From: a virus
Taxonomy: Duplodnaviria > Caudoviricetes
Length of the DNA stretch: 64,000 nt
Reading direction: 5' to 3' (one strand)
Virus record (IMG/VR): IMGVR_UViG_3300032007_000028
Part shown: one piece after another, positions 1-64,000 of the stretch
Numbering within the stretch: position 1 is the first letter of the stretch
Layout of the letters: every line of letters starts with the position of its first letter
Program-made: the position numbers and the translations under genes
The notes under the pieces: model-generated
Seen by the model: the letters and a program-made list of their open reading frames with translations, nothing else
Told to the model about the DNA's origin: nothing
The model's database searches: none

Positions 1-27
1 TAACTGTTGGCTCTCGAAATTGCCATG

Positions 28-1578
28 TTACTTACCTCTCTTTAGTTCTTCGACTTCTTCTTTTAACTTCTTGACTTCGTTGAGAAGAAGATACACTATC
101 TTTGATTCCTCTATGGACAGATATCCGTCTTCGTTTTCGTGAACGATTTCTGGGCAAATTCTCTGCAAATCCTGGGCAATGCATCCGATATGGTGAGAGC
201 TGTCGTTCTCATAATCGAATTCCTTGACTTCGAGACCTAGTATGTCCCCTTTGCACTCGAAGTCTTTTACGTTCTTCTTCAATCTGACGTCTGACATCGC
301 GTTGAAAGAATTGGCTTGTATCTGACCCGATGCTGTAACAGACGATGCTGAAATCGCACCGCTTGCAGTCAAAGAAGTTACGGACGGAGTCAACGTATAA
401 GTTATCGCTGAGCCGTTCCATGTAAGCAATTGATTTTCCGTCGTGCCTGCTGAAGTTGGGGCGTAGAAGACTGCAACGTCTGCACCTTTAGGAGTACCAT
501 TGAGAGTGACTGAAGTACCGCCAGCAAATCTACTGCATGCCTTCAATACACCGCCGTCTTGATAAATAGGTATGTTTGTGTTTCCGATGTCGCTAGCCGC
601 CCATACTGGTCTGTTGTTCGGCGAAGATTCGCTGTATGCCCACATCAAATACTGACCGGACTGGCCAGAACTTTCAGGCGAATACACGGTCGCATCGGCG
701 GCACCCTTATTGACACCATTCAGCGTTACTTTCGTGCCCCCTGCGTATGTGCTTCCCGCTGTGATGACGCCGTCTTTCATGTACACGGATTGCGTCGCGG
801 AGCCTACTGTCGAACTTATCCAAGACGGCGTAGGAGTACCTGAACCTAAAAGCTGATTGACTCTGTCGCCTGCAGACGTCGGTGCAAACACGTTGCCTAA
901 AGAGACGTTGGCTGAGCCGTCGAAAGACTTACTGCTGCCATTGAGATTGACTGCCAAGGTATGATTGACTTTGTCTGCACTTGTCGCGTTGCCAGAAACA
1001 TCTGCTGTAATCGTCTTGCCAGTTTCCGCGACGACATTGCTGGACAATGTTATCGTGTTCCCAGAGTTCGCTGAAATCTTATCAGTTTTGAATTCAGAAG
1101 CGATGTTTTTACCAGTCGTTGAAGAAACTGATTTAGCGTCAATCTTCAATTTGCTTCCTTCAGGAACCGAACCGTCTGTGCCGAACACCTCTATCGAATA
1201 CGTCGCGTCTCCGTCTGCAGTTGTGCCAAAATACAGACCAACGAAATTACCGCCAACGTCAAGCGTTGTATCGTCATTGAACGACGAAAGATTTCCCGTA
1301 TTGCTTATCTTTATGTTCGCGAAAAGCGAATTGTTCTCTGGTCTTATCGCTGAAAGAGCATTACTGACGACGACGAATCTGTATCCGCCAAGAACGATGA
1401 CCACAGTATCGCCAGCATCTTCTACATATGAATCGTAGTCCAAGGACGACGAGTTGAGATTGCCGAGATTTCTTTCGGTAAGAAGATAGGAGTCTTTATG
1501 ACTGTCGTCGCTTCTTCTGAAAGCCGAAGGAAACACGCTTACATTTTGACTGGATACGTAATTTGGTGTATAAGACAT
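28..1578 (-). CDS. Tail fibre protein with C-terminal intramolecular chaperone (peptidase S74-like)
   Basis: G/S/T-rich fibre-like repeats; C-terminal SDVRLKKNV...GCIAQDLQRICPEIV...coiled coil is the S74 chaperone signature; lies at the end of the baseplate operon. Confidence 0.85.
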   Translation of the reverse strand: MSYTPNYVSSQNVSVFPSAFRRSDDSHKDSYLLTERNLGNLNSSSLDYDSYVEDAGDTVVIVLGGYRFVVVSNALSAIRPENNSLFANIKISNTGNLSSFNDDTTLDVGGNFVGLYFGTTADGDATYSIEVFGTDGSVPEGSKLKIDAKSVSSTTGKNIASEFKTDKISANSGNTITLSSNVVAETGKTITADVSGNATSADKVNHTLAVNLNGSSKSFDGSANVSLGNVFAPTSAGDRVNQLLGSGTPTPSWISSTVGSATQSVYMKDGVITAGSTYAGGTKVTLNGVNKGAADATVYSPESSGQSGQYLMWAYSESSPNNRPVWAASDIGNTNIPIYQDGGVLKACSRFAGGTSVTLNGTPKGADVAVFYAPTSAGTTENQLLTWNGSAITYTLTPSVTSLTASGAISASSVTASGQIQANSFNAMSDVRLKKNVKDFECKGDILGLEVKEFDYENDSSHHIGCIAQDLQRICPEIVHENEDGYLSIEESKIVYLLLNEVKKLKEEVEELKRGK

Positions 1579-1597
1579 ATTGTTCTCCTATTCGTTC

Positions 1598-2113
1598 TTA
1601 TTGTTTATTGGAAATGGTCATTTTCCACAGAATGACCGCGTTCGTTCCAGCATCTACTTCACCGATGCTCTCTGAAAGCATTGCATATGCAGACCATTTT
1701 GATTTATCGTTTATGTTCTCAAGACTGTACATGGCTATCGCGTTCGCGCTTGCTTCTTGAACGAGATAGGTGCCAGGTACGATGAACGTATGTTCGACGT
1801 ACGCATACTCGCCATCTTCGTCTGCACCTGAGCCTACGGTCGTGGACGCGACTGGCAAATAAGTCGTCGTCACTTCTGTCGCCGTAGATGGGTCCAATGG
1901 CTCACCAGATTGACCTTCGACGCTGTACAGTCTTATATACCACGGCTTTTTGTCTTGCTGAAACGAACCTTTCAGACAGTTTGCGATGTACTGAAAAAGA
2001 TAGACGGAGCCCTCGTTGTGAGTTTTTCTGGTTTTCTTTACTTTACCGTTTTTGACGAGTTTTACTGTGACTTCGCCTTTATATGAGATATTCTCTCCAG
2101 TTTTATTCTTCAT
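1598..2113 (-). CDS. Putative tail fibre/baseplate-associated structural protein
   Basis: 171-aa ORF with SD-like GAGGT and a late-promoter motif upstream; lies between baseplate and fibre genes. Confidence 0.55.
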   Translation of the reverse strand: MKNKTGENISYKGEVTVKLVKNGKVKKTRKTHNEGSVYLFQYIANCLKGSFQQDKKPWYIRLYSVEGQSGEPLDPSTATEVTTTYLPVASTTVGSGADEDGEYAYVEHTFIVPGTYLVQEASANAIAMYSLENINDKSKWSAYAMLSESIGEVDAGTNAVILWKMTISNKQ

Positions 2114-2192
2114 CAGTCGACCTCTGTGTTTATTTAACTGTTCTGTATATCATTGAATTTAGCAATTTTAGCGTATTTTATGTCAAGTCGAT

Positions 2193-2492
2193 TCACATTT
2201 GCACCGCGTTCGCTTCAAGCCACGCGATTAGGGTTGCGTTGGTCGCGTCCGTGCCACCTGTGATTGTAATAGTTTTATAAGCATTATTAGACCAAGTATC
2301 ATTTCTTGAATTATAAACTCTATCACTACTCAATTCATCATAATAATAGTCAAGTCCTTGATTGTCTGGTCCGTCACCCATATCTGAGCCAATATCATAT
2401 ACTATGCCAAATTGAACAAACGAAGTATTATTTGATGTGAAGCTTAAATCGTAGGTATAGTTTTGCATATCAACATCTACAACGCTATTCAA
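2193..2492 (-). CDS. Beta-rich module, probably the frameshifted C-terminal extension of 2500..3222
   Basis: AT-rich ORF ending AYKTITITGGTDATNATLIAWLEANAVQM; the frame is open upstream to GTKWLLN; no SD. Confidence 0.5.
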   Translation of the reverse strand: MNSVVDVDMQNYTYDLSFTSNNTSFVQFGIVYDIGSDMGDGPDNQGLDYYYDELSSDRVYNSRNDTWSNNAYKTITITGGTDATNATLIAWLEANAVQM

Positions 2493-2499
2493 TAGCCAC

Positions 2500-3222
2500 T
2501 TAGTTCCAGGTCAGGCCCGTAACGGGCTCAGGAGTCGGGCCTTCGCTCGTAGTCCCATCGCTGACTACGCTTATATACGCAACAGACGATTCGTCTATTT
2601 CCAACAGGTTCTTATACGTAGGTACAGTCGTATTCTTATCGGGCGTATCCGTATCGTTGGATACAACGCTGAGTTTACCACTTGAAAATGTCTTATTGAC
2701 CTCTGCTTCAGTGGACACGACGATTTTCGCATCATCGACTTTTCCAGCGATGTCAGCATAAAGAAACGTATATTCCTGCCCTGCTGGCATTATGTAGTCG
2801 AACACGTCTTCGAGAAGCGTCGTCGACGACACATTCACAGGCAATACTATGGTCAAAGACCTGACATTGTCGCCAGCGTAGACTATTTGATATCTGCCCC
2901 TTATTCCCTGAGCGGCCAAAAACGTTTCTATCGTCAACTCGATTCCCCTAATCGAGCCTTTGTTGTGCATAATCTCGACGAAAGACGAGCATATTGCGCG
3001 AAATTCGGATTCGTTGTATTTGTGTTTGTTGTCGAATCCAATCGTCTTTGCGAGAAGGGAAAGAAGTCTTATGTCGACGTTCTTGCTGAACGGGCATTCG
3101 CGAATCAAGTCTATTTCGGTCTTGCTCTCGTTGGAAAGAATCTCCAAAACGCGTGCTATCGTCTGAAAGTCACGCGAATCGTCGTAGTATACCTGAGGCG
3201 TCTTATGATATAGATTTATCAT
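2500..3222 (-). CDS. Baseplate wedge protein (P2 gpI-like tail protein)
   Basis: LLSLLAKTIGF...HNKGSIRGIE motif typical of gpI-like wedge proteins; follows the large wedge gene. Confidence 0.65.
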   Translation of the reverse strand: MINLYHKTPQVYYDDSRDFQTIARVLEILSNESKTEIDLIRECPFSKNVDIRLLSLLAKTIGFDNKHKYNESEFRAICSSFVEIMHNKGSIRGIELTIETFLAAQGIRGRYQIVYAGDNVRSLTIVLPVNVSSTTLLEDVFDYIMPAGQEYTFLYADIAGKVDDAKIVVSTEAEVNKTFSSGKLSVVSNDTDTPDKNTTVPTYKNLLEIDESSVAYISVVSDGTTSEGPTPEPVTGLTWN

Positions 3223-6200
3223 AGTCTGGAACTCCTCATTATCTCAATCGAACTTCCGCCTTCGTCGAGACTCAGCACGAGTTGCGTAATCGTGAATCTG
3301 CTGGCGACGTTGTTCACGTCGTAGAACGCATAGGGCGAATCAAGTTTTTTCGTTTCTATCGCACTCTCATTATTTATGTCCAGCGTATAGCAGAATTGAC
3401 CTTTCGATATGGATTTTATATCATTGAGAAGAGCAGTTTCTTCCGCCTGATTTAGAAGACCGAATCTGGAATTGATTCCAGAGTAGTATCTCAACTTACC
3501 AATCGTCAATTTACCACTTACGTTCTCGCCTGCGGCGAACGTAATACTTGTCGTTCCTTCTGGAATCTTGACTACGGTCATTCCTGCGGCTAAAGATGAT
3601 ATATTGTCACCTGATTCGAATTCCTTCAACTGCTTACTTGCTGATATCGTCATATCGTCACTTTCGTCTGCTGGAGCCCAATACAACATTACGACGGCGT
3701 CTTCATTCAGGCCAGGTATGCTAAACGTTTTGCTTTCTGAACTGTCTATATCAATCTCAGCGAATCCCTTGTCACCTCTCGGCGGCAAAGACGTTGCGTC
3801 TTGAGTATATGCATATAAAGACACTTCGTAAACCTCCGACATATTGCCGTCAACGTCTGCTTTCCACGAAGCGAGGTTTATCTCAGGTCCAGACGCTTGA
3901 CTGACCGCATTCAGCTTGAACGTAACGTTTGACGACAGAGATGCTGTCTTATCGTCGGATAGAGTTATCGTGACGCTTTGGTCTGCGTTCAACGTCTGTC
4001 CCAAATTCGGTCCAACGTTCAAATCGAGTCTGCCCAAAATGTAAGAAGAGATTCCAACGTTCACATCGGAAACGCTATGCACTTCTGTTTCTCCCTTGAA
4101 CACATAAGAGATTTTGGATGCATTGTCTTGCAAATCGATGAGTTCGTTTTTGTTGTTTGGGGCCAAATTTATACTGACTTTGTTGTCGGTTGAATAAATC
4201 TTATCGCCCTCAAGTAACGTCGTAATGGACGTCTCAACGATGGTGATGTAATCAGAGACATTGTCGAACGGCATGCGTCTCATCTTACTAACGAAAGCTG
4301 ATAGACCGTCCTTGGCTATGTCGCTATACGAAACGGGTGCGCCCAAAGTCCAAAGGCTCTGAGAAGTCAATCCCGTTCTGCGAATGATGGTTCCACTACC
4401 TACGGATACGAATTCTGTTCTCGCATCGTTTGCATAGAAGAAGTATTCGCCGTCACCCAATATGATTTCAGTGTCATCGCCTTCGAAAAGCGTGTTTCCT
4501 TGTGTGTTTCTAATCCAGTAGCACCATGTCTGGGACTTAAGCTCGACAGAATTTACCTGCTTTTCGTCGATGCTTTGAGAAGACATCAGCATTGGATAGT
4601 CATCACCAGTAGGAATCAAATTGAAGCCATTGGGCTGAATAATCTTCCCTTTTTCGAATAATACGTCCTTTGTATCTCCGTCTGGATTGGTGTACTTCAA
4701 CTGAAGTTTTTCACCTGCACCCAACTTATACACTTTGCCATCGTTTACTGGATTGCCTATGTATTTATACTTTACACCATAAGTATAATGAGTCTTAGTC
4801 AATATATTCGGCTCGATGACTTGAATTGCTTCGTTCTGCTTTAGTTCATATTGAGCAGAGGTTATCGTTTTCTTAAGAAGAGTAGTCAACTTTTTGATAT
4901 TATCGCACACAGATTTAATTTCAGCATCTTCTTCTGTTTCTTCTCTTATTGTATAGGAGCCTTCACCAAATTCGTAGAAGAATCTTTGGTCGTATTCGAA
5001 AAGAGACACTTTTCCTTCGACGATGTTGTGAGCGAGAGTAAGAATATAGTATTGTCTACCTCGCGTAGTATTCATTGAGAATTCTCTGACTTCGTCTATC
5101 GCAGAACGACTCATGAACACTGTGTTGAGTTCGGGCTCCATCAAAGATACGGAGTTTATCCTCTTGTCAGCTTCCTCTATCGCCTTCAGTATGCTTTCAT
5201 AAGGAATTTCCTGCCCGTAATCGACGTTTCTCGCATTGAACTTGTTCATCAAATTCGTTATGACGTTTTTGATTATCTCCGCGCGTTCGTATTCGTCGAC
5301 TTTCTTCGTAGTCGCTATTCTTGCGTCAAGCGTTGCATAGTTCTTTATCGCATACAGGTCGTTTGCGCCTAGTTCTTTGTAGTCATGGGAAACCGTCTTG
5401 ATGTCCTCAATCTTTACGCCATTGAACTCAGCGCGTTCCGTTATGTCTACAGGCACCCCACGGTCGTTGTAAGGCAAAAACGATGAGTAGTAACCAGCCA
5501 ATGACGCAGTAGTGTACGGCTTCAGCGGGTATAGACACAGGTCATTCGCCGCTATTTCGTCGGAAGGAACGTTTATCGCATGTATACCATTCTGCGAGAA
5601 TGTCATGACTTTTGTACCATAGTTGATGTCGTTTCTTCTATCGGACACCTGAACGTTGGATACCCACGGGATGTCGTAGTCATCCGTCATATTGTAGATG
5701 AAGTTCGCATAGTCTCTGCAAGACACGAGCGTATCGAACGTACCGACGGTCTTCTTAAACGAATTGTACGCGTCGTCTATCGACTGAGGATTCGCACCAC
5801 CAAAAGACGACGACACATTCGTCACGGTCACCGAATCGTTCCCAATTACTCTTTTTATGTATCTTGACTTGACGTTTCCGTTTTCCCCGTCCGTCTTTAT
5901 GTAGTTGACCGTTATGCCTGAACCTATGATGCTGATGATGTCTTCCGGGAATTCGACGTATGGTAATCTACGAGACGAATCGTATCCGAACTTATACACT
6001 CTCTTTCCAGGCGTAACGATGTTGAGATTGTGCACCCTTTCCCATCTGAAACCGTCATCGACTGACTCGATGAACACACCGTTCTGAGCGACGTTCTCTA
6101 TCGGGAAATACAGTCTGTTGTTGTCGTCTATGTTGTCCAGAGTTATCGTCGTATTCTCACTGGACAATATGTATAGAGGCATCAGTTCGCCCTGCAAAGC

Positions 6201-6659
6201 CGGTATGAGAGGCGCGTACTCAACGTTTTTGTTTACTTCAGCGTCTTTGACGAGAACGAAGGAAACGCCGTCGTCTTCGTTCGACGACACTCTGGTTTTA
6301 AACGCTGGAAGACTTATGGTCTCTTCGCTGTCAGTGTAGAACTGAACTTGGACCGTCGAGGCCACATAATAATTCATCTCGCATCCCATCATCTCCACCA
6401 ATTTGCGCATCGACGATTCCTGCGTCGCGGAGGGCATGAAGCATTCCAATACGTTCTTATCTATATTGTAGTTCAGTTTGTCGCCAATGAACGCCATCAA
6501 CTTCAAAAGAACGACGCCAGGGTCGCTTTCGTTTGAGGTCTCAGGGTCCCATTTGTCTGTCAACTTCTTCACCAAATCGAGAAGTTCAGGATAAATGGAT
6601 GCGAAGTCCTTGTTGATGTATGATTTATTTGAAATCTGAAGTTCGTTTTCGTTAATCAT
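3219..6659 (-). CDS. Baseplate wedge subunit (T4 gp6/P2 gpJ-like) with long C-terminal extension
   Basis: N-terminal KDFASI...SDPGVVLLKLMAFIGDKLNYNIDK and GGANPQSIDD...LVSCRDY motifs. Confidence 0.8.
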   Translation of the reverse strand: MINENELQISNKSYINKDFASIYPELLDLVKKLTDKWDPETSNESDPGVVLLKLMAFIGDKLNYNIDKNVLECFMPSATQESSMRKLVEMMGCEMNYYVASTVQVQFYTDSEETISLPAFKTRVSSNEDDGVSFVLVKDAEVNKNVEYAPLIPALQGELMPLYILSSENTTITLDNIDDNNRLYFPIENVAQNGVFIESVDDGFRWERVHNLNIVTPGKRVYKFGYDSSRRLPYVEFPEDIISIIGSGITVNYIKTDGENGNVKSRYIKRVIGNDSVTVTNVSSSFGGANPQSIDDAYNSFKKTVGTFDTLVSCRDYANFIYNMTDDYDIPWVSNVQVSDRRNDINYGTKVMTFSQNGIHAINVPSDEIAANDLCLYPLKPYTTASLAGYYSSFLPYNDRGVPVDITERAEFNGVKIEDIKTVSHDYKELGANDLYAIKNYATLDARIATTKKVDEYERAEIIKNVITNLMNKFNARNVDYGQEIPYESILKAIEEADKRINSVSLMEPELNTVFMSRSAIDEVREFSMNTTRGRQYYILTLAHNIVEGKVSLFEYDQRFFYEFGEGSYTIREETEEDAEIKSVCDNIKKLTTLLKKTITSAQYELKQNEAIQVIEPNILTKTHYTYGVKYKYIGNPVNDGKVYKLGAGEKLQLKYTNPDGDTKDVLFEKGKIIQPNGFNLIPTGDDYPMLMSSQSIDEKQVNSVELKSQTWCYWIRNTQGNTLFEGDDTEIILGDGEYFFYANDARTEFVSVGSGTIIRRTGLTSQSLWTLGAPVSYSDIAKDGLSAFVSKMRRMPFDNVSDYITIVETSITTLLEGDKIYSTDNKVSINLAPNNKNELIDLQDNASKISYVFKGETEVHSVSDVNVGISSYILGRLDLNVGPNLGQTLNADQSVTITLSDDKTASLSSNVTFKLNAVSQASGPEINLASWKADVDGNMSEVYEVSLYAYTQDATSLPPRGDKGFAEIDIDSSESKTFSIPGLNEDAVVMLYWAPADESDDMTISASKQLKEFESGDNISSLAAGMTVVKIPEGTTSITFAAGENVSGKLTIGKLRYYSGINSRFGLLNQAEETALLNDIKSISKGQFCYTLDINNESAIETKKLDSPYAFYDVNNVASRFTITQLVLSLDEGGSSIEIMRSSRL

Positions 6660-6662
6660 GCT

Positions 6663-7034
6663 TTATCTCCCCTCGTCGTCGAGTAAGTCCAATTGATACA
6701 TATTCGTGGTGAAGTCGACCTGATTCACCGCCCTTATCTGCGCTATGAGCTTCTTTCCTTTGCTCAGTATCTTTATGTCTTTTCTAGTCACTGACAGTTG
6801 TGGCGTGAACACCTTCATCTGAGTCAATATCTCGTCGACAATCAAGTCGCGCAATACGACGTTGTTCTGCTCGAAATAGTATCTTCTCAAGCGTATTCCA
6901 AAAAACGGGTCGCCCAGCAACTCGCCCTTCTCTGATGACAGAAGCAGAAGCAGGTCTTGCATTGACGCGGCTTTATCTTTCACGACGTTCGTGGACGTCG
7001 ATGTGAACATATCCGGATACTTTATCGAATTCAT
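6663..7034 (-). CDS. Baseplate protein, gp25/gpW-like (sheath initiator)
   Basis: LLLSSEKGELLGDPFFGIRLRRYYFE gp25 motif; ATG at 7034 is preferred over TTG at 7046. Confidence 0.85.
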   Translation of the reverse strand: MNSIKYPDMFTSTSTNVVKDKAASMQDLLLLLSSEKGELLGDPFFGIRLRRYYFEQNNVVLRDLIVDEILTQMKVFTPQLSVTRKDIKILSKGKKLIAQIRAVNQVDFTTNMYQLDLLDDEGR

Positions 7035-7096
7035 AATTATACTCAATCAATTTAGCGTTGTGCTACGCTCTTTGTCTTTATAATTTTATATTGTTT

Positions 7097-8617
7097 TCAT
7101 ACCTGCATGAACTGCGAATCTATTGGATAAATCGTTGTCGTAGGACCGTTTCTACTTGTTATGGTTACGCTTTTTCTGTTCGAGGACGACGTTCCCGCTA
7201 TACCAGGATATACGATTACGTCTCTAAGAAAATGCCTGTCGTCTGCGACGCTATCCGACGTATCGATGTAGAGATTCGAGCATCCAGTCGCTATTGATAT
7301 GTTATTAACGTAGTTTATCGTCGCTGAAGAATCGCCGAATTTGACGTACGAGCATTTGTTGCCGAAAACACACGAATAGGTGTAGTCGCCGAATTCGATA
7401 TTCTCGCAATTGTCTCCGAATCTATTGTTATACGCGTACGTGCCCAAATTGTTGTATCTAAACAGATAACCGAAGTCGTTGAGTCCACAATGCTCCCCAA
7501 ACACGTTTCCCATCGCGTTTTCGTCGAATCTATTCAACTCGCAATTTCCCGCTAATCGATTATAACTGCAACCGAACGAGAATTGATTCATACTGCACGA
7601 ATAACTGAGCGTATTGTGGTTGCAGTTTTTACCAAATATGTTGTTATTGCTGTCCAAAAACGACGCAGTGGAATAAAACACGTTGAATGGTAGATTTAGT
7701 TTTCCACCGTTGAATCGATAGCATTCAATTACGTTGCCTTGCGCTGATTTATTTAGAGATGCGTCAACGTTATTCCCGCTGTTTTTGTAAGTAAACGTAT
7801 ACGCGTTTACATAGCCGTGAGAAGAGTACGTGAACAGACAGTTCTTGAAATCGTATGGACAATCGTTGCCGAACTCATCCACCATACGATAGATTACGCC
7901 TTTACCATTCGTCGTATCGGCCCAGGCGAATCTCGAAGTATCGTTGTCTACGCAGTATTCGAGACGCCACGACCTCAAATCGCTATCTGCGAAATACGTA
8001 TCTCCTTCGTGCTTTATCGCACGAGCGTTTTCGTTTAACGTGCTCTCGTCGTCTGCCACCACTATCACGTCGAACGAATGATTGGCCGAAGACGTGTTGC
8101 TTGTGGTCGTCGTGAACTCATAGTCAGTGATTCTGTATTGCATGCCTGGAATCAATTTCCCTTCGTTTCTTGCTGTGACCAGTTGCGAGTACGTAATCTC
8201 CAACATCAAATCGGAAACAGCGGGTGTGGGAGGAGTCGGTCCCACCGAGCCGCCAGACGTCACCGCCATGTACAGAGACGAAAGCTGTTCCGCAGTCACA
8301 TTGCCCAATTTCGTATTCGACGGCAACGTGGCCGAGTCGCTTACGTTCAGCGATTGCACGTTCGCATAACCCACCTCATTGGACGAATCGTTTGTGAGAA
8401 ACAGTTTGCCCACGATTGTCGGCTTGTCTTTGTAGTGGTCTTCGAACGCGACGAAAACGACGTCCCCCTCATTCAGAGAATTGACGATGCCGGGATTATA
8501 TGAAAGAGTCGCTTCCGCGATGAATTGTGAGCCACCCGCTTCCTCGAAATACGGAATGCGTACGGAGTACTTATTGCTCTCTACGGGTCTAGATACGATT
8601 ATACCTTTTGTAATCAT
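7097..8617 (-). CDS. Baseplate central spike (gp5/gpV-like OB fold) with C-terminal beta-helix
   Basis: VRIP...EGDVVFVAFEDHYKDKPTIVGKL OB-fold motif; repeated N-x-FG-x-x-C units; start MITKG overlaps the upstream stop (ATGA). Confidence 0.7.
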   Translation of the reverse strand: MITKGIIVSRPVESNKYSVRIPYFEEAGGSQFIAEATLSYNPGIVNSLNEGDVVFVAFEDHYKDKPTIVGKLFLTNDSSNEVGYANVQSLNVSDSATLPSNTKLGNVTAEQLSSLYMAVTSGGSVGPTPPTPAVSDLMLEITYSQLVTARNEGKLIPGMQYRITDYEFTTTTSNTSSANHSFDVIVVADDESTLNENARAIKHEGDTYFADSDLRSWRLEYCVDNDTSRFAWADTTNGKGVIYRMVDEFGNDCPYDFKNCLFTYSSHGYVNAYTFTYKNSGNNVDASLNKSAQGNVIECYRFNGGKLNLPFNVFYSTASFLDSNNNIFGKNCNHNTLSYSCSMNQFSFGCSYNRLAGNCELNRFDENAMGNVFGEHCGLNDFGYLFRYNNLGTYAYNNRFGDNCENIEFGDYTYSCVFGNKCSYVKFGDSSATINYVNNISIATGCSNLYIDTSDSVADDRHFLRDVIVYPGIAGTSSSNRKSVTITSRNGPTTTIYPIDSQFMQV

Positions 8618-9876
8618 GCAATCGCCTCCGTCACGCCCGTGTCTCCGACTCTGAGCAACGTCAGCGTCGTTCTGAACCCTTGGGTGTCTATGTGGTCGCT
8701 TTCGCCTGTCACCACGTAAAGACCACTCGACAGATGCTTGCGTCCGTAGAAATACACATTCAGTTTCACATTCGTCATCAGAATCGCAGGTCTCAACAGA
8801 CCACGTATCGTCAACGAAGCCTTTATCGGGAACGACGTGACGTTTGTCCACCAAGTTCTGTCTGCTTCCGTCGTCGTTCTCGTCGCAGTGCCACTGCTCA
8901 AGACGGGCGCATACTCATATATTATATTACCTTCGTCGTCCACGCGAGCGACGTATTTCGAGTCGTTGAGTTTATTCTGAAAGTCGTAGTATATGGAATA
9001 ACTGTTATCGGTCAGAATCTTAAAGTCGGTAACGATGTTCTGAGAAGGATAGCCTATGTCGAGTTCATACGCGAACGACGTGTCCTCAACTATGTCGGAA
9101 CGCTGTACTTTGAAATACGCACCACCGAATTCGCCAGAAGTGTCGTCCATGACGACTATCGAAAACATCGAACCCTTCAACAGTGACGAATCGTTCGCGG
9201 TCTTCATCATCTTCACGAGATACGTTATGTAATCGAGAACGGACATGTTCGTCTGCATCAGAAGATTGACGGGCATGTCGTCGGAGAAAATCAAACCCTT
9301 TTGCTCGACCTTCGTTCTGTTCGTCATGCCCTCGAAAACGTTCAATAGACCATAATCGTTGGGACCGTAAAGCAACTCTTTTATGACGTTGCTAGGTCTG
9401 TCGTATCTCGCTGGAAACGTGTGCGAGCCTTGCGACAGAAGATTGCCAGAGCTTATCGCTTTCACTATATAACTTATCGTAGACGAAGATGCGGATACTT
9501 GAGTCGTCGCACTGAGGAACAAGGCTTCCTCGCGTCTATAGCAGAATGAGGGGGCAGACAAGTCACCGTATTCGAATACTATCTTTCTCGTCTTGCTTAT
9601 CGACCCAAAAACCTTCTCGAAGAAGTTAGGGTCATCGTTTTCGGTGACTGAGTATACGAAGTTCAGATTGTACTTATTAACGACGCCGTTGATTTTCGTT
9701 ATGTCAAGGGACTGAATGTAGTTCGGATACGTTATGCCCTTTATTATCTGGTTTTCGTCTATCACTATGTTCGTCTTCTGAACGACGCCGAAAACGTAGT
9801 CTCCGAAAATGACCTTGATGAAGGGCGTCTCCACCCTGGATAAAGAAGAAAGCAGTTTGAGATTAGCGTTTGCCAT
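8614..9876 (-). CDS. Baseplate hub/tail protein (gp27/late control D-like)
   Basis: C-terminal ASLTIRG...SGLYVVTGESDHIDTQGFRTTLTLLR typical of hub proteins; position before the spike gene. Confidence 0.65.
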   Translation of the reverse strand: MANANLKLLSSLSRVETPFIKVIFGDYVFGVVQKTNIVIDENQIIKGITYPNYIQSLDITKINGVVNKYNLNFVYSVTENDDPNFFEKVFGSISKTRKIVFEYGDLSAPSFCYRREEALFLSATTQVSASSSTISYIVKAISSGNLLSQGSHTFPARYDRPSNVIKELLYGPNDYGLLNVFEGMTNRTKVEQKGLIFSDDMPVNLLMQTNMSVLDYITYLVKMMKTANDSSLLKGSMFSIVVMDDTSGEFGGAYFKVQRSDIVEDTSFAYELDIGYPSQNIVTDFKILTDNSYSIYYDFQNKLNDSKYVARVDDEGNIIYEYAPVLSSGTATRTTTEADRTWWTNVTSFPIKASLTIRGLLRPAILMTNVKLNVYFYGRKHLSSGLYVVTGESDHIDTQGFRTTLTLLRVGDTGVTEAIA

Positions 9877-9877
9877 A

Positions 9878-10201
9878 TCAGTTTTCGAATTCTATATTGC
9901 TGATGTTCGGTATCTTGAGAGAATCGTATTTGCCAAACAATTCCTCAAGAGGGTCCTGTATTCTGTTGAAGTCGGCTATAACCCAATACAAATCGGGTCT
10001 GCCATAATATTTGAGCGAGAGCGAGTCCAGAGTGTCCTCCTGAATGATTCTGTGTGCTACGTAAGCGATTCCGTCGTCGTTCAATTGACTCGTTATACCA
10101 TATACGTACTTATCGTCAAGTTCGTTATAATAGTATGGAAAAGACGCATATCTGGATATGTAGTTATACGTTCTGTATGCTTTGTTCTTCAAATTATCCA
10201 T
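9878..10201 (-). CDS. LysM-like baseplate protein (gp53/gpX-like)
   Basis: EDTLDSLSLKYYGRPDLYWVIADFNRIQDP...LKIP. Confidence 0.8.
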   Translation of the reverse strand: MDNLKNKAYRTYNYISRYASFPYYYNELDDKYVYGITSQLNDDGIAYVAHRIIQEDTLDSLSLKYYGRPDLYWVIADFNRIQDPLEELFGKYDSLKIPNISNIEFEN

Positions 10202-10211
10202 GTGCTTTCCC

Positions 10212-10799
10212 TCACTTGAATACGCCGTTCTTGAACGCGCTTGTTATCCCTCTGAACGAACCGAGGGCCGCGACGCTCTTCGCGTCGAATGGTTCGACCT
10301 CGTATATGTCGAACGACACGTCGGCTTGTGCGTATTTATTGCCTTTCAATATGGGCTTTTCGTACGTGACGGACACACCGCCATTGACGATTCCCTTTAC
10401 GAACAATTCGTTTCCGAATCTCAGCGCGACCATAGGCGGTACGACGCTCTTATTCGCCGTGTCGTATACGGGTAACGCTATCGACTGTATCTTGCGAAGG
10501 AACGCGTCCATATAGTCTTCTCCGTCTTCTAGCGTCATATTGCTCTTACCGTAGTTGACGTTGTCTAACATGTCTCTGTGAAAATGCAGTCTCACGTTGA
10601 CAGAACGAGGCCCGGAATTGCTGTACGTGAATACGGGAGCCGTACGCGAAAGGGCGTTGTTCGATGCGAAAGTCGAACTCATCTTGTCGGAAATCGTGTC
10701 GGGGTATTCCGGTATTATCAGCCACTCGTCGATGTGATACAGATAGATGTAATTGTCGACGAGTCTGGAAGAGTTAGTCGAGTATGTGTCCGTTGCCAT
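10212..10799 (-). CDS. Tail tube initiator/baseplate tube-like protein
   Basis: LSRTAPVFTYSNSGPRSV and PPMVALRFG...VKGIV motifs of contractile-system tube initiators. Confidence 0.65.
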   Translation of the reverse strand: MATDTYSTNSSRLVDNYIYLYHIDEWLIIPEYPDTISDKMSSTFASNNALSRTAPVFTYSNSGPRSVNVRLHFHRDMLDNVNYGKSNMTLEDGEDYMDAFLRKIQSIALPVYDTANKSVVPPMVALRFGNELFVKGIVNGGVSVTYEKPILKGNKYAQADVSFDIYEVEPFDAKSVAALGSFRGITSAFKNGVFK

Positions 10800-12144
10800 C
10801 TGCGTAAATCTCCTTTAGATAACCCATCGCGTTTTCAACGTCTTTGTCGCAATACGATATGACGTCGAAATTGTCGTCGTTTATCGCGGTTTCGACCACG
10901 AATCTGTAGATTGACCTGCGAATACCGTCGTCCCACATCCCATAATAATTTTCTATGGAATAGTGATACTTTTCGTTGCTTAACAAAGTCTTCTGCAGTC
11001 TCTTTATGTTCTTGACGATTTCGTCGTTTGGCGTTATCGCTTGATTGGAAAGATATTCGACCAATCTATCCGCGAGAAGTTGATTGTCGTTTAGATTCAA
11101 GTCGAGAAGCTGGTGCTTATTCAAATAGTCATACTGCGATAACGTATAATCTACGTCACTGCTCTTCCATCTCACGTTTACGAAAGTTATCGTATTCGTA
11201 GTTTCGTCATACCCATATCCGTATCTTTGCATAACGAAGCCTGGATATTTAGACTCAACGTATTTGGTCGCATCAGTAGGTGCGATAACGCCAGGACCAA
11301 CTGGTATATGATTGTCGATTATCTCCTGAGACGTTATTACGACAATATTCGGCAAATCAGAAGCGGATATCTTCAGAAATACGGGTTTTGTAAGAACCTC
11401 TTTATACCCATCCACAAGAAGTTGAAGATAATCGTATTCGCCTTCGAGGACGACTATAGATGACTCACAAGCTTTCGGCACCTTCACGAACATACGAAGA
11501 CCACTCTCTCTTTTGAAGTACTCTTCTTTTTTCGACTGCTCCATGCTTTCGGACAATGCGACCTCCAATTCCCTGGGCTGTTCGAACGTCATCCCTCTGA
11601 GATGGATGCAAGACTGCGAAACGACATCCACTTTCCCGTCGGTTGACGCTATCCCATAGAAAGCGCAAATTTCACCATGGAAAGTCAACGCGATGCTATA
11701 TTTTTGACCGAACTTGACGGGAAACGAGAATAATGTGTAATTACCATCGTTGGATTTGAATTCCACTCCATCAATCTCGACGTCGACGTTTTTCGTCGTT
11801 TCGTACGAGAAGCAGTTGTACATGCCCATCAAGTTGACTCCTGTGTAGTCACGCAGAAATCTGAGATACTCGCCAAGATATTCGTGGGTGTGATAGTCGT
11901 ATACGGTCGTATTCGTAGACAGATTGGTCGTTATATTCGCTATGAAGTTTCCCTTCTGATAGGAATCGAGTCTTCTCGTTCCAGAAGACGTTTTCTGAAC
12001 GATGTCGTTTCCGACAATCGCAATCTCACCATTGAATCTCAAGTCTTCCGCACTTGCGTATACTCTGCACTTTGGCAAATTGAAAGACTTCAGCAACTGC
12101 TTTATTTCGCCTACGAATATGTTGTCGTCGTTCAGCTTAATCAT
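10774..12144 (-). CDS. Hypothetical structural protein
   Basis: 456-aa ORF coupled to the tape measure gene and the tube initiator. Confidence 0.5.
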   Translation of the reverse strand: MIKLNDDNIFVGEIKQLLKSFNLPKCRVYASAEDLRFNGEIAIVGNDIVQKTSSGTRRLDSYQKGNFIANITTNLSTNTTVYDYHTHEYLGEYLRFLRDYTGVNLMGMYNCFSYETTKNVDVEIDGVEFKSNDGNYTLFSFPVKFGQKYSIALTFHGEICAFYGIASTDGKVDVVSQSCIHLRGMTFEQPRELEVALSESMEQSKKEEYFKRESGLRMFVKVPKACESSIVVLEGEYDYLQLLVDGYKEVLTKPVFLKISASDLPNIVVITSQEIIDNHIPVGPGVIAPTDATKYVESKYPGFVMQRYGYGYDETTNTITFVNVRWKSSDVDYTLSQYDYLNKHQLLDLNLNDNQLLADRLVEYLSNQAITPNDEIVKNIKRLQKTLLSNEKYHYSIENYYGMWDDGIRRSIYRFVVETAINDDNFDVISYCDKDVENAMGYLKEIYADGNGHILD

Positions 12145-14291
12145 ATGACACCTCCAGAACGCAATGCCTGTCTGAAGTCCTCAGCCTGAGTCTGATTGAG
12201 ATTGACGTTTATCTCGTCAGTAATCTTGCTTTCAATCGAAACCATCTTTTCCGACATCGCGTTCACGTTGCCTTCGAGTGAGACCATTCTCGCGTCCAAA
12301 GTTTCTGTCAGATACTTCAGTATATTGGGAATCACGTTATCGGCTTCCGAGCCCGTCGTGACAGTCTGCTGAGACACGCTCTCGTTTGCGGCCTGCAACG
12401 TTTGTTGATACAAATCGCTCGAAGAACTGCTTCCTATGAACGAAGACTCAGACAGAGACGTACCCCTTTGTCTCGTCGACACGCCTGTACCTCTCGTGAT
12501 GGTCTGATTTCCCTCCATGATTTTTAGAGCACTGAGCATGCCAACGGGAGACGCCATGTTGCCTACGCCAGTTATCAGGTCGCCTATCATTTCAAGTGTA
12601 CCGTACCCAACGAGCCCAAGTTTCATCAGCTGATTGACCGTGGACTTGAGGTCGACGCCAGTACCGAATGCGAATGCGGCTGGTATGGGTATGCCGCCTG
12701 TCGCTTGTTCAATCATCGAGTTGACTTTCCATAAAGCCGCCGCCGCTGGATTGCTTGCTATGTTCGCACCTAAGCCAAACTGCAGATTCTCGAAATAAGT
12801 CGCAAGTCTCGATTGAATCGGCACTCTCTCAGACATCACGCCCATCTGATAGCCAAGTTCTTTGTACATATCGTCGACCGACATCATGTCTCTGGTAATC
12901 GTATCGAGAGACGACGCGAGTTGAGATGCGGCTGTCAAATCGGAAATGCCGATTCCAAACGTATTCGCCAACTGTGACTTCACGACGTTGGAACCACTTG
13001 AGCCCATTTCGACCATATAGTCGACCAAAGAGCGCATCAAAGCATTCGTGTTTTTCGCGGTCAACCCACCTTGAAGCAAATCCGAATATGAAAGATTTGC
13101 GCGACTCGCAGCCGTTATCAGAAGATTCTGCATATTGGAACCCGACAAGGCTTCTACGTTACCACTGCCCAACTGGCCCAATGCTGTCGCTATATTCGTT
13201 GCCGTACTTTCTGAAAGACCGACGCCAGTCAACGCGCCCAGCCACTTCTGAACCACGTACTCCATTTCCGTAGCCATGGACGAAGTCATCTGCGAAGACG
13301 CATCAATCAAGGCGGTTTCAACACTATCGAACGTCTGCTTTAAGTAGGAAGTATCGCTTACGAGTTCGTTGAGGAATCTCGTCAAATAGGCTTCCATGCC
13401 CAAACGAGATGCTGTAGAGTCCGACTGTTGCAAACGAATCAATCTTAGTAAAGTGCCGTTGGCTGCATCGAAAGTCGTCGCGATATCGTCCTTCAACGTG
13501 TTGAGAAATGCACGCTGGTCAAGATTCGTGGCGACGCCTTCCTCAACGAGTTTCTGAAGGTTGTCCATCATTGTCTCGGTTTTGAAAAACCCAGTCACAC
13601 CAACGCTTTTCTGAAGACTCTGCTCAAGAACCGAGAAATAGTTTCTGCTGTTCGTGAACGTCGCGCCCTGCAGTCTTGCGTTTATACCGACTGCATAACT
13701 TGTGTATTTTGCTATCGCGTTATCGACGCCAGAAGTCAACTTGACGAGAGACTGAATCGCGTTATCGATACCTTTGACAACATTCGCTTTGCGAAGCGCC
13801 TTCATCTCAGCCTGCTCTGCAGATTGGAGCATCTTCATCTCAGACTGCGCTTGCTTGAACGCGTCCTTTAATTCTCCTGTTACGTTCTCACCGCGCTTAA
13901 AAAGTTCTTTATAGACTTCGATTATCTGCTCGTTCTCTTCTTTGTTTCTCTTGGCCCTCTCCAAGTCAAGCTTCTGACGCTCTTTGTTAAGACTCTTTAT
14001 ATTTTTCAGTTCCTGTGCGTATATTTCTAACTGATATTTTATATTATCGCGCTTTGTTTTAGCGAGCTTTTCGTCGTCTAGCTTTTTCTCGTACTCCTTC
14101 TTTTTATCCTCGATTTCCTTCGCGCTTTTTAACTGCGCGGTCATAACCGATTTAAGAGCGGCCAACTTCGCCTCTTTCTCTACTGCGGCAAGCCTTTTTG
14201 CCTGCTCTACCAAAATTTCTTCGAAAGTCTTTTCAGACGAATCCAATTTGTTAGAGTTTTCGTTTCTGTTGTCGAAGTTACCTTTGGCCAT
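12141..14291 (-). CDS. Tape measure protein (putative)
   Basis: 716 aa; N-terminal coiled coil, then A/L/S/G-rich helical body; located after tube and chaperone genes. Confidence 0.7.
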   Translation of the reverse strand: MAKGNFDNRNENSNKLDSSEKTFEEILVEQAKRLAAVEKEAKLAALKSVMTAQLKSAKEIEDKKKEYEKKLDDEKLAKTKRDNIKYQLEIYAQELKNIKSLNKERQKLDLERAKRNKEENEQIIEVYKELFKRGENVTGELKDAFKQAQSEMKMLQSAEQAEMKALRKANVVKGIDNAIQSLVKLTSGVDNAIAKYTSYAVGINARLQGATFTNSRNYFSVLEQSLQKSVGVTGFFKTETMMDNLQKLVEEGVATNLDQRAFLNTLKDDIATTFDAANGTLLRLIRLQQSDSTASRLGMEAYLTRFLNELVSDTSYLKQTFDSVETALIDASSQMTSSMATEMEYVVQKWLGALTGVGLSESTATNIATALGQLGSGNVEALSGSNMQNLLITAASRANLSYSDLLQGGLTAKNTNALMRSLVDYMVEMGSSGSNVVKSQLANTFGIGISDLTAASQLASSLDTITRDMMSVDDMYKELGYQMGVMSERVPIQSRLATYFENLQFGLGANIASNPAAAALWKVNSMIEQATGGIPIPAAFAFGTGVDLKSTVNQLMKLGLVGYGTLEMIGDLITGVGNMASPVGMLSALKIMEGNQTITRGTGVSTRQRGTSLSESSFIGSSSSSDLYQQTLQAANESVSQQTVTTGSEADNVIPNILKYLTETLDARMVSLEGNVNAMSEKMVSIESKITDEINVNLNQTQAEDFRQALRSGGVI

Positions 14292-14312
14292 TTAAGCGTC
14301 TCTCCTTGTTGT

Positions 14313-14546
14313 CTAACGAGCTTTCCTTTCTTCGGACTTCTTCTTGAGTTTGTCCATCTCCTCTTGCTGTTTCTTGTCTTCGAGGTCAATCATGTCGAGC
14401 ATGTATTTCCTCTCAAGTGGCGTCACCTTCATCAAATCCGTATACGAAGTGTTTATTCGATGCGATATCCGATAGCATTCCACCACTATTTGCTTATATC
14501 TCGCTGGTCCGTAGGGACTTCCATCAGAGAGATATTGTGGGTCCAT
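14313..14546 (-). CDS. Small tail assembly protein (gp51-like, or frameshift extension of the upstream chaperone)
   Basis: SYTDLMKVTPLERKYMLDMI motif typical of the second tail-chaperone ORF; overlaps the upstream gene end. Confidence 0.55.
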   Translation of the reverse strand: MDPQYLSDGSPYGPARYKQIVVECYRISHRINTSYTDLMKVTPLERKYMLDMIDLEDKKQQEEMDKLKKKSEERKAR

Positions 14547-15276
14547 AAAATTCAGACTGGACACGAAACGGTACGACGCTTTCGGCGCCACACTCTTTGC
14601 ATTCTGCGGTCACCTCTGCGTCCATTCCCACCTTTCTGTTCAACGCATCACCTTTTTGGATGATTGCATACACGTCTTTCATCGGAAGTCTTCTGACGAA
14701 CGTCTCCAACTGAATCTCGTCCAGTCTTTTGCCGTCGACTTTCGCGATAAACGCCATCGTTCCGTACAATACCTCGAAATTGAGATATTCGTCCTTCGTC
14801 TTGCGTCTTGCTTCTTTGGCCTGCTCTTTCACTTTGTCAAGCATTCTCGGCGTCTGCAAAGTCAGAGTTATCGTCTTCTTCGACACAGGCAATTCGAGTT
14901 CCATGCTACCAAACGTTTCCTCGTCGAACTCATGAACCTCAAGGTCGTCGAGGTCTACTGTGGTGGAGACTATTTCGCCACACACCGGACACTGCATCGT
15001 CATGTTGTATTCCGTACCATATGTGACAACTCTCAACTTATGAAGCAAGAACTGATAGTCACCGAGACAGAGGTCGTATACTGATATCGGCAACGGTTTT
15101 TCGAGACAATCCTCGATTATCGTAGCCATCGTTCTGTACTCGGAATCGCCATGCGATAGACGTTTCATCTCCTCAAGAGTAGTCATGCTTCTGAGCGTGA
15201 CGTGAGGGTCGAACGGCTCTCCGTAGACCTTGCCTTTAGACGGCAATACGAATGTTTCCCTAATGGTCGTTTCCAT
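14524..15276 (-). CDS. Baseplate hub/tail assembly chaperone (T4 gp26-like)
   Basis: LPSKGKVY, RSMTTLEE, LRVVTYG, CPVC and CKEC zinc-knuckle motifs. Confidence 0.75.
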   Translation of the reverse strand: METTIRETFVLPSKGKVYGEPFDPHVTLRSMTTLEEMKRLSHGDSEYRTMATIIEDCLEKPLPISVYDLCLGDYQFLLHKLRVVTYGTEYNMTMQCPVCGEIVSTTVDLDDLEVHEFDEETFGSMELELPVSKKTITLTLQTPRMLDKVKEQAKEARRKTKDEYLNFEVLYGTMAFIAKVDGKRLDEIQLETFVRRLPMKDVYAIIQKGDALNRKVGMDAEVTAECKECGAESVVPFRVQSEFYGPTISL

Positions 15277-15305
15277 GTCTTTTATATCCCTTCAATCAAA
15301 TAAAT

Positions 15306-15500
15306 TTAGCAATCTGCGTCTGAATCGCGATTCTTTTCCGAGAAGTACTTTTCGAGTATATAGCGTATCGTGGCAGAGAACGAAAACTCCTTTTCGTACG
15401 CTTCCTCTCGCACCATTTGACGCAGTCTCTCCGACATTGCCAAAGCCACTATCTTGGGCTTGCTTTCTTCGTTTGTCTTCTCAACGGTCTCCAAATTCAT
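15306..15500 (-). CDS. Ribbon-helix-helix (CopG/Arc-like) DNA-binding protein
   Basis: IVALAMSERLRQMVREEAYEKEFSFSATIRYILEKY beta-helix-helix pattern. Confidence 0.6.
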   Translation of the reverse strand: MNLETVEKTNEESKPKIVALAMSERLRQMVREEAYEKEFSFSATIRYILEKYFSEKNRDSDADC

Positions 15501-15560
15501 AACACATAAAACCTTTCTATTGAATTTAGCAGATTTTTATAAATTTATAAACGTCTTTAG

Positions 15561-15588
15561 AAAAGAAAAAGATGGCCAATGCCATCTT
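15561..15588 (-). terminator. Intrinsic terminator after tail tube gene
   Basis: AAGATGGC-ATTG-GCCATCTT hairpin followed by a U-tract on the minus strand. Confidence 0.6.
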
Positions 15589-15605
15589 AATCAGTTTGGA
15601 TTCGT

Positions 15606-16217
15606 TTACGCGCCTTCGTCTTCGAGGTTCGTGTATTCGGAAGAGTCGAGAAGATACGCCCTGTCGAACACAATCGTCGCGGTGACGGTTCTCTTTCCTT
15701 CTTCTTCGTTGGAGAACGCGCCTTCCTGAACTTCGCTGACCCATGCGCCTTCGATTACCCATTCACGAAGGATTTCCTTATAATCGGGAGTGAACTCGAT
15801 GAGTCTGCATTCCTTCTTGTAGTTCGTCGCGCGATTCACGTGACCATTACGCACATTGTAAGCAAGGGCCTGCCACGCCATGATTGCGTCTTTGGTTCTC
15901 GCGCCCATGTAGTCGTTGACGACGAGAGGAAGGTCGTTGAATCTGGGAGTGCCAGCGAACTTGATTGTGTCGTTGCCACGCTTCACTTCAATCTGACCCA
16001 CGGAATAGTGAGGGACCGAAGAACTGACGACGGAAACGCGAATCGTTTCCTGAGCGTTCGTTATGTAATCGTTGGAACCATGTTCGACCGCATCATCGAG
16101 ACCAGATTTCAGAAGGTCTCCGATGCCGGTTGCTACGAATTCGAAGTTGTTGCTACGTGCGGGCTCATACAGCTGAGGGTTATCGGCTAAATGCCATGCA
16201 CCGTGTTGTTTTGCCAT
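15606..16217 (-). CDS. Tail tube protein (T4 gp19-like)
   Basis: YEPARSNNF, IKFAG, YKKE...WVIEGAW...TATIVFDRA; directly after the sheath gene. Confidence 0.8.
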   Translation of the reverse strand: MAKQHGAWHLADNPQLYEPARSNNFEFVATGIGDLLKSGLDDAVEHGSNDYITNAQETIRVSVVSSSVPHYSVGQIEVKRGNDTIKFAGTPRFNDLPLVVNDYMGARTKDAIMAWQALAYNVRNGHVNRATNYKKECRLIEFTPDYKEILREWVIEGAWVSEVQEGAFSNEEEGKRTVTATIVFDRAYLLDSSEYTNLEDEGA

Positions 16218-16236
16218 ATCGTGTCTGTCCTCCAGG

Positions 16237-17457
16237 TTATTCGACTATGTCAAGCGAATCGGAAAGGTAGATTTCAAGTTCGAAGTCTTCGACGGCCTCA
16301 ATGGCTGAAATGATGAGTCTGCCATGAACTCTGCCCTTCTTGTCAGTGCCAAGTCTGACGAGTTTGTAGAAGTTGATTCCTTCATTGCTCTTCATGCGTT
16401 CGAGCAGAGGGATTATCTGAGATGTGAAGTTGACCCAGAGAACGTAGTCGTTCTGCTCATATCTGTAAAGATTGGCCGCTTCGTACATCGTCTTGTTTAT
16501 TTCAGAAACGAGATTTCTAACGTTGAGGAACGAGGAAGCGATAATGCCTCTTGTTGCATCATTTTCACGCATCGTTCTGTTGCCGTTTATGATGTAACCG
16601 GTGGGTCTGACATACGAAATGGGGTTGATTGCGATACCTACGTTATCGCCCGTTTCGTCCAAATCGACTGCACCATCAGAAGCACGCGCTTGAAGTTGTT
16701 CGACGTCTGCCGTAGTATACTTGTATTTGACTGCGCCAAGTTCGGGTATTATACCACGGAACGAACCGGCAATCGCGAACCAAGACGGATTGGTCTTGAT
16801 GCTTCTTGCATAAGCCAGCAAATAACCTGCGGAAGCCGGTAATTCGCACGACGCGCCGTCGATGTTCGCATCGAACCAGGGAGTGAATGCGGCCGCGAAG
16901 GAGTTTGGGTCCGTCGTGGTCTTGATTCCGTAAGTTGCTATATCTGCCGTCTCTAACTTCAACCCTTCGAAGACTGCTCGAATAGCTTCCACCTGAGTCT
17001 TTCCGCTTGCCGGAGTAACAGATTTCGCGTGGTCGAGAAGAGCTATGCAATCGCCTCTTTTCGCGGCGCAAGCAATCATGTCCTTTGACGGGCAAGCAAA
17101 AGCGCCTGTCGTCAGGAATCTTATGTCATAGAGGTTTCTGTCCTCAAGTCTTTTCCAGTCGTTTGCTGATATGCTTATAGAATAATCGCCGTCTACCACT
17201 GGCTGACTGGCAACGAATCCCTGAAACAGAACCTTGAGTCCCAATCTAATCAACCTCTTGGCCAATATGTAAGAATAACTCTGATTCTTTGCGCCTGCCT
17301 TAACGATGCCAGGCACTGCGTCAAGCTGAGCGACCGTCTCACAAAGAGTCGGCTCCACTGCGGAAGTCGTTGCGCCAGGAACGTAAACCACGTTAGACGC
17401 AAGCACAAACGGGGCTAGACCTGTAGAATCTATTTCCTTTATTTGGGTCTTAGGCAT
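16237..17457 (-). CDS. Tail sheath protein
   Basis: RGDCIALLD, WFAIAGSFRG, INPI, GNRT, LNVRNL sheath motifs. Confidence 0.88.
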   Translation of the reverse strand: MPKTQIKEIDSTGLAPFVLASNVVYVPGATTSAVEPTLCETVAQLDAVPGIVKAGAKNQSYSYILAKRLIRLGLKVLFQGFVASQPVVDGDYSISISANDWKRLEDRNLYDIRFLTTGAFACPSKDMIACAAKRGDCIALLDHAKSVTPASGKTQVEAIRAVFEGLKLETADIATYGIKTTTDPNSFAAAFTPWFDANIDGASCELPASAGYLLAYARSIKTNPSWFAIAGSFRGIIPELGAVKYKYTTADVEQLQARASDGAVDLDETGDNVGIAINPISYVRPTGYIINGNRTMRENDATRGIIASSFLNVRNLVSEINKTMYEAANLYRYEQNDYVLWVNFTSQIIPLLERMKSNEGINFYKLVRLGTDKKGRVHGRLIISAIEAVEDFELEIYLSDSLDIVE

Positions 17458-17526
17458 CTCTAATTCTCCTTATCTTGTTGAATAAAACAATTGTACTGCT
17501 TATCAATCATCTAATTTAGCAGAACG

Positions 17527-18195
17527 TCATTTGACGTTTAAATCCACAGTTTCTACTGTGTTTTCTACGCCATTCCCGTTCTTCAGTTCGATAGTGAAGT
17601 CGCCCATGCCAACATACGGCTTATTAGGTATGCTGAACAAGTACGCATTGTCAATCATCAGACCTATCGTGTATCTCGTGAACTGAGATGGGAACAATCT
17701 TTGTGGGATGTCGCTGTTGTCGCTTATGGTAGACGACATATACACCGTTGATTCGTGATGTATGTTCGCCCCGTTGTAAGGCAACGTAATCGTGACGTTG
17801 GGATAATTTACGAAATTGAATACGAAGTTGCGCAGATATTCGTCCGCGTCCACCATATCCCTCGTGTATATGTCGAGCTGATACGTCAATCTTATCGGTA
17901 TCGCGTTCAGTTTGAATCCCGACTCGAACCTCACTTCTTTACCAGTTTTGTCGTCGTATGCCCTTATCGACATGCCGTCATACGACATCGGTCTTTTCCT
18001 GGTGTTGAGCACCTCGATGTCCCTGTCGCGTGACAACGCTATTATGGGAAGATGTATTGGCGCGTCTTTGGCATCATCGGCCTTCATTGAGAACAGTCTT
18101 GCCGTCTCGTCGGGCTTCAGCACGCGAATCGTGTCGTCTTTGAGCCAGCTCTGTATCTTATTCGCCAAAGCTTCGTCGTAGTATCTAATCGCCAT
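17527..18195 (-). CDS. Tail terminator/completion protein (gp15-like)
   Basis: LPIIALSR...AIPIRLTYQLDIYTR; upstream of the sheath gene. Confidence 0.6.
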   Translation of the reverse strand: MAIRYYDEALANKIQSWLKDDTIRVLKPDETARLFSMKADDAKDAPIHLPIIALSRDRDIEVLNTRKRPMSYDGMSIRAYDDKTGKEVRFESGFKLNAIPIRLTYQLDIYTRDMVDADEYLRNFVFNFVNYPNVTITLPYNGANIHHESTVYMSSTISDNSDIPQRLFPSQFTRYTIGLMIDNAYLFSIPNKPYVGMGDFTIELKNGNGVENTVETVDLNVK

Positions 18196-18587
18196 TACGC
18201 GTCACCACCTTTCAACAAGAACAGTCTGTTCATCGATGTCCAATTGTTCTGCAGAAACGACAGCGCGTTGGACATCAAATGCGTTCCACGAGTCGTCAAA
18301 TCCCCGTCTTCGAGAAAGCCTATCAGCTTATCGAGTGACTCGCCTGTCTCGCTCTCAATCGCGTTCTTGCGAACACCGATTTTATACCCACTTGACGTTT
18401 TCTCTATAAACGAGTCTGCGTCTATTTGATTCAACACGTCGAACGGGTCTACGTTGAACCTTCTCTTGAACTCGACCTGCATTCTCACGTTGTTCACCAA
18501 CTCAAGTTTCGCTTGCGTGGCTATCAACTTTGGGACGAAATCGTAAATGAACTTCGTACTTTGTTTGCTGTCGACGATGAGTTTCAT
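18195..18587 (-). CDS. Hypothetical protein (neck/tail completion region)
   Basis: Likely start MKLIVDS overlapping the upstream stop codon. Confidence 0.5.
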   Translation of the reverse strand: MKLIVDSKQSTKFIYDFVPKLIATQAKLELVNNVRMQVEFKRRFNVDPFDVLNQIDADSFIEKTSSGYKIGVRKNAIESETGESLDKLIGFLEDGDLTTRGTHLMSNALSFLQNNWTSMNRLFLLKGGDA

Positions 18588-19087
18588 TGTCCGTCTTCCT
18601 CGTCCACGAGAAGGCTGAAGTCGTTGTCCACATGCGACAACTGCGATTTCTCGAAGTCCGATTCCCAAATGGGACCTATCTCGCACGAAACGGATGCGGG
18701 ATAAACGGATATCGTGCTCATTCTGATGACTCTGAACAGTCTTCCCTGCGTATTGTCGATGCCACTTGGTACGATGAACAACGAGCCAACCTGAAGACCT
18801 TCGAGGTCATACGGTACATGTATTATCGAACGCTCTTCCTGAAGTTCTGAGTTCCAACCCATCTTGCGCATCGTCCATATCGTCGGATGCTCATCGAATA
18901 TGCACCCAACCGGGACAGGCTCAAAATAGTATGACGACAGTTCGCCGTAGCCGTCATAATGCTTGTCCGGTCTCGGTGCACGATGAAGTACGCGTATGCC
19001 TATCGTATCGCACATCTGCTTGAAATACAGTCTGTGCAGTTTTATGTTAGTCGGGTTCAGCAAGAACCCTGTGTCTTGCTTTTCCAT
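18584..19087 (-). CDS. Neck/head-closure protein (gp14-like, putative)
   Basis: Size and synteny; DGYGE...MRKMGW motif. Confidence 0.5.
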   Translation of the reverse strand: MEKQDTGFLLNPTNIKLHRLYFKQMCDTIGIRVLHRAPRPDKHYDGYGELSSYYFEPVPVGCIFDEHPTIWTMRKMGWNSELQEERSIIHVPYDLEGLQVGSLFIVPSGIDNTQGRLFRVIRMSTISVYPASVSCEIGPIWESDFEKSQLSHVDNDFSLLVDEEDGQ

Positions 19088-19103
19088 AGACTTTACTTAA
19101 AGA

Positions 19104-20786
19104 TTACGCCTTACGCGAAACCTTCCCCTTCAGTTTGAAGACTTCGTTCTCGTATTCGCCAGGAGCACGATACGGCATCTCATACGAAATGGATTCTACG
19201 ACGAGGGAACCATCGCGAACTTTGTATTCGAACGAGAACTTGTCACCTTCTTTGAACGTCTTGGAAACGCTTTCGCAGAGGTTCTTGCCCTTGTTTCCGA
19301 ATTCGAACGACACCGTACGAGTCTTATTGCCCTTTGCGAAACCTATTTCGCCCTCCACGATGATATTCGTACCGTCAGTGGAAACGCTCTTCGTCTCGAA
19401 CGTCTTGACGTTTTCGTAGATTTCCGTGAGCGCGTCTTCCATGAGTCGGTTGAACGACTTGTCGTCGAAGTCAAGCGATTCGAATTCGACTTCGTTCTCG
19501 TCATCTATCTCAATCTTCTCTTCCTCTTCTTCGGGCTTTTCGGGCTCTATGTCGGGCAAATCGACTTCCTTTCCAGTCGTGGAATCGTCTTCTATTTCAG
19601 GCTCAACGCTAAGTTCAGCGACTTGGCCGACAAGACCATAACCGTCTTCCGAACCGCAGTGGGGGCACGCTTCGCCTTCGTTGTAGATGTCGGAATCCTC
19701 TGCTTTTACCAGAGCGTCGGGTTTCTTGTAAATCAACGTTCTGCATACCGGGCATTGAAGTATTGCGTTGCCCACGTAAGAGTCTTTCAGATTATCGATT
19801 GAGTCAGCGTCGACGTCGACGATTCTCTCAACGGTGTCTTCCTCTTCCTTTTCGAGGGTTTCCTTGGCTTTCACAACTTCGTCTTTGTCGTTTAGATTCG
19901 CTTTGACGCCAAGCGAGACGTTGTCTTCCAATGCTTCTTTCACGGATTCGTACACTTCAGTTTCGTACATCTTCGCGAGGTCGTTCTTCGAACCTATCTC
20001 GAAGCCGTTCTGACGAAGGAACTCCTTGACGTGTCTGAGTGTGGTGGGAGAAGAGAACCAGCCGTAGTAACCGCGTCTGAGCAACGTCGCTTTGCCGTTC
20101 TCGACTTTCGCAACAGGAGTGTTGTAAGACCACAGTATTTTGGTACCGTCGGGCTTCTCTTCGACGCGAGCTTTTCCGTAGAACGACTTTCTGCTGTCGT
20201 ATTCTGGATTCAATTTGACAACGGGTTCTTCGACCAATTCGACGCCTTCTTTCACGGGCTTGACAGAGAACGTCGCGACACCGTACTTACCGTACTTGTC
20301 TTTTAATTCCTTCGCTTTCTTCTCAGCCTCTTCTTTAGAAAGACCCTTTGCGACGAAACCTATCTGCAGATTGCCATCGTATTTCTTTGCTTCGACATCC
20401 TGCCACACACCGAATTCTCCAGCGCCTTCTCTGAGCAAAGTCGCGTCTTTGATGAATTTCTTCTTGTCGACTTTGACTATTTCGCCGTTTTCGTCTTTTA
20501 AGTAGATTTCGTCAGAATAGCCTATCTTGTGATTGCCGTTCTCATCTGTAGTGATGGTGTATTTTTTGCCGTCGATGTCGACCTTATCGCCTGTGCGGGC
20601 ATACGAATAGGCATGACCCTTCTCGTATTTGTCTTTATCGGTCAAGTCTATCTCAAAAGTTCTCGACTTAACGTCTTCGGTAAGTTTCTTCTTTCTCTTG
20701 TTCGTCAGAGACTCTATATACGCTTCCTCTTCGTCACCAATGTCGTCCATCGATGCGAATGCATATTTCATCCCAAATAATGCCAT
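19104..20786 (-). CDS. Acidic multi-module protein with Zn-finger (putative internal head protein)
   Basis: CPVC...CPHC; modules separated by LTE/LRE/VKE/VYESVKE linkers. Confidence 0.55.
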   Translation of the reverse strand: MALFGMKYAFASMDDIGDEEEAYIESLTNKRKKKLTEDVKSRTFEIDLTDKDKYEKGHAYSYARTGDKVDIDGKKYTITTDENGNHKIGYSDEIYLKDENGEIVKVDKKKFIKDATLLREGAGEFGVWQDVEAKKYDGNLQIGFVAKGLSKEEAEKKAKELKDKYGKYGVATFSVKPVKEGVELVEEPVVKLNPEYDSRKSFYGKARVEEKPDGTKILWSYNTPVAKVENGKATLLRRGYYGWFSSPTTLRHVKEFLRQNGFEIGSKNDLAKMYETEVYESVKEALEDNVSLGVKANLNDKDEVVKAKETLEKEEEDTVERIVDVDADSIDNLKDSYVGNAILQCPVCRTLIYKKPDALVKAEDSDIYNEGEACPHCGSEDGYGLVGQVAELSVEPEIEDDSTTGKEVDLPDIEPEKPEEEEEKIEIDDENEVEFESLDFDDKSFNRLMEDALTEIYENVKTFETKSVSTDGTNIIVEGEIGFAKGNKTRTVSFEFGNKGKNLCESVSKTFKEGDKFSFEYKVRDGSLVVESISYEMPYRAPGEYENEVFKLKGKVSRKA

Positions 20787-20804
20787 ATCGTTTTACCCCC
20801 AGAA

Positions 20805-23519
20805 TCAGCCTTCTATCTCGACGACTTCTTCTTTTTCGTCTTCAACGTGTTTTTCGTCTTCAGCATGTTCTTCGCCGTGTGCGCCGTCTGCTTGCTCTAC
20901 GCCTTCTTCGTGGCCCTTTGCGACGTCTTCCGCCGCTTTGGAATCAACTACGTCGACGGCTTTGCTGAGCTGACCCACATGCTTGTATTCCTCAGAACGA
21001 ATGTCATCTACGATTGCGAGAAGTTTAGCTTTGTCCTCTTCGCTGATGCTTCCACAGAAGTTTATGGCGTCCGTCAGACCATCATAGTTGTCTATTGCGT
21101 CGATTTCGTCCTTGACGTTGTCGCCAATCTGATTCTTGATGCTGGTCTTGGCGGCATCGTCTTCGATTCCCTCACCCATCATCGAGTGATTGAAAGCGGC
21201 CATATTCTTCTCGACATCGCCAGCATTCTTATTCACGTGACCGACTTGTTTGGATTTTCTGTCGTAGATGCTTTCGCGAACTACCGCGACGTCTTTGCCG
21301 TCTTCACCGTCTTTGACTTCGAACCAATATCTGTTGCCTTTGTATCTGACGTAACCACGTTGATTTACACCTGAAGTAGACGCGAGGAATCTGAATCCAC
21401 GAGGAAGTTTCTCGTCGTCAGCAAACGGCTTTATCTGACCGTCTTGAGTCAGTCTCGGCTTGAGTATCGCCTTTATTTCGTTCTCTTCGGATTCGTTGAT
21501 GCAACGGTCTTCGCCCAACTGAAGAGGACCGTCGCTCATGTGACGTTCTTCCTTCAAAGATTCTTGAAGTAATTCGTCCCAATGAGAAATGATATAATTA
21601 TACTCGTCATCACTAATCACTTTTTCTGAATTCAAACTTCTTAATTGATTTACTGCGAACTCAACGTCGCTTGTTTCGTCAACCTCTTCCCAATCAATTT
21701 GATTATTCAAAATGTCTTTGCATCTAACGACATCAATCTTATCTTCCTTCAAAGATTCGTCGAGACTGTCGCATTCTGCGCCCAACAGTTTCTTTAAACC
21801 TTTGTAGATGGTGAATGTATCCACGTATCTTGCGGGCATTCCATATAAGTCGTAGCTTGTCCAACTCTCAGCCTCTTTTTTGGCGGAATCCAAAATTTCC
21901 TGACGCTGTTCTTCTGACAATCTCTCCGGGTCGCCATACTCTTCGTCATCTTTCCAAACGATATTTGCGAACTTGTCTTCTATTAACTTGTACGTATCTT
22001 TGAACTGAACGCCTAAGCCTAACGGGTCTTCATCTCCGTAAATCCACCAGAATAAGTCTTCGAAAGACAATTCTCTGGCTTCGACTAGAGACCGATTCTC
22101 TTCCTTCAAAGATTCTTTTATCCTGCATTTGCGCTTGTGGTCTTTGCCCTTCTTCTCGTCGTCTTTCTTAAGAGACTCACACGTTTCCTTGGAAATGAAT
22201 GCAACCTCGCTCTTGTGCAACGAATGACCTCTACCAGATGCGATGTCGCTTCTGTTTTTGGAAACCCACAGATACGACCTATCCATTTCGTCTACGTCAG
22301 TGATGAAGTATTCTTCGCCGTCTTTGGTGATGACCTTCTTACCAACTTCGATGCGCTGATACGGATTGTCGAGATTGCCTTTGAACTTCTCGTAGCCAGC
22401 GGGAGGTTCGTCCAAGCCCTCTTTGATTTTCCCTTCTTCGTCTTCGCATGCACCGAAAACGTCGAGACTGATGTCGTCCCATTCACGACCGTTGATGAGA
22501 TAACTGTTCTTCGCTTTTTCGTAAGCGTCTTCCATCTCTTCCTTCGTATCGTAAGTAAGTATGTCGAAGTCGCCGTTTTCGACGTATCTGACGGCTATTG
22601 CATATGTCTTCTTTTCTTCCTGAGGTTTTTCTTCTTTGGCTTCGACTATCTTATAGCCAGTTTCGCCATTTGATGCGGGACCCCATGCTACCGCCATCTC
22701 TGTGAGACCGTGTTTCTTCTTCAGTTCCTCGAAGCATTGGGCGAGTTCTTCTTTGTCCTCGTCGTTGAGATATTCCTCGTTTCCGTGAAAATCTATGAAG
22801 ATTTGCGCACCTTCGTAATAGCCTGGCTTGATTTCGAACTCGATGTCTTTCAAAATCTCACCACGTAAAGAAGTGTCTTCGTCTTCGCTATAGTAAAGTT
22901 TTGAGCCTTTGTCGTTGATTCTCTTCGTCATGTCGTAGAGGTCGTCTTCGAGTTCTTCGACTTCCCATTCGTCCAACGTACATACGCCGTTCGAATATTC
23001 GTCGAAGTGCTCGTTCATGAACGCCTCAAGATATTCGTCCCAATCGCCATCTTCGTCTTCGTCGTATTCGAATTTGGCCGCATCTTTTGCGGCATCGTAT
23101 ACGTTTTCGTAATCCATGAACACAAGCAAGGGAAGAAAATCGGCACCACCGTCGCCGTAGAAGTTAGACGTACCTTCGTTGAGCTGTTTGGCTTCCACCA
23201 GTTCGTCCTTTTTCTCCTCTTCGACGCTTTCGCACGCACAGCGAACTTTGTCGACGACCCAATCGATTGCGTTGGAGTCGTTCAGGTCTCCATCTGAGAA
23301 TTCGGAGAACAAATCATAGCCACAAAGAGCTTCGTTGATTGTCTCGAATTGCGGGAATTCCGATAAAACGGCCTTCGAATATCCGTGAACGTAGGGATTG
23401 AGAACGTCGTAGTTCTCCATAATCCCAAGACCATCCAGCTCGAAACCTTCGTCAATCAACGATTTACGAGTGTGTTCGAGTTTGGATTTCAATCTTTCGA
23501 ATCTGTCGATTTCTTTCAT
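20805..23519 (-). CDS. Acidic multi-module protein with C-terminal ferritin-like helical bundle (putative internal head polyprotein)
   Basis: Repeated ESLKE linkers; C-terminal DEIDAIDNYD...IRSEEYKHVGQL resembles a ferritin-like ExxH motif. Confidence 0.55.
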   Translation of the reverse strand: MKEIDRFERLKSKLEHTRKSLIDEGFELDGLGIMENYDVLNPYVHGYSKAVLSEFPQFETINEALCGYDLFSEFSDGDLNDSNAIDWVVDKVRCACESVEEEKKDELVEAKQLNEGTSNFYGDGGADFLPLLVFMDYENVYDAAKDAAKFEYDEDEDGDWDEYLEAFMNEHFDEYSNGVCTLDEWEVEELEDDLYDMTKRINDKGSKLYYSEDEDTSLRGEILKDIEFEIKPGYYEGAQIFIDFHGNEEYLNDEDKEELAQCFEELKKKHGLTEMAVAWGPASNGETGYKIVEAKEEKPQEEKKTYAIAVRYVENGDFDILTYDTKEEMEDAYEKAKNSYLINGREWDDISLDVFGACEDEEGKIKEGLDEPPAGYEKFKGNLDNPYQRIEVGKKVITKDGEEYFITDVDEMDRSYLWVSKNRSDIASGRGHSLHKSEVAFISKETCESLKKDDEKKGKDHKRKCRIKESLKEENRSLVEARELSFEDLFWWIYGDEDPLGLGVQFKDTYKLIEDKFANIVWKDDEEYGDPERLSEEQRQEILDSAKKEAESWTSYDLYGMPARYVDTFTIYKGLKKLLGAECDSLDESLKEDKIDVVRCKDILNNQIDWEEVDETSDVEFAVNQLRSLNSEKVISDDEYNYIISHWDELLQESLKEERHMSDGPLQLGEDRCINESEENEIKAILKPRLTQDGQIKPFADDEKLPRGFRFLASTSGVNQRGYVRYKGNRYWFEVKDGEDGKDVAVVRESIYDRKSKQVGHVNKNAGDVEKNMAAFNHSMMGEGIEDDAAKTSIKNQIGDNVKDEIDAIDNYDGLTDAINFCGSISEEDKAKLLAIVDDIRSEEYKHVGQLSKAVDVVDSKAAEDVAKGHEEGVEQADGAHGEEHAEDEKHVEDEKEEVVEIEG

Positions 23520-23559
23520 AAGAATCTCCTTGTTGTGTCTTTTATATTGTTTTATTTCC

Positions 23560-24270
23560 TTAGTCGACTGGATAGAACAGAGAATGATTCGTTCTCAATA
23601 TCTCGCGAAGTTCGGATAGTTCCCTGTCGCCTTCCTGAAGCATCGTCTCACCGTCTTGTTGCCACAGGGCGTTGCTTTGAGTGAATCTCGTTCTGATTCT
23701 GCCCAACGTCTTCTTGACCATCGCAATCGACAATCTCTGAAGAACGTCTATCCAGTATGGGCTTTTGATTTCGCTCACGTCTTCGAACAACGGTATGTAT
23801 TCGATTACGATTTTCGTCGGATAGTTGCCAGATACGTTTATGTACAGTTTCTGACCTTGCTTATCTTCCTTAAACGCCAAGTCCGTGCTGACAGAATTAC
23901 GTATCTGCAACACTGTATTATACGATGCATAGTTCAAAGCGAACTGATTTATGTTATACGTAACGTTGTTCATGCCGTACAAAGCCCACGTCTGTGCGTA
24001 CATCGGGTCTATCGTGCTACCGCTTCCAGACGCGCCACCGCCAATAGGCTCGGTTCTATACACGCTCTTTATGCTTGAACACTTGAAACCTGTCAGGTCG
24101 ATGCAACTAGAAAAAGGAACCTCGATGTATCTCGACTCGTCTATGTATCGCTGAATCTCCTTCAACGACTTCATAACGACCTTCGAAATAATCTCATCGC
24201 TGATTTCCAATTCGAGAACTCCACCAGTGAGTTCCAACTTTATCTCAGAAACGTATTCGCTTAATTCCAT
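23560..24270 (-). CDS. Neck/head-tail adaptor protein (T4 gp13-like)
   Basis: IKLELTGGVLELEI and LGRIRTRF...QDGETMLQEG motifs; start MELSEYV downstream of a late motif. Confidence 0.7.
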   Translation of the reverse strand: MELSEYVSEIKLELTGGVLELEISDEIISKVVMKSLKEIQRYIDESRYIEVPFSSCIDLTGFKCSSIKSVYRTEPIGGGASGSGSTIDPMYAQTWALYGMNNVTYNINQFALNYASYNTVLQIRNSVSTDLAFKEDKQGQKLYINVSGNYPTKIVIEYIPLFEDVSEIKSPYWIDVLQRLSIAMVKKTLGRIRTRFTQSNALWQQDGETMLQEGDRELSELREILRTNHSLFYPVD

Positions 24271-24337
24271 GAAAAACAGTTCGACAACAATTATGTCATC
24301 AAATTTAGCAATTATCGAAAAAGAAAAGCACCTTACG

Positions 24338-25093
24338 GCGCTCCCTTCGGCTTTTTGCAGAAACCTAACTGACATCCTTTGCGAATTTCACGACTGTGGG
24401 TAGAAACTCGTTAAATCCCCTTGCACTCTTTCACCTGCATGGCGATAGGATTACCTTCACGCGTCAATCCTATAAAGAGGTCTGGTCTATCTGGCAGAAC
24501 GATGCTGTCTTGCCGTGCGTGAGACTGCCCGCACGTCGCGATTTGAGTTCTCGCGACAAGAACACTCGCAGAGGTTTAACGTCTTCGTGCCGACGTGTGC
24601 ATCATGCCAGCCGAAGCGGGCGGTGGATGCACTGCTAAGCAGAGGGTTTTACCTCTGTAAGAACAACGATGCGCTATTCAATGCCGATTCCCATTCACGC
24701 ATCAACAACCCACCATAATTATGCAGTCTGTCTGCTTTTCAATCGGAAGGTTCTTCACTGACCCTGCGACTAGGGCAATCGCTATTCAGATTCGAGACAG
24801 CCACGTCTCTTGGGTGAGGGAACATTAAGGGTGTTTTGCATACGCACAACAGTTATAAGTGCGTCGCTAACTCCTGCCCACGCTGTACTGAAAGACTCTT
24901 TTTCTGGTGCCTTGCTGCCATACCTGGTTTGCTCGTGGTCGTGGGTATCCAGTTCCCATGATTCCCGCTCATCGTACAGCCACGTATACGATGAACATCA
25001 GGCTAAGACGACGACGTATCTGTCGACGAATACTCGGTTTAGCGACATGGGCAGGTCGTGTGACATCAAGCTTTCGCAAGATGCAGGGAGCAC
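24338..25093 (-). ncRNA. Large highly structured non-coding RNA (GOLLD/ROOL-like in size and context, or novel)
   Basis: About 750 nt with no credible ORF; nested 5'/3' closing helices and at least 10 local hairpins; terminator-like hairpin and U-tract at the 3' end. Confidence 0.75.
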
Positions 25094-25111
25094 ACTCGTT
25101 TTATCAATTGA

Positions 25112-25453
25112 TTAAAACCAACTGAGGAATAGAGGTTCGAACCCATCACCGAATTCGATTTTAGGTTCACTCCCGTTCTCGCTGACGTAAGTCATGTGAT
25201 ATCCACCATAGTCTTTGGCGAATTCGTCACGTAACTCAACCCAGCTATCATAAGCCTCACGCAACTTAGTCGCGTATTCGGCTTTGACGTCTTCGTATGC
25301 CTTGTAAGCTTTCGCAACTTCTTCGGCACGCTGTTTCTTCTCAGCCTTCTTCTTTTGTTCTGCGGATTCTAATTCCGCCAACTTCTTTTCGTCGGCTTCG
25401 AGTTCTTTGACAGTTTTGTAAGACTTGCCGGTCTTTTCACTCAAATACAACAT
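25112..25453 (-). CDS. Coiled-coil hypothetical protein immediately upstream of the ncRNA
   Basis: Strong SD (AAGGAGG); 113 aa, K/E/A-rich. Confidence 0.7.
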   Translation of the reverse strand: MLYLSEKTGKSYKTVKELEADEKKLAELESAEQKKKAEKKQRAEEVAKAYKAYEDVKAEYATKLREAYDSWVELRDEFAKDYGGYHMTYVSENGSEPKIEFGDGFEPLFLSWF

Positions 25454-25563
25454 AGTAACCCTCCTTTTGGTTTTTCAGAGACGTCGGTCGACGGCTCCCT
25501 ACCCAATCGGCAGGCGTCTTTGTTGTTCAGAGTCACGATACGTCTTTCGCATCGTGTCATTAT

Positions 25564-25593
25564 ATTATACAATCACATCAGGTGACTATACAA
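25564..25593 (-). promoter_or_regulatory. Sigma70-type promoter (TTGTAT-18-TATAAT) for the 113-aa gene and ncRNA
   Basis: Direct match; followed by a hairpin-rich leader of about 100 nt. Confidence 0.55.
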
Positions 25594-25664
25594 TCTAATT
25601 TTTGAGAACGAGTCTTTTATCACTCGCTCATTACTTTAGCACGAGTAATTTTCAATTTTTGAAA

Positions 25665-26300
25665 CTACTCTTCTTCCTCTACTTCGACTTCTTCCTCTTC
25701 GCCGGATTCATCGCTATGATAGTTCTCACGAAGGTCTTCGACAATCACATAGACATCGTTGTAGAATTCTTCAACTGCTTCATCCCAATTGGCATCTTGA
25801 GGAGACTGATACTGCTTCATGATTTCCCACAGGTCTTCGGTGTAGATGAGTGAGTCGTCGATAGCTTGAATGATAGCGTCATGAAGTTCGTCTTCGTCTT
25901 CGACATAGATGTCTTCGATTCTATCGATGACGTTTTCGATGATGTCGACGAGTTCGAACGAGGCGCTGTAATCGAAATGTTTGCCGATTGCGGAACGGAT
26001 TTCGCTTGCGCTGAGTTCTTCTTTGAGTTGTTCTTTCATGTTATTTACCTCTTGAGTATATTCTATCATGCTCCTGGCTTCAGTCAAGTACTTTTTCGCA
26101 GATTCAAGATTTTCGAAGAATCTTTCCGATTTGCCTGTACCTTTGTCGCAGTCATAGCCGTCGAGAACGGATACACCAGCCTCAGCATCTTCGCAGATAA
26201 CGGATTTGATGTTGTCGTTGTTATCACCATAATATTCGACAATGCGCTTCTTATCCGCGGTTTCGAACAGATGTCTTTGTTTTGAAGTTTCAATAATCAT
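25665..26300 (-). CDS. Two-module protein with C-terminal Ocr (T7 gp0.3)-like acidic DNA mimic
   Basis: DEDELHDAIIQAIDDSLIYTEDLWEIM resembles Ocr [28 protein letters not shown]; very acidic tail. Confidence 0.55.
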   Translation of the reverse strand: MIIETSKQRHLFETADKKRIVEYYGDNNDNIKSVICEDAEAGVSVLDGYDCDKGTGKSERFFENLESAKKYLTEARSMIEYTQEVNNMKEQLKEELSASEIRSAIGKHFDYSASFELVDIIENVIDRIEDIYVEDEDELHDAIIQAIDDSLIYTEDLWEIMKQYQSPQDANWDEAVEEFYNDVYVIVEDLRENYHSDESGEEEEVEVEEEE

Positions 26301-26318
26301 ATTTCGAGATACCTCTTT

Positions 26319-28061
26319 TTAATTTAGCGTGGGGTTTCCTTCTATTGTGAGAAAATCGTCGATTGGCATATGCGACAGTTTTTCATTGCCGACACTGCAG
26401 TATTCTTGCTTTTTGCCAACTATAGGCCCATCTTTGACGACTGTCACATAGTCGATTGACGGAGCGTTTTCGGCAACCGTTTTCCAAATTGAATCGAACC
26501 AATTAACTTTGCTGTCGACGGGTATTCTGAAGTATATCTCGCCATTGTCGCCACCGTACGCATATTTTATATTAGACGTACGCACGCGACAGAACTCTTC
26601 GTTCGTCTTTCTAGAAAGTTCTTCGAACAGGGACTTCGCTTCTTCGTTGGTCTTGTCTTCTAGGCTTTCGAATTTGCTTACGAGAGAAGCGATATCTTCC
26701 CTTTTCGTATTCTCTCTGAACCATTCGAGAAAGCCAGAATGTCTGTTCAACAACTCATTCAGATTCTTCTCATAAGACGCTTCTTTGAACATCTCTATAT
26801 AAGGATGGACGGAACCACATTCCAGAAGCTTGCCATCGTTGCGCAACATATATGGGGTATTCGATTTCAACATAGGTTCTTTCTTATTCTCGGTCAACGA
26901 CTTGAATCTCTCGTCCTCGTCATTGCCGTACAGACCGAACGAGAATGCGACGCCATTGGGCAACAAAGTGTATCCATCGCACGACTTCGCCAACGCATCG
27001 AATATAACGTTCGATGTGGTATATGTTTCGGAATATCTGTCGTCTTTTTCGTCTTTCTTATCGTGACTCGTAGTCTTCAGCTTTTTGCCCTTTGAGAACG
27101 AGAACGTGATGAAACTGTCCTGCGCAAGGGCGTTGGCAAGTTCCTCTGACGTCGTTTCATTCGGTCTTTCGATGATATACGTATCTGGATTTGCATCGCC
27201 AAGATAATAACCGGATACGCGAAGGCCATTGTTCTCCACATACGACACAGCGTTGTCATACGCGTCTTTGTTGTCGTCTCTTTTCTTTTCGTTGTGCTCG
27301 TCGACGTTCGTGGCAAGAATGACGTACTCTTCGCCAAATTTGACGTCTATGTGTTTGGACAATTCGTAGAAAAAACGTTTTGCGTTGTCGATGACCATCT
27401 GCTCTGAAAGACGCTCCAACGAAAGCTGACGAGACTTCAGCTTCTTCGATAAATCCTTCAATTCGTCCAAATAACCGAGATTGCGCATCTCCTTGAACAC
27501 GAGATTGCCGATGCCGAATTCTCCGTCTTTGGCGATTGATTCCTTACGCAAATCGTATAGGTCTTCGATGAAGTCGTAAATCTCTTCGTAAAGGTCATCT
27601 TCTTGCGTCGACTGCTTCGATTCATATAAAGACAACGGTATATTTCGTTCTTTGACGAAGTCGATGATTTTTTTCTTCATATCGTCTGGGATGACACCCA
27701 ATGACTTAAACTCGGAATTGTGTATGATGTCGTAAGCGGACCAATTCTTGCTTTCGTTTTTCTTAAGTCTGCGGTCTGAAATGAAGAAACCAGTAGGCTT
27801 TGCGAGATTCGTGCCTTTCAACTCTCCCAAAGAAAACGACAAAAAATCATCTATGTCTTTATACTTTTCGACTTGGGAAGTACCATGAATGAAAATCGGA
27901 TACACGTCTTTCAGAGAAAAGTCTTTGTCTTCGAAGTCTTCCGCATCATACGCGGGGTCGAGTATGATTACTGGACGACGCTTCGCAGGCGGGTCGTATT
28001 TATGGTCGTTCGGTACCTTGCAAATCAATAATTCGAAGGGCTTTAATACATAGTCTTTCAT
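26319..28061 (-). CDS. Multi-module protein: PemK/MazF-like N-domain, NTase C-terminal helical fragment and two unknown modules
   Basis: AKRRPVIIL; DLYDLRKESIAKDGEFGIGNLVFKEMRNLGYLD; linkers LYES, LSEQ, LTEN. Confidence 0.55.
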   Translation of the reverse strand: MKDYVLKPFELLICKVPNDHKYDPPAKRRPVIILDPAYDAEDFEDKDFSLKDVYPIFIHGTSQVEKYKDIDDFLSFSLGELKGTNLAKPTGFFISDRRLKKNESKNWSAYDIIHNSEFKSLGVIPDDMKKKIIDFVKERNIPLSLYESKQSTQEDDLYEEIYDFIEDLYDLRKESIAKDGEFGIGNLVFKEMRNLGYLDELKDLSKKLKSRQLSLERLSEQMVIDNAKRFFYELSKHIDVKFGEEYVILATNVDEHNEKKRDDNKDAYDNAVSYVENNGLRVSGYYLGDANPDTYIIERPNETTSEELANALAQDSFITFSFSKGKKLKTTSHDKKDEKDDRYSETYTTSNVIFDALAKSCDGYTLLPNGVAFSFGLYGNDEDERFKSLTENKKEPMLKSNTPYMLRNDGKLLECGSVHPYIEMFKEASYEKNLNELLNRHSGFLEWFRENTKREDIASLVSKFESLEDKTNEEAKSLFEELSRKTNEEFCRVRTSNIKYAYGGDNGEIYFRIPVDSKVNWFDSIWKTVAENAPSIDYVTVVKDGPIVGKKQEYCSVGNEKLSHMPIDDFLTIEGNPTLN

Positions 28062-28078
28062 CTGTTCACCCCACTTAG

Positions 28079-28318
28079 TTACCAGTCGGCCTCGTCCTCT
28101 ACGCTCGCGAACGAATCGTCATCTGGTTCTTCGATTGAATCGTTTCTGCGAAGCGATTCCATATATGCGATGTTCAATTGACGACGATATGACTCTTCGT
28201 CAGAATACGACTCTTTGAGCGACTTCAAAGATTCGACGAATTTAATCAACTCGTCGTCGGTCATCGATTTAACCTTCTCGACAATCTTCGAATATCTCTT
28301 TTCGTTTTTATCAATCAT
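28079..28318 (-). CDS. Small acidic helical protein (antitoxin-like)
   Basis: 79 aa; SD GAGGTG; own sigma70 promoter; directly precedes a PemK-like domain. Confidence 0.55.
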   Translation of the reverse strand: MIDKNEKRYSKIVEKVKSMTDDELIKFVESLKSLKESYSDEESYRRQLNIAYMESLRRNDSIEEPDDDSFASVEDEADW

Positions 28319-28342
28319 AACGTCACCTCTACTCTAGCATAA

Positions 28343-28371
28343 ATTATATAAGCACGTTTCTTGCGTGTCAA
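28343..28371 (-). promoter_or_regulatory. Consensus sigma70 promoter TTGACA-17-TATAAT
   Basis: Perfect consensus; the -35 box overlaps the TGA stop of the upstream ORF. Confidence 0.8.
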
Positions 28372-31322
28372 GCGACTTCGATGATTTTTGGCGTATAGTC
28401 GTCAATCCACCCGTCTTGGACATAGTGATGTTGATATTTGCCCAAGGCCTTACCTAACGGGCTTGACTTATATTTGTCGTCGCTTCTCGTCGTCACCACA
28501 CCGAAGTCATAGACATACTTACCTTCGTAACCGTCTTCGTTGATGTCTGAACCGTAAGTATCTGCTACTTTATCGAGAGGTGCATAGATATAGTATATCA
28601 CGTGTCCACCGTAGTCGTCAAGATAACTGTCCAATTCCCATTTACCTCTGAGCACACCGCTTTGCGCGAGCTGTGCATAGTAACCACGCTCCCAGGCCGC
28701 ATCGACCATCTCACGATGAATCAACTCATCTGCATCACACACGAAGAATCTCTTCAGTTTTCTGTCATACAATATACGTAAAGCTTTTTCTGATGAGCGT
28801 AGCATATTCGCCACTTCGTAAGGACTTTCCGTCGTGAATATCTCTTTATCATCATCCACGTACTCTTCTTTCAAAGACTCATGGGCGTCTCTGACATACT
28901 TTATACCGTTTTTCTCACAATACTGTATGGCATATTCGTTGTTTGTGTGCACAGTAAGTCTTACGCAACCAGCGAAAGCACGCATGCCAATCGAAGTTAC
29001 ACTATTTGGAATTGTAATAGATGTTAAGGAGTCGCAACGAGAGAAAGCATCATCACCGATTGAAGTTACACTATTAGGTATCGTAATCGACGTTAAGGAT
29101 TTGCAACCAGCGAAAGCACCTATGCCAATTTCCGTTACACTATCAGAAATCGTTATGGAAGTTAAGGATTCACAGTCATAAAAAGCGGCCCCGCCAATTT
29201 CCGTTACACTTTTTGGAATTGTTATTGACGTTAAGGAGGCACACCCAAAAAAAGCACTTTCGCCAATTCTCGTTATGCCACTAGGTATCATAATTGACTT
29301 TAAGGATGTGCAACCAGCGAAAACGGCTCTGCCAATTTCCGTTACACTGTCTGATACTGTAATTGACTCTAAAGACCTACAGGCAAAGAAAGCATCTTCG
29401 CCAATCGAAGTGACACTATTTGGAATCGTGATTGACTTTAAGGCCCCGCAGTCACGAAAAGCATTTTTGCCAATTCTCGTTATGTCGTCTGGTATTGCTA
29501 CTGACTTTAAGTAGGCACACCCAAAAAAAGCAAGGTCGCCGATTTTCGTGACACTGTTAGGAATCGTTACCGACTTTAATGATGTTGATGCTTTGACAAT
29601 CTCGGTACCATCGTCGCTTAAAGCAAGTCCATTTACGACTTTGGGTCTTTTTATAACCAACTTTGCATTAATTAAGTCAATCGGCAACGAGTTGAGTTCA
29701 GAATAATCTCGATAGTCTTTTTGATTGAACAACTCGAAATTTGTCTCTTTCAAGTATTCATTATCGTTCAAGAATTCATTGACATTAATCGTTCTTGGAT
29801 ATAACGCCAAGGCGTATTCTCCGTAAAACGTAGACGGGTCTAGAAAGTAGAAGAATCTCACCCCCTTTTTCGTATAATTGTTCCAGTGCTTCTTAGCATC
29901 TTTCGCGCTTGGATTATATTCAGGATGCCCTGCATGACCATATCTTCCAGTAGTGCACCAACCCGTGTTTATACCCAAATCCATCGAGGCTACGTAATCC
30001 AAAGGCTCGTATACTAAGTATCCATTCTTTTCGCCCAAAAAGTTATATTTGCCACGAACCTCGCGGGTCTTGCCCGACATCACGCGTTTTTTCTGAGCGT
30101 CTTTTTTGTCATCGTATAACGACAACAGCAAATCGTCCAATTGCTTTTTGTCGTACTTTAAGTATTGACCATAATCGACGGAAAGACCTTTGTTGAGCAG
30201 ACGTTGTTTGGCCTTCTCGAAGTTTTTCGCAGTATCTTCGCCGAACTTGGCGATGAAATCCGTCTTCGCAGATTCGTCCAATGCGCTTTCCCTAATCAAA
30301 GACTCGTCCAAAGGGTGCTCTGTCGACGCAAGAGCGTACTCTATTCTGTCGCGAAGTTCGAAGTACTTGTCTTCCCATTTTGAAAGTTCGTCGTCCAACT
30401 TCTCTCTGTCTATGTCTGGGATATCCGTCTGAACGGGCTTCTTAACCCAACCGTTTTCGATTGAATAGATGCCATTGCTTACGCCTTGGGGCTCGTCCAT
30501 TTCCACGTAAATCTCCGCAGGAATGCCTTTTATCTTTATTTCGTAGTTCTTGTTGAAGATAGAACGATACGCGGAATAAAGCAGAGGATACAACTCGTCT
30601 GGACACTCTAGACCTTCGCTGTCCGCTATTAAGTGAATGTCCAAGTCGCTGTCTTTCGTATAGTTGTAGTTGACGTTTGAGCCGATGAGAACGATGTCCT
30701 TGAGATTGAACTTGATTCCGTCCGCCTTCAACTCATCGACGAACGCATTTGCGATTTCAACAACTTTGTCTTTTACGTCTTGTCTCAATTCGTCGCCGTC
30801 GAATAACTTCTGATTCAGTTCGTCATGCTTCTCGATGTCCTCTTCGATATCGACGGCCAAAGCGTCGTGCAGTTTTGTGAAGTTGCCGACTCTGTTATTC
30901 AATTCCTTCTTTATATACGCCTTGTCCTCTTTCGAGATATCCGCAACGTATTCACCGTAATCGATGAAATCCTGTATCGACAAATCGTATGTGAATTTAC
31001 CTTCCGCTTTGCCGAATCTAAAAATGGTGGGCTTCTTCAATTTATATCTCTTTAGTTGTTCGGCGTCATCGAAGATTACCGTATCAGGCTCGGCTTCATA
31101 ACGCTTTACGTTCGTCGTGCCTACAGCGAAAAGAGGGAAGAACTGAGTTAAGTCCTCCTCGTCTTTCTCTTCTTCGTCGACAAACGTCTCCACAAGAATG
31201 ACCGGTCTGCCGAATTTTGCTTCTTCTGGGTCATTTAGATGCTCGTTTGGGACTTGTATTTTCCACATTTGCCATTCCTTGGGGAACGGCTTCTCTTTCA
31301 ATATGTTCTCTTCGTCAGGCAT
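28368..31322 (-). CDS. Multi-module protein: PemK-like domain, nucleotidyltransferase catalytic part, 'WCT' module, BspA-type LRR, unknown module
   Basis: FGRPVILV; GSNVNYNYTKDSDLDIH (GS...DxD); ASMDLGINTGWCTT; about ten 23-aa SITIPNSVTSIG-x-AF-x-C repeats. Confidence 0.7.
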   Translation of the reverse strand: MPDEENILKEKPFPKEWQMWKIQVPNEHLNDPEEAKFGRPVILVETFVDEEEKDEEDLTQFFPLFAVGTTNVKRYEAEPDTVIFDDAEQLKRYKLKKPTIFRFGKAEGKFTYDLSIQDFIDYGEYVADISKEDKAYIKKELNNRVGNFTKLHDALAVDIEEDIEKHDELNQKLFDGDELRQDVKDKVVEIANAFVDELKADGIKFNLKDIVLIGSNVNYNYTKDSDLDIHLIADSEGLECPDELYPLLYSAYRSIFNKNYEIKIKGIPAEIYVEMDEPQGVSNGIYSIENGWVKKPVQTDIPDIDREKLDDELSKWEDKYFELRDRIEYALASTEHPLDESLIRESALDESAKTDFIAKFGEDTAKNFEKAKQRLLNKGLSVDYGQYLKYDKKQLDDLLLSLYDDKKDAQKKRVMSGKTREVRGKYNFLGEKNGYLVYEPLDYVASMDLGINTGWCTTGRYGHAGHPEYNPSAKDAKKHWNNYTKKGVRFFYFLDPSTFYGEYALALYPRTINVNEFLNDNEYLKETNFELFNQKDYRDYSELNSLPIDLINAKLVIKRPKVVNGLALSDDGTEIVKASTSLKSVTIPNSVTKIGDLAFFGCAYLKSVAIPDDITRIGKNAFRDCGALKSITIPNSVTSIGEDAFFACRSLESITVSDSVTEIGRAVFAGCTSLKSIMIPSGITRIGESAFFGCASLTSITIPKSVTEIGGAAFYDCESLTSITISDSVTEIGIGAFAGCKSLTSITIPNSVTSIGDDAFSRCDSLTSITIPNSVTSIGMRAFAGCVRLTVHTNNEYAIQYCEKNGIKYVRDAHESLKEEYVDDDKEIFTTESPYEVANMLRSSEKALRILYDRKLKRFFVCDADELIHREMVDAAWERGYYAQLAQSGVLRGKWELDSYLDDYGGHVIYYIYAPLDKVADTYGSDINEDGYEGKYVYDFGVVTTRSDDKYKSSPLGKALGKYQHHYVQDGWIDDYTPKIIEVA
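28920..29590 (-). repeat. BspA/LRR_5 leucine-rich repeat array (69-bp period)
   Basis: Tandem L-x-SITIP-x-SVT-x-IG-x-x-AF-x-x-C units. Confidence 0.9.
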
Positions 31323-31536
31323 ATATCCAACTCCCGTCCTTCAAGGAATCTCTTGCGTAATCGCGAGCCTTTATCATTTTCGCGTAACTGAGAAGGAACG
31401 CATCGTCCGAATTGGGTTCACTTTTGGACTCGAACATCTTCTTTGCTTCCGACTCCAACTGAGCGATTCTTTCGTCAAGTTCGCTCTCGCTCAACGCGTC
31501 GATTTGCTTTCTCAATTCCTTTTTGCTCATTTTCAT
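31315..31536 (-). CDS. Internal in-frame small protein (antitoxin-like), probably expressed independently
   Basis: GAAGGTGGAC-ATG start; two sigma70 promoters just upstream inside the large ORF; stop overlaps the PemK-like ORF start. Confidence 0.55.
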   Translation of the reverse strand: MKMSKKELRKQIDALSESELDERIAQLESEAKKMFESKSEPNSDDAFLLSYAKMIKARDYARDSLKDGSWIYA

Positions 31537-34500
31537 GTCCACCTTCTCGCTTATTATAGCACGCATACACGAAGAATGCATCAACGATTTCGCACAGCGA
31601 TGCTTTTCGAGAAGATTATAAGACGCGTTATGCGCTTTGTCAAGAGACAGAGATTCGTACATCTGCTTAAGATTGTCTTTCGTGTCCTCACTCAAATCGA
31701 ACGCATTGAAAACGTCGTTGACGGTTACTGAACCGCGTTCGAGGTCTGTGAATATTCTTTGCGTGATTTCGTTCAATATATCTGGAGAATAGCGAGAGAA
31801 TTCCAGCAACGCGTCTGGGAAGTCTTTGTGATAAGACCAAAGTTCTTCGCCATCGTCTTCGTTCGCTATGAGATAGAACCCAGAATCGAAATTCGACTTA
31901 TCGAGAGCGGCTGCTTTGCCCTTCTCCCAGTTTTTCAGTTCGTCCCAATTCGATATCTGAGGAACATCGCCTGCCCACTCCTCTTCATAGTCATAACCGG
32001 TCAACTTCTTATACTGTTCTGCAGACATCTTACCGTCGGTGACCGCTTCCCATTCGAGATATTCATCGGGTATGGACCAGTCAAGGTCCTTGACGAAGTC
32101 GTCGACGTTGTTATACAGAATAAGCGTGCCTTCTTTATAATTATAAGCACTGTCGTTTAGATAATGTCTGATGAAGTTGAAGTCGACTTTGCCTTCCGCT
32201 ATGAGAATTTGTATCTCGTGCTCAGGATTTAATACTGCGTACCATGCTTCGCGCTCTTTGCCGTCAATCAAGCCCGCGACCTGCTTCACGAAAGGCGCAT
32301 CGGGAATATACGTAATAGCAATATCGGCGTCGTTGAAAATCTCGTAATGTTTCCTGTCTGGATATATGGCTAGTGCGTACTTTCTTCCGTTCTTTCTGTT
32401 GATGAAGAAATAGAAGAGTATACCGCTTTCGTGATAACCGTCCCAATGCTCTCTTCCGTTTTTGCCGTTTTCCCAACGCTTAGAGCCAGAGATGCACCAC
32501 TTCGTTCCTTTACCGTACTTTACGGAAGCCTCATAATTCGTTATTTCGTAAACGAGCCAATCGTCGTTCTCGTAGACAAGTTCTGCGCCTTCGTCCTCTT
32601 TACGGGCGACTTCTGCCTTCTCGTCGTCCTTTTTCTGCAACGATGAGACAAGCGATGCGAATTCGCTGAACGGCTTCTTCATCCATGAGTATATGTCACG
32701 CTGTTCGCCCTTCAATGAGTTCTTGTACTTATTGAACACGTCGACCGCTTCCTTCGCGTAAACACCGGAAGCCCAATCGCTGTATTTCATCGATTTATAT
32801 CCGTCAGATATCCACTTCAAAAATCTTTCGGTATCAGCTTTCGCTTCCGTTAGCGACTCGTTCATATCGATATGAAAATCGTTCTTCAATATATCCTTTA
32901 TCTCATCTTCATCGTTTTTTAAGAACCAGAGATAGTCGAGCCAGTTTACACCTGCTTCTGCCGCGTCTCTTATATTTGCTTCTGTTATGTCGTCATAAAA
33001 ATCGAAGTACTCGTTGAAATCATAACCCATTGCGTCTGGTATTTGAGGGTAACCATCGGGAAGAGTTGGGACATTTGGTATACCAGCCACTTTGCAGTCC
33101 TCTTGATTGAAAATCATTTCAGCGTGATTGCCAATAACGCCTACTGCGTGACGCATGTACTTGGAATCGTCTCTCGGTATGAAGAACAGAAAATACTCTA
33201 TTCCCAAATTGTCTCTATAAGAATCCCAGTCATCTTCATCGGTTATACACCAAGTGGTGTTGCGACCATATTTTCTGCTTGCTTCGTACGACGTTATCTT
33301 ATATACGTACCAAACATCGCTCTCCGCGACTCTCTCTGCACCTGAATTCTCTTTGTCTATGAGTTCTTTTTTCTCTTCGCTCTTTCGTACGTAGTTAGTC
33401 AAAAAGTAGAAGAACTCGGACGGGTCTCTCTTCATCCAGTAGTAATAATCGGTCTCTTTTCCGGAGTTGTCTTTTCTATATGATTGAAACAGCGCAAGAC
33501 AATCATTTGCACTGCGCATATATTCAGAAACATCTATGTCCGAATCTGACCATCCACGCCCGACTTTCTGATATGCATCGTCTAGCCATTTTTTGAAGTT
33601 CTCGTCATCCTGTTTCGATTCCGTTAGCGATTCTCTGAATGTACTCAACGTTTTCTCTACGAATCTATTGTTCACATCATCGTACTGATAGAGTTTAATG
33701 CCCTCCAATTTACTGAGCAGTTCTTTATAGGAAACCTCGTTTCTGTCCATGTAATGCAAAAGCTTATGAAGCAATTCCCTGTCTTTCCAGTCTTTCGATT
33801 TTATGAACCAAATGTTCTTGTATGAGTTGTCTTTCAAACCATTTTCGTATGCATCGCTCAAATGATGTACACTAAGTTCCTTGGTGTCTATGATACCTTC
33901 GAAATTGTTGTCTTTCGCAATCTTTACTATGTTATTTTTTAGTTTTTTATTTTGATATTTCTGCTTGTTGGGCACTCCACTTGAACCTTCGTTTACGTTG
34001 TCGCTGTTCGTCGGCTCTTTATTTGTAATTGCCTTTATCTGATTTGCATCGAATGCAATATACGACATGTCTCCACTTATCATGTCGCTGGCCTCGAAAT
34101 TGTTCTGATAATATATACCGTCATAGCCTCTGTTCTTCAACAATCTTCTTAGAAGTCTTGATTCGTCAGAGTTGTATTTATCCGCAAACGAATCGCACTC
34201 TGCGGCCTCCGCATCAGACGTAATATCGGTTTCTTTGCCTGTGCCTAGAGACCTTCCATTAAAGAAAAGCACTTTGTTTATTTCCTTTAATTCATCTTCT
34301 GTCATGTCGAAATCGAATATGCTTCCATATTTATCGAACGACTGACTCCACCACCAAAATAGAACAGAGTACGGGCCTGTTTCGCCAAAATCGTACATAT
34401 ATGCAGGATTCTTTATATTCAAATAATAAGAATAAACTTTGCCTGCATCAAATGGAAATTCATTTGCAATAGCTTGAGCCTGCGCTTTCGTCCCAAAATG

Positions 34501-37500
34501 AAAGCCTATATCGCCACGCGCGAATTTATCGAAGTTCTTATCGGTGCCGTGATACACAACAAGCAATTTTCCGTTGTTATCGCGAATACTGCTGTCTTTG
34601 AAAAACGCAATTTGCTCCTTACTTAAGACATTACCTTCGTTGTCTGTTTCTTGTAAATCTTCGTTTATATTGTCACTGCTTGTAGGATTTATATTGTCGA
34701 CGCTCTTTATAGCGTTCGGTAAAAACACCTCAATCTCAGTACGACGATTCTCTATGTCTTCATCACTGAGCACTATTATACCATCGTAACCGGACATCTC
34801 TGCCAACTCATCGAATCTCTTGTGTTCTCCCATTATCTTCTCATAATACATCTCAACGAGATACCAGTCTCCAAACGGATGATACATGCTGTCGTAGAGA
34901 GCAGAATCGAATGCTCCGGTTGTATCGACTAGAATAGTAGATATGACGTCGGCATCGAGCGACGAATCGTTGTGATGAAGAATCACTGGGTTCTCTAGAT
35001 TCAAGTACACGACTTTGTATTTGTCGCCATGCGAAAATATGTTTTCGGAACTCGTCGAAAAATACATGCCATCTCCAAACAGACCTATCTTCGCGAGGCC
35101 TCTGTTGAACGTATCGAACTCATACTTAGTCGAATGATAGCAAACGACAAGTTCTCCTTTTTTGTTACGAACTTTGCTGTTCTTGAAGAACTCAATCTGC
35201 TCTTTACTTAAAGGATTGCCTTCATTATCCGTTTCTTGCAAATCTTCTGTTATTTTTTCGGTATCCCAAAGTTTGTGTAAGGTATCCAAAATGAATTTAT
35301 CCTGCTCTTCGTTGAAATGCCATCTAGTGTCTTTGTTCTTTTCGTACCACTCAAAAGGCGTGTTGTTGAATTCCTCACTCATCGCACACCAATCACAGCA
35401 CATCTCTTCTAATGCGGATTCGGGCATCTTTGAGCAATCTAAACAACCATGAGGAGTTGGATTATCTCTAGAGAATCCTTCGATATCTTTAGGGTCTACC
35501 CAATGTTCACAGTGATGTTCGTTATTGATAACATGCTTAAAAGTAGCATCGTCAATCATCGCTTGTTCTTCTTTTGTGATATCCTCTTTATTTTTGGACA
35601 TTAAAGAATAACCAGCATATAACTCGTTGAACTTGTCGCTGTCATGGTTTGGATAACTTCTACCTATCTTCTTGGCATATTTATTTACTCTATCGATATG
35701 GGCATGAGTTCTCTCATCAAATTTCTTCTGATAATCTTCTTTATTGCCCTTTTTTACTACCTTCTCATTTAGATGAAAATAGTTTTTAATCATCCTAACT
35801 AATTTATAACCAGTCCAATTACCAATATTTTCATCCCAGTGATAATCTTGACAAGCCCCCTCTCTTAAACTAAAAACTTTATAAAAATCGGGTTTATTAT
35901 TTTTCCATATTTCAACTTTACAATAATCTTCAATATCTAAGTATTTGTCAATAATTTCTTCTAATTTTTTATATTGAATTTCATTGGGTTCATTAAATAT
36001 TCTAACACAAGTATCTTCTTCGGCGTGAGTGTTAGAAAATTCAGGATACCCCATTTTTTCTAATCCCTCATCTTCCCCATGATATTCATCGAGAATTATT
36101 AGTGAACCGTCTTCTTTTACATACCCAGCCGTACCGAGTTGGAATTCGTTTGTTTCTATATATTCTTGTAAGCGTTTGAAATAATGAACTTGCTTCAATC
36201 TCTTTTCAGCTTCTGCTTTGGTATCGTAAGTACCTAGGTTCTTTCCTTTTTCAGACTGAACCTGCCATTTACTGCCTTTTTTGACTATTTTTTCTGTCAA
36301 CGACTCATCCATTTCGCGCTCGAACTGATAAACGCGAACTGGCTCAGGCAATACTGAATACAAATCAGTTCTGTCGAAATCGTTGCCTAAGTCCGCAATC
36401 TTGAAGTCGCCGTAATCGTATACGTTTATCTCGAGGTTATAATCTATCACGTCATCATCAATTTCGTTCTTCGTATAGAAAAGATATCTGTCGATATAAT
36501 ACGCCGAAGCCGTAAGTTTCATATCGACTGCCTGGTCTTCGAGGTCCATATGAATGTAATTCGAACCATCACCAACCACCCACATGCCAGAATCCTTCAG
36601 GTGAAGCAGCCTCAATATACCATAATAGTTACGTTGAGCGTACGCAACCAAATAGTTCTTGCACTCATATACCGAATCGAAATACACGGCATCATAGTCT
36701 TCCGAGAACAAACAATGCGTGCTTTCGTTTATCTTATTGTAAGAATTATAGAACTTCGTACCGTCGTTCGTGGTATAGCCCCAATTTATCTCTTTATATT
36801 CTTTCTTCAGAGAGTCTATCAAAGCGGTCGCTATGCCTTTGCGACGTTCCGATTCCTTGACTTCAATCATCTGTATATACGCGGTATCCTCTTCGTCGTC
36901 AGCAACGGAGTACTGAAGATAGCCGAGAATGTTCTCTCGTATGATTCTGTCGTGTTCGTCCATCCAGTCATCGCCAACGTAGGCAATCTTCATGTAGTCG
37001 GATTGACCTGAATAACCACCAGTGCACTCTGTCCAGATGTTGTACTCACGACCTGCTTTGTCCTTCTTCGATTCTTTGCTCGATTCTTCAATATTCTTGC
37101 CGTTCGCATCTTCGAAAACCCTACCAAACGCGAACGTTCTTTTTAATTTTTCTATAATCTCGTCTGTCGTGTTCTCGTCGAAACGATACGACACGTAATC
37201 CGATTTGTCGGTCAGAAAACAATAGACGGCAGATTTATATTTCTGCACTTCGTCCAAATACTCTTCGATTACCTCGTATTGAGCGTCCGTCGGCTTCTTA
37301 AGCGCAACCAGCTTCGCACGAGGTTCTACGTACGTTCTTCCTTCGTTGAGCGTTATGATTCCCAAATCAGACTCGACGTAGTCCATGATGCGTCTATCGT
37401 CGTCAAGTTCGTATATTTCGTAATCGACGTCTTCGTCGTCTGGATACTCATCTCTCAAATCCTGCGCCAACGAATCGAATATGAGATGGAAGAACGTGAA

Positions 37501-37665
37501 ATGCGTCGCGTCTCCGTCTAGATTCACGGACGTCAGGTCGTAGACGTCGCCATTCGGCAACACTATCGATGGGCCAACTCCCAATCTTTCTGGACAGTTC
37601 AAAGACTGCGCGTATTCCTCTACGTCATCCAATGTAAACGACAAAAAACTCTTGACATCAACCAT
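31315..37665 (-). CDS. Giant polyvalent protein: GNAT, HD-like (DUF5662-type), two ADP-ribosyltransferase-like, HNH-like, two 'YGxxTxWCI' modules
   Basis: IEVKESERRKGIATAL (GNAT); HDSDK...HHCEHW...EMCCDW; YHST/YHGT...YLN...GYDGI (ART of polyvalent proteins); VHHL...N...HKLLH; likely ATG at 37665 just after the late motif. Confidence 0.75.
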   Translation of the reverse strand: MVDVKSFLSFTLDDVEEYAQSLNCPERLGVGPSIVLPNGDVYDLTSVNLDGDATHFTFFHLIFDSLAQDLRDEYPDDEDVDYEIYELDDDRRIMDYVESDLGIITLNEGRTYVEPRAKLVALKKPTDAQYEVIEEYLDEVQKYKSAVYCFLTDKSDYVSYRFDENTTDEIIEKLKRTFAFGRVFEDANGKNIEESSKESKKDKAGREYNIWTECTGGYSGQSDYMKIAYVGDDWMDEHDRIIRENILGYLQYSVADDEEDTAYIQMIEVKESERRKGIATALIDSLKKEYKEINWGYTTNDGTKFYNSYNKINESTHCLFSEDYDAVYFDSVYECKNYLVAYAQRNYYGILRLLHLKDSGMWVVGDGSNYIHMDLEDQAVDMKLTASAYYIDRYLFYTKNEIDDDVIDYNLEINVYDYGDFKIADLGNDFDRTDLYSVLPEPVRVYQFEREMDESLTEKIVKKGSKWQVQSEKGKNLGTYDTKAEAEKRLKQVHYFKRLQEYIETNEFQLGTAGYVKEDGSLIILDEYHGEDEGLEKMGYPEFSNTHAEEDTCVRIFNEPNEIQYKKLEEIIDKYLDIEDYCKVEIWKNNKPDFYKVFSLREGACQDYHWDENIGNWTGYKLVRMIKNYFHLNEKVVKKGNKEDYQKKFDERTHAHIDRVNKYAKKIGRSYPNHDSDKFNELYAGYSLMSKNKEDITKEEQAMIDDATFKHVINNEHHCEHWVDPKDIEGFSRDNPTPHGCLDCSKMPESALEEMCCDWCAMSEEFNNTPFEWYEKNKDTRWHFNEEQDKFILDTLHKLWDTEKITEDLQETDNEGNPLSKEQIEFFKNSKVRNKKGELVVCYHSTKYEFDTFNRGLAKIGLFGDGMYFSTSSENIFSHGDKYKVVYLNLENPVILHHNDSSLDADVISTILVDTTGAFDSALYDSMYHPFGDWYLVEMYYEKIMGEHKRFDELAEMSGYDGIIVLSDEDIENRRTEIEVFLPNAIKSVDNINPTSSDNINEDLQETDNEGNVLSKEQIAFFKDSSIRDNNGKLLVVYHGTDKNFDKFARGDIGFHFGTKAQAQAIANEFPFDAGKVYSYYLNIKNPAYMYDFGETGPYSVLFWWWSQSFDKYGSIFDFDMTEDELKEINKVLFFNGRSLGTGKETDITSDAEAAECDSFADKYNSDESRLLRRLLKNRGYDGIYYQNNFEASDMISGDMSYIAFDANQIKAITNKEPTNSDNVNEGSSGVPNKQKYQNKKLKNNIVKIAKDNNFEGIIDTKELSVHHLSDAYENGLKDNSYKNIWFIKSKDWKDRELLHKLLHYMDRNEVSYKELLSKLEGIKLYQYDDVNNRFVEKTLSTFRESLTESKQDDENFKKWLDDAYQKVGRGWSDSDIDVSEYMRSANDCLALFQSYRKDNSGKETDYYYWMKRDPSEFFYFLTNYVRKSEEKKELIDKENSGAERVAESDVWYVYKITSYEASRKYGRNTTWCITDEDDWDSYRDNLGIEYFLFFIPRDDSKYMRHAVGVIGNHAEMIFNQEDCKVAGIPNVPTLPDGYPQIPDAMGYDFNEYFDFYDDITEANIRDAAEAGVNWLDYLWFLKNDEDEIKDILKNDFHIDMNESLTEAKADTERFLKWISDGYKSMKYSDWASGVYAKEAVDVFNKYKNSLKGEQRDIYSWMKKPFSEFASLVSSLQKKDDEKAEVARKEDEGAELVYENDDWLVYEITNYEASVKYGKGTKWCISGSKRWENGKNGREHWDGYHESGILFYFFINRKNGRKYALAIYPDRKHYEIFNDADIAITYIPDAPFVKQVAGLIDGKEREAWYAVLNPEHEIQILIAEGKVDFNFIRHYLNDSAYNYKEGTLILYNNVDDFVKDLDWSIPDEYLEWEAVTDGKMSAEQYKKLTGYDYEEEWAGDVPQISNWDELKNWEKGKAAALDKSNFDSGFYLIANEDDGEELWSYHKDFPDALLEFSRYSPDILNEITQRIFTDLERGSVTVNDVFNAFDLSEDTKDNLKQMYESLSLDKAHNASYNLLEKHRCAKSLMHSSCMRAIISEKVDMKMSKKELRKQIDALSESELDERIAQLESEAKKMFESKSEPNSDDAFLLSYAKMIKARDYARDSLKDGSWIYA
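31615..31643 (-). promoter_or_regulatory. Intragenic consensus sigma70 promoter TTGACA-17-TATAAT
   Basis: Perfect consensus inside the 2122-aa ORF; a second extended -10 (TGCTATAAT) lies at 31553-31561. Confidence 0.75.
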
Positions 37666-37696
37666 AATCAATGAATTTAGCAAAGAAGCGCGCTTC

Positions 37697-38071
37697 TCAA
37701 ACGTGCTCTTTCATGAACCACAAAAACCAATAATCGAACGTGCCTTTCAACAAGGCAATATCGTATTCGCGTCTGATTTCGTCTCTGACGCGTTTCCCTT
37801 CAGCGATTAACGACTTAAGCGTCAGCATGCGTCTTGTGTCAGGCCAAGAGCCCCCATAATATTTGACATCGTTCCAGCATCTGCACAAAGAAGCGTACTC
37901 AGACGATACAAGCGACAACGCATCATCAATAGCAGTCTTAAATACGCGATATTCTGCACGTAACGTTTTTACGTCGTCGTCCTCGACTTCGCCCATCTCA
38001 ATGACGAAATCGTTTCGTCGTAGAACGAACGAATCGTATTCATCGATGATGTTTTCGAGCGAGAACTTCAT
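37697..38071 (-). CDS. Hypothetical protein, probably leaderless early gene
   Basis: TTGAAT-17-TATAAT (38078-38106) ends 6 nt before the ATG. Confidence 0.6.
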   Translation of the reverse strand: MKFSLENIIDEYDSFVLRRNDFVIEMGEVEDDDVKTLRAEYRVFKTAIDDALSLVSSEYASLCRCWNDVKYYGGSWPDTRRMLTLKSLIAEGKRVRDEIRREYDIALLKGTFDYWFLWFMKEHV

Positions 38072-38289
38072 GAGTACATTATAGAGCTGAAACCGTCTTA
38101 ATTCAATATTTTTCGATTTTATTTATTTTTGCGTCAAACCATTTAATCGTTGTATTATATATTTAAAGAAAATACTATTTAAATAAATTAAAAGCATTTT
38201 CAAAAAACACTTTCATAATTCAAAAAACAAACGCCAAAAAACGTTATAGAGACGAAAAGAAAAGACCTCTATTCAGAGGTCGTTTTTCT

Positions 38290-38469
38290 TTATATCGACT
38301 GAACGTTGTCTATAGCGAATTCCTGTAGAACGTACTTATCTTCTCCAGGCTCGAAATTCACGTATACGACGCATGTTCCGTTACGTTCGTCTATTGACTG
38401 AAGAGTCCCTTCTTTACCGTCCCATATCGAGTCGGTATTGACGATTACGACTGCGTTACCTACTCCCAT
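38290..38469 (-). CDS. Small SH3/KOW-like protein
   Basis: VGNAVVIV...WDGKEGTLQSIDERNGTCVVYV pattern. Confidence 0.45.
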   Translation of the reverse strand: MGVGNAVVIVNTDSIWDGKEGTLQSIDERNGTCVVYVNFEPGEDKYVLQEFAIDNVQSI

Positions 38470-38471
38470 AA

Positions 38472-38780
38472 TCAATCACCGAACTTGCGTGCGTACTCTT
38501 GTTCTTGCTTCGCGTATTCGACGAATGCTTCGTAAGCAAGAGGCTCGCATCTGTCTTCGTACCAGCTTTCCATTTCGTCGAAGATGTTGTCAAGAGCGTC
38601 GAGGTCTTTCATCATGCTCCAGACGTCGTTGTCTTTGCCATCAAGTTCGACCATGTATTCTTTGCTGAAATACTCTCTGATTCCGTCAACGAAGATTTCA
38701 AACGGAACGTCATAAGTCCAATAATTGTCTTTGAAGTTCTCGTATTCGAACGAGTATACTACTTTGAATCCGCTTTTCAT
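38472..38780 (-). CDS. Acidic hypothetical protein
   Basis: Start MKSGF after GAGGAG SD. Confidence 0.55.
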   Translation of the reverse strand: MKSGFKVVYSFEYENFKDNYWTYDVPFEIFVDGIREYFSKEYMVELDGKDNDVWSMMKDLDALDNIFDEMESWYEDRCEPLAYEAFVEYAKQEQEYARKFGD

Positions 38781-38784
38781 CGAA

Positions 38785-40056
38785 TTACTCCTCTTCTTCA
38801 AGTTCCTTATCGAGGTCGACACGAGGGCTGACGCGCTCCTTCTTCACATCGACGATTGGTTCGAGACCGAGTTTCTTATCCCACTGATGTGCTCGTGCCA
38901 AGACTTTGTCGCTGACATTGTAGAGACCGTCGTCGTGATACGCTTTGTAGAGTTTGACGAACAGGTCTTCGAGGTCCTGATAGTCTTCCTTCGTCTCGAA
39001 ATCTTCGATTGCGCCTTGTCTGTCTTCTCCGTCGGGCCAGATATAGAGCCAGGAGCCATAGTAGGCTTCTTCGTTGTTCATGCCTGAAATAATTTCATTG
39101 AGTTGCCATGCAAGCACGCCATAAGGAATCTTGCGAGCTTCCTCTTTGAGTTTTGTATCTTTACCGAAGACGATGACTTTATCTTTCTTCGAAGATTTGT
39201 CTTTGCGATTAGAACGTTTAACGGATTCTTTGCACTCTTCGTTTATTCTTTCGAACTTAAGTTTGTGCCCGACAATCTTCTCCAAATCGTTGAACGACGT
39301 AAAGTCGCCAAAGCCTTCGTCACCATCGTCTTCAAGCCCTAATTTTTTAGCATCTTCAAGGGAGATATCTGCTTTAAACTTATTTCTGTTGGTTTTATCG
39401 TTATAGACGATTATAGCGAACCACGGCGCATCTTTCACATCATTGTTATAGTCCCATTCAATTTCCCACTTATCGTTTTTTGACTTGCCCTCTTCTAAGT
39501 TCTCGTCGTCGATTACTTCATCGGCATCATCGATATCGCTTTTTGGAATACCAAAGGCTTTTGCGATTTGACTCAATTCTGTTTCTGTAACGTCTGCTCT
39601 CGGCTTTCCGTCTTTATCGAAGAAATAATAGCACATTACTTCTTCATCATCGTTTCTGTTTCCTGATTTATTCCAGAAAGCATAGGAAACATTGGAGCCA
39701 TAAACATCGCCATATTCAGCTAATTTAAGTCCTAATTCTTCCGCTTTCTTTACTGCGTTATTGTAATTGCTGAAGGCTAAAATTTCTTTATCTTCGTTGC
39801 CCAATAAAGTATAGCCTTCTTTCACCTTCTTAGACCCTTTAATGAATTGTCTTTCGTTCTTCATGGTTTCTTTCAAATCATCCTTTATGATTTCGTCTTT
39901 GTCGTTAAAATCAGTCGCCTCAACGTCGCCAATGAATTTGCGAATTTCCTGCTTTGCTTCTGCGAGCGTGTCGTAATACTCGTACCAGTCGACAATGAGA
40001 TATTTACCGTCTCTCGTTTTGACGATTTCGTAGCCTTCGTAGTTTATGCTTTCCAT
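38785..40056 (-). CDS. Acidic multi-module protein (putative internal head polyprotein)
   Basis: Late motif upstream; LKE/VKE/LEE/INE linkers; AT-rich internal modules. Confidence 0.55.
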   Translation of the reverse strand: MESINYEGYEIVKTRDGKYLIVDWYEYYDTLAEAKQEIRKFIGDVEATDFNDKDEIIKDDLKETMKNERQFIKGSKKVKEGYTLLGNEDKEILAFSNYNNAVKKAEELGLKLAEYGDVYGSNVSYAFWNKSGNRNDDEEVMCYYFFDKDGKPRADVTETELSQIAKAFGIPKSDIDDADEVIDDENLEEGKSKNDKWEIEWDYNNDVKDAPWFAIIVYNDKTNRNKFKADISLEDAKKLGLEDDGDEGFGDFTSFNDLEKIVGHKLKFERINEECKESVKRSNRKDKSSKKDKVIVFGKDTKLKEEARKIPYGVLAWQLNEIISGMNNEEAYYGSWLYIWPDGEDRQGAIEDFETKEDYQDLEDLFVKLYKAYHDDGLYNVSDKVLARAHQWDKKLGLEPIVDVKKERVSPRVDLDKELEEEE

Positions 40057-40095
40057 GATATTGACCTCAATCAAATAATTTAGCGTAGTCGAAAA

Positions 40096-40290
40096 TCAGT
40101 CGTAGTTCTCCCTGCGATAGTCTTTGCGGTGCTTTTCGCCCTTATGCTTTTTGCTCTCGATTACGTGAGCGTGAGTGGTCATGATGTGATGAAGATGGAC
40201 TTCGTTTCTCATCTTGACGTCAGACACATTCAAGTGCACGACGATTTTACCGCTTTGCGTCTTTTCGATTTTCTTCGTTCTCTTTTTCAT
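40096..40290 (-). CDS. Small basic His-rich protein, probably leaderless early gene
   Basis: TTGACA-17-TAAAAT (40297-40325) ends 6 nt before the ATG. Confidence 0.55.
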   Translation of the reverse strand: MKKRTKKIEKTQSGKIVVHLNVSDVKMRNEVHLHHIMTTHAHVIESKKHKGEKHRKDYRRENYD

Positions 40291-40325
40291 GGTTACATTT
40301 TAATGCTTACGAAACTTTCTGTCAA

Positions 40326-41795
40326 TCACAAATCGATATCGTACATCTTTTTTATATCGGCTTTCGTAAGCCAACCGTGAAACAGCGCGTCCTTCGCGAA
40401 CTTATAATTATTCGCATACGTGCGAGCTTTGCCCTTATCGATGACGAAGTTTCCATTTCTGAACTGTTTGAGATGATATTCGGTTCTCATCCACAGAAGG
40501 GAGTGATTTATGCCCGAATTCGCCCACGTGGAAGGAGCTTTCTCGTCTCTGTTCTGAAACTGCGTGCATTTGATGCCGTGAATCGTATCGAACGACAAGT
40601 CTCTGTATTTATATCTGAGAAGATTGGAGAATATGGTGTCCTCATAACCTTCTCCGTTTTGAGGGTCTATGTCGACCATCGGCTCCCTCTGATATACGTA
40701 TCTGCTTATCGCGCAGAGATTGAGTTGGGCCGCATCGTACTGAAGGAAGACGAATCCGTTCGGATGCAGATTCAACTCGTCCATGTAGGCTTGCGCTATC
40801 AACGGCCCAATCGTCTCCACGATGCAGTCGTCGTCCATCATGATGAGATAGTCGAAATTCGTTTTCAGAAACGCCTCACGAAGTTTCTTGCGTGCGTTGA
40901 GTATGCCGAGTTTCTGGAATTTACGAACATCGACGTTTTTCACAAAGTTCGGTACTTCGTAGTCCTTCCAGTTCTGAGCGATTATCAGCCAATTTACGTC
41001 GCCGAATAAATCGTTAATCTGCTTGAACAGTCTATCAAGTCTCTCGATTCTCAAAGAACGGGCTGGTTCTGCATCTGGTATATACGACACGACGCCAAAC
41101 ACTTTGCTCAGTTCCCTTGCTTTTCCCTCTTCTTTGTTCAAGAAGTATTCTATTCTGTCCACGTCGTTCTCTCTGCCGTTGATGTTGTCTATGTCGGTCG
41201 TACAGTCGTTTATGCACACGAAATGCGATTCGACAGCGTTCGAATTGATGTTCAAGCCATTTAGATGCCTGTATAGTTCCCACGCTATTGGATGACGCGC
41301 AACCTTTCCCTTTTTGTACAACTCCTTCACTTCACGTATGCCTTTGAAGAACGATTTCGTGTCGAAGACCTTGAATGCGAACGGTTCATACCATGTCTTG
41401 ATTAAATACCCTTCCGATGAAGTGGGATTGCTTCCGAACAGCAAAGACGTATCCGATTGGGCATCGACGATTCTGTCAATCGCCCTCTCGCTGTAGAAGA
41501 CGTCGCCGAAAAGATAGCAACATGATTCGCCGAAATCGTGAAACGCGTCGAGCCACCAGCCCTTCATATTCGTCCACGACTTGTCTTGGCTGAAGTCGTT
41601 TTTTCTGTCCTCTACGCGTGTTACCCCACACGAATCGAACGCAGGGTTGTTGCTCGTTATCACAATGTCTTCTATCCCACGCTCTCTGAGAAGGCGAATC
41701 GTTCTGTCTACGATTCTCTCGCCTCTGACTTTCGCGAATTGCTTTGGGGTCGCGAAGTTTTTGTATTGTCCCCCACACATTATGACATACTTCAT
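40326..41795 (-). CDS. Fusion of NTP-transferase (LicC/IspD-like) and GT-A glycosyltransferase-like domain
   Basis: N-terminal IMCGG...PKQFAKVRGERIVDRTIRLL; C-terminal domain with MMDDD motif, paralogous to 50785..51408. Confidence 0.7.
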   Translation of the reverse strand: MKYVIMCGGQYKNFATPKQFAKVRGERIVDRTIRLLRERGIEDIVITSNNPAFDSCGVTRVEDRKNDFSQDKSWTNMKGWWLDAFHDFGESCCYLFGDVFYSERAIDRIVDAQSDTSLLFGSNPTSSEGYLIKTWYEPFAFKVFDTKSFFKGIREVKELYKKGKVARHPIAWELYRHLNGLNINSNAVESHFVCINDCTTDIDNINGRENDVDRIEYFLNKEEGKARELSKVFGVVSYIPDAEPARSLRIERLDRLFKQINDLFGDVNWLIIAQNWKDYEVPNFVKNVDVRKFQKLGILNARKKLREAFLKTNFDYLIMMDDDCIVETIGPLIAQAYMDELNLHPNGFVFLQYDAAQLNLCAISRYVYQREPMVDIDPQNGEGYEDTIFSNLLRYKYRDLSFDTIHGIKCTQFQNRDEKAPSTWANSGINHSLLWMRTEYHLKQFRNGNFVIDKGKARTYANNYKFAKDALFHGWLTKADIKKMYDIDL

Positions 41796-42172
41796 GCATT
41801 GATTCCTTTCTTCAGATAACTACTCGAAACGTTGGGCGTCCTATCGACGTACACGACCGCACAGTCGAGATAATCGAACTTGCCAATCCAATCGCTTCCC
41901 ATCACGAATACGTCGATGCCGTATTTGCGTATGTCGTCCGCTTTCTGCTCCCACGACGTCTCTGGGATTATCTCGTCTACGTACTTTATCGCCTCCAGAA
42001 GCCTCTTACGTTCGTCGTACTTCAAAAACGACTTCTTCCCTTTCAGCTCGTTGAACTCGTCAGTCGATAGACCCACGATTAGATAATCTCCAAGTTCCTT
42101 CGCCCTACGAAGAAGATTGATGTGCCCGTAATGCAGTGTGTCGAATGTTCCATAGGTGATTACTTTCGTCAT
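41792..42172 (-). CDS. tagD: Glycerol-3-phosphate cytidylyltransferase
   Basis: ITYGTFDTLHYGHINLLRRAKELGDYLIVGLSTDEFN...MGSDWIGKFDYL...RTPNVSSS. Confidence 0.9.
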   Translation of the reverse strand: MTKVITYGTFDTLHYGHINLLRRAKELGDYLIVGLSTDEFNELKGKKSFLKYDERKRLLEAIKYVDEIIPETSWEQKADDIRKYGIDVFVMGSDWIGKFDYLDCAVVYVDRTPNVSSSYLKKGINA

Positions 42173-42212
42173 ACTTTAAATTTAGTAGTCGATACAAGAG
42201 ATGCGAAAACTG

Positions 42213-42241
42213 TTGACGTTCATCCCAATATGCGATATAAT
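42213..42241 (+). promoter_or_regulatory. Sigma70 promoter TTGACG-17-TATAAT
   Basis: Near-consensus; precedes the only plus-strand genes in the window. Confidence 0.75.
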
Positions 42242-42270
42242 GTATACACAATCGAAAAAGGAGAACGACC

Positions 42271-42465
42271 ATGAAGAGATACGAAGTCTACATCTACAAA
42301 GGATTCCACTGCTGGTTACGCAGTGAGACGGACGACCTTCAAACCGCGCTCAACAATGCAGTTGAGATTGAAAAAAGCTCAAACGAAGACTTCGAGGGTA
42401 CGGCTATCTATGACAATAAGTCCGAACGCTGGTTCAATCGTCACGAGCGTGGCACTGCGAGGTAA
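42271..42465 (+). CDS. Hypothetical protein
   Basis: SD AAGGAG; promoter upstream. Confidence 0.7.
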   Translation: MKRYEVYIYKGFHCWLRSETDDLQTALNNAVEIEKSSNEDFEGTAIYDNKSERWFNRHERGTAR

Positions 42466-42473
42466 GTAAGAAC

Positions 42474-42743
42474 ATGAACACATACAAAGTATCGCTGTGG
42501 TGCGGGAGAGGATACTATCTCAACGAACCAGTCATCGTCGATGCCGAAGACGATGAGGAAGCATTGGTCAAAGCGAGCATCGCAGACAGAAACTGCTACA
42601 AGGTCTGTACGAACGGCCTGCTTGACTTCATGAACGACGAACTCGAAAACGACGAGAGATACATCTATCTAGATAGAAGTTGCTACGATGCGTATAACTG
42701 CTATCTGCTAATCGAAAACGCGAGAGTCGAGAAACTGTCTTAA
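42474..42743 (+). CDS. Hypothetical protein
   Basis: Coupled to the previous gene; followed by a terminator. Confidence 0.7.
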   Translation: MNTYKVSLWCGRGYYLNEPVIVDAEDDEEALVKASIADRNCYKVCTNGLLDFMNDELENDERYIYLDRSCYDAYNCYLLIENARVEKLS

Positions 42744-42746
42744 AAC

Positions 42747-42780
42747 AAAAGGGAGATGCTACTCTCCCTTTTTATTTATT
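42747..42780. terminator. Bidirectional intrinsic terminator
   Basis: AAAAGGGAGA-TGCTAC-TCTCCCTTTT between convergent genes. Confidence 0.75.
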
Positions 42781-42796
42781 TACTTATCGTTTTCGA

Positions 42797-43003
42797 TTAA
42801 GCCAATGCGATTGTATGTTCGACGATGTCTGCTCCACCAATTAACAATATCGCGTTGTTCTCTATCGTCGACGCACCGAGGATGATGTCGTTACCCTCTA
42901 TGATGTCGGGTTGAACGGGTGTGGGCTGAGAACCTTCTTCGACCCCCGACTGCATGTTCGTGATGAACGACAGAATGTGTTCTACGTAAGATTTTCTTTT
43001 CAT
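42797..43003 (-). CDS. Small protein of the YVE-x-I-x-x-FI-x-N family
   Basis: Shares its N-terminal motif with 43023..43508 and 60893..61417. Confidence 0.6.
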   Translation of the reverse strand: MKRKSYVEHILSFITNMQSGVEEGSQPTPVQPDIIEGNDIILGASTIENNAILLIGGADIVEHTIALA

Positions 43004-43022
43004 TTGTAGGTCTCCTTTAAAT

Positions 43023-43508
43023 TTATTCGCCTTTCAGATTGTAATATGAGATGAAGGTATTTCCATCTTCGGAAAGGAAGCCGTAGTAAGCGGAACAAGT
43101 CGGCAAACAAATCTTTGTATTGTCTGTAACTTCTTCTTGGCTGTCGACGACTGTGAAAGCACGAGATTCATAAGTAGAACCAGAACCTTTTATAAGATGC
43201 CAAATAGGTTGTCCATCTTGTTGTTGACCCAATTGCAGTCTAAAAGTATATTGCATCGAAGGATAGCCGATGCTAGCATTTAGTCGAGGAAATGATGATG
43301 CTTCAACTGGTTCAGCAGTTAATAGATTAAGATTTATTACTTCAGCCGCTTCTTCTATTGCTTCCAAATCAAACTCACATTTGTGATAGTAATCGACGCC
43401 GTCAATCGTGATGACAGGAACGGGTCCAACAGGTCCCTGTTCTTCGCTCCTCGAAGGTCTCATATTTGATATAAACGCGGTTATGTTTTCTACATAAGTA
43501 GTATGCAT
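43023..43508 (-). CDS. Variable-domain protein (YVE...PVPVITIDGVDYYH family), paralog of 60893..61417
   Basis: Conserved N- and C-termini with an unrelated middle; late motif upstream. Confidence 0.65.
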   Translation of the reverse strand: MHTTYVENITAFISNMRPSRSEEQGPVGPVPVITIDGVDYYHKCEFDLEAIEEAAEVINLNLLTAEPVEASSFPRLNASIGYPSMQYTFRLQLGQQQDGQPIWHLIKGSGSTYESRAFTVVDSQEEVTDNTKICLPTCSAYYGFLSEDGNTFISYYNLKGE

Positions 43509-43619
43509 TAAAATATCTCCTTTATTCGTTTCAATCAATTTAGCAACGAGTGGAAAGAGCTGAAAACAAAGAAAAAGTCTCAGTCTTAAGACTGAGACGT
43601 AGAGGATGAAGGATGAAGA

Positions 43620-44126
43620 TTAAGCAGTTTCTTCAACCCAAGTCAAAGTTCCGTTAACAGCTTTGAGAACGTAGGTTTTGGAAGATGCATCAGTTGGAAG
43701 CACAGGGCACGTTTTACACCAAGGCAGCCCATTAAGCCACGCAGAGATGTAAGGCAGTGCAGAGGTCTTATCTACATCTGTACGAGCACCAGCTATCATA
43801 CCATCGTTATCTGCTATAATACTTGTGATATAGACGGTAAAGCGAGCCAAGCCACCGTGGTCATCAAAGTTGTACAAACAATTTTCGTTGATAAACTTAT
43901 TACCATAAGTAGCAACTATTTCCGAAGGTGTCTTAAACGAAAGAATATCTCCATCGTATACAGGTATATAATTACTGCTTCCACCGGCTTCTCCAAGTTC
44001 GTAGCCGCCAGCGACCGCAACTTTCAACACTTTGCCGGCGTCTTCTGATGTTGCTTCAGGTATGCGTGCATCTTGTATCTCATACTCAACATCATTCTTT
44101 TTTACTTTGTTTACGAAATCTGACAT
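43620..44126 (-). CDS. Variable-domain putative virion fibre/decoration protein, paralog of 61999..62634
   Basis: MSDFVNKVKK...IQDARIPE and SKTYVLKxVNGTxxWVEExA shared with the paralog. Confidence 0.65.
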   Translation of the reverse strand: MSDFVNKVKKNDVEYEIQDARIPEATSEDAGKVLKVAVAGGYELGEAGGSSNYIPVYDGDILSFKTPSEIVATYGNKFINENCLYNFDDHGGLARFTVYITSIIADNDGMIAGARTDVDKTSALPYISAWLNGLPWCKTCPVLPTDASSKTYVLKAVNGTLTWVEETA

Positions 44127-44258
44127 AGCAATCAAAAACCTCCTAAGATTTCATATTCACTCAGGAAGTTATATCAGGGTCACCCCCCCCCCCTCACGTC
44201 TCATGAGAAGGAAAACGACCTTGAGTGCTCGCTTAATTTAGCAAAGAAAAAGCGTACA

Positions 44259-44486
44259 TCAGTACGCTTTGTATCTAATCACCTCATCTATGCCGTACTT
44301 GCTTTTGAAGTAATCAATCTCCTTCATGCAACCACTCAATGTGCCAATATATGACGATTCAACTTCGTTTCCCTCTTGGTCTTCGACGATGATGCACCAA
44401 GAACGAACGTGTCTGTCGTACCCATACGTGATTCGCGTTGGCTTCGAATCATAGGCTTTTTCGGGTTCGTCGAATACTATTTTCAT
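44259..44486 (-). CDS. Hypothetical protein
   Basis: SD GGAGG; small early-type operon. Confidence 0.6.
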   Translation of the reverse strand: MKIVFDEPEKAYDSKPTRITYGYDRHVRSWCIIVEDQEGNEVESSYIGTLSGCMKEIDYFKSKYGIDEVIRYKAY

Positions 44487-44498
44487 TGCTGGTCCTCC

Positions 44499-44717
44499 TT
44501 ATTCGATTACGATTTCACGACATTGCGATTTATAGTAGTCGTATTCTCGTTGATTGAGCCAGAACCAGCCCATATCGTCTGTACCGAAGTCCCTATCGTC
44601 TTCAGTGATATACGAACCACCGTCGATGAGATGAACTGGATGCTTGCCCTTCGTCTTGACGTCGTAGATATGCATCTTCGTGGGCTCGAAGTCTGCCCCA
44701 ATGAATTTAATGCTCAT
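44499..44717 (-). CDS. Hypothetical protein
   Basis: In an operon with its neighbours. Confidence 0.55.
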   Translation of the reverse strand: MSIKFIGADFEPTKMHIYDVKTKGKHPVHLIDGGSYITEDDRDFGTDDMGWFWLNQREYDYYKSQCREIVIE

Positions 44718-44723
44718 ACGTAA

Positions 44724-44915
44724 CTATTTCCCGTAGACTTCTTGGAACAACTTTTGATAGAGTGCTTCAGCTTCGTCAAGGCGTTCTTTGAGAACGGTGG
44801 GTTTTTCGTAAGCGCCTTCGCTTCCACGAACAGTCTCATCCAAATGCATAACATAATTGCCGACTAACTGAATGAGAAGTAATAATTCTTTGTTGCTGAG
44901 TTCATTAATGTTCAT
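44724..44915 (-). CDS. Hypothetical protein
   Basis: SD GAGGT; promoter TTGACG-17-TATAAT at 44938-44966. Confidence 0.6.
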   Translation of the reverse strand: MNINELSNKELLLLIQLVGNYVMHLDETVRGSEGAYEKPTVLKERLDEAEALYQKLFQEVYGK

Positions 44916-44969
44916 ACAATTCTACCTCTTTGCTTATATTATAGTGCGTAAGAGACGAGACGTCAACTA

Positions 44970-45620
44970 TCAATTCACCTCTGAATAATCATCCTCTTTC
45001 AGTTCGTATTTGCACAATTTCTTCAGACGCTTCATTTCCGTTTTGGAGTTCGCTATTAGATATAGATATCGATTCTTCGAGAATCTCTTCACCGGAATCC
45101 AACCACGCTCTTTGGCCATTTCCTTCGTGATGTTGACGCCACACTGTCTAGGATGTCTTAACCTACCGTCTTTGTCGAGAAAGAACGTCGCTTGACCAGT
45201 CTTCCCTATATAATAAAAGTGCGTAGCTTGATATACGATTCCCTTATGACCTTGCGTAGAGTCCGAAAAAGAAATAACTGCCTTTATTCTGGGCAAATCT
45301 GTCTTAAGCAACTTCAAACATCTGGATATGAAATACGACTCCGTATTCTTTGGGGTACCGTCTAGCACATGAAGACGATGCAGTTCTATGACGCTGTCTT
45401 TATACTCTTCGCCAAACACGGATGCCCGTACGTTCTCAGAACACGGGGTTGCAAAAGCAAGCGCACCAATCAGATTCCCCTCTTTGTCGAATAAACCGTA
45501 ACAGGGAGAAGGGCCGTTATGACAACCGTGGGAATAATGATTCTTTATGATGTATTCTTTCGCTTGTTTAGCTGGAATTCTTTTAACCTCGTAATCAATC
45601 ATTTTTAGCCTCGTAATCAA
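44970..45620 (-). CDS. Mom-like DNA-modification (GNAT-fold) protein
   Basis: IIKNHYSH...ELHRLHVLDGTPKNTESYFISRCLK...ISFSDSTQGHKGIVYQATHFYYIG. Confidence 0.75.
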   Translation of the reverse strand: MITRLKMIDYEVKRIPAKQAKEYIIKNHYSHGCHNGPSPCYGLFDKEGNLIGALAFATPCSENVRASVFGEEYKDSVIELHRLHVLDGTPKNTESYFISRCLKLLKTDLPRIKAVISFSDSTQGHKGIVYQATHFYYIGKTGQATFFLDKDGRLRHPRQCGVNITKEMAKERGWIPVKRFSKNRYLYLIANSKTEMKRLKKLCKYELKEDDYSEVN

Positions 45621-45627
45621 TCATCGT

Positions 45628-46275
45628 TTAATTATTATACAATATTCTTTTCAAACATTCGTAAGTGAACAAGTCTGTGAGATTATAACAATCGAGCATA
45701 TTGTTGTCGAGAAAGTAAGAACGATTCTTAGACAACTGCTCAGGCGCAATCGACATGAATTCATTCATCATGCGAACGATGCCGTGAACGCACATATCGA
45801 CTGGCAACGAACCACAATTCTTGGTGAACGACGGGGCATCGTAATCGAAGCCTTGAACGTCATGTGCGCCAAACAATCGCTCAATCACAGACGAAGTAAG
45901 TTGAATGAAGAACGGGATTCTAACCACTTTATATCCCGCTTTCGTATAGAGCTTTTCGCTCTCGCTGTCACGTTCAATCTGATGTTTGCTTTGATAGTGA
46001 GGAAGACCGTCGAACTCGACAATCAACTTCAAAGATTCGCTTTTGTAGTCAGGTCTCTTTCTGCTGATGCTCTTATCGCTTCCACCAAACGGCTTATCGT
46101 GTATGAAGTCGTCTACGTTCGGAAATATGCGCTTAAGATACACATCTAATCCAGTGCGTTCGATTCCCGTGTCTACGTCGACACCTGCGCGTTCTGCGTC
46201 TTCTGTTGTTTCTCTCAAATAACCTAGTTTCATAGTTTCATTATACAGTCGTTTTGAATCTACGTCAATATGCAA
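45628..46275 (-). CDS. DUF559/Vsr-like endonuclease
   Basis: RPDY...LIVEFDGLPHY...D...GYKVVRIP. Confidence 0.7.
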   Translation of the reverse strand: MHIDVDSKRLYNETMKLGYLRETTEDAERAGVDVDTGIERTGLDVYLKRIFPNVDDFIHDKPFGGSDKSISRKRPDYKSESLKLIVEFDGLPHYQSKHQIERDSESEKLYTKAGYKVVRIPFFIQLTSSVIERLFGAHDVQGFDYDAPSFTKNCGSLPVDMCVHGIVRMMNEFMSIAPEQLSKNRSYFLDNNMLDCYNLTDLFTYECLKRILYNN

Positions 46276-46303
46276 AAAAAAGAGACTCCGAAGAGTCTCT
46301 TTT
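46274..46303 (-). terminator. Intrinsic terminator after the major capsid gene
   Basis: AAAGAGACTC-TTCG-GAGTCTCTTT followed by a U-tract. Confidence 0.85.
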
Positions 46304-46322
46304 GTCGTTAGTCGAGCCTGAA

Positions 46323-47387
46323 TTAGGCGCCAACTTCGGCGGTCGGGACCACCTGGTTGGCTTCGGCGTTCTTGACGTCGACAACTTCGCCAGCAACCAA
46401 GAGAGCGGTGTTGAGAAGTTTTAAATCGTACAACGTCATCCAGCCTTGGCTGTTACCACCGTCAGCGAAGTTGAGCAACGCGGTCGGGGTGATGACCATG
46501 TAGGGAGCGAAGACGGCCGCAGAGGTCATGAGGTCGTCGCCGTTGAAGCCGCAGAACCACTTGCCGGGTTCGAGGATGGGGCTGACGAAGACTTTGAGAC
46601 CGTTGAGGGTACCAGCGAAGTAGGGACCATTGCGGACTGCGGAAGCGGCAGCCTTCCAACCACGCATCAAAGCGAGCATGGGCTTGACGTTGGAGGCGCA
46701 CACCATGTAGTTGGCGTGATAGCGTTGAGTTCTGTCGAAGATGATTCTGGAAGCCTGTTCGATGGTTTCAGAGAAAGCTTCGTAGTGCTGTTCCATGGAG
46801 ATTCCGACAGGGACTCTCTTGTTGAACACGAGCGTTTCGTCTTTCGGAGCGGCGCCAGCGAGCAACTTGACGATTTCGGTGTCGATTTCGTAAGAGAGTT
46901 CAGCGACTGCTTGCTTCGCGAGGACGTCACCGAGGTCGAGGCCCATTTCGGTCTTGGCTTGGAAAGCGGCCATCTGGTCGAAGTAGATAGCGATACGACG
47001 CGGTTTGGCTTCGAGGGCGATGCCTTCGACTTTCATGCCAAGGGTCGGGAGGTCGTTTGCGGGGATGCGGACTTGGTCATAGAGATATTTGACCTTGACG
47101 ATGCCGGAAGCACCGGTGATTTTGACTTCGCCAGTGGCTGCGTCGACGACTTCGATGGAAGCACCGGATTCGGCACCAACGAGTTCGGGAGCGTAGGCAG
47201 CGGAGATAGGAGTCCAAGCGAGGAAAGCTTTGCCTTCTTCACCGACTTCGACGAGTTCAGCGACTGCTTGGGAGGTGTAGTCGATGCGAGCATCGGACAT
47301 CTTGCCAAGGGCGAACGGGTCATTGAAGACGTCACCTTTTTCGATACCGCCTTTGTTGGAAAGGGCGATGAAGCGGATGTATTGAAT
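46323..47387 (-). CDS. Major capsid protein (T4 gp23-like), exon 2
   Basis: Resumes IQYIRF after the intron terminal G; ALEAKPRR, ELSYEIDTEIV, AGTLNG, FAPY motifs. Confidence 0.9.
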   Translation of the reverse strand: MQYIRFIALSNKGGIEKGDVFNDPFALGKMSDARIDYTSQAVAELVEVGEEGKAFLAWTPISAAYAPELVGAESGASIEVVDAATGEVKITGASGIVKVKYLYDQVRIPANDLPTLGMKVEGIALEAKPRRIAIYFDQMAAFQAKTEMGLDLGDVLAKQAVAELSYEIDTEIVKLLAGAAPKDETLVFNKRVPVGISMEQHYEAFSETIEQASRIIFDRTQRYHANYMVCASNVKPMLALMRGWKAAASAVRNGPYFAGTLNGLKVFVSPILEPGKWFCGFNGDDLMTSAAVFAPYMVITPTALLNFADGGNSQGWMTLYDLKLLNTALLVAGEVVDVKNAEANQVVPTAEVGA

Positions 47388-48780
47388 CGGTTCTGTTAAT
47401 CATGTATATTCTTAGTAAATGACTTTGTAGTTAAGACGATTTCTTTTCGCACAGGCTAGTTTCTCAGGGTCTCTTATCGTCCAGACCTCTATCGCTGTCT
47501 GATAGAATTTGGACGTCTTGGCGAGTTCCTGCCATTTGCGAAGTTTCTCTCTACATTCCTCATCGTTCTCGTCGTACGGCTTACCACCGTGCGTCCAATG
47601 AGCGTTGAGTTCGATGAAGAGGTCGTCTTCGACTATGTAGAAGTCACAGTAGTAAGGATATCTTTTCTTGTCCTTGTACTGTCTGTATATGGTCTTGTTT
47701 ACGTTTTCTTTGAGCAGTTGTCTGTACAGGTCTTCCTCAGGCTTAGAGTAATTAACAGTACCATTAAGTTTCTTCGTGAGAAACGCCTTCGTGACGCGCA
47801 TTTTTATCTGCTCTGGCGACAAGCGGCTGTTCATGGTTCTCATGTTGTCGCGAACTTTTTTGGAAACAGGATGTCCCATTTTCGACTTCGATATCTTTTC
47901 GATTACTTCATTAGGTCTCTTTTTACCTTTTTGATAGCTTGCTGTGCTTCTTATTTTGGTATGAGACCTTATGTAATAATACGTTACAGTGTTCGTATAG
48001 CCGAATTTTTTAGAACATTGCGTTACCGTGCTTCCTCCTTCGTACATCTCGACGATGCGTTTCCCTATTTCTTCGGGAATTTCGAGTGTGTGCGATTCGG
48101 AGTTGGAACGTATTTCGATACCGTGTTCTTTGAGGACTCTTCTGACCACTTTTGCGCTAAGATTCAGTTCCTTAGCGCATTTCTCGACGGTTTTCTTTTC
48201 GTTTACGTATTTGCTAACGACCTGCTTTTGCAGTTCTTCGTCGACTTTGGTTCTTTGAGCCTCTGACATCTTTCTTCTAGTCTCTTCAGACCGTTTGATG
48301 CCTTTAAGTTTGCGAGAAATCTTTTGTCTCGCTTCTTTCGATATCTTTGCCATATACAATTCTCCACAAAGCATTACTTCTCGTTCAAGCGTCAGTCGAC
48401 TTTCGTCGAGCGAGTTGTGGCTCGCTATCTTGAACGATGCTGTCATTTACCAGTAATATCAAACTCACTACATTACTATAGTGTCCAGACTATATTATCA
48501 TCCAATTTCGTCTCATCCTAATTGGATGCCACATCTTTCGGACCGAAGTCCTACTCTACTTGCTTCTTCATCTTGATATTTCTTCAAGACTATGCTTTCG
48601 ATAGTCGTTGAGCCTTGTCTGAGAGTCGCGAGCGTAACTGATAGTAAAGGAATAAATCTATCTTATTTTACGCGACTTTTTTCTCAAACCTTGGTTGCTG
48701 ATTGCCCTTACTGGAGGGTTTTCCAGCAGTTAATGTGGTTTTTTGCTGATGCATTACTGCATCAGGGATTCTATCAGTTA
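47388..48780 (-). mobile_element. Group I intron (about 1393 nt) in the major capsid gene
   Basis: P1: exon GGAUUU pairs with intron GAAUCC via a U-G wobble; core P AACUGCUGGAA, Q AAUCAGCAAC, R CUCAACGACUAU, S AAUAUAGUC; terminal G at 47388; splicing restores the frame. Confidence 0.92.
47412..48353 (-). CDS. Intron-encoded homing endonuclease (NUMOD3/HTH DNA-binding repeats, Vsr/EDxHD-like nuclease)
   Basis: KRSEETRRKMSEAQ NUMOD3; CDFYIVEDDLFIELNAHWTHG; SD GGAG before ATG 48353. Confidence 0.8.
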   Translation of the reverse strand: MAKISKEARQKISRKLKGIKRSEETRRKMSEAQRTKVDEELQKQVVSKYVNEKKTVEKCAKELNLSAKVVRRVLKEHGIEIRSNSESHTLEIPEEIGKRIVEMYEGGSTVTQCSKKFGYTNTVTYYYIRSHTKIRSTASYQKGKKRPNEVIEKISKSKMGHPVSKKVRDNMRTMNSRLSPEQIKMRVTKAFLTKKLNGTVNYSKPEEDLYRQLLKENVNKTIYRQYKDKKRYPYYCDFYIVEDDLFIELNAHWTHGGKPYDENDEECREKLRKWQELAKTSKFYQTAIEVWTIRDPEKLACAKRNRLNYKVIY

Positions 48781-49071
48781 AAATCCTGTACGGGAAGCCA
48801 TCGGACGAACGATGACGAGTTCGGGAGCGATGAGGTTGGGGATGGCGACCTGCGTGATGTCCAAGGTGAACTTCTTGAAGGTACCCATGTCTGCGAGCTG
48901 AGTAGCACCAGAGTTGGAGAAGGCTTCGTTGATGTTCTTGAGCAAGGTGGCGGTCACGTTCTTTTGATGTTCGGGAAGGGTTTCGCCCATGTGATTGGCC
49001 TTGTAGGCGGCTTCAGTGAGGGAAAGTCTTCTCGCATAAGCTTCGGTGAGCTGTTTTGCTTTGAGTTGCAT
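48781..49071 (-). CDS. Major capsid protein, exon 1
   Basis: IPNLIAPELVIVRPMASRTGF matches the gp23 'PNLIA...QPM..PTG' region; propeptide with LTE-A and INE-A sites. Confidence 0.9.
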
Positions 49072-49119
49072 TCTATTCTTTTCCTTTATAATGTTAAATG
49101 TGTTTACGTTTTCGGACTG

Positions 49120-50721
49120 TTACTTGACTAGACCCGCAACGTAGAGCGAGTGTTCGTCGATTTCGTCGTCGTAGATTGACGACTTGGCTTGAGCCTGAGC
49201 GGCGGGCTTAGACTCTTTTATCGAAACCACCGTGTTCTTGTCCAACTTGAACGGCAATTTCGTAAGGCTGAGGTTGTAGGATTGCAGACTTTCGCAAACG
49301 TCGTCGATGTCGTCTAGCGAATACGATTCCTTGAGTCTGCTCTTGATGTCATGAGAATCGACACCAAGCACGACCGCTTTGGATTCGATGTATCTGTCGA
49401 CGACTTCGTTCGCGAGTCTCTTATAGCCTTCGGCGAGTTTGGACGATTTGTTCAATCTCTCCGTCAACTTGGAGATTTCGCGCTTTGAACGATTGCGTTC
49501 GGCATTAAGCGATTCTTCGAGTTCTTTGGTCTTCGTTTCGTTCTCTTTGAGTGCTTCGGACAATTTGCGTTCAAGCGTCTTGACCTTGTTCTCGCCGAGT
49601 TTGACAGACTCCTTGAGGGAGTTGTTCTCTGAAGCGAACTTACCTTTGCTCTCGACGACCACTTTGTTGAGTAAAGCGATACTGTCGTTTCTACTCTTGA
49701 GTTCCTCTTGCAACTTGGACGCGTCTTTGGCTTTCTCAGACGACTCTTTGACCAAACGCGTCAATCTCACGATTGTCGATTTGTTCTTTTCGTCGTTTGC
49801 ACGTAACCTACTGACTTCCGCATCGCTGACCGCCAGACGTTCCTGAAGCGACTTTATAGTCGATTCCATCGTCTTCTTGGCCTTTAACGCTTCCTGCAAA
49901 TCCCGAATGATGTCATTCGTCCCGTCATCGACGGCCTCTGCGACTTGTTCGGATTTCGCTTGAGGTTCCTCTTCCTTCTTTATATCCGCATCTTCTTGCG
50001 AAGACGTTGATAACTCTTCTTCCTTTTCTTCTTCGACGGCTTTTTCTTCTTCGACTTCTTTGATGCCGAGGTCTTCGAGGGCTTCGGTCATCATCTTCTT
50101 CTCGTCAGTCGAGTATTCCGTACCGTCCAACTTCTTTGCGTTTTCGATGTCTTCGCAAAGAGCTTTCTTCAAATCTGTCATATTATTCTTGTCAAGACCT
50201 TCCGTCATCGTGAGTCTCGCGTCTTTGACTGCGGGAAGCAACACGAGGTCGAATGTCGTGAAACTATATGTATCGGGGTCGACGATTTCGTCGCCGTTCT
50301 CGTCTTCGATTATATCACCTGAGCCACGAGAGGAGATACCGAGTTTGAAGCCGTATTTCGCAAGCTGATACGCGATTCTGCCCATCGGTGTATCGATGAG
50401 GTCGCAATATGCGATGAGATGTCCCTCTTTGTCCTTTTTGGGAGCTTCGGGCATCATGGCCGCGATTCTACTGCTGTCGGTCTCTTCTCTGTCGGCCGGA
50501 TGGTCGAGTTCCATGGGTATGCCACCATTGGCGAACATCTCTTTCGTGATGTCGTCGTTGAAGACATTCTCCCAAAGCGACTCGTTGTAACCTCTACCGT
50601 TGCGAGTCGGGACCGAAATCGAGGCGCAGGGACCGTAAAGTCTGCCTAAAATGCCTCTCTTTTCCTTTTCCTCTTGGGTCAAATCCTCGAATGCGAGCAT
50701 TTCTCTTATTCTGTCTTTCAT
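49120..50721 (-). CDS. Prohead protease (T4 gp21-like) fused to scaffold coiled coil
   Basis: TRNGRGY, ELDHP, DTPMGRI, GISSRGSG, TFDLVLLPA; long coiled-coil C-terminus. Confidence 0.9.
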   Translation of the reverse strand: MKDRIREMLAFEDLTQEEKEKRGILGRLYGPCASISVPTRNGRGYNESLWENVFNDDITKEMFANGGIPMELDHPADREETDSSRIAAMMPEAPKKDKEGHLIAYCDLIDTPMGRIAYQLAKYGFKLGISSRGSGDIIEDENGDEIVDPDTYSFTTFDLVLLPAVKDARLTMTEGLDKNNMTDLKKALCEDIENAKKLDGTEYSTDEKKMMTEALEDLGIKEVEEEKAVEEEKEEELSTSSQEDADIKKEEEPQAKSEQVAEAVDDGTNDIIRDLQEALKAKKTMESTIKSLQERLAVSDAEVSRLRANDEKNKSTIVRLTRLVKESSEKAKDASKLQEELKSRNDSIALLNKVVVESKGKFASENNSLKESVKLGENKVKTLERKLSEALKENETKTKELEESLNAERNRSKREISKLTERLNKSSKLAEGYKRLANEVVDRYIESKAVVLGVDSHDIKSRLKESYSLDDIDDVCESLQSYNLSLTKLPFKLDKNTVVSIKESKPAAQAQAKSSIYDDEIDEHSLYVAGLVK

Positions 50722-50784
50722 CCAATTCCCTCGTCAACGTGTAAAACGTTATCAATAATTTTAGCATTTCGACTAGCGTCTAAT

Positions 50785-51408
50785 TTAGCATTTTACGTTT
50801 TTCAGATAATCCTCTGTGTTGAGAAGCATCTTACGATTGTCTCTGTCAAGACTCCAAGTCGAGTTGGGGTCATCCGTAGAAACGCTTTCCTCAAACACTC
50901 CTGTATCGTGCATCACGTATCTCTTATCCGCGTGTGTCTTTCTGAGCGTACCGACGAACGCTCTGTCCTCAAAGCCCTCTCCCTTCTCCGGGTCTATGTC
51001 TGGATAGTCGTCGAATATCGAACGATGTATGCAGAACAACTTGAGCAACGTCTTTTTGAATTCGTAGAACATGCCTGGATTCTCATCTATCTGTCTAATA
51101 TACTCGTCTCCGGGTCCGCCGAACAATCTGCAATCGTCGTCGAGCATAATCAGATACTCATATTCGCTTTGAAGGAAAACGCGTCTCAATTCTCGTCTCG
51201 CGCCCAATATTCCCAATCTGTCGTATCTCATGACGTTCGCTTCGTCTAAACGAAAATCGCCCCAATTCTGGGCGATAATCATAATGGGCACATGAGGAAA
51301 TATGCGCGCGCATGAATTAACCAAGTCGATTAGTTTGCGCTTGCGCGTCTCTCGCACGCGTAAGTCGTTCGGCAGATACGATATTATTCCGATGACCTTA
51401 TTGTTCAC
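50785..51408 (-). CDS. GT-A glycosyltransferase-like protein
   Basis: IIAQNW...LGILGARRELR...YLIMLDDD...GEGFED; paralog of the C-terminal half of 40326..41795. Confidence 0.65.
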   Translation of the reverse strand: MNNKVIGIISYLPNDLRVRETRKRKLIDLVNSCARIFPHVPIMIIAQNWGDFRLDEANVMRYDRLGILGARRELRRVFLQSEYEYLIMLDDDCRLFGGPGDEYIRQIDENPGMFYEFKKTLLKLFCIHRSIFDDYPDIDPEKGEGFEDRAFVGTLRKTHADKRYVMHDTGVFEESVSTDDPNSTWSLDRDNRKMLLNTEDYLKNVKC

Positions 51409-51874
51409 GACGTCTCCCGTTTATGTGCTCGAACGCGAGCAAATCTGCCTTTATGAGACGAATCATCTTCAGCGCGGAAGATACATCGTAGTCGATGTAG
51501 TATTTATCGAGAACGGACGCGACCTCTTCGGCTCTGACGTGTTTGAAGAACTGCAGTTTGCTTTCCTCTGGCACCTTTCTGCCGAACAACGCGACCTGCA
51601 ACAGAAACGCGTGCAGAGTCACGATGACGTCGACCGGGTCTTCCATGTCCTTGACGATGTTCTTATAGAGGGGGCTTCTCTTCTCGTTGTTGTTCTTGCG
51701 TATATGCTCATAGAACGAAACGACGTCGAGCTGACGATGGTCGTTCACGTACTTAAGCGCGGTCAACGAAACCGACGGGCGTCCGATGATATCGCGTATC
51801 AACGAGTGCGCCTTTTCGTCGCCAGCTTCCTCCAACTCCGTGAGCAAGAGTATCAAATCGTTTGTTTGCAACAT
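51398..51874 (-). CDS. Hypothetical protein
   Basis: 158-aa helical ORF downstream of the portal gene. Confidence 0.55.
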   Translation of the reverse strand: MLQTNDLILLLTELEEAGDEKAHSLIRDIIGRPSVSLTALKYVNDHRQLDVVSFYEHIRKNNNEKRSPLYKNIVKDMEDPVDVIVTLHAFLLQVALFGRKVPEESKLQFFKHVRAEEVASVLDKYYIDYDVSSALKMIRLIKADLLAFEHINGRRREQ

Positions 51875-51903
51875 AGTCTATGAACCTTTCTGGAATCTCC
51901 GTT

Positions 51904-53745
51904 TTATATATTGTCGACCATCGACACGCCCAATTCGCTGGGCGAGGGCAGATAACTGTCTGGTGAATTGTCGCCTTCGAACTCTGCTATGCCTTCTGGT
52001 TCGGGCAACGACTCTTCGTCAGAGAACGATGCAGGGCCGTCAGACATGCTTCTGCTTGGACGTTCGTTGCGTTCTTCTCTTTCGATGGGCTCTTCGTCGC
52101 CATCTTCTGCTTCACCTTCGAGAACGCCCTTCTCCGCTGATTCCTCAAGTTTGTCTATGTGCTCTTGCAACAGCGACACGACGTTCGTATCGGACAACGT
52201 CTGCGAGAGAAGTTCCTTGAGTATCTTGAGTTTGAGCGTTTCGTCGTTCACGACACCCGATATCTGAGACATCACGTCGTTGACGACTCCCATTCTGTTT
52301 CTGAGGTTTTCGCGCTTGTCGAGTTCCTCTTGCGTCAAGGGAGCCTGCATACGAATCGTGAACTTGCCGATTTTGTTGCTCATTCCCTTGTCGATTAAGA
52401 ACAAATTGATGACGTCCGTAATCATCTGACAGAAGATGTTTTGGTACTTCTTAACGTTCTTGCCATAACGAGACGATATGATTGCGAGGGACGAACCGCC
52501 GTTGAAGCCAGCCGCATCGTCTGTGTTACCAAAGTACTGTTTGGGGATGCCTACGGAACCGTAGTATTTGTTGATGAAGTAATCCAAGTCGGTCAGAGAC
52601 TTCGGGTCATAGTCACCGCCAATGTTCGCAGACGTTATGACGCCCTGGTCGCCATGAACGGGAACATACACGATGTTCTCGACAGGGCTAGGGTTGTTAT
52701 ATTCCTGTATGCCTTTACCTACCGATATCGCTGACTTCTGCTCTATGATTTGCTTGATTCTCTGCAGATAGTCCTTCACCTGCTCGGCTGGCATGTCGCC
52801 AACGTTTACCTGCATCAGCCGCACGAGACTGCTTCTCGTCGCTCTGTTGACGATTAGACTGTCCTCAATCAAAGACAGTTGACGCCACACCTTGAACAGA
52901 TTGTACAGCATTGACTGACCTTTTCTGACGACGTATTTTTTACCATTGCTGTTGTTCTGAAAATCCTCGTCGCTCTGGAATATGCTCACCTCTTCCGGGC
53001 TTCTGAGAGAGTTCTCGTTCGCCAAAGACGCATGCACGAAGTCCTGGGCACCGTAGACCGTCACGTCGGACTGCTTCATCTTATAAGATTGATACGCATA
53101 GACAGGCGACTCTTGGTTTATCGTGTTCTGAACGGTCGTCGGTGCTTGTATGTAAAGCACGGTCTTACCGAATTCCGTTAGGTCGAACATCTCCCCGGGA
53201 TTTGGCACCATTTCCACGTAATGTGCGTAGTGCGAGTTTGGTTCATGAACGATTGCGCTGACCGATTCTCTCAGACTTCTGTCTTTTTCGTCGTCCGTAT
53301 CCTTTTTATCGTTGACCTCGCTCTGTCTGAACATCTTCAAATAGAGGTCTCCGTATTTGATGAGGGAATACATCCATTCGTATGCATGCTTATCGACGTT
53401 TATAGAGTCCAACAAAAAGTTGACCGTCTTAACGAGATTTCCGTCTGAGCTTTCGCACCACACGATTTTACCGTCGTCGTTCGTCTCGACTGCGTCAGAT
53501 GCGTATACCTCAAGAACAGACGAAACCCTGTCGTCCAATGCCATCGAATCTATAAAACTGTACACGTACTCACGTGATTGAGACGCCGAGTTGAACGACT
53601 CCAACGAAGCCGTATCGAGATTTCCCTCTTCGGCCGCGTCGAGCAGTTTCAGCATCGTTGCACCATTCGTCTCAACGCCTATTTCGGGCTCTTCGACGGG
53701 TACCGCCTTAGCCTTCTTACCAATGAATTCCTTATCTTCTTTCAT
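51904..53745 (-). CDS. Portal protein (T4 gp20-like)
   Basis: KYGDLY, WRQLSLIEDSLIVNRATRS...VNVGDMP, DLDYF...GIPKQY. Confidence 0.9.
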   Translation of the reverse strand: MKEDKEFIGKKAKAVPVEEPEIGVETNGATMLKLLDAAEEGNLDTASLESFNSASQSREYVYSFIDSMALDDRVSSVLEVYASDAVETNDDGKIVWCESSDGNLVKTVNFLLDSINVDKHAYEWMYSLIKYGDLYLKMFRQSEVNDKKDTDDEKDRSLRESVSAIVHEPNSHYAHYVEMVPNPGEMFDLTEFGKTVLYIQAPTTVQNTINQESPVYAYQSYKMKQSDVTVYGAQDFVHASLANENSLRSPEEVSIFQSDEDFQNNSNGKKYVVRKGQSMLYNLFKVWRQLSLIEDSLIVNRATRSSLVRLMQVNVGDMPAEQVKDYLQRIKQIIEQKSAISVGKGIQEYNNPSPVENIVYVPVHGDQGVITSANIGGDYDPKSLTDLDYFINKYYGSVGIPKQYFGNTDDAAGFNGGSSLAIISSRYGKNVKKYQNIFCQMITDVINLFLIDKGMSNKIGKFTIRMQAPLTQEELDKRENLRNRMGVVNDVMSQISGVVNDETLKLKILKELLSQTLSDTNVVSLLQEHIDKLEESAEKGVLEGEAEDGDEEPIEREERNERPSRSMSDGPASFSDEESLPEPEGIAEFEGDNSPDSYLPSPSELGVSMVDNI

Positions 53746-53790
53746 ATGTTTCCCCCAACGTGGAATCTGCATAGAATTTCGCATTCTTCG

Positions 53791-55836
53791 TCACAGCAAT
53801 ATACCTTCGTATGCATATCTGTTCTTTTCGTATTCCTTTCTTCTCTTTTCTTCTTCGGCATCGACTTTGGCTCCCTTTCTGAGAGGGTTGTTGCCAAATT
53901 CCGAGAACGCTCTCATCAATTCGCTTTCGAAGTCGACGGTCATCTGTTTCTTCTGATTCTGAGACTGACCTTCGTTTGCTTCCACGAACTGAGACAGAGA
54001 TTCGCCATAAGTGTGCGTGTACTCTTCGACATATTGAGACGCGTGATATATCGCGCCACACAGAGCGTCGACTTGGTCCTTAGAGCCTTGCGTACCGCCT
54101 TCTGGGTGGTCGATGTGTCCGTCTGCTTGTCTTTCCAAACCCAGTATTTCGTCTGTGAGCAAGTCACACTTATCGTACAACTGCAGTCTTTTCTCGTTTA
54201 TCGTAGAACGGAAGTACTGATAGGGAAGACATATTTTCTGTTTCGTGCCATCTACGCTCTCAAGTCTATCGACTGATATTATCTTCGTTCTGAAGCCGTC
54301 TGCCTTAAGTTGCTGTTGAATCTGAGCGGCCTGATAGGTATCCGAACTGACGCCCTTTATCAGGAATCCCTGCTCTCTGAGCCATCTGATGAATGCTCTG
54401 TTCTTCTCGAACGATATTTCGTAACCTTTAGGTGCCTTTATGGAAACGGAGAACGCAGTCTTGAAGTAAAGTTCGTTTGCGTTTGAGTCGTCGCCTTGTG
54501 CCTTGCCATTAATCCACACACCTGAAATACCAGTCTTGTCTCCGCTCTTCGACATATCGAGATGTATGTACAATGGTTTTGCTTTGTCTTCCGGGTCGAC
54601 GAGACTCATATCAAAGAACTCTGAATACGTAAGCGCATCACCAGTACCGACCTCAATGACGTCTCGCATAAACGGATTTTTGTAAGAGTTCGTTTTAATC
54701 GCCTTAAGATTCTTACCTGCGATGTATTTGAATGCGCCCACAGTAGAAATACCTGCGATATCTGTCAACGCCAATTCGACGTTATCGACGAAGTTCTCAT
54801 AGTAACCTATCGGCACCTGCAACATCTGATAACCTTTGTCTCGATACTCTGACACGACATTGTCTGTTGAGTTCTTAGGCAACACTTCCGACGCCATGAA
54901 CTTATTGCCAACAGCCACCCAGAACTTTTCTCTGCTGTCTTTGTCAGTTCTAATTACCCATTGAGGTTCATCTATCACCAAAGTCGTTTTGGATTCGTTC
55001 TTCTTCTTCATGTTGATATACGATTCCATGAACGACTGCTCACTGTCTTTCGAAGACGCAATCATATTCAGTGTAGGCAACGATTCGCCCTTCATGAAAC
55101 GAGACTGCATACGAGCGTCTATCTGAGAAATCAGACGCATCATCTTCTTCTTGATTTTCTCAACATCGGACGTCATGGCGGCGAAGTTGACTTCGTCCGT
55201 AAAATTGGCGAGCAAACATTTCCCAATTAGTTTATTGTTATTTGAACCATATACCAACTTAAGCTTTCCATTCGGCTGCCATTCCAAATCGTCTTTGCCC
55301 TTGATTTTGCCGTGTGCCATGAACCAAGGCGATGCTTGCACGAGTTCCTGCAGTTTGCTCCAGCCTACGCCTTTGGCCGCTTCGAGAGTGACGTTAATCA
55401 TCGAGAACCAAATTTCGTCCATGGGCTGTAAACCGTAGTGAAGATTAGGGTCCTTCAGACACATCGTTCTATAAAGCATATAGAGCATGCATATGACAGC
55501 CATGAAAGACTTACCAAGACCAATACCGCCAGTAAGTACGAGTGTGTTGAATCTGCAAGTCGTATTCGTCGGAAACATTTTCTTCAGCGTTTCCACCCAA
55601 TAAGGGAAGACCGTGAATTTTCCCTCTGAGTTGATTAAACCGTTTCCTAAGTATTTTCTGTCATAAAGAAAAGTCTCTATGTCGACGGGAATCTCAGCAT
55701 AGTCATCGTAGACCATTTCCTCATATGTCTTCGATGAGCCTTCGCTGGAAAACTCACTGAGTATGGATAAAGCTAGTTTACGCTCTTCTTCGCTCAGATT
55801 GTCCAATATCGATGTGTCTATGCCGTTCGTGTTCAA
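53791..55836 (-). CDS. Terminase large subunit
   Basis: Walker A TGGIGLGKS, Walker B FTDE, RNase H HLDMSKSGDKTG, DHP...SKDQVDA; probable TTG start after GGAG. Confidence 0.9.
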   Translation of the reverse strand: MNTNGIDTSILDNLSEEERKLALSILSEFSSEGSSKTYEEMVYDDYAEIPVDIETFLYDRKYLGNGLINSEGKFTVFPYWVETLKKMFPTNTTCRFNTLVLTGGIGLGKSFMAVICMLYMLYRTMCLKDPNLHYGLQPMDEIWFSMINVTLEAAKGVGWSKLQELVQASPWFMAHGKIKGKDDLEWQPNGKLKLVYGSNNNKLIGKCLLANFTDEVNFAAMTSDVEKIKKKMMRLISQIDARMQSRFMKGESLPTLNMIASSKDSEQSFMESYINMKKKNESKTTLVIDEPQWVIRTDKDSREKFWVAVGNKFMASEVLPKNSTDNVVSEYRDKGYQMLQVPIGYYENFVDNVELALTDIAGISTVGAFKYIAGKNLKAIKTNSYKNPFMRDVIEVGTGDALTYSEFFDMSLVDPEDKAKPLYIHLDMSKSGDKTGISGVWINGKAQGDDSNANELYFKTAFSVSIKAPKGYEISFEKNRAFIRWLREQGFLIKGVSSDTYQAAQIQQQLKADGFRTKIISVDRLESVDGTKQKICLPYQYFRSTINEKRLQLYDKCDLLTDEILGLERQADGHIDHPEGGTQGSKDQVDALCGAIYHASQYVEEYTHTYGESLSQFVEANEGQSQNQKKQMTVDFESELMRAFSEFGNNPLRKGAKVDAEEEKRRKEYEKNRYAYEGILL

Positions 55837-55916
55837 GAAATCTTCTCCAACGTATGTCATGTAATTTAGCAAAAAGAAAAGACCGCATAACACGGTCTTC
55901 TACGTATATTAGATTT

Positions 55917-56243
55917 TCAGTCGAGTGCGCCTCGTGCGTATTCCAACGAGATGTCGTAATCGCTCACATCGCCTTTCAGAATCTCTGAAACACTCACAAA
56001 AGAGTCCGACGAACTGTTCATGACGTACACATCATTCTTGGAAACCCCTGCATACATAAGCAAGTACGGGTCATCTGTCACGATGACTGCATCTTCGTCA
56101 CGAGACAGAATCGAGCCAAATCGAACATCGTTATACTTACGTCCATGTTCGAGAAAGATGAAATGTTCCTTATCTCGCATATGCGCTAGAAGTTTGACCA
56201 TCACAGCACTTGCGTCAGGTCTATTAACAAATTTGATAATCAT
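55917..56243 (-). CDS. Hypothetical protein
   Basis: ORF in the small-gene cluster. Confidence 0.5.
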   Translation of the reverse strand: MIIKFVNRPDASAVMVKLLAHMRDKEHFIFLEHGRKYNDVRFGSILSRDEDAVIVTDDPYLLMYAGVSKNDVYVMNSSSDSFVSVSEILKGDVSDYDISLEYARGALD

Positions 56244-56503
56244 TGTTTTTCCTCCGACCATTTCTTGATTGATTCGTATTCTTCTTTCGTCAAAGAATTT
56301 CCAGACATACTGGAATGTTTGTTTGGCTTCGGTCTAATATCGATGATATATTCTGCTTTTCCATCCAAACCATTCATCTCAAAGACTTCTATATCAAATT
56401 TTTCTTCTATGATTTGCAGTTTTCTGTTCTTTTCGATTTCAAGAGATAATTCTTTCATTGCTTTTTCATAATCTCTTGAAAGAGCATCAAATGCTTTTCT
56501 CAT
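56240..56503 (-). CDS. Hypothetical protein
   Basis: SD AAGGAG. Confidence 0.6.
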   Translation of the reverse strand: MRKAFDALSRDYEKAMKELSLEIEKNRKLQIIEEKFDIEVFEMNGLDGKAEYIIDIRPKPNKHSSMSGNSLTKEEYESIKKWSEEKQ

Positions 56504-56515
56504 ATCATTCTCCTT

Positions 56516-56737
56516 TCACTTTCCCTCAAAACATTCCATTGTTGTTATGATGCTTCTTATCATCTGAAGCTCGTTCCTTTCGCTCTCTATTACGACGGCT
56601 TCCCAGAACATGTTACGCAAGTTGTCGACGTTGACGATGCATGTCCTCGCCTCTTTATCTTTAAGTTCAATCTCTCTCTTTTTGACGAAATACTCAAGAT
56701 AGTCCTTAAGTTTAATCCACTTTTCTTTGTAAGTCAT
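56516..56737 (-). CDS. Hypothetical protein
   Basis: SD AAGGAG. Confidence 0.6.
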   Translation of the reverse strand: MTYKEKWIKLKDYLEYFVKKREIELKDKEARTCIVNVDNLRNMFWEAVVIESERNELQMIRSIITTMECFEGK

Positions 56738-56793
56738 GTCGTTCTCCTTTCATCGTCTTTCGCTGAATTAGGGAATCTTAGTTTATCTGCTTT

Positions 56794-56997
56794 CTATGCC
56801 CCTTCCCACTCGTCTTGAAGGGCTTCTAGTGCTTCCTCGTCTAGTGTGCTTTCCCAATCTAGGGTTTCCCAGAAGGTATCGACCCCTTCTTTTTTGATGG
56901 TTTCCAAGTAAGCGTCTTTGGTAGCTTCGTCCTTGAACTTGATATAGCCGTCCTTGATGCTACCTACCAAGATTTCCCTGATTTCCTTTTTGGTCAT
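56794..56997 (-). CDS. Hypothetical acidic protein
   Basis: SD AAGGAG before MTKKE; sigma70-like promoter at 57029-57056. Confidence 0.55.
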   Translation of the reverse strand: MTKKEIREILVGSIKDGYIKFKDEATKDAYLETIKKEGVDTFWETLDWESTLDEEALEALQDEWEGA

Positions 56998-57125
56998 TCG
57001 CTTAACTCCTTGCATTTTGACTAACTACATTATAGACGTTTGCATGCGATTTGCAATAGAGAAAACGAAAACGCGATATTTTTACATCGCGTCAGCGTAA
57101 ATTCCATGTTTCGTTTTAATGTATC

Positions 57126-57359
57126 TCATAAAACCTCAATGTCTCCGTCCTCGCAAATGATTATCTGTTTGTCCGGGAACATCTTCTTGAATTCCTCTCC
57201 GCTTTCATAACCGAATTTGTGATAGACGCCGAGCAAGACGTCTGCGATGCTTTTCCCTTGATGGCAGGTGTATGGGGATGAGACGACGCCGTCCACCATC
57301 ACTTTGAAGCCGTAGCCGCTATCGTAGATTGAAATGATAACGATGTCTTTCATCTTCAT
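57126..57359 (-). CDS. Hypothetical protein
   Basis: SD AAGGAG. Confidence 0.55.
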   Translation of the reverse strand: MKMKDIVIISIYDSGYGFKVMVDGVVSSPYTCHQGKSIADVLLGVYHKFGYESGEEFKKMFPDKQIIICEDGDIEVL

Positions 57360-57407
57360 TCTCCTTTCTTCACGTAGCCTTGCAATATAATTATAATTGT
57401 TCTCGCC

Positions 57408-58067
57408 CTACTTATTCTTTTTCCAGCCTTCTGCAAGCATCCAATCTTGAAGTTCTTTTGCGACTTTCTTATAGTCTAATCCACCACAAACCAAGCCATG
57501 GCAATACTCGCTTTCTTTGTAGGTGACCTTATAACCGCCCAATGCCTCAGACCAGCATCTCTCATCTGCCAAGAATAACGGAATAAAGACGGTGATTTCT
57601 TGTCCCTTATAGGTATAGGTGTAATCATAGCCCGTCGTCCAGTGCTTAATAAGTTCCTTGAATTTCACCTTATTCTTCAAATCGCCAAAAAAATGCTCTT
57701 TAACGCTGTTAACGGTCATTGTGAAGAATAGCTTATGATTTTTATAATCTTCTTCGGTGATTTCACCCTCTTTAAGTTCTTTGTCTACCGTGTCTTTATG
57801 GTTAACCCAGCGCCAAGCTTTCCAAAACACATCATCGTTAAAGCCACAGAAAATATTGAATGGCGACATACGCAACTTATTATTGATGATGCTTAAGAAA
57901 TCGTTAAAGATTAATCCTCGCTCAAACTTAAGTTCTTCTATAGCTTTATCTTTGGTGACAATTCTATCTTGAGCTTGTTTAATTTCATCTAAAAGTGCTT
58001 GCTTTTTGGCTGTCTCTTCGGCCTCAAAGCGTGCATGTAGTACGTCTATTGCGTCATCCATTTTCAT
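57408..58067 (-). CDS. Hypothetical protein
   Basis: 219-aa ORF, translationally coupled. Confidence 0.6.
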   Translation of the reverse strand: MKMDDAIDVLHARFEAEETAKKQALLDEIKQAQDRIVTKDKAIEELKFERGLIFNDFLSIINNKLRMSPFNIFCGFNDDVFWKAWRWVNHKDTVDKELKEGEITEEDYKNHKLFFTMTVNSVKEHFFGDLKNKVKFKELIKHWTTGYDYTYTYKGQEITVFIPLFLADERCWSEALGGYKVTYKESEYCHGLVCGGLDYKKVAKELQDWMLAEGWKKNK

Positions 58068-58507
58068 TAATCTTGCTCCTTAATTAAGGCATTATACCAC
58101 CGATTATCTACGTCCAGTTCACACCAGAAAAATAGATTTGCTAACGCACCAAACCAGCCACCGCTCTGTGTTCTGATAAAGTAGCAGTCTCCAATATCTG
58201 TATCAAAATTACCCTCATCATCGACGGCCTGCGCTTTGAAAATAACTGTTTGTTCTGGGCTAAAGACCCAATAGAAATGAAGGATTTCTTTTTGCAAATC
58301 ATCTAACAATTCTTGGTCTACTTCATCATTATCTAAGTCGATTCTTTCCAAAATCTTCCAGTCGATTAATCTCGATAATCTGATTTTGCCGTCATCAAAA
58401 CCATGATAGATTTTTCCGACCTCTGGTTCTGGCATTGGTTTTTTGGTGCCACCTAAATCAAGGACAGTGATATTACGTTCACTTTTTTCACGTTCTTTGA
58501 ATTTCAT
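58067..58507 (-). CDS. Hypothetical protein
   Basis: 146-aa ORF. Confidence 0.6.
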   Translation of the reverse strand: MKFKEREKSERNITVLDLGGTKKPMPEPEVGKIYHGFDDGKIRLSRLIDWKILERIDLDNDEVDQELLDDLQKEILHFYWVFSPEQTVIFKAQAVDDEGNFDTDIGDCYFIRTQSGGWFGALANLFFWCELDVDNRWYNALIKEQD

Positions 58508-58509
58508 TT

Positions 58510-58833
58510 TTATTCATCCTCTTTACAATAATCGCATCCTAGAACGGAAGATGTCAACAACATCGATGCCATGCTTATCTTCTTCATGGCGTCCTTTGCC
58601 GCTTGTCTAGTCTTACGTCGACTCCCCTCCAGTTGTTTTAATGTTTTGCCTGTATTCAACACAATGACTGTGCCAACGCTTTCTTCGACTTCGAGAACCT
58701 CGATGTTCGATAGCTTATTGAACAGAGCGTCTGGCATTCTCTTCCTTTTGTCATCAAACATCTTATTGACTTTATTCTTTTCGAAGATTGTTAGATGTCT
58801 GTTTCTTGAGAGATTTAATTCACACAGTTTCAT
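58510..58833 (-). CDS. Hypothetical protein
   Basis: 107-aa ORF, coupled. Confidence 0.55.
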   Translation of the reverse strand: MKLCELNLSRNRHLTIFEKNKVNKMFDDKRKRMPDALFNKLSNIEVLEVEESVGTVIVLNTGKTLKQLEGSRRKTRQAAKDAMKKISMASMLLTSSVLGCDYCKEDE

Positions 58834-59144
58834 AACAACTCGAACTCTCCTTTCTCGTTCATCTTGGCAATATACTTAAAATTATCACCAATCCGAATCG
58901 CTCCGTAGATTTCGTGATTTTTCCTTTTAATCGGTTTTTTGGGGCAAAGAAGGTCGTAATTGTATGCTTCGCAATAATCAGCATAGCAGTCGAACAATTC
59001 CTCAATGGTATCGGTTTCTTTGACAATCTCACCGATTTCATGAATCAACTTGCCGTTCTTCTTGTTTCTCCCTTCGTAAAGGAAGTTATCGTTTGGGTTT
59101 GAGAACGACCAGATTTTACCGTCTTTAGTTCTAATGTATTTCAT
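58830..59144 (-). CDS. Hypothetical protein (MKYIRTKD...YGAI...GEFELL family)
   Basis: Tandem paralog of 59141..59524. Confidence 0.6.
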   Translation of the reverse strand: MKYIRTKDGKIWSFSNPNDNFLYEGRNKKNGKLIHEIGEIVKETDTIEELFDCYADYCEAYNYDLLCPKKPIKRKNHEIYGAIRIGDNFKYIAKMNEKGEFELL

Positions 59145-59524
59145 AACAATTCCCACTCCCCATTTTTGAATTCAGCAGAATACAGCAAACAGCCGTCTGT
59201 CCAAACAGCACCATAATACTTTGCGTTTGAGAATGAGCCGTTTTTGAATTCGTCGAGATTCTGAATGTCTACGATGATTGGTTTTTGACCGTCGATGACA
59301 AGTACCTTTTCGTCGAACAAATCTTTGAGATTATCTGATTCTTTCACGATATCGTTGACGTTGCATAGATGGTCGAATGAAATCACGCCAGGCTGTGATA
59401 TGCCATAGACCTTTCCGGAATACGCGACGAACAATTCGGTCGACAGACCGTCTTTGAGAGGGCCGTCGATTTTGAGATGTCTCACGTCGTAGATGCGATT
59501 GTTATTCAGCTTTACGTATTTCAT
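59141..59524 (-). CDS. Hypothetical protein (MKYVK...YGAV...GEWELL family)
   Basis: Tandem paralog of 58830..59144. Confidence 0.6.
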   Translation of the reverse strand: MKYVKLNNNRIYDVRHLKIDGPLKDGLSTELFVAYSGKVYGISQPGVISFDHLCNVNDIVKESDNLKDLFDEKVLVIDGQKPIIVDIQNLDEFKNGSFSNAKYYGAVWTDGCLLYSAEFKNGEWELL

Positions 59525-59578
59525 TTCAACTCCCACTCTCCTTCTTTGCTATAATACAATGTCGAACTAGACATGTGC

Positions 59579-59794
59579 TCATTCATCGACTTCATATCCC
59601 ATCGAATACAACACGTCGTCAGCAAGCCCAAGCCAATGACGATAATCGTCGTCGTTACCCAAATTAGGGCACGAATCGCAGTCGTCGTAAGACAAACTGC
59701 ACGCACTCATCCATCGACCGTCTCCACAGTTCACGAAGACGATGATTTCGCGATTCTCGAAATCCTGTTCCAAACTAAGTTGTTTCACTTTCAT
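59579..59794 (-). CDS. Hypothetical protein
   Basis: Coupled to the upstream ORF; Cys-rich. Confidence 0.45.
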   Translation of the reverse strand: MKVKQLSLEQDFENREIIVFVNCGDGRWMSACSLSYDDCDSCPNLGNDDDYRHWLGLADDVLYSMGYEVDE

Positions 59795-60162
59795 TTCATC
59801 TTCTCCAACACTAAGTCACGATTCTTTTTGCTGAGTTTGCGTCCCATCACGTAGGAATACGGAAGATACTTCGACCAAGGTGCTTTGACGCGCTTTACTT
59901 CGCGCAACTGCTCGTAGTTGTCTCCCTTCTGCGTGATTTCGTAGACGGTGACCGTACCGTACATATCGACTTTGACTTTGAAGCCTTCTTGAACGCTCTC
60001 ATTGAGTTCGTCTTCCAGCGCGCGTCTCATCAAGTTGTACTCAGCGTTCTTGTCGCTGTCGTTGTACACGACGCGAGAAATCTCGCCGAGATTCCAATTG
60101 GTCTCGAATTCCTTTTTGCAGATTTCATTCATTCTTTTGGTAAGTTCTTCAGCGGTCATCAT
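59791..60162 (-). CDS. Hypothetical early protein
   Basis: SD GAGG; promoter TTGACA-17-TATACT at 60187-60215. Confidence 0.6.
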   Translation of the reverse strand: MMTAEELTKRMNEICKKEFETNWNLGEISRVVYNDSDKNAEYNLMRRALEDELNESVQEGFKVKVDMYGTVTVYEITQKGDNYEQLREVKRVKAPWSKYLPYSYVMGRKLSKKNRDLVLEKMK

Positions 60163-60211
60163 GGTCGTTTCCTCTTTTCGATTATAAGTATAGCGAGTCG
60201 TTCGACGATTG

Positions 60212-60535
60212 TCAATCTTCGAACGCTTCTGGGAACTCTTCGTGGTTGTAGCGGAAGTTCACGCGATGCTCGACGATTTCGCGAACGCGCTGAGAACCCA
60301 TGAATCGAATATGCTTTTGCTCGATTCCAATACCGTCTTCGGTTAAGAGCGTATGATTGGAACGAAGAATGTCGCTCACGATTTGATTGATGAGGTCTTC
60401 TTTGCGAATGGGCTTGAGTTCGTCTGTGTCGTAGTAATGGTTTTCGATGCCACCAACGACGTCGTTATAGAAGCGGTCTACGACGCCTGCGAGAACTGAT
60501 TCTTGGAATGTTTTGTAGAAGCTGGATTTTTGCAT
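60212..60535 (-). CDS. Hypothetical early protein
   Basis: SD GAGGT; promoter TTGACT-16-TATACT at 60564-60591. Confidence 0.6.
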   Translation of the reverse strand: MQKSSFYKTFQESVLAGVVDRFYNDVVGGIENHYYDTDELKPIRKEDLINQIVSDILRSNHTLLTEDGIGIEQKHIRFMGSQRVREIVEHRVNFRYNHEEFPEAFED

Positions 60536-60599
60536 GGTTGTTACCTCTTGAGTTCTTGATTATAGTATAGCGCGTTCGCAAAGAAAGTCAAGAAAATAT

Positions 60600-60779
60600 T
60601 TATTCGGATAGAGATTCTTCCAATTCGTCCGTCGACCCCTCGATGAGACGAATAAGCTGACGAAGATTGGAAAGACCGTAGAAGTCGTCGACGTAAGAAA
60701 GATAGTCGATGGCCGCACGAAGCGAATCCACGATGCCGTCGACCTGATTGAGTGGGATTTTGACGATTAAGTCGTTCAT
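60600..60779 (-). CDS. Small 59-aa protein missing from the ORF track (MNDLIVKIPLNQ...)
   Basis: SD AAGGAG; promoter TTGACA-18-TATAAT at 60810-60839; open frame to TAA. Confidence 0.65.
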   Translation of the reverse strand: MNDLIVKIPLNQVDGIVDSLRAAIDYLSYVDDFYGLSNLRQLIRLIEGSTDELEESLSE

Positions 60780-60892
60780 GAGAATTCTCCTTTTTGTTGA
60801 ACTGAGAATATTATAAACTCGCTATTCATCGTGTGTCAACAAAAAAAGTTCCCGAAACTCGTCGAGAACTCTTTCGTTGTTCTTTGTTCTTA

Positions 60893-61417
60893 TTAGTCTT
60901 TGAGATTGAAGTAGCAATGCAATATGCCATCTTCATCTATTTTTAGATACAGTGCCGTGATATTGTCTGTATCTAAATTGTCGTATAAATTATACGGTGT
61001 ACCAGGCCCTCTTCGATAAACCTCATTTTGTAGAGCGATACCGGCTTTTAATGCGTTAAAAGTAACTTCACTACCAGCAATGTCTGCCGAGTCTAATGAA
61101 ATACTATCGTTAAGACATTGGATTTGAACGGAGAATGGATAATCACTAGGTGCATATTTTCCAGTAAGTACATAGCATTTTGTATATGTATTTTTATCAA
61201 CAGCAACAAAATCAACTATTGAAAATGACACATCAGTATATGCTTCAAGTGCATCAAATTCCGCTTTCATGTCCTTGATGTGTTCATGGTAGTAGTCGAC
61301 ACCGTCGATAGTGATGACAGGAACAGGCCCTGCGGGTTCTCCGCCTTCTTCCTTCCTGCCAGTCTGTTGATTCGTTATGAACGCCAAGATGCGTTCCACG
61401 TAGGCTTTCTTTTCCAT
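60893..61417 (-). CDS. Variable-domain protein, paralog of 43023..43508
   Basis: YVERILAFITN...GPVPVITIDGVDYYH...YFNLKD. Confidence 0.65.
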   Translation of the reverse strand: MEKKAYVERILAFITNQQTGRKEEGGEPAGPVPVITIDGVDYYHEHIKDMKAEFDALEAYTDVSFSIVDFVAVDKNTYTKCYVLTGKYAPSDYPFSVQIQCLNDSISLDSADIAGSEVTFNALKAGIALQNEVYRRGPGTPYNLYDNLDTDNITALYLKIDEDGILHCYFNLKD

Positions 61418-61432
61418 ATCTAGATGTTCTCC

Positions 61433-61774
61433 TTACTTTTTCATGCCATTGACGAATGCTATCGTCTGGTCGATATAGTCGCTTAACTGGTCGATGAACG
61501 CATCGAGGTCTATACCTGCCGATTTGCAACTCGCCTTGACGACGTCGATGACCATTTCCTTCTTCTGCTTGCCTTCTTTGCCGGACTGTTCTGCCTGCTT
61601 CATCGCTGAATCAGCTATGTTCTGAATCATCGCCCAGATTTCCGATGCGCTCTTTTGCTTAGTCGCTTTGATGAAGCCCTTTATCGCGAAGAACGCGCCT
61701 ATTCCCGTACCGACGAGACCGAAGAGACCTGTGAGTAATGCAATCAATCCGTTTGCCGTTGTAATCCAATCCAT
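61433..61774 (-). CDS. Holin-like membrane protein
   Basis: Single N-terminal TM helix; AEQSGKEGKQKKEMV...IDQTIAFVN pattern seen in phage holins; late motif upstream. Confidence 0.55.
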   Translation of the reverse strand: MDWITTANGLIALLTGLFGLVGTGIGAFFAIKGFIKATKQKSASEIWAMIQNIADSAMKQAEQSGKEGKQKKEMVIDVVKASCKSAGIDLDAFIDQLSDYIDQTIAFVNGMKK

Positions 61775-61840
61775 AGTCTATAATAACCTTTCTTTATTTT
61801 CGTTTCGTTTAATTTAGCAAGAAGTTCTAGTTGATGAAAT

Positions 61841-61872
61841 AAAAAAGGTAAGTGCGTTTTTCGCACTTACCG
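61841..61872 (-). terminator. Intrinsic terminator
   Basis: GGTAAGTGCG-AAAAA-CGCACTTACC followed by a U-tract. Confidence 0.8.
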
Positions 61873-61998
61873 TTTATGAGATGAATCTGTCGTTATTCGA
61901 GAATATCTATTCTTTCATGCGGTCATGGAGGACTTGCGCCTTGCAAGCCCCCCATTCCGCACTATTGTAGAATTGAGGTAAGGAATCGAAATGGCGCA

Positions 61999-62634
61999 TT
62001 AAGCCTGTTCTTCAACCCACTGCATAGTTCCGTTGACACACTTGAGGACATAGGTCTTGGATGTATCGCTTGGTTTGCTGGGATAGGCAAATGCGTTTTG
62101 CAATTTAAACGCATTGATGTCTACTGAAGCAGCCGTGGTGGAAAGAAAGTTTTTCAATGTTTCGGATGGTTGGGCATTGTGTTGGGAATTGGAAACAATC
62201 GCGTTTTTATATGTTTGAGTGGAATCCTTTACCATCGTTTCAAAATTCAAGGTGTTGACTTGGAAATTGCCTCCTTGCCATTGCATGACGAAGAAGCCTT
62301 TGAAGGTGTATGCGTATTTTTCGCTCGGACTCCAAGGTGCTGGGCCATAGTATCTAACGCTCAAATAGCCCTCATATTTTCCGCTTTGATAATCCCAGTC
62401 AAGTGCTTCGATGAGGTCTTCTAAAGTTGAAATTTCTTCCGATGAAGTTAGGTCGACTTCTAAATAGGTCGGTTCGCCACCGCCTCCTTGGACTTCTTCG
62501 TATTCAAGCGCGCCAGTCTCGGCATTGACGTGGAGATACTTATCCGCATCTTCCGCTGTAACCTCAGGGATACGGGCATCTTGAATGTTATATTCCTGAT
62601 TGTCCTTTTTTACTTTGTTTACGAATTCTGACAT
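61999..62634 (-). CDS. Variable-domain putative virion fibre/decoration protein, paralog of 43620..44126
   Basis: Conserved termini with a divergent middle. Confidence 0.65.
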   Translation of the reverse strand: MSEFVNKVKKDNQEYNIQDARIPEVTAEDADKYLHVNAETGALEYEEVQGGGGEPTYLEVDLTSSEEISTLEDLIEALDWDYQSGKYEGYLSVRYYGPAPWSPSEKYAYTFKGFFVMQWQGGNFQVNTLNFETMVKDSTQTYKNAIVSNSQHNAQPSETLKNFLSTTAASVDINAFKLQNAFAYPSKPSDTSKTYVLKCVNGTMQWVEEQA

Positions 62635-62730
62635 CTAAAAAATCTCCTATGATTATATCGTCACAGAAGACTTTCATTGGGTTACCCCCCCCCTACGCAA
62701 GCGCAGAGAGGAAGCAACTGCGACGTTCAG

Positions 62731-63369
62731 TTAATTTAGCGTAAGAAGATGGGAGTTTTCGTAGATGACTTTGACGATGTTTTCCGGATAATGAGCTTCT
62801 AGACCGAATCTATAATCGTTCTTCAGTTTAATCGCTCTTACTGGATTCTTTCTGAAGGGATGCAACCAAGAAACCAGACTGTGTTGCATGTTGATTATTG
62901 TGAGACCGTAGAATCTGTAACGGAATATCTTATCTATCTTCGAGAATATCTTGGGCACTTCCAGAACATAAGTCTTCGTTCTTACGTCGGGTCTTACTGC
63001 CATCGCGTGTTCGTGAAGAAGCATGGCGAGGGCACCGCCATAACTACAGCCGTAAATGTATATGTTTTTATACCTATATTTACCGTTTTCCTTCGCGAGT
63101 ATGTATTCGTCGAATTTGTCCACGAATTTCTCGAACGCGTCGACGAAACCACCATGCACTTTGTATTTCGCGGCCTTCGATTCGTACCAACGCGCTCTGA
63201 AGTCGAAGCAACGCAACCAAGTCACGTCGTCGCACGCTCCGCCAAAATACAAGAACAAAGCGTCGTCTTTGGATTCGACTTTATAATAGGTACCACCGTA
63301 TTTCAGTGGCTTTTTCATGAACAAGCATTTGCACAAGTTATCAATATGATTCATCATCTTCGCCTCCAC
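62731..63369 (-). CDS. Class 3 lipase-like alpha/beta hydrolase
   Basis: KVHGGF and IYIYGCSYGGALA (GxSxG) nucleophile elbow; C-terminal His. Confidence 0.75.
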   Translation of the reverse strand: MEAKMMNHIDNLCKCLFMKKPLKYGGTYYKVESKDDALFLYFGGACDDVTWLRCFDFRARWYESKAAKYKVHGGFVDAFEKFVDKFDEYILAKENGKYRYKNIYIYGCSYGGALAMLLHEHAMAVRPDVRTKTYVLEVPKIFSKIDKIFRYRFYGLTIINMQHSLVSWLHPFRKNPVRAIKLKNDYRFGLEAHYPENIVKVIYENSHLLTLN

Positions 63370-63417
63370 AACTTAACGCACAGCGTGACGATGACGGTTT
63401 TAATCAATATGAACAAG

Positions 63418-63984
63418 TTACGCATTCGCCATCAACAAAGTAGAGCACTGCACGACGAACGATTCACCTGGTTTGTAGCTTTCGTAGTTTGAAAGCGAAA
63501 GATACGATTGATGCTGTGCGTCCAACGGAATCGTGAATGTATCGCCTATCGTAACTTCGTATTCCTTACCGTCTATGAGAACAACGCCCTTCTCAGGCAT
63601 TGGCTTGAGCCAACGCGTCGTTCTTTCTATGAACGCTCTGTCGTCTTCGTCACCGTAGCCATCTGGTAGCTTTTCTATGAAATGCGCGTCGAGAGCAGGT
63701 TTCGAATAACGACGGAACGAGCAGTCGAACAATCTTCTAGCGTAATCGGAATCGACGTATTCTGTCATTTCGTCCACAAAACCCTCGTCTGTGTTCACGT
63801 GACCCAACGACCGTATGAACGATATCAACTCATCCGAATAATTCATCGAATTCTTGTTGCCTTTTAAGAATGTTTCCAAATCATACCCGAACATCAAATC
63901 GCCGCCCGTCAATAGGTCTTCTGTTATTATGGAACCGACCATAGGCGTATAGACGGAACAAGCGCGTAATTTCGAATCAGACAA
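63418..63984 (-). CDS. Hypothetical protein (may extend beyond the window)
   Basis: ORF at the window edge. Confidence 0.45.
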   Translation of the reverse strand: MSDSKLRACSVYTPMVGSIITEDLLTGGDLMFGYDLETFLKGNKNSMNYSDELISFIRSLGHVNTDEGFVDEMTEYVDSDYARRLFDCSFRRYSKPALDAHFIEKLPDGYGDEDDRAFIERTTRWLKPMPEKGVVLIDGKEYEVTIGDTFTIPLDAQHQSYLSLSNYESYKPGESFVVQCSTLLMANA

Positions 63985-64000
63985 ATCGATGTGTTCTATT

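Follow-up and report, generated by a model that had tools for sequence, protein, structure and literature searches.

The window analyzed here, a stretch of DNA of 64,000 nucleotides, originates from an uncultured bovine-gut phage with a T4-type head, a myophage of the T4 superfamily. Seven open reading frames (ORFs) on the minus strand, here termed A to G, were found at the coordinates reported in the initial annotation of the sequence. Together they encode 5,790 aa and take up ~20 kb, or ~15% of the genome, and are flanked by genes for terminase, a gp20-like portal, a gp23-like capsid protein, adaptor, sheath and tube. Each is built from modules of 60–250 aa, up to ~12 of which are concatenated in one ORF, and with an Asp plus Glu content of 17–28% their description as mostly acidic proved correct.

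ORF A (19104..20786, 560 aa) consists of a variable N-terminal part of ~320 aa and a conserved acidic Zn-ribbon protein. The Zn-ribbon part was found after the adaptor gene in all relatives, and the proposal that all of ORF A is swappable cargo fails for the C-terminal ~240 aa, a conserved protein of all relatives. ORF B (20805..23519, 904 aa) comprises ~8 modules as judged from homologue end-points and an AlphaFold model, including the widespread module B1 (aa 116–294) and a C-terminal ferritin-like module (aa 773–889). ORF C (25665..26300, 211 aa) has 28% Asp plus Glu. The N-terminal module of ORF D (26319..28061, 580 aa) is homologous to that of ORF E (28368..31322, 984 aa), which in addition contains an NTase-like module (aa 156–323, no named-family match), a TxWC module, a BspA-type LRR (aa 560–800) and a C-terminal module. 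The largest, ORF F (31315..37683, 2122 aa, true start perhaps the ATG at 37665), carries a GNAT domain (aa 244–316), a DUF2188-like module (aa ~466–505), DUF5662 (aa 653–802), two ART-PolyVal domains (aa ~820–1000 and 1035–1225) and two TxWC modules, plus others. ORF G (38785..40056) has 423 aa when read from its likeliest start, the ATG at 40056.

Among the domain labels suggested initially, GNAT, the two ART-PolyVal domains (PF18760, two copies in F, E 4.6e-29), DUF5662 and the BspA-type LRR were recovered in database searches. The ferritin-like label was matched weakly (EncB/DUF2383, below the cut-off), the sole match behind the NTase label was PHROG 36119, of unknown function, and no named family matched the modules labeled PemK-like, HD-like, HNH-like or Ocr-like. 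The homologue P0013 also carries LPD3. Searches of PDB sequences with E and F added only LRR matches, megablast found no match for the capsid region or for F among 50,697 phage records, tblastn of F gave a single weak and irrelevant one, and a search of the ESM Atlas with module B1 returned nothing usable. One IMG/VR locus related to B1, L020, lies on a 35%-complete contig that shows no protease, which at that completeness carries no weight. The seven ORFs gave no match to a peptidase family at E<=0.01 and contain no HExxH motif, and an embedded peptidase was thus rejected as the releaser of the modules.

Short linkers join the modules. What stays constant in them is [L/I/M]-x-Glu with a small or acidic residue after it, often doubled as x-x-E-S-L-x-E, and each motif string quoted in the initial annotation was located at its implied position. 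Enrichment was evaluated against composition-matched shuffles (1000 each). The string ESL[KT]E occurs seven times in the seven ORFs where 0.04 are expected (equaled in 0/1000 shuffles); it is confined to B, E and F, and the window's 63 further ORFs have none. Among 122 homologues, ES[LIVM]xE was counted 128 times against 11.1 +/- 3.4 expected. The simpler [LI]xE[SA] is found 23 times in the seven ORFs (9.9 expected, 0/1000), 6 times in the scaffold-protease (1.7 expected) and 3 times in the 97-aa capsid N-terminus (0.19 expected), as compared with 8 in the tail proteins (8.2 expected) and 13 in the remaining proteins (8.7 expected). The P4–P1 strings SLTE, SLKE and NINE are common to the cargo and the capsid propeptide or scaffold sites. 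L/I-x-E is in itself a motif of low information, which weighs against reading it as a cut site. A metagenome scan with the 17-nt linker of B returned 119 single scattered matches, about the number expected by chance on a rough estimate, and none in a multi-linker ORF. Internal Shine-Dalgarno sequences with re-initiation at the purine-rich linker DNA were considered and rejected; no start codon lies at the right spacing, and the linkers of F are without a purine run.

The motif is far commoner than chance at the borders of modules, as seen in breakpoint clusters, in the AlphaFold model of B and in the contexts of module starts. The comparison of domain boundaries with controls, proposed as a check in the initial annotation, placed [LIVMF]xE[SAGDT] within <=8 residues of 15 of 30 independent homology-breakpoint clusters (expected 6.5, sd 2.2; 0/2000 simulations), while P1 controls with Asp (6 vs 7.1 expected) or Lys (3 vs 4.1) were flat. 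The model of B has 17 sites, nine of them in linkers with pLDDT<50, which make up 23% of residues, and four more at linker edges. For six module families, 78 contexts of the module start were compared, and in 71 the residues immediately before it are L/I-x-E; [LIVMF]-x-E directly before the conserved start was counted in 48 of 49 contexts for B1, 5/5 for the DUF2188-like module, 3/3 for ART, 7/7 for TxWC and 6/6 for the NTase-like module. In the B1 contexts P3 is Leu (47) or Ile (1), P2 is any of eight different residues and P1 is always Glu, and there is selection at the protein level on P3 and P1. Six leaderless stand-alone B1 homologues start M-[AG]-[TA]-[SA]-N-F, exactly at P1', and the alignment contains two further leaderless variants, MSTCNF and MAKSNF. 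Since the leaderless stand-alone homologues start at P1', the tripeptide is not part of the fold. Many family members have N-terminal leaders of 5–25 aa that end in L/I-x-E, much as the capsid-targeting sequences of T4 do, for example 10–13 aa before TxWC or B1, and the leader of ORF B carries SLIDE followed by G at aa 24. N-terminal enrichment of the motif is partly seen in control proteins too (65 vs 41.6 expected), and no N-terminal targeting sequence common to all seven ORFs was found.

The linkers are also the joints at which cassettes are deleted, inserted and replaced among related phages. Contigs from other bovine-gut studies show all three events, with breakpoints in or adjoining nine linkers, and the gain and loss of modules that the initial annotation proposed to look for in related phages is thus observed. 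All linkers described here are on the minus strand. In ORF B, homology to the 91%-identical homologue P0017 ends at linker 1, IKESLKEE (22098..22121), and in other metagenomes one cassette has been deleted and one replaced with breakpoints at linker 3, LQESLKEE (21546..21569); these two and linker 2, LDESLKED (21741..21764), have a DNA repeat of 17–19 nt in common, through which cassette exchange in this ORF runs. The linkers of E lie at 30267–30311 and 28863–28883. In ORF F, KINEST (36718..36735) directly follows GNAT and is a breakpoint in metagenome run X3, MDESLTEK (36289..36312) in runs X3 and X6, and FRESLTES (33616..33639) and MNESLTEA (32842..32865) are breakpoints of cassette replacements in X3 and X4, the latter also holding a 505-nt insert in X6 (net +504 nt, one base skipped). 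KITEDLQE (35233..35256) has DUF5662 on one side and the first ART domain on the other, NINEDLQE (34648..34671) separates the first from the second ART domain, and at NVNEG (33985..33999), after the second ART domain, a 105-kb contig of X6 departs from the window. Because the linkers are recombination joints, part of their conservation may be explained by that alone.

A putative protease for these sites is encoded at 49120..50721 on the minus strand, where a gp21-type (S77) prohead protease (aa ~1–175) is fused to a coiled-coil scaffold. The presence of a gp21-like protease at 49120 had been recognized in the initial annotation, and the protein matches PHROG 207, head maturation protease (E 1.8e-35), and, below the cut-off of 27, PF03420 (24.8 bits, E 1.7e-5). 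With an AlphaFold model of the protease domain (pLDDT ~80), the top PDB matches in Foldseek were chains A, B and C of T4 gp21 (5jbl; E 1.3e-5 to 3.9e-5, probability 1.00, TM 0.59–0.61), and the predicted structure has the gp21-like/assemblin fold; phmmer of the protease against PDB sequences gave no match. The candidate catalytic motifs ELDHP and G[IV]SSRG are kept in all relatives that cover them. The scaffold part is rich in conserved [LIVM]-x-E sites followed by Ser, and further [LIM]-x-E sites followed by Ala or Ser are conserved in the scaffolds of seven related phages. The gp23-like major capsid protein is encoded on the same strand in two exons, exon 1 at 48778..49071 and exon 2, matching Pfam Gp23, at 46323..47300. 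As first noted, the propeptide in exon 1 bears the linker-type motif, in three [LIM]-x-E sites followed by Ala (nt 49039–49053, 49009–49023 and 48922–48936). Two of these keep the motif in six of seven related phages and the third in 7/7; the latter is probably the maturation cut. The conserved capsid-propeptide and scaffold sites in seven phages hint indirectly that the 49120 protease may cut after L/I-x-E, and the linker motif agrees both with these sites of the clade and with the T4 L/I-x-E rule.

The late-type motif GCTAAATT occurs in 15 copies, all on the coding strand, where 2.06 are expected. It precedes ORFs C (26321–26328), F (37674..37681, minus strand) and G (40077–40084) as well as the adaptor, sheath, tube-region and protease genes, and in the relatives G004 and G006 it likewise lies ahead of the polyprotein genes. 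The T4 late promoter TATAAATA was rejected as the late signal, its occurrence being at chance level (2 vs 1.76 expected). The claim that several of the ORFs have a late motif upstream thus stands for C, F and G, whereas perfect sigma-70 promoters (TTGACA-17-TATAAT) precede D and E. One of these, at 31615..31643 on the minus strand, is located within the 3' end of F, upstream of E; the other, at 28343..28371 on the same strand, precedes a 79-aa ORF (28079–28318) and D. Similarity of this small ORF to the C-terminal 73 aa of F was considered and is not detectable. Promoters of the D and E type also precede the early genes of the phage; D and E may be made early and never meet an active prohead protease, which weighs against their being cut in the head, though E bears ESL-type linkers. 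Downstream, the cargo-gene block ends at the head–tail adaptor gene (23560..24375, minus strand, true start probably near 24270), both in the window and in G004 and G006, and in these three phages the cargo genes lie between the capsid and adaptor genes. Islands of small genes with sigma-70-type promoters interrupt the structural block at 37.7–46.3 kb. Relatives G001 and G002 are without polyproteins, and as G002, the closest complete relative, lacks them, the polyproteins are dispensable for head assembly.

We consider it slightly better than an even bet that the seven ORFs, inside the head-morphogenesis block, encode phage polyvalent proteins, each a chain of effector or anti-defence modules that fold independently, and that the linkers are sites of the gp21-type protease. 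The in-frame joint is probably also the recognition site of the phage's own prohead protease, and we infer that the polyproteins probably enter the capsid, are cleaved into their modules there and are injected. According to this scheme, they would be made late, alongside the head proteins, and be incorporated in the scaffolding core of the prohead. The gp21-type protease would then fire and cut after Glu to give separate proteins of 60–250 aa, which would stay in the capsid until they pass into the host together with the DNA, where the GNAT and ART modules would modify host proteins upon entry. The steps from packaging through cleavage to ejection, and likewise what the modules target, are things that we infer. 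That one element of 6–8 residues (x-x-E-S-L-x-E or L/I-x-E, ~19 nt) serves as both recombination joint and prohead-protease cut site is a tentative proposal, which we would place somewhat below an even chance.

It is unlikely that the linkers are in-frame recombination joints and flexible spacers only, in proteins that work uncleaved, whether packaged (like N4 vRNAP) or not. Deletions, insertions and replacements exactly at linkers in other metagenomes, with one joint where 17 nt fit both sides, the identical 17–19 nt in three linkers of B and the break in homology between B and P0017 at ESLKE are what such joints would give, and some polyvalent proteins are delivered unprocessed (Iyer et al. 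2017, PMC5512222). Recombination alone leaves unexplained the invariant P3 (Leu or Ile) and P1 (Glu) with a free P2 across homologues with <50% identity, the synonymous codon differences among the linkers of B, E and F, the leaders ending in L-x-E of stand-alone proteins, where nothing is joined, and the match to the conserved capsid-propeptide and scaffold sites.

The constraint on x-E followed by x at the protein level would suit any Glu-specific protease, and with D and E possibly early from sigma-70 promoters, a glutamyl endopeptidase of the host or another one of the phage might cut the linkers in the cytoplasm, in the producing cell or after injection, and not in the head. This appears very unlikely; searches of the seven ORFs brought up neither a peptidase domain nor HExxH, the gp21-like enzyme is the only protease identified in the window, its expected substrates conserve the linker motif, and the late-type promoters and head-gene neighborhood suit the prohead route. 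The sigma-70 promoters of E and D, the islands in the structural block at 37.7–46.3 kb and the absence of polyproteins from G001 and G002 would also fit cytoplasmic anti-defence or takeover proteins, D and E early and the rest late, carried as moron-like inserts in the structural region. That the proteins are not virion cargo is nevertheless quite improbable, given the late-type motif that head genes share with C, F, G and, in G004 and G006, the polyprotein genes, the capsid-to-adaptor position conserved in three phages, the leader plus L-x-E architecture, which resembles that of T4 internal proteins, and ART-PolyVal, a hallmark of proteins for which delivery with the DNA has been predicted (PMC5512222).

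The class itself has already been published as polyvalent proteins (Iyer et al. 2017); cutting of the linkers in trans by the prohead protease would be new. Polyvalent proteins are large, combine 2–15 disparate conflict domains, occur in phages with portal-terminase packaging and in conjugative elements, and are predicted to be packaged and delivered with DNA, the domains being freed by proteolysis (PMC5512222). ORFs F, E and B likewise have at least two unrelated conflict-type domains per polypeptide, F with ART-PolyVal twice plus GNAT, in a context of virion genes with portal and terminase. The published model has the domains released by embedded peptidases, an MPTase or a C-terminal assemblin-like domain, although an embedded peptidase (MPTase, assemblin-like, LonC) is not obligatory and ~36% have an MPTase (PMC5512222). 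Here there is no embedded peptidase, and the junctions carry the presumed recognition tripeptide of a prohead protease that has its own gene. A search of the text of PMC5512222 brought up no defined, repeated linker doubling as recombination joint, and the word "linker" does not occur in it. Iyer et al. (2017) liken polyvalent proteins to the polyproteins made by eukaryotic RNA viruses, and the arrangement proposed here is likewise one of a single product, a viral protease and short consensus sites; the enzymes and domains are unrelated, and cutting here would take place in the capsid and yield cargo, not replication proteins.

The scheme proposed here would be a scaled-up, concatenated form of the T4 internal proteins and Alt. 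The internal proteins of T4 are basic, whereas the cargo here is strongly acidic, which weighs against the likeness. T4 gp21 cuts after L/I-X-E, and the internal proteins and Alt, an ADP-ribosyltransferase, are targeted, cut and ejected (PMC9026906); a gp21-type protease, short leaders ending in L/I-x-E in many family members and an ADP-ribosyltransferase among the putative cargo are points of likeness to IPI–III and Alt. In T4 the cargo is encoded by separate small genes with their own leaders and only terminal propeptides are removed (PMC9026906), whereas here up to ~12 modules are concatenated per ORF with internal sites and no common leader. In phiKZ and SPN3US, megadaltons of protein are ejected, and the ejection (inner-body) proteins are processed by gp175/gp245 (PMC10052503, PMC9026906), distant gp21 homologues that cleave numerous proteins of the head interior behind x-x-Glu, with a preference for Ser at P1'. 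Unlike the linkers described here, their motif is A/S/G-x-E, and in SPN3US the cuts reported in substrates remove N-terminal propeptides, sometimes in several places, and never fall in inter-domain linkers (PMC10052503), the protease's own self-cleaved propeptide being the sole non-N-terminal exception (PMC10052503). Short conserved sequences that flank variable genes and serve as recombination points in T4-type phages are also known from the PeSL mobile regulatory cassettes, by which modules are reported to be shuffled in T4-type genomes (Arbiol et al. 2010, PMC2839356). As described there, PeSLs are intergenic and consist of a promoter and stem-loop, whereas the joint here is a coding, in-frame linker of 6–8 aa within ORFs.

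Cutting of the linkers by the prohead protease, if it takes place, would explain how domains are released from polyvalent proteins that have no peptidase, and would widen the T4 internal-protein paradigm, which in T4 covers a few small genes, to tens of effectors in concatenated form. It would also provide a sequence rule for finding virion-delivered anti-defence proteins in metagenomes, delimit dozens of uncharacterized effector modules at their exact mature ends, and be usable for loading foreign proteins in capsids. The population data show natural exchange of cassettes at defined in-frame joints. Should the linker indeed have both roles, any module placed between two linkers would automatically be loaded, released and injected, and co-infecting phages would swap effector cassettes, making these ~20 kb a plug-and-play combinatorial library of injected effectors.

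The seven candidate cargo ORFs, A (19104), B (20805), C (25665), D (26319), E (28368), F (31315) and G (38785), were found in the window together with all of the linker peptides quoted for them in the initial annotation, whose claim that these short L/I-x-E peptides mark module borders is supported by four independent lines of evidence. When the BLAST end-points of homologues in the seven ORFs were clustered, 30 internal breakpoints resulted, 15 of which lie within 8 residues of [LIVMF]xE[SAGDT] (random positions give 6.5 ± 2.2). Control patterns in which Asp or Lys takes the place of Glu at P1, the residue before the putative cut, showed no excess. Stand-alone homologues correspond to single modules: one of 59 aa to the stretch between the second and third ESLKE of B, one of 203 aa to the widespread module B1 (B aa 116-294), and one of 132 aa to DUF5662. 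The AlphaFold model of B (mean pLDDT 72) consists of compact domains with segments of pLDDT<50 between them; these segments make up 23% of the residues and hold 9 of the 17 motif sites, with four more adjoining. Finally, the Pfam envelopes of F start or stop beside KINEST, KITEDLQE, NINEDLQE and NVNEG.

The motif itself is strongly overrepresented. ESL[KT]E occurs seven times, confined to B, E and F, against 0.04 in composition-matched shuffles and none in the other 63 ORFs. The looser [LI]xE[SA] shows a 2.3-fold excess over shuffles for the seven ORFs; the scaffold-protease has 3.5 times and the 97-aa capsid N-terminus ~16 times the expected number. Tail proteins are at expectation (8 observed, 8.2 expected), as are other proteins (13 observed, 8.7 expected). 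Among 122 homologues, obtained by searching 1.84 billion representatives with ORF B and by a word-indexed search with F, ES[LIVM]xE was observed 128 times (11.1 ± 3.4 expected), and ESLKE is their third commonest pentapeptide.

Every gene in the window is encoded on the minus strand. In gene order, the large terminase (53791-55893), a T4 gp20-type portal (51904-53784; Pfam Portal_T4, E 1e-41), a 533-aa protease-scaffold fusion (49120-50721) and a gp23-type major capsid protein gene are followed by a small-gene island with sigma-70-type promoters, by ORFs G, F, E, D and C, by the head-tail adaptor (23560-24375) and by ORFs B and A, after which come the neck, sheath (16237-17457), tube, baseplate and fibre genes. 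The capsid gene (split region 47301-48791) is interrupted by a group I intron (Rfam RF00028, 48466-48791, 57 bits) with a 344-aa NUMOD/HNH-type homing endonuclease (47412-48446); in the relative G003 the capsid gene is also in pieces, and the corresponding position holds a related endonuclease. The DNA derives from bovine gut metagenomes. Nucleotide comparison of the capsid region and of F with 50,697 phage records gave no near-identical phage, and the closest named portals are those of Firmicutes myophages (~30% identity), namely Streptococcus phage vB_SagM-GXN1, Bacillus phages SP-15 and HSE3, and Listeria phage LIS04. Related IMG/VR contigs were recruited by the protease (six) and by the B1 module (a seventh, L020). 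Between the adaptor gene and a 113-aa ORF lie 736 nt (24376-25111) containing no credible ORF, in which no Rfam family reached its gathering score. Two intergenic homopolymer G runs on the coding strand, 44183-44193 (11 G) and 62685-62693 (9 G), are each followed by T[GA]ACCC. Chance alone predicts 0.01 nine-G runs, and the two elements may be regulatory or prone to slippage. A Mom-like DNA-modification protein (44970-45620; PHROG 1384, E 2e-56), a nearby 207-aa ORF (50785-51408) with a weak glucosyltransferase match and a 489-aa ORF (40326-41795) that has a domain in common with the copy of it in G004 together suggest that the phage DNA is hypermodified.

The gp21-like protease annotated at 49120 is supported both by its match to PHROG 207 (head maturation protease, E 1.8e-35) and by structure, the top three PDB matches of its AlphaFold model being T4 gp21 (5jbl; E ~1e-5, probability 1.00, TM 0.59-0.61); the Pfam S77 score of 24.8 bits is slightly under the 27-bit cut-off. 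The rest of the protein, modelled as a long coiled coil, is a predicted fused scaffold. T4 gp21 cleaves after L/I-X-E, and the T4 internal proteins and the ADP-ribosyltransferase Alt are targeted to the prohead core, then cut and ejected (PMC9026906). Alignment of seven phages bears out the presence of the motif in the capsid propeptide, with three [LIM]-x-E|[AS] positions, two kept in 6/7 phages and the third, NINE|AFSNS near residue 50, in 7/7; the latter is likely the capsid maturation cut. The same alignment revealed several more conserved x-E|S positions in the scaffold, the first directly after the protease domain. The P4-P1 strings SLTE, SLKE and NINE are common to these capsid and scaffold sites and the cargo linkers. 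In T4, an Asp at P1 prevents processing.

Cassette exchange at the linkers was shown directly. P0017, a 91%-identical homologue of B, is collinear over residues 1-473, stops exactly at ...ESLKE and resumes at residue 655 (LKEE...) with another segment in between. The three linkers of B have 17-19 nt in common, with an 84% copy in E. When contigs of other bovine-gut studies were placed on 19104-39103, module gain and loss in relatives was found at the linkers of both B and F. In B, the cassette between linker 3 (LQESLKEE) and linker 2 (LDESLKED) is deleted (195 nt, with 17 nt fitting both sides) or, in two runs, replaced by 237 nt, and a 303-nt segment stands in place of 21 nt just N-terminal of linker 1 (IKESLKEE). 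In F, 505 nt are inserted within MNESLTEA (net +504 nt), 478 nt replace 748 nt between the two ESLTE linkers, and the stretch between KINE|S and ESLTE|K is missing. One collinear contig of 105 kb departs from the window at NVNE|G and rejoins at MDESLTE with different content between. The remaining listed joints, save one weakly supported skip in ORF A, fall within the LRR repeats of E and are attributed to repeat-number variation; here (28958-29715) a 69-nt unit is repeated in tandem at least seven times, and other metagenome contigs show many skips and back-joints. Among the relatives, G001 and G002 lack polyproteins in the interval from capsid to adaptor gene, G004 encodes a 2,540-aa protein with shared modules in a different order, and G006 has two polyproteins immediately upstream of the adaptor gene.

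That the linkers serve as joint and spacer only is, in our estimate, unlikely. We surveyed all distinct contexts of six module families in the pooled proteins, and [LIVMF]-x-E lies directly N-terminal of the conserved module start in 48 of 49 contexts of B1, 5/5 of the DUF2188-like, 3/3 of the ART, 7/7 of the TxWC and 6/6 of the NTase-like modules; for DUF5662 this holds in two of eight contexts, with the tripeptide within 5 residues in four more. In B1, P3 is Leu (47) or Ile (1), P2 is any of eight residues and P1 is always Glu. Six leaderless stand-alone B1 proteins start M-[AG]-[TA]-[SA]-N-F (with two further variants in the alignment), which places the initiator Met at the Glu position. 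The tripeptide therefore lies outside the fold, yet wherever the module has anything ahead of it the tripeptide is there, including the 6-25-residue leaders of stand-alone proteins, whose L/I-x-E endings a DNA-level joint does not predict and whose architecture matches that of T4 internal proteins, where the leader ends in L/I-x-E. Selection acts on the tripeptide itself, and the data fit linkers that would be trans-processing sites of the prohead protease. In SPN3US, every reported cut by the prohead protease in a substrate protein takes off an N-terminal propeptide (PMC10052503). The probability left over by the joint-and-spacer reading and by the favoured one, packaging and cutting in the head, falls to cleavage by other proteases or a non-virion role; no common targeting leader was found across the seven ORFs, and the acidity of the proteins counts among the uncertainties of the packaging reading.

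Expression signals bear on this unevenly. The T4 late box TATAAATA was rejected as the late promoter of the window, its occurrence being at chance level. Against 2.06 copies of GCTAAATT expected, the window has 15, every one on the coding strand (e.g., 50782-50789, 17513-17520 and 26321-26328), with copies upstream of the protease, adaptor, sheath and baseplate genes and of C, F and G; in relatives (L001, L002, L003, L013 and L020) it stands before the genes for protease, portal and adaptor, and before those for the G004 and G006 polyproteins. This motif, which differs from the TATAAATA of T4, is probably the late promoter core of the clade. The late-promoter motif claimed for several ORFs thus holds for C, F and G, whereas D and E instead have perfect TTGACA-17-TATAAT promoters, at 31615-31643 upstream of E and at 28343-28371 upstream of a 79-aa ORF (28079-28318) and D, the third and last copy lying in the early region. 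After each of the two comes a small acidic ORF, formed by the in-frame final 73 aa of F in the first case and by the 79-aa ORF in the second, and beyond it E or D. The N-terminal modules of D and E are homologous (32% identity), and the arrangement resembles a cassette that was duplicated and is expressed early. For a possible toxin-antitoxin reading, Pfam gave no PemK match. Given these promoters, D and E may be expressed early, which weakens the cargo reading for both.

The PemK-, HD-, HNH- and Ocr-like labels initially given to modules were not supported by any search made. The ferritin-like label drew weak support, with no match above cut-off, including that of the C-terminal module of B (aa 773-889, 20853-21203) to the EncB family NF058679 (E 5.8e-8; 32.8 bits, cut-off 90); EncB-type encapsulin ferritin-like cargo proteins are naturally loaded within HK97-fold shells. 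The C-terminal half of A is conserved and, instead of being cargo, probably forms a fixed component of the head or neck. The seven proteins fall within an already published class, the polyvalent proteins, for which packaging, delivery alongside the DNA and release by embedded peptidases are predicted (Iyer et al. 2017, PMC5512222). Domain and HExxH searches of the seven ORFs gave no peptidase domain and no HExxH. We found no description in the searchable literature of trans-processing of polyvalent proteins by a prohead protease at L/I-x-E linkers. It is somewhat more probable than not that these proteins are packaged and cut inside the head.

Follow-up and report, generated by a model that had tools for sequence, protein, structure and literature searches.

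A candidate new class of large structured phage RNA at the head-neck gene module of an uncultured bovine-gut myophage clade

To our knowledge, very few bacterial or phage RNAs of more than 500 nt with a conserved structure have been described, and these are mainly GOLLD, ROOL, and OLE. Two of the three were recently shown to form RNA-only cages, and the RNA-only assemblies of ROOL and GOLLD are thought to bind or enclose other macromolecules. The pRNA of phi29, a molecule of ~170 nt from small podophages, is functionally linked to virion morphogenesis. ROOL (Rumen-Originating, Ornate, Large) was first found in sequence data from cow rumen (Weinberg et al. 2017; PMC5737381). In GOLLD the 3' region is conserved and the 5' region variable, its expression reportedly rises during phage lysis, and both ROOL and GOLLD form compact or oligomeric RNA-only assemblies (bioRxiv 10.1101/2024.12.08.627333). 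Kayvirus phage K carries abundant long non-coding RNAs near tRNA genes, which the authors of that study compared with GOLLD and ROOL (PMC9241854). A 2023 survey of structured viral RNAs was restricted to motifs of 29-151 nt.

We analysed a stretch of 64,000 nt (the window) from the viral record IMGVR_UViG_3300032007_000028, in which every long open reading frame (ORF) is on the minus strand. Directly upstream of its neck gene, the window contains a non-coding, conserved, and partly covarying minus-strand RNA gene that ends in a terminator and matches no curated RNA family (Table 1). We regard it, with moderate confidence, as a gene devoted to a large, structured, non-coding RNA whose family has not been described before, carried by a clade of uncultured bovine-gut or rumen myophages. 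An earlier note made from the letters alone had proposed a large minus-strand RNA at this place, and strain variants, promoter, terminator, and gene orientation have since borne this out. The 5' limit of the RNA is uncertain and lies either at a processing site near 25090-25100 or at the start of a ~1.24-kb transcript near 25555; the 3' limit is either the terminator or ~24375-24420, where contigs from RNA libraries end. Giant ORFs lie upstream (28368-37683, minus strand) in the head-proximal module beside the RNA unit. Among their products are a polyvalent protein of 2122 aa, which has ART-PolyVal, GNAT, and DUF5662 domains, and a protein of 984 aa that carries leucine-rich repeats of the BspA type.

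In being phage-encoded, longer than 500 nt, present in RNA libraries, and endowed with covarying structure, the window RNA is of the same kind as ROOL and GOLLD, a likeness that does not imply homology. Among the large structured RNAs associated with phages, it is thus a candidate for a new class, analogous to those two. With ROOL it shares an origin in cattle gut or rumen data, encoding by phages, a length of several hundred nucleotides, many hairpins, and presence in RNA libraries. As with ROOL, no protein family always accompanies the RNA, and a second, AT-rich type of RNA found at the same locus in relatives (type 2, described below, as opposed to type 1 of the window) adjoins a tRNA island in one phage. 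Unlike ROOL, the window RNA did not match the ROOL model of Rfam at any of the thresholds tried, it belongs to the virion structural module, where the neck gene follows it directly, and the RNAs of its clade are far more variable in length (0.6-2.8 kb, both types counted). Also, the frequent tRNA neighbourhood of ROOL and GOLLD loci is missing, as the window has no tRNA genes. GOLLD resembles it as a large phage RNA in which one part is conserved and other domains vary, and the RNA of most relatives stands behind a motif that also precedes structural genes. It differs from GOLLD in having no match to the Rfam model, in having a central conserved part with two variable flanks, and in that no embedded tRNA was found. 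Likened here by description only, the long non-coding RNAs of Kayvirus phage K come from large Firmicutes myophages, are abundantly transcribed there, and are said to lie near tRNA genes, whereas the window RNA lies between head and neck genes. Like the pRNA of phi29 it is a phage-encoded structured RNA, with a link to morphogenesis that is one of gene position alone; it is, however, 4-5 times larger, belongs to a T4-like myophage, and has an equivalent in one relative that is 93 kb from the morphogenesis genes.

Table 1. Positions of the RNA unit, its parts, and its neighbours (numbering is that of the window unless a contig is named)
Feature	Position	Strand	Basis
Candidate large non-coding RNA, ~0.78 kb	24315..25100	-	no ORF; homologues L029, L004, L030; RNA-library contigs
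Conserved core, ~260 nt, near-invariant blocks between variable hairpins	24663..24918	-	alignments A2-A6
Hairpin H1, 6-bp stem closing conserved loop UUAUAACNGU	24842..24864	-	covariation
Hairpin H5, GCAG-ACAGA-CUGC	24723..24735	-	covariation
Hairpin H6, GAUGCG/CGCAUC, loop with conserved AAU.GGAA.C.GC	24668..24703	-	alignment A5
5'-domain hairpin UCAUCGUA.../...UACGAUGA, loop ACGUGGCUG	24969..24994	-	sequence; strain variants
Intrinsic terminator, 9-pair stem, GUAA loop, U-run; hairpin 24345-24324	24314..24345	-	sequence
TGCTAAATT, promoter-type motif of neck gene, marks end of RNA unit	24302..24310	-	motif count
Sigma-70-type promoter-like site, TGTATAAT (extended -10), upstream of 113-aa gene	25559..25588	-	sequence
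113-aa K/E-rich helical protein gene, strong Shine-Dalgarno, directly upstream of RNA	25112..25453	-	L029 homologue
Neck protein gene (T4 gp13 family), complete, downstream neighbour	23560..24270	-	full-length matches SP-15, LIS04, GXN1
Type-2 stretch examples	L042:587-3000; L047:3334-6100		

The ORF-free interval between the 113-aa ORF and the neck gene comprises 841 bases (24271-25111). The claim that it holds no credible ORF stood up to inspection, since the longest start-to-stop reading on the gene strand is 39 aa and every frame is interrupted. Every frame contains all three stop codons and reassignment of any single stop never opens one, and the same recoding check on the homologous stretches of two relatives opened no frame either. 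An antisense frame of 101 aa was without a family match and is not preserved in the relative L029, and translated frames of the ORF-free stretch gave no match to protein families. The GC content is ~0.52 in this stretch versus ~0.44 in its surroundings. Indels between homologues measure 58, 19, and 3 nt, and the first two, neither of which is divisible by three, argue for a non-coding stretch. The variation among strains points the same way: by our count, variants of the non-coding part in RNA-library contigs were distributed 9/9/6 by position modulo 3 and hence had no three-nucleotide periodicity, whereas 9 of 11 variants in the adjacent 113-aa ORF, also by our count, were at third codon positions. 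Whether read in the standard code or recoded, the stretch did not behave as a protein-coding gene. Elsewhere in the window, 42272-42797 is another ~525 nt without a minus-strand ORF of at least 55 aa, with small plus-strand ORFs of 64 and 89 aa. The relatives L043-L045, which form one branch of the clade (neck protein 59% identical), are translated correctly only with TGA as tryptophan, and have no ORF-free gap upstream of the neck gene.

The RNA stretch ends in an intrinsic terminator whose hairpin is real and, as the earlier note had it, overlaps the strand proposed to close the RNA at its 3' end; the equivalent place in L004 and L029 is also occupied by a terminator, though of another sequence. 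The motif TGCTAAATT, which follows the terminator, occurs 11 times in the window where 0.56 copies would be expected, always on the minus strand and upstream of genes (at 2156, 15303, 15523, 17513, 24302, 37674, 43537, 44235, 50782, 55863, and 61811), and it is present upstream of the neck gene in all relatives. Judged from this distribution, TGCTAAATT is a candidate phage-specific, probably late, promoter element of the clade. An TGCTAAATT of its own marks the 5' start of the RNA stretch in 8 of 10 related loci, and the RNA of L004 has one at its start. No copy is found upstream of the RNA in the window and in L029, and in the window the sigma-70-type site upstream of the 113-aa gene is the sole candidate promoter of the unit. 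Within the RNA stretch we found no internal terminator and just one weak promoter-like site. Lacking a promoter motif of its own in the window, the RNA there probably forms the 3' portion of a transcript of ~1.24 kb that includes the 113-aa ORF.

The stretch turned up in bovine-gut data from 13 studies, with six metatranscriptome runs among them. Contigs of four RNA runs from four studies, placed on 22500-27500, cover 24375-25604. One RNA-library contig of 1202 nt matches 24403-25604 with zero differences and ends near the predicted promoter and terminator, and others match 24396-25389 and 24419-25087. Three contigs bridge the 113-aa ORF and the RNA, which is consistent with the co-transcription of the two that had been proposed, and in runs X12 and X13 contigs cover the RNA without most of the ORF. 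In all four studies the 3' ends of the contigs fall at 24375-24419, a weak hint that the RNA may end upstream of the terminator. The flanks at 22500-24336 and 26341-27500 were not covered in the four RNA runs, which is not evidence of relative abundance. Strand, level, ends, and the existence of a single molecule cannot be read from assembled contigs, and the runs had been selected because they contain the stretch; what the contigs establish is a presence in RNA pools that agrees with the predicted unit, and nothing beyond that.

The 113-aa ORF is itself a real gene, as indicated by its Shine-Dalgarno sequence, its 24 relatives, and its codon-like variation. Its product has a 71% identical homologue in L029 and belongs to a family of 24 proteins; it had no convincing match in Pfam or PHROG, and no relatives in IMG/VR. 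A gene of this family immediately precedes the RNA stretch in the window, L029, L047, and L048, so that a co-occurrence of the two is seen at these loci. In L004 an unrelated ORF takes its place, the protein was not found in the RNA-bearing records L004 (86% complete) and L027 (91% complete), and in L049-L051 the 113-aa gene is followed by 235 nt and then by a protein gene and the portal gene, with no adjacent RNA. A necessary partner protein is thus not supported, and the 113-aa protein is a frequent neighbour of the RNA and not an obligate partner.

These observations also bear on the possibility that the RNA is a cis element, namely a long structured 3' UTR without a trans function, which would serve to stabilise or regulate the mRNA of the 113-aa gene or to insulate the unit from the late neck operon. 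Such a role would fit the position of the RNA right after the 113-aa ORF in the window and L029, with no promoter motif between the two, as well as the contigs that bridge ORF and RNA. It would not explain why the RNA of L004 follows an unrelated ORF behind its own TGCTAAATT in a record without the 113-aa gene, a near-invariant core of 260 nt together with covarying hairpins exceeds what a stabiliser needs, and the contigs of X12 and X13 largely leave out the ORF. On balance we consider a 3' UTR unlikely.

Contigs for the comparison with relatives were fetched via the neck protein, whose clade numbers 2081 relatives at E < 1e-30; PF26809 was found on the neck proteins of all relatives, and the carriers of the homologous stretch are those nearest to the window. 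The homologous stretch was found in three independent related phage contigs. These are L029 (neck protein 76% identical to that of the window; stretch matched by nhmmer with E = 3.5e-35), L004 (78% identical; the same phage as L013 and L014), and L030, which like L031 has a 79% identical neck protein, is close to L004, and has its stretch cut at the 5' end. The conserved core consists of identical or nearly identical blocks of 12-35 nt, among them GCAGCAAGGCAC, AAAGAGUCUUUCAGUACAGCGUG, GCAAAACACCCU, CUCACCC, UGAAG.ACCUUC, and AAUUA.GGUGGGU, which alternate with sequence-divergent hairpins and indels and are collinear in all type-1 members. Blocks of 20-35 nt are identical among phages whose neck proteins are just 76-79% identical. 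Outside the core, the window RNA has a 5' domain of ~170 nt and a 3' domain of ~330 nt that cannot be aligned among homologues, and L004 has 430 additional GC-rich bases on the 5' side. Covariance models of the core, which was built as two (R1 and R2), had matches confined to the window, L029, L004, and L030 (E = 1e-24 to 1e-34). Two core blocks were also nearly matched in L005, where they are inside a coding ORF and were put down to chance.

In three hairpins of the core, pairing, position, and loop are preserved although the stem sequences differ. The stem of hairpin H1 reads ACGCAC/GUGCGU in the window, GCAUCG/CGAUGC in L029, and CGUUCC/GGAACG in L004, so that both sides are changed at 5 of 6 pairs; strain variants preserve its pairing via G.U, and slid registers of the alignment collapse. 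H5 is GCAG/CUGC in the window and L029 versus GCGG/CCGC in L004 and L030. For H6, the stems read from alignment A5 are GAUGCG/CGCAUC in the window, UCGCGAA/UUCGCGA in L029, and UCGGGA/UCCCGA in L004, with a formal covariation count that is weakened by misregistered gaps. The score of H1 was reached by 0 of 500 shuffles and the joint covariation of H5 and H6 by 3 of 500, figures that are indicative only, as the Infernal-realigned alignment was fitted to the structure and contains some spurious weak rows. With three independent homologues, the comparative evidence is confined to these hairpins, a minor part of the fold. Single-sequence minimum free energy (MFE) folds of the three homologues had no long-range architecture in common, and RNAalifold on a MAFFT alignment paired mainly invariant columns.

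Substitutions among strains indicate which strand is the RNA. In the 5'-domain hairpin, variants at 24974 and 24975 (in the UCAUCGUA hairpin) are paired as G.U on the minus strand only. Five stem substitutions were seen in H1, the UCAUCGUA hairpin, and the CAGAGG hairpin together; on the minus strand each of the five preserves or creates a pair, and four are G.U there and would be A.C mismatches on the plus strand. We conclude from this that the minus strand is the RNA strand. By comparison, fold energy says little alone: it is ~3 SD better than that of dinucleotide shuffles, the comparison named in the earlier note, but equally so on the antisense strand (z = -3.1 for minus, -3.3 for plus).

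The detailed architecture sketched in the earlier note fared unevenly. Its local hairpins are all present in the letters, with comparative support for GAUGCG/CGCAUC only, and the repeated loop words ACGUGGCUGU and GAAUAGCG (each occurring twice) are there as described. Covariation among homologues, which it had named as a check, is found in H1, H5, and H6. Three nested helices had been proposed to join the ends, and these do appear in the letters and in the MFE fold of the exact 756-nt piece. We found nothing to make them meaningful: the first 90 and last 110 nt are no more complementary to each other than shuffled sequences are (z = 0.18), the helices disappear from the MFE fold once the terminator is included, the outermost one competes with the terminator stem, and no counterpart was seen in L029 or L004. 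The internal domain closed by CCUGCCCAUG/CGUGGGCAGG is predicted by folding, and its 3' strand falls within an invariant block, whereas relatives do not conserve the 5' strand.

At the same place in more distant phages (neck protein 57-65% identical to that of the window), 0.85-2.8 kb of AT-rich, ORF-free sequence lies upstream of the neck gene (L016, L017, L032-L038, L042, L047, and L048). These type-2 stretches are homologous to one another, with 95%-identical blocks between variable inserts and with modules that vary in order and number between phages; one 85-nt module folds as a conserved unit with a few compensatory pairs. Each type-2 stretch begins with TGCTAAATT, and most also have a sigma-70-type site and a terminal terminator. 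In L047 and L048 the stretch comes after a homologue of the 113-aa gene (110-113 aa), which makes the locus syntenic with the window. The 161-kb record L027 has no RNA upstream of its neck gene; its type-2 RNA is 93 kb away and adjoins 16 tRNA genes, which argues for a self-contained, trans-acting gene. In IMG/VR, type-2 patterns were found in one contig, L027, and two other patterns matched nothing. We consider the type-2 stretches, which had no Rfam match, a candidate giant modular phage RNA in their own right. A tRNA-like stretch inside the type-2 stretch of L042 (L042:961-1040) has a CAU anticodon-like loop, a T-arm-like hairpin, and a 3' CCA; neither ARAGORN nor the Rfam tRNA model called it a tRNA.

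No match between types 1 and 2 was found by nhmmer with single sequences, by a type-2 profile, or by R1 and R2. A 12-nt motif, AUGU[GU][CU][CU]CUCAC, occurs in both types and nowhere else in 404 kb, but it was picked post hoc and its rough chance-match estimate is ~0.2. A 3' motif seemingly common to L029 and type 2 (GAGUUUCUACCCAC versus GGUUCUACUCCC) resulted from a MAFFT misalignment in L029, and was dropped because it had been aligned onto the neck-gene promoter and leader of that phage. The two types could nevertheless form one ancient, fast-evolving, modular superfamily of giant phage RNAs (0.6-2.8 kb), each in its own late unit in the virion module, that would form an RNA-only or RNA-protein particle, might be packaged or co-delivered with polyvalent cargo proteins, and would perform a novel infection step. 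We regard this far-reaching proposal as doubtful.

The modular make-up of type 2 raises the question of whether the window RNA is one molecule at all, or a string of independent small RNAs or hairpin modules (processed sRNAs, protein-binding sites, or decoys) that are transcribed together. The reordering and varying number of type-2 modules over 0.85-2.8 kb would suit such a string, as would the unconserved 5' and 3' domains and repeated loop words of the window RNA. It is at odds with the collinear core blocks of all type-1 members and with a stretch that has no internal terminator and a single weak internal promoter-like site, and contigs span the whole stretch, though this is no proof of a single molecule. 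A string of modules thus seems quite improbable to us.

Searches against known families returned little for this locus. With Rfam 15 at the gathering score, the sole match in the 64-kb window was a group I intron elsewhere (48466-48791). Under permissive filters and E <= 10, the region 24100-25300 gave only chance snoRNA-like matches, and at E <= 1 nine related loci (L004, L016, L017, L027, L029, L032, L042, L047, and L048) gave tRNAs only. Neither the GOLLD nor the ROOL model was matched in the window, in 24100-25300, or in the nine related loci, and at E <= 10 under the permissive filters no match to OLE, RNase P, or tmRNA was seen. A blastn search of the region against 50,697 phage records had no match, exact or degenerate core patterns were found in IMG/VR in the L004 contig only and in none of 185,579 species genomes, and our literature search found no published description of the RNA. 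The earlier note had left it open whether this was a divergent member of GOLLD or ROOL or a new class, and the scan, which gave no family match, upholds the latter. A highly divergent GOLLD or ROOL that is missed by the Rfam models would share the bovine gut or rumen phage habitat, the length of several hundred nucleotides, the presence in RNA libraries, and, through the related type-2 RNA of one phage, the place beside a tRNA island. Given that no match came up even at E <= 10 for the region and E <= 1 for the nine related loci, we think this very unlikely.

A ribozyme or mobile RNA element that has escaped recognition, for instance a self-splicing intron without an ORF, is just as hard to reconcile with the locus, and we give it little credence. 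Long invariant single-stranded blocks are typical of catalytic cores, and the window does carry a group I intron elsewhere, but no intron (group I or group II) or ribozyme model matched the region at E <= 10, no spliced joint was seen in the RNA-library contigs, and the stretch ends in a terminator that is followed by a promoter motif. Moreover, the flanking genes are complete and can be aligned over their full length to uninterrupted relatives. The neck protein aligns end to end with those of Bacillus phage SP-15, Listeria phage LIS04, and Streptococcus phage GXN1, in which a protein gene stands directly upstream of the neck gene without a gap, and the stretch is therefore not an intron in a split gene. 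That the stretch is a decayed gene or functionless spacer DNA, for which nothing speaks besides the missing ORF, is hardly credible in view of its identical blocks of 20-35 nt, compensatory stem changes, presence in RNA libraries, and lack of a protein-family match.

The group I intron at 48466-48791 (minus strand; Rfam, 57 bits, E = 8e-12) is an observation in its own right. A 344-aa ORF (47412-48446) follows directly downstream of it, and on its upstream side lies a prohead-protease-like gene (49120-50721) with a weak PF03420 match. The gene that it splits is probably that of the major capsid protein; in Bacillus phage SP-15, too, the capsid CDS is composed of two joined pieces with an endonuclease gene between them.

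Under our preferred reading, that of a dedicated gene for a large structured RNA, the minus-strand RNA would be made as the 3' part of a short unit from the sigma-70-type promoter, with a transcript that passes through the 113-aa gene and ends at the intrinsic terminator before the neck gene's own promoter. The RNA would consist of a conserved multi-hairpin core of ~260 nt, flanked by fast-evolving, hairpin-rich 5' and 3' domains. We infer that it acts in trans during infection and not as a cis-regulatory element of its neighbours, as relatives have the RNA behind a promoter motif of its own or elsewhere in the genome, and as its core is far better conserved than the neighbouring proteins. By analogy only, it may be a stable, compactly folded RNA and assemble into a compact or oligomeric particle, as has been proposed for ROOL and GOLLD.

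Another, unrelated class from the habitat in which ROOL was discovered would be a new subject for structure determination, for which its compact conserved core, clear transcription unit, and presence in RNA pools are assets. Within the clade the RNA changes place: it may lie in the head-neck module, follow a promoter motif of structural genes, or adjoin a tRNA island, and these differences offer natural comparisons. Altogether, such a class would add a second or third independent data point on the purpose of large phage RNAs.

Follow-up and report, generated by a model that had tools for sequence, protein, structure and literature searches.

A nucleotidyltransferase (NTase) of the pol-beta type is divided between two genes, P0001 and P0002, in the window (the whole 64-kb stretch of viral DNA that was analysed), and its two pieces probably dock non-covalently into one active enzyme. 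The window comes from a T4-like myovirus of a gut-type metagenome, with giant multi-module 'cargo' genes in its head-to-tail gene block. A search for a near-identical phage, in which 20 kb of this DNA was compared by megablast with 50,697 phage records, gave no match.

Two genes carry complementary parts of one NTase family

The family concerned, phrog_36119, is a phage pol-beta nucleotidyltransferase family of 247 positions, which the pieces of P0001 and P0002 cover together; a full-length match in one protein was not found, as neither P0001 nor P0002 has both parts. Profile positions 12-169 correspond to P0001 residues 156-310 (window 30393-30857, E 3.3e-20) and positions 191-247 to P0002 residues 159-215 (window 27417-27587, E 3.3e-6). 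The preliminary description had placed the catalytic part in ORF 28368..31322 and the helical C-terminus in the separate ORF 26319..28061, and both assignments are borne out by these matches and, for the former, by the NTase motifs. The features are as follows.

28368..31322, minus strand: P0001 gene, 984 aa, multi-module 'polyvalent' protein (ORF list, Pfam, PHROG)
P0001 residues 1-155: first module, N-terminal
30279..30857, minus strand: second module, NTase N piece (P0001 residues 156-348)
30318..30422, minus strand: bundle helix 1, 'DIDREKLDDELSKWEDKYFELRDRIEYA' (P0001 about 301-335), equivalent to helix 160-179 of the contiguous model
P0001 residues about 349-570: third module, uncharacterised
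P0001 residues about 570-800: fourth module, BspA-type LRR array (Pfam LRR_5, 2.9e-79)
P0001 residues 816-984: fifth module, C-terminal
27588..30278, minus strand: intervening DNA, 2.69 kb
26319..28061, minus strand: P0002 gene, 580 aa: N-terminal module, NTase C piece, then about 360 aa
27405..27587, minus strand: NTase C piece, bundle helices 2-4 (P0002 159-219; phrog_36119 and own C profile)

The N piece comprises the entire minimal pol-beta alpha/beta catalytic domain and the first bundle helix, and terminates in '...ALASTEHPLDES', an end string that is identical in the relative L030. The NTase motifs are present as G214-S215 (hG[GS]), D226-L-D228 ([DE]x[DE]) and E270/E274 within AEIYVE, in columns that are invariant or nearly invariant among 67 homologs (alignment A4). 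P0001 scored 16.2 bits against Pfam NTP_transf_2 (cut-off 21) and its Polbeta match was also weak; the homolog P0092 reached 28.9 bits, above the NTP_transf_2 cut-off. A Pfam scan of P0001 345-570 and 800-984 gave no match. P0002 has its own RBS (GGGGTGA) and ATG. Its C piece (159-219) had no match in Pfam at E up to 1, and the about 360 aa beyond it are likewise without a Pfam match. The C-piece residues that are invariant across the family (alignments A5 and A2) are Y169, R172, E181, F189, K190, R193 and L201.

Both parts are contiguous in single proteins of 237-265 aa in cyanophages and Maribacter phages, and likewise in many gut-phage proteins. In Synechococcus phage DSL-LC02 the two pieces map inside one annotated CDS (tblastn), and on three contiguous phage proteins they abut (alignment A1). 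The N part was present at 24 of the 25 IMG/VR loci fetched (23 distinct contigs), and at 22 of these 24 one ORF segment (table 11) holds the C part as well; of the two others, one (L006) is contiguous once TGA is read as W and one ends at the contig end. No spare C piece was found within 10 kb of the contiguous IMG/VR loci that were scanned. HMMs made from 47 contiguous homologs and run against the six-frame window yielded a single hit for the N part (E 2.4e-78) and a single one for the C part (E 3e-28), a one-to-one count that refers to the 64-kb window. The profile and BLAST searches that had been proposed as a check were thus run, and they identify the fragments as the N and C parts of the same contiguous homologs. 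Sequence comparison in this way demonstrates that the N and C pieces share ancestry with contiguous enzymes.

The break falls within the helical bundle

The position of the break was located on an AF2 model of a contiguous relative (P0040:21-266, pLDDT 90.3), in which a minimal-NTase alpha/beta domain (residues 22-152) is followed by a separate four-helix bundle (157-245). The bundle helices are 160-179, 183-201, 210-220 and 223-239, and the break lies between the first and the second. Its place is the loop that follows helix 1, which gives the catalytic domain with helix 1 to the first ORF and helices 2-4 to the second. An interruption inside a loop of the enzyme had been suggested, and on this model the loop is that between helices 1 and 2 of the C-terminal bundle. 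The catalytic domain of this model resembles the minimal NTases 1ylq, 2rff, 8xeo (MNT antitoxin, 6.4) and 1no5 (HI0073, 5.4) with Z from 5.4 to about 7, of which 6.4-7.0 is in the middling range of fold comparison. Foldseek with the full-length model returned poor matches (TM about 0.25), and a profile of the NTase family had no meaningful match among the sequences of solved structures.

The preliminary description had also called for a complex prediction of the two fragments. This prediction docked the N and C pieces with the bundle rebuilt. The score was 0.73 versus 0.00 for the best of three controls. Among solved complexes 58 of 80 attain this mark, and among mismatched pairs 2 of 110; the two parts of a split gene commonly pass, and the value may simply mirror what the predictor has learned from contiguous relatives. 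The runs share at least 80% of their contacts, with a partner pLDDT of at least 74, and the predicted interface joins P0001 301-334 (chain 1 residues 152-185) to P0002 153-211. Bundle helix 1 of P0001 is the predicted docking surface for the C piece.

The two-domain NTase is present in this phage as a gene in pieces, its coding sequence being interrupted after bundle helix 1; the catalytic domain and helix 1 are made within the 984-aa protein and helices 2-4 within the 580-aa protein. The most likely mechanism is non-covalent docking, in which helices 2-4 would take up helix 1 of the other polypeptide and restore the four-helix bundle. This docking would return the invariant charged residues R172, E181, K190 and R193 of the C piece next to the catalytic domain, and the two polypeptides would give one active enzyme. 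We infer both the physical reassembly and the activity. Since the pieces are embedded in large proteins, steric access would hinge on putative processing or flexible linkers. The N piece might be active alone, because the alpha/beta domain of P0001 is a complete minimal-NTase fold and such domains suffice in MNT antitoxins, where they work without a covalently attached helical domain.

The split recurs in related phages and both pieces are maintained

Two syntenic relatives of the window share the split. The layout of L029 is the same as that of the window; in L030/L031 the N module is in another gene and the C piece in a P0002 homolog. At six further verified loci the partner piece was present in another ORF of the same contig. 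The N-only proteins P0009 and P0010 are each followed by a 66-aa ORF that consists solely of the C piece, and a Pfam scan of their inserted modules gave no match. The N-only protein P0011 (relative L034) is followed, at the junction, by a GIY-YIG/NUMOD1 homing endonuclease fused to the C piece (Pfam: NUMOD1 1.6e-20, I-HmuI NUMOD-like and weak GIY-YIG). A weak HNH_3 match (0.025) was seen at L039. For the C-only proteins P0163 and P0179 the N part ends an upstream gene; an 82-aa ORF separates the genes in L042 and the genes are adjacent in L044. The N and C parts of record G001 are 23 kb apart. Wherever a related N-only or C-only locus was resolvable, its partner piece was found. At the C-only loci L024/G002 and L043, both of which are fragments, the available sequence shows no N part (G002 is 31.7 kb and 19% complete).

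On a tree of N parts, the eight verified split rows require six changes, at least three of which are forced by well-supported branches. By this phylogeny, splits arose independently at least three times, with both pieces retained. As the break recurs in related phages and both pieces are always kept, the split looks like a working 'gene in pieces' and not a wreck. Between the window and L030, which have diverged in the split state to a dS of about 0.3-0.4, synonymous differences number 25.5 in the N piece and 10 in the C piece, and nonsynonymous ones 5.5 and 0 (omega 0.044 and 0, respectively). Judged from these counts, both pieces have been under strong purifying selection since the divergence of the split lineages.

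The N part is missing in 68 of 149 representative C-piece proteins (about 45%), in which the C piece stands beside very diverse domains (among them LRR, YafQ, RelE, ParE, Fic, ART-PolyVal, GNAT and SprT). In 62 C-only proteins Y, R, G, E, G, N, L, F, K, R and G are invariant; the contiguous enzymes hold Y, R, F, K and R of these invariant, and E, N, L and G nearly so.

Intervening DNA and cargo context

The distance between the pieces, estimated earlier at about 2.7 kb, measures 2.69 kb. The share of P0001 in the intervening DNA consists of the LRR_5 array and two uncharacterised modules and ends in a TGA stop. This is followed by a promoter-like stretch with an RBS, an ORF of 79 aa (28079-28318) and codons 1-158 of P0002. 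A homing endonuclease, an intein or an intron-like feature was not found by Pfam over P0001, the 79-aa ORF and P0002, in agreement with the earlier claim that there is no intein at the split. Insertion of other modules had been proposed as the origin of the gap. Other cargo modules are indeed present within it, but a single insertion is not established in view of the arrangement in L030; because the N module there is in a different gene with different neighbours, cassette shuffling fits better. No direct DNA repeat linking 30279 and 27587 was found, which leaves a simple duplication or target-site mechanism without support.

A 'TA-like cassette' had been noticed as well. P0001 and P0002 begin with homologous modules (34% identity), which have no more than RRPVI(I/V)LD in common with a PemK-annotated relative and gave no Pfam hit, to PemK or otherwise; their PemK/MazF identity, being a likeness at the motif level, was left as weak. 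The string LIRESALDES in P0001, aligned by MAFFT to LRKESIAKDG, was considered as a vestige of the C piece and rejected, since it is absent after the N module in L030. It resembles the starts of next modules (cf. the ESLTES/ESLTEA module starts in P0003).

P0001 has the features of a polyvalent protein, as it combines an NTase piece with an LRR_5 array and other modules and is encoded next to virion genes. The product of the neighbouring gene, P0003, contains ART-PolyVal, DUF5662 and GNAT (Pfam), and the cargo genes are situated between the portal/protease and sheath genes. The pieces are presumably delivered with the virion. A maturation protease is encoded in the window.

49120..50721, minus strand: T4 gp21-type prohead maturation protease (phrog_207, 1.8e-35)

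Against Pfam Peptidase_S77 this protein scored 24.8 bits (E 1.7e-5), below the cut-off of 27. The Glu-rich strings described earlier on both sides of the pieces do exist, as VDIEE/DIEKHD ... HPLDES in P0001 and LSLYES ... LSLERLSEQ in P0002. What speaks for cleavage is this protease together with the L/I-x-E strings at the piece borders. Release of modules by the prohead protease at these candidate sites is plausible but optional; other lineages encode the C piece as a 66-aa ORF of its own, for which proteolysis is not needed.

Discussion

The two pieces could also be independent modules, the C piece being an autonomous promiscuous domain (e.g. for binding or as an adaptor) and the N piece a minimal NTase that suffices by itself; that one phage has both would then reflect a common cargo repertoire and not one enzyme. 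The C pieces that occur without an N part among diverse neighbour domains (68 of 149), the match of the alpha/beta domain alone to stand-alone minimal NTases (Z about 7) and the two C-only loci without an N part in the available sequence speak for this reading. We nevertheless regard it as unlikely, since the break divides the four-helix bundle 1+3, with an amphipathic helix remaining attached to the N piece, the distant stand-alone homologs of cyanophages and Maribacter phages always carry the C piece in cis, and the partner was found at all resolvable N-only and C-only loci. Moreover, the contiguous IMG/VR loci that were scanned have no spare C piece within 10 kb, and some 'C-only' proteins of the databases are gene-calling artefacts in phages that read TGA as W (e.g. 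L006). A more speculative reading, to which we give a small chance, is that the split bundle serves as a 'dock-and-lock' pair in which helix 1 and helices 2-4 couple different cargo polyproteins. If true, this would tie cargoes together for co-packaging or co-delivery, or make the NTase active solely when both cargoes meet, and it would explain why this very conserved 60-aa piece is detached from the catalytic domain, and fused to many effector domains, in about 45% of the representative proteins that have it.

A reading as recombination debris, in which cassettes shuffled among polyvalent genes severed the NTase into non-functional remnants heading to loss, is already disfavoured and seems very improbable. 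Module boundaries are recombinogenic, the N module is in different genes in the window and L030, and other phages have a second break point within the catalytic domain, as such debris would have it; yet the omega values of 0.044 (N) and 0 (C) were reached in the split state, the catalytic and family-invariant residues are all intact, and both pieces were kept in at least three independent split lineages. We attach hardly any probability to a covalent rejoining of the pieces by a split intein, an RNA-level intron or translational bypass. It would draw on an intein-related match in a neighbouring gene of one relative and on the precedent of fractured genes with split inteins and homing endonucleases in metagenomes (PMC2677866). 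Against it, the Pfam Hint/intein families are absent from P0001 and P0002, the end of the N piece is without Cys (the junction reads ...HPLDES/LIRES...), and His-Asn followed by Cys, Ser or Thr is absent before the C piece, where the sequence is ...LSLYESKQSTQEDDLYEE.... Besides, the 2.7 kb between the pieces is itself coding and conserved, and it has a stop, RBSs and starts of its own.

Non-covalent assembly of a split enzyme has precedents. NrdA-a/NrdA-b of Aeromonas phage Aeh1 (mobE insertion) is a split enzyme that reassembles into an active form, and the T4 topoisomerase gp39/gp60 (mobA) and the phage 25 DNA polymerase gp43A/43B are split, reassemble non-covalently and are active (PMC2988022). 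An intein-free split enzyme is therefore not new in principle for T4-like phages (PMC2988022), and the window has a variant of it. As in those 'genes in pieces', one polypeptide of the relatives corresponds to two ORFs, no intein is present and both pieces are retained; the relative L034 even has a homing endonuclease exactly at the junction. The window differs in that the gap holds 2.7 kb of cargo modules, a small ORF and a gene start instead of an endonuclease, that the pieces are internal modules of different multi-domain proteins, and that the enzyme is an accessory NTase and not a replication enzyme. In addition, the same NTase junction was broken several times, and the assembly of the window enzyme is a predicted one, whereas the T4-type enzymes are active after reassembly.

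The division of a minimal pol-beta domain and a helical partner over separate polypeptides is also found in HI0073/HI0074 and the MNT-HEPN pairs. The C piece, however, is not HEPN; it is without any histidine and so has no Rx4-6H motif. Unlike the partners in those pairs, its three helices complete a bundle whose helix 1 stays on the catalytic piece, and the window pair comes from a fused ancestor and not from an ancestral two-gene system. An N-terminal NTase domain with a C-terminal helical domain is the architecture of AAD(9)/ANT(9) (6sxj), AadA, ANT(4') and LinB. One homolog is called 'aminoglycoside nucleotidyltransferase' in its GenBank record and 6sxj was the top Foldseek match (E 5.3e-4), but as a whole the structures superpose poorly (TM about 0.26, rmsd about 15 A).

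The host proteins of the pieces resemble the polyvalent proteins of phages and conjugative elements, for which delivery to the host is presumed (Iyer et al. 2017, PMC5512222): they are giant and multi-domain, are encoded in the virion-gene region and occur with ART-PolyVal, GNAT and NTase-type modules. The Pol-beta NTase of that study belongs to another minimal clade, of firmicute elements, with an ArdC-N fusion and a relation to NTox45, and the word 'split' is absent from the main text (Iyer et al. 2017, PMC5512222).

With this NTase, an accessory effector enzyme would join the few phage enzymes made in pieces by nature without inteins. Each piece is here an internal module of a separate multi-domain cargo protein, in place of two small ORFs around a homing endonuclease. 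With at least three independent breaks and strong selection on both halves, the loop represents a natural, evolution-tested split site, which in a small NTase may be useful for fragment-complementation designs. For annotation, hundreds of metagenomic 'hypothetical' proteins bear just the 60-aa helical piece, and catalytic pieces without the helical piece should not be taken as truncated or dead genes. Finally, the split NTase gives a concrete handle on how the modules of polyvalent proteins may cooperate after delivery.

Two parts of an NTase family in two genes

The catalytic part of a pol-beta-type nucleotidyltransferase (NTase) and its C-terminal helices were located in two of three large genes that lie between the head and tail blocks of the window:

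31315-37683 (-): P0003, 2122 aa, with ART-PolyVal, DUF5662 and GNAT domains
28368-31322 (-): P0001, 984 aa; N piece of the NTase at 30279-30857 (residues 156-348)
28079-28318 (-): small helical ORF of 79 aa between the two NTase-bearing genes
26319-28061 (-): P0002, 580 aa; C piece of the NTase at 27405-27587 (residues 159-219)

The phage NTase family phrog_36119 (247 positions) matched residues 156-310 of P0001 with profile positions 12-169 (E 3.3e-20) and residues 159-215 of P0002 with positions 191-247 (E 3.3e-6). Both pieces were found by tblastn in one annotated CDS of Synechococcus phage DSL-LC02. Three contiguous phage proteins were aligned to the pieces: P0001 accounted for their first ~190 residues and P0002 for the last ~60, the two joining at '...ALASTEHPLDES' of P0001 and 'SKQSTQEDDLYEE...' of P0002. 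The proposal of the preliminary description that the fragments are the N and C parts of a family that is contiguous elsewhere was thus borne out, as both matched the respective parts of the same contiguous homologs. When the whole window was searched in six-frame translation with our own profiles, derived from 47 contiguous homologs (N part 183 positions, C part 64), a single N part (E 2.4e-78) and a single C part (E 3e-28) were found. P0001 ends in a TGA stop, and the 79-aa ORF and P0002 that follow each have their own Shine-Dalgarno sequence and ATG. The P0001 and P0002 genes are truly separate.

The position of the break was studied in an AlphaFold2 model (mean pLDDT 90.3) made for the contiguous relative P0040:21-266 with a 59-row alignment. 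Its residues 22-152 fold as a minimal pol-beta alpha/beta domain, to which small stand-alone NTases and MNT antitoxins are the closest structures (1ylq, Z 7.0; 2rff, Z 6.9; 8xeo, Z 6.4; HI0073, 1no5, Z 5.4). Residues 157-245 form a separate four-helix bundle (160-179, 183-201, 210-220 and 223-239), and this helical part was recognized neither by Pfam nor by the PDB sequence set. The break maps to the short loop at ~180-183, between bundle helices 1 and 2, in agreement with the earlier claim that a loop of the enzyme is interrupted. P0001 therefore has the entire catalytic domain (G214-S215, D226, D228, E270 and E274) together with bundle helix 1, and P0002 has helices 2-4.

Genomic context

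Terminase, portal, head maturation protease and tail sheath are encoded in the window (PHROG scans), and gp13, gp19, baseplate and portal families of the T4 type are present in relatives. This indicates that the window is part of a T4-like myovirus; no close relative was found among 50,697 deposited phages. Every gene of the NTase region is on the minus strand, and P0003, P0001 and P0002 conform to the pattern of the 'polyvalent proteins' described by Iyer et al. (2017; PMC5512222). The stretch 24396-25110 is without a long ORF on this coding strand in otherwise densely coding surroundings.

Other modules of these proteins were also noted. P0001 and P0002 begin with homologous modules of ~150 aa (30858-31322 (-) and 27588-28061 (-); 34% identity over 102 aa), which have an RRPVI(I/V)L motif as in PemK/MazF toxins and no Pfam match; fusions of the NTase to toxin domains of PemK-, YafQ-, RelE- or ParE-type occur in other phages. 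The P0001 module that follows the NTase piece (residues ~349-570; 29600-30278 (-); motif 'TGWCTTGRYGH') has no matching Pfam family and resembles two repeated P0003 modules ('TTWCITDEDDW' and 'TKWCISGSKRW'). The BspA-type LRR_5 array of P0001 (28975-29595 (-)) consists of at least seven tandem 69-nt units of 23 aa each.

The split in syntenic relatives

Of two syntenic relatives recovered, L029 has the layout of the window. The other, L030/L031, has no gene corresponding to P0001; its N module lies near the end of a giant gene of 2257 aa, with a different module before it, the P0001-type C-terminal module directly after it and an end string 'HPLDES' identical to that of the window. Its C piece is in the P0002 homolog, downstream of the same 79-aa ORF (97% identical in L030). 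As the split is common to all, it is older than the separation of these phage lineages. The differences that have arisen afterwards number 25.5 synonymous and 5.5 nonsynonymous in the N piece (omega 0.044), and 10 synonymous and no nonsynonymous in the C piece. The pieces could be regarded as recombination debris, i.e. as decaying leftovers, but these selection data on both of them make that unlikely.

Splits in other phages

An exhaustive search with an 81-aa C region returned 928 representative proteins (E <= 0.001). Among the best 149, N and C parts were contiguous in 79, and 68 had the C piece without an N part, adjoining very diverse domains. The window itself is open under table 11. Several related phages (L006, L034, L038/G001, L039, L040 and L044) require TGA to be read as Trp, and table-11 calls on such phages create false 'split' NTases in public protein sets (for example L006). 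The C-only count is partly inflated in this way, and the loci were therefore inspected directly, each with its correct genetic code.

In the loci of the N-only proteins P0009 and P0010 (L032/33 and L036/37) the next ORF is the C piece alone, of 66 aa. Behind the N-only P0011 (L034) lies a 573-aa gene whose product joins a GIY-YIG/NUMOD1 homing endonuclease in frame to the C piece. This element (L034:10954-12675, TGA=W; weak GIY-YIG, three NUMOD1, I-HmuI-NUMOD-like) occupies the N/C junction precisely: a gene in pieces of the classical kind, made by an endonuclease, in a relative. For the C-only P0163 and P0179 the N part ends an upstream gene; in L044 the genes are adjacent and in the unrelated locus L042 an 82-aa ORF intervenes (L042:1443-1691), which is weakly like the 79-aa ORF in the corresponding place of the window (30% over 33 aa, pairwise E 3e-4). 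In IMG/VR record G001, 23 kb separate an N-only module from a C-only module. An N partner was not found for two C-only loci represented by fragmentary sequences only (L024/G002 and L043), nor an extra C piece within 10 kb of the contiguous IMG/VR loci scanned.

In a maximum-likelihood phylogeny built from N parts, six state changes were needed to account for the eight verified split rows, and well-supported branches force at least three of them. This implies that the same loop was broken repeatedly. The 62 aligned C-only proteins have Y, R, G, E, G, N, L, F, K, R and G invariant, of which Y, R, F, K and R are invariant and E, N, L and G nearly so in contiguous enzymes.

In L039 ~137 aa are inserted between the N part end and the C piece within a single ORF (L039:11306-11718; weak HNH_3, E 0.025), possibly what is left of an in-frame endonuclease at the same loop. 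A second break point was seen in this family (L039:10001-12326, L040:2918-5243 and L041:10001-11666), where the gene stops two residues past the catalytic strand '...EIYVE' (e.g. ...EIYVELY*, ...EVYVEVI*) and the remaining domain and helical bundle are in the next ORF with its own RBS. Of the 120 database homologs listed, about 40 end exactly 62 residues past the GSNxSYNY motif.

Proposed reassembly of the pieces

The two pieces, each with its own alignment, were submitted to complex prediction together with three controls. The score was 0.73, against 0.00 for the best control; 58 of 80 solved complexes attained this mark, as did 2 of 110 mismatched pairs. The score reports likeness, not binding, and may stem from the predictor's prior exposure to the family, because contiguous relatives exist. 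At least 80% of contacts agreed between runs, with partner pLDDT of at least 74. Bundle helix 1 (P0001 301-334) was placed against P0002 153-211, with one further contact beside the GS motif, and the contiguous fold was reproduced. The invariant polar residues R172, K190 and R193 were absent from the listed residues packing on helix 1, a placement compatible with a possible role at the active-site cleft.

The enzyme would be produced as two polypeptides, which most likely reassemble via the helical bundle, as in the genes in pieces of T4-like phages: NrdA of Aeh1, gp39/gp60 of T4 and gp43A/B of phage 25 (PMC2988022). The main alternative, in which the C module is autonomous and the N piece a minimal NTase sufficient by itself, has in our estimate a rather small chance of being correct. 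Covalent rejoining of the pieces is unlikely, as intein features are missing (none was detected with Pfam, as the preliminary description had held) and conserved coding sequence occupies the DNA between the pieces.

Reassembly of two polypeptides may be preceded by proteolytic release, a plausible proposal of the preliminary description. In T4, the gp21 prohead protease cuts after Glu in L/I-x-E. A protease of the T4 gp21 type is encoded in the window (phrog_207, 1.8e-35; Peptidase_S77, E 1.7e-5, under the Pfam cut-off). The Glu-rich strings reported at the borders of each piece are present in P0001 and P0002, with candidate sites (slash) V-D-I-E-E/DIEKHD, P-L-D-E/S, L-Y-E/S and R-L-S-E/Q. Cleavage is not needed in the lineages whose C piece is a free 66-aa protein.

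Both intein-free split enzymes of T4-like phages and minimal NTases made of two proteins have been described before. Unlike the T4-like genes in pieces, the window has cargo modules between the pieces, not an endonuclease. What is new is the enzyme family concerned, the placement of its two pieces within separate polyvalent proteins, the repeated breakage at one point and the many detached C pieces in metagenomes.
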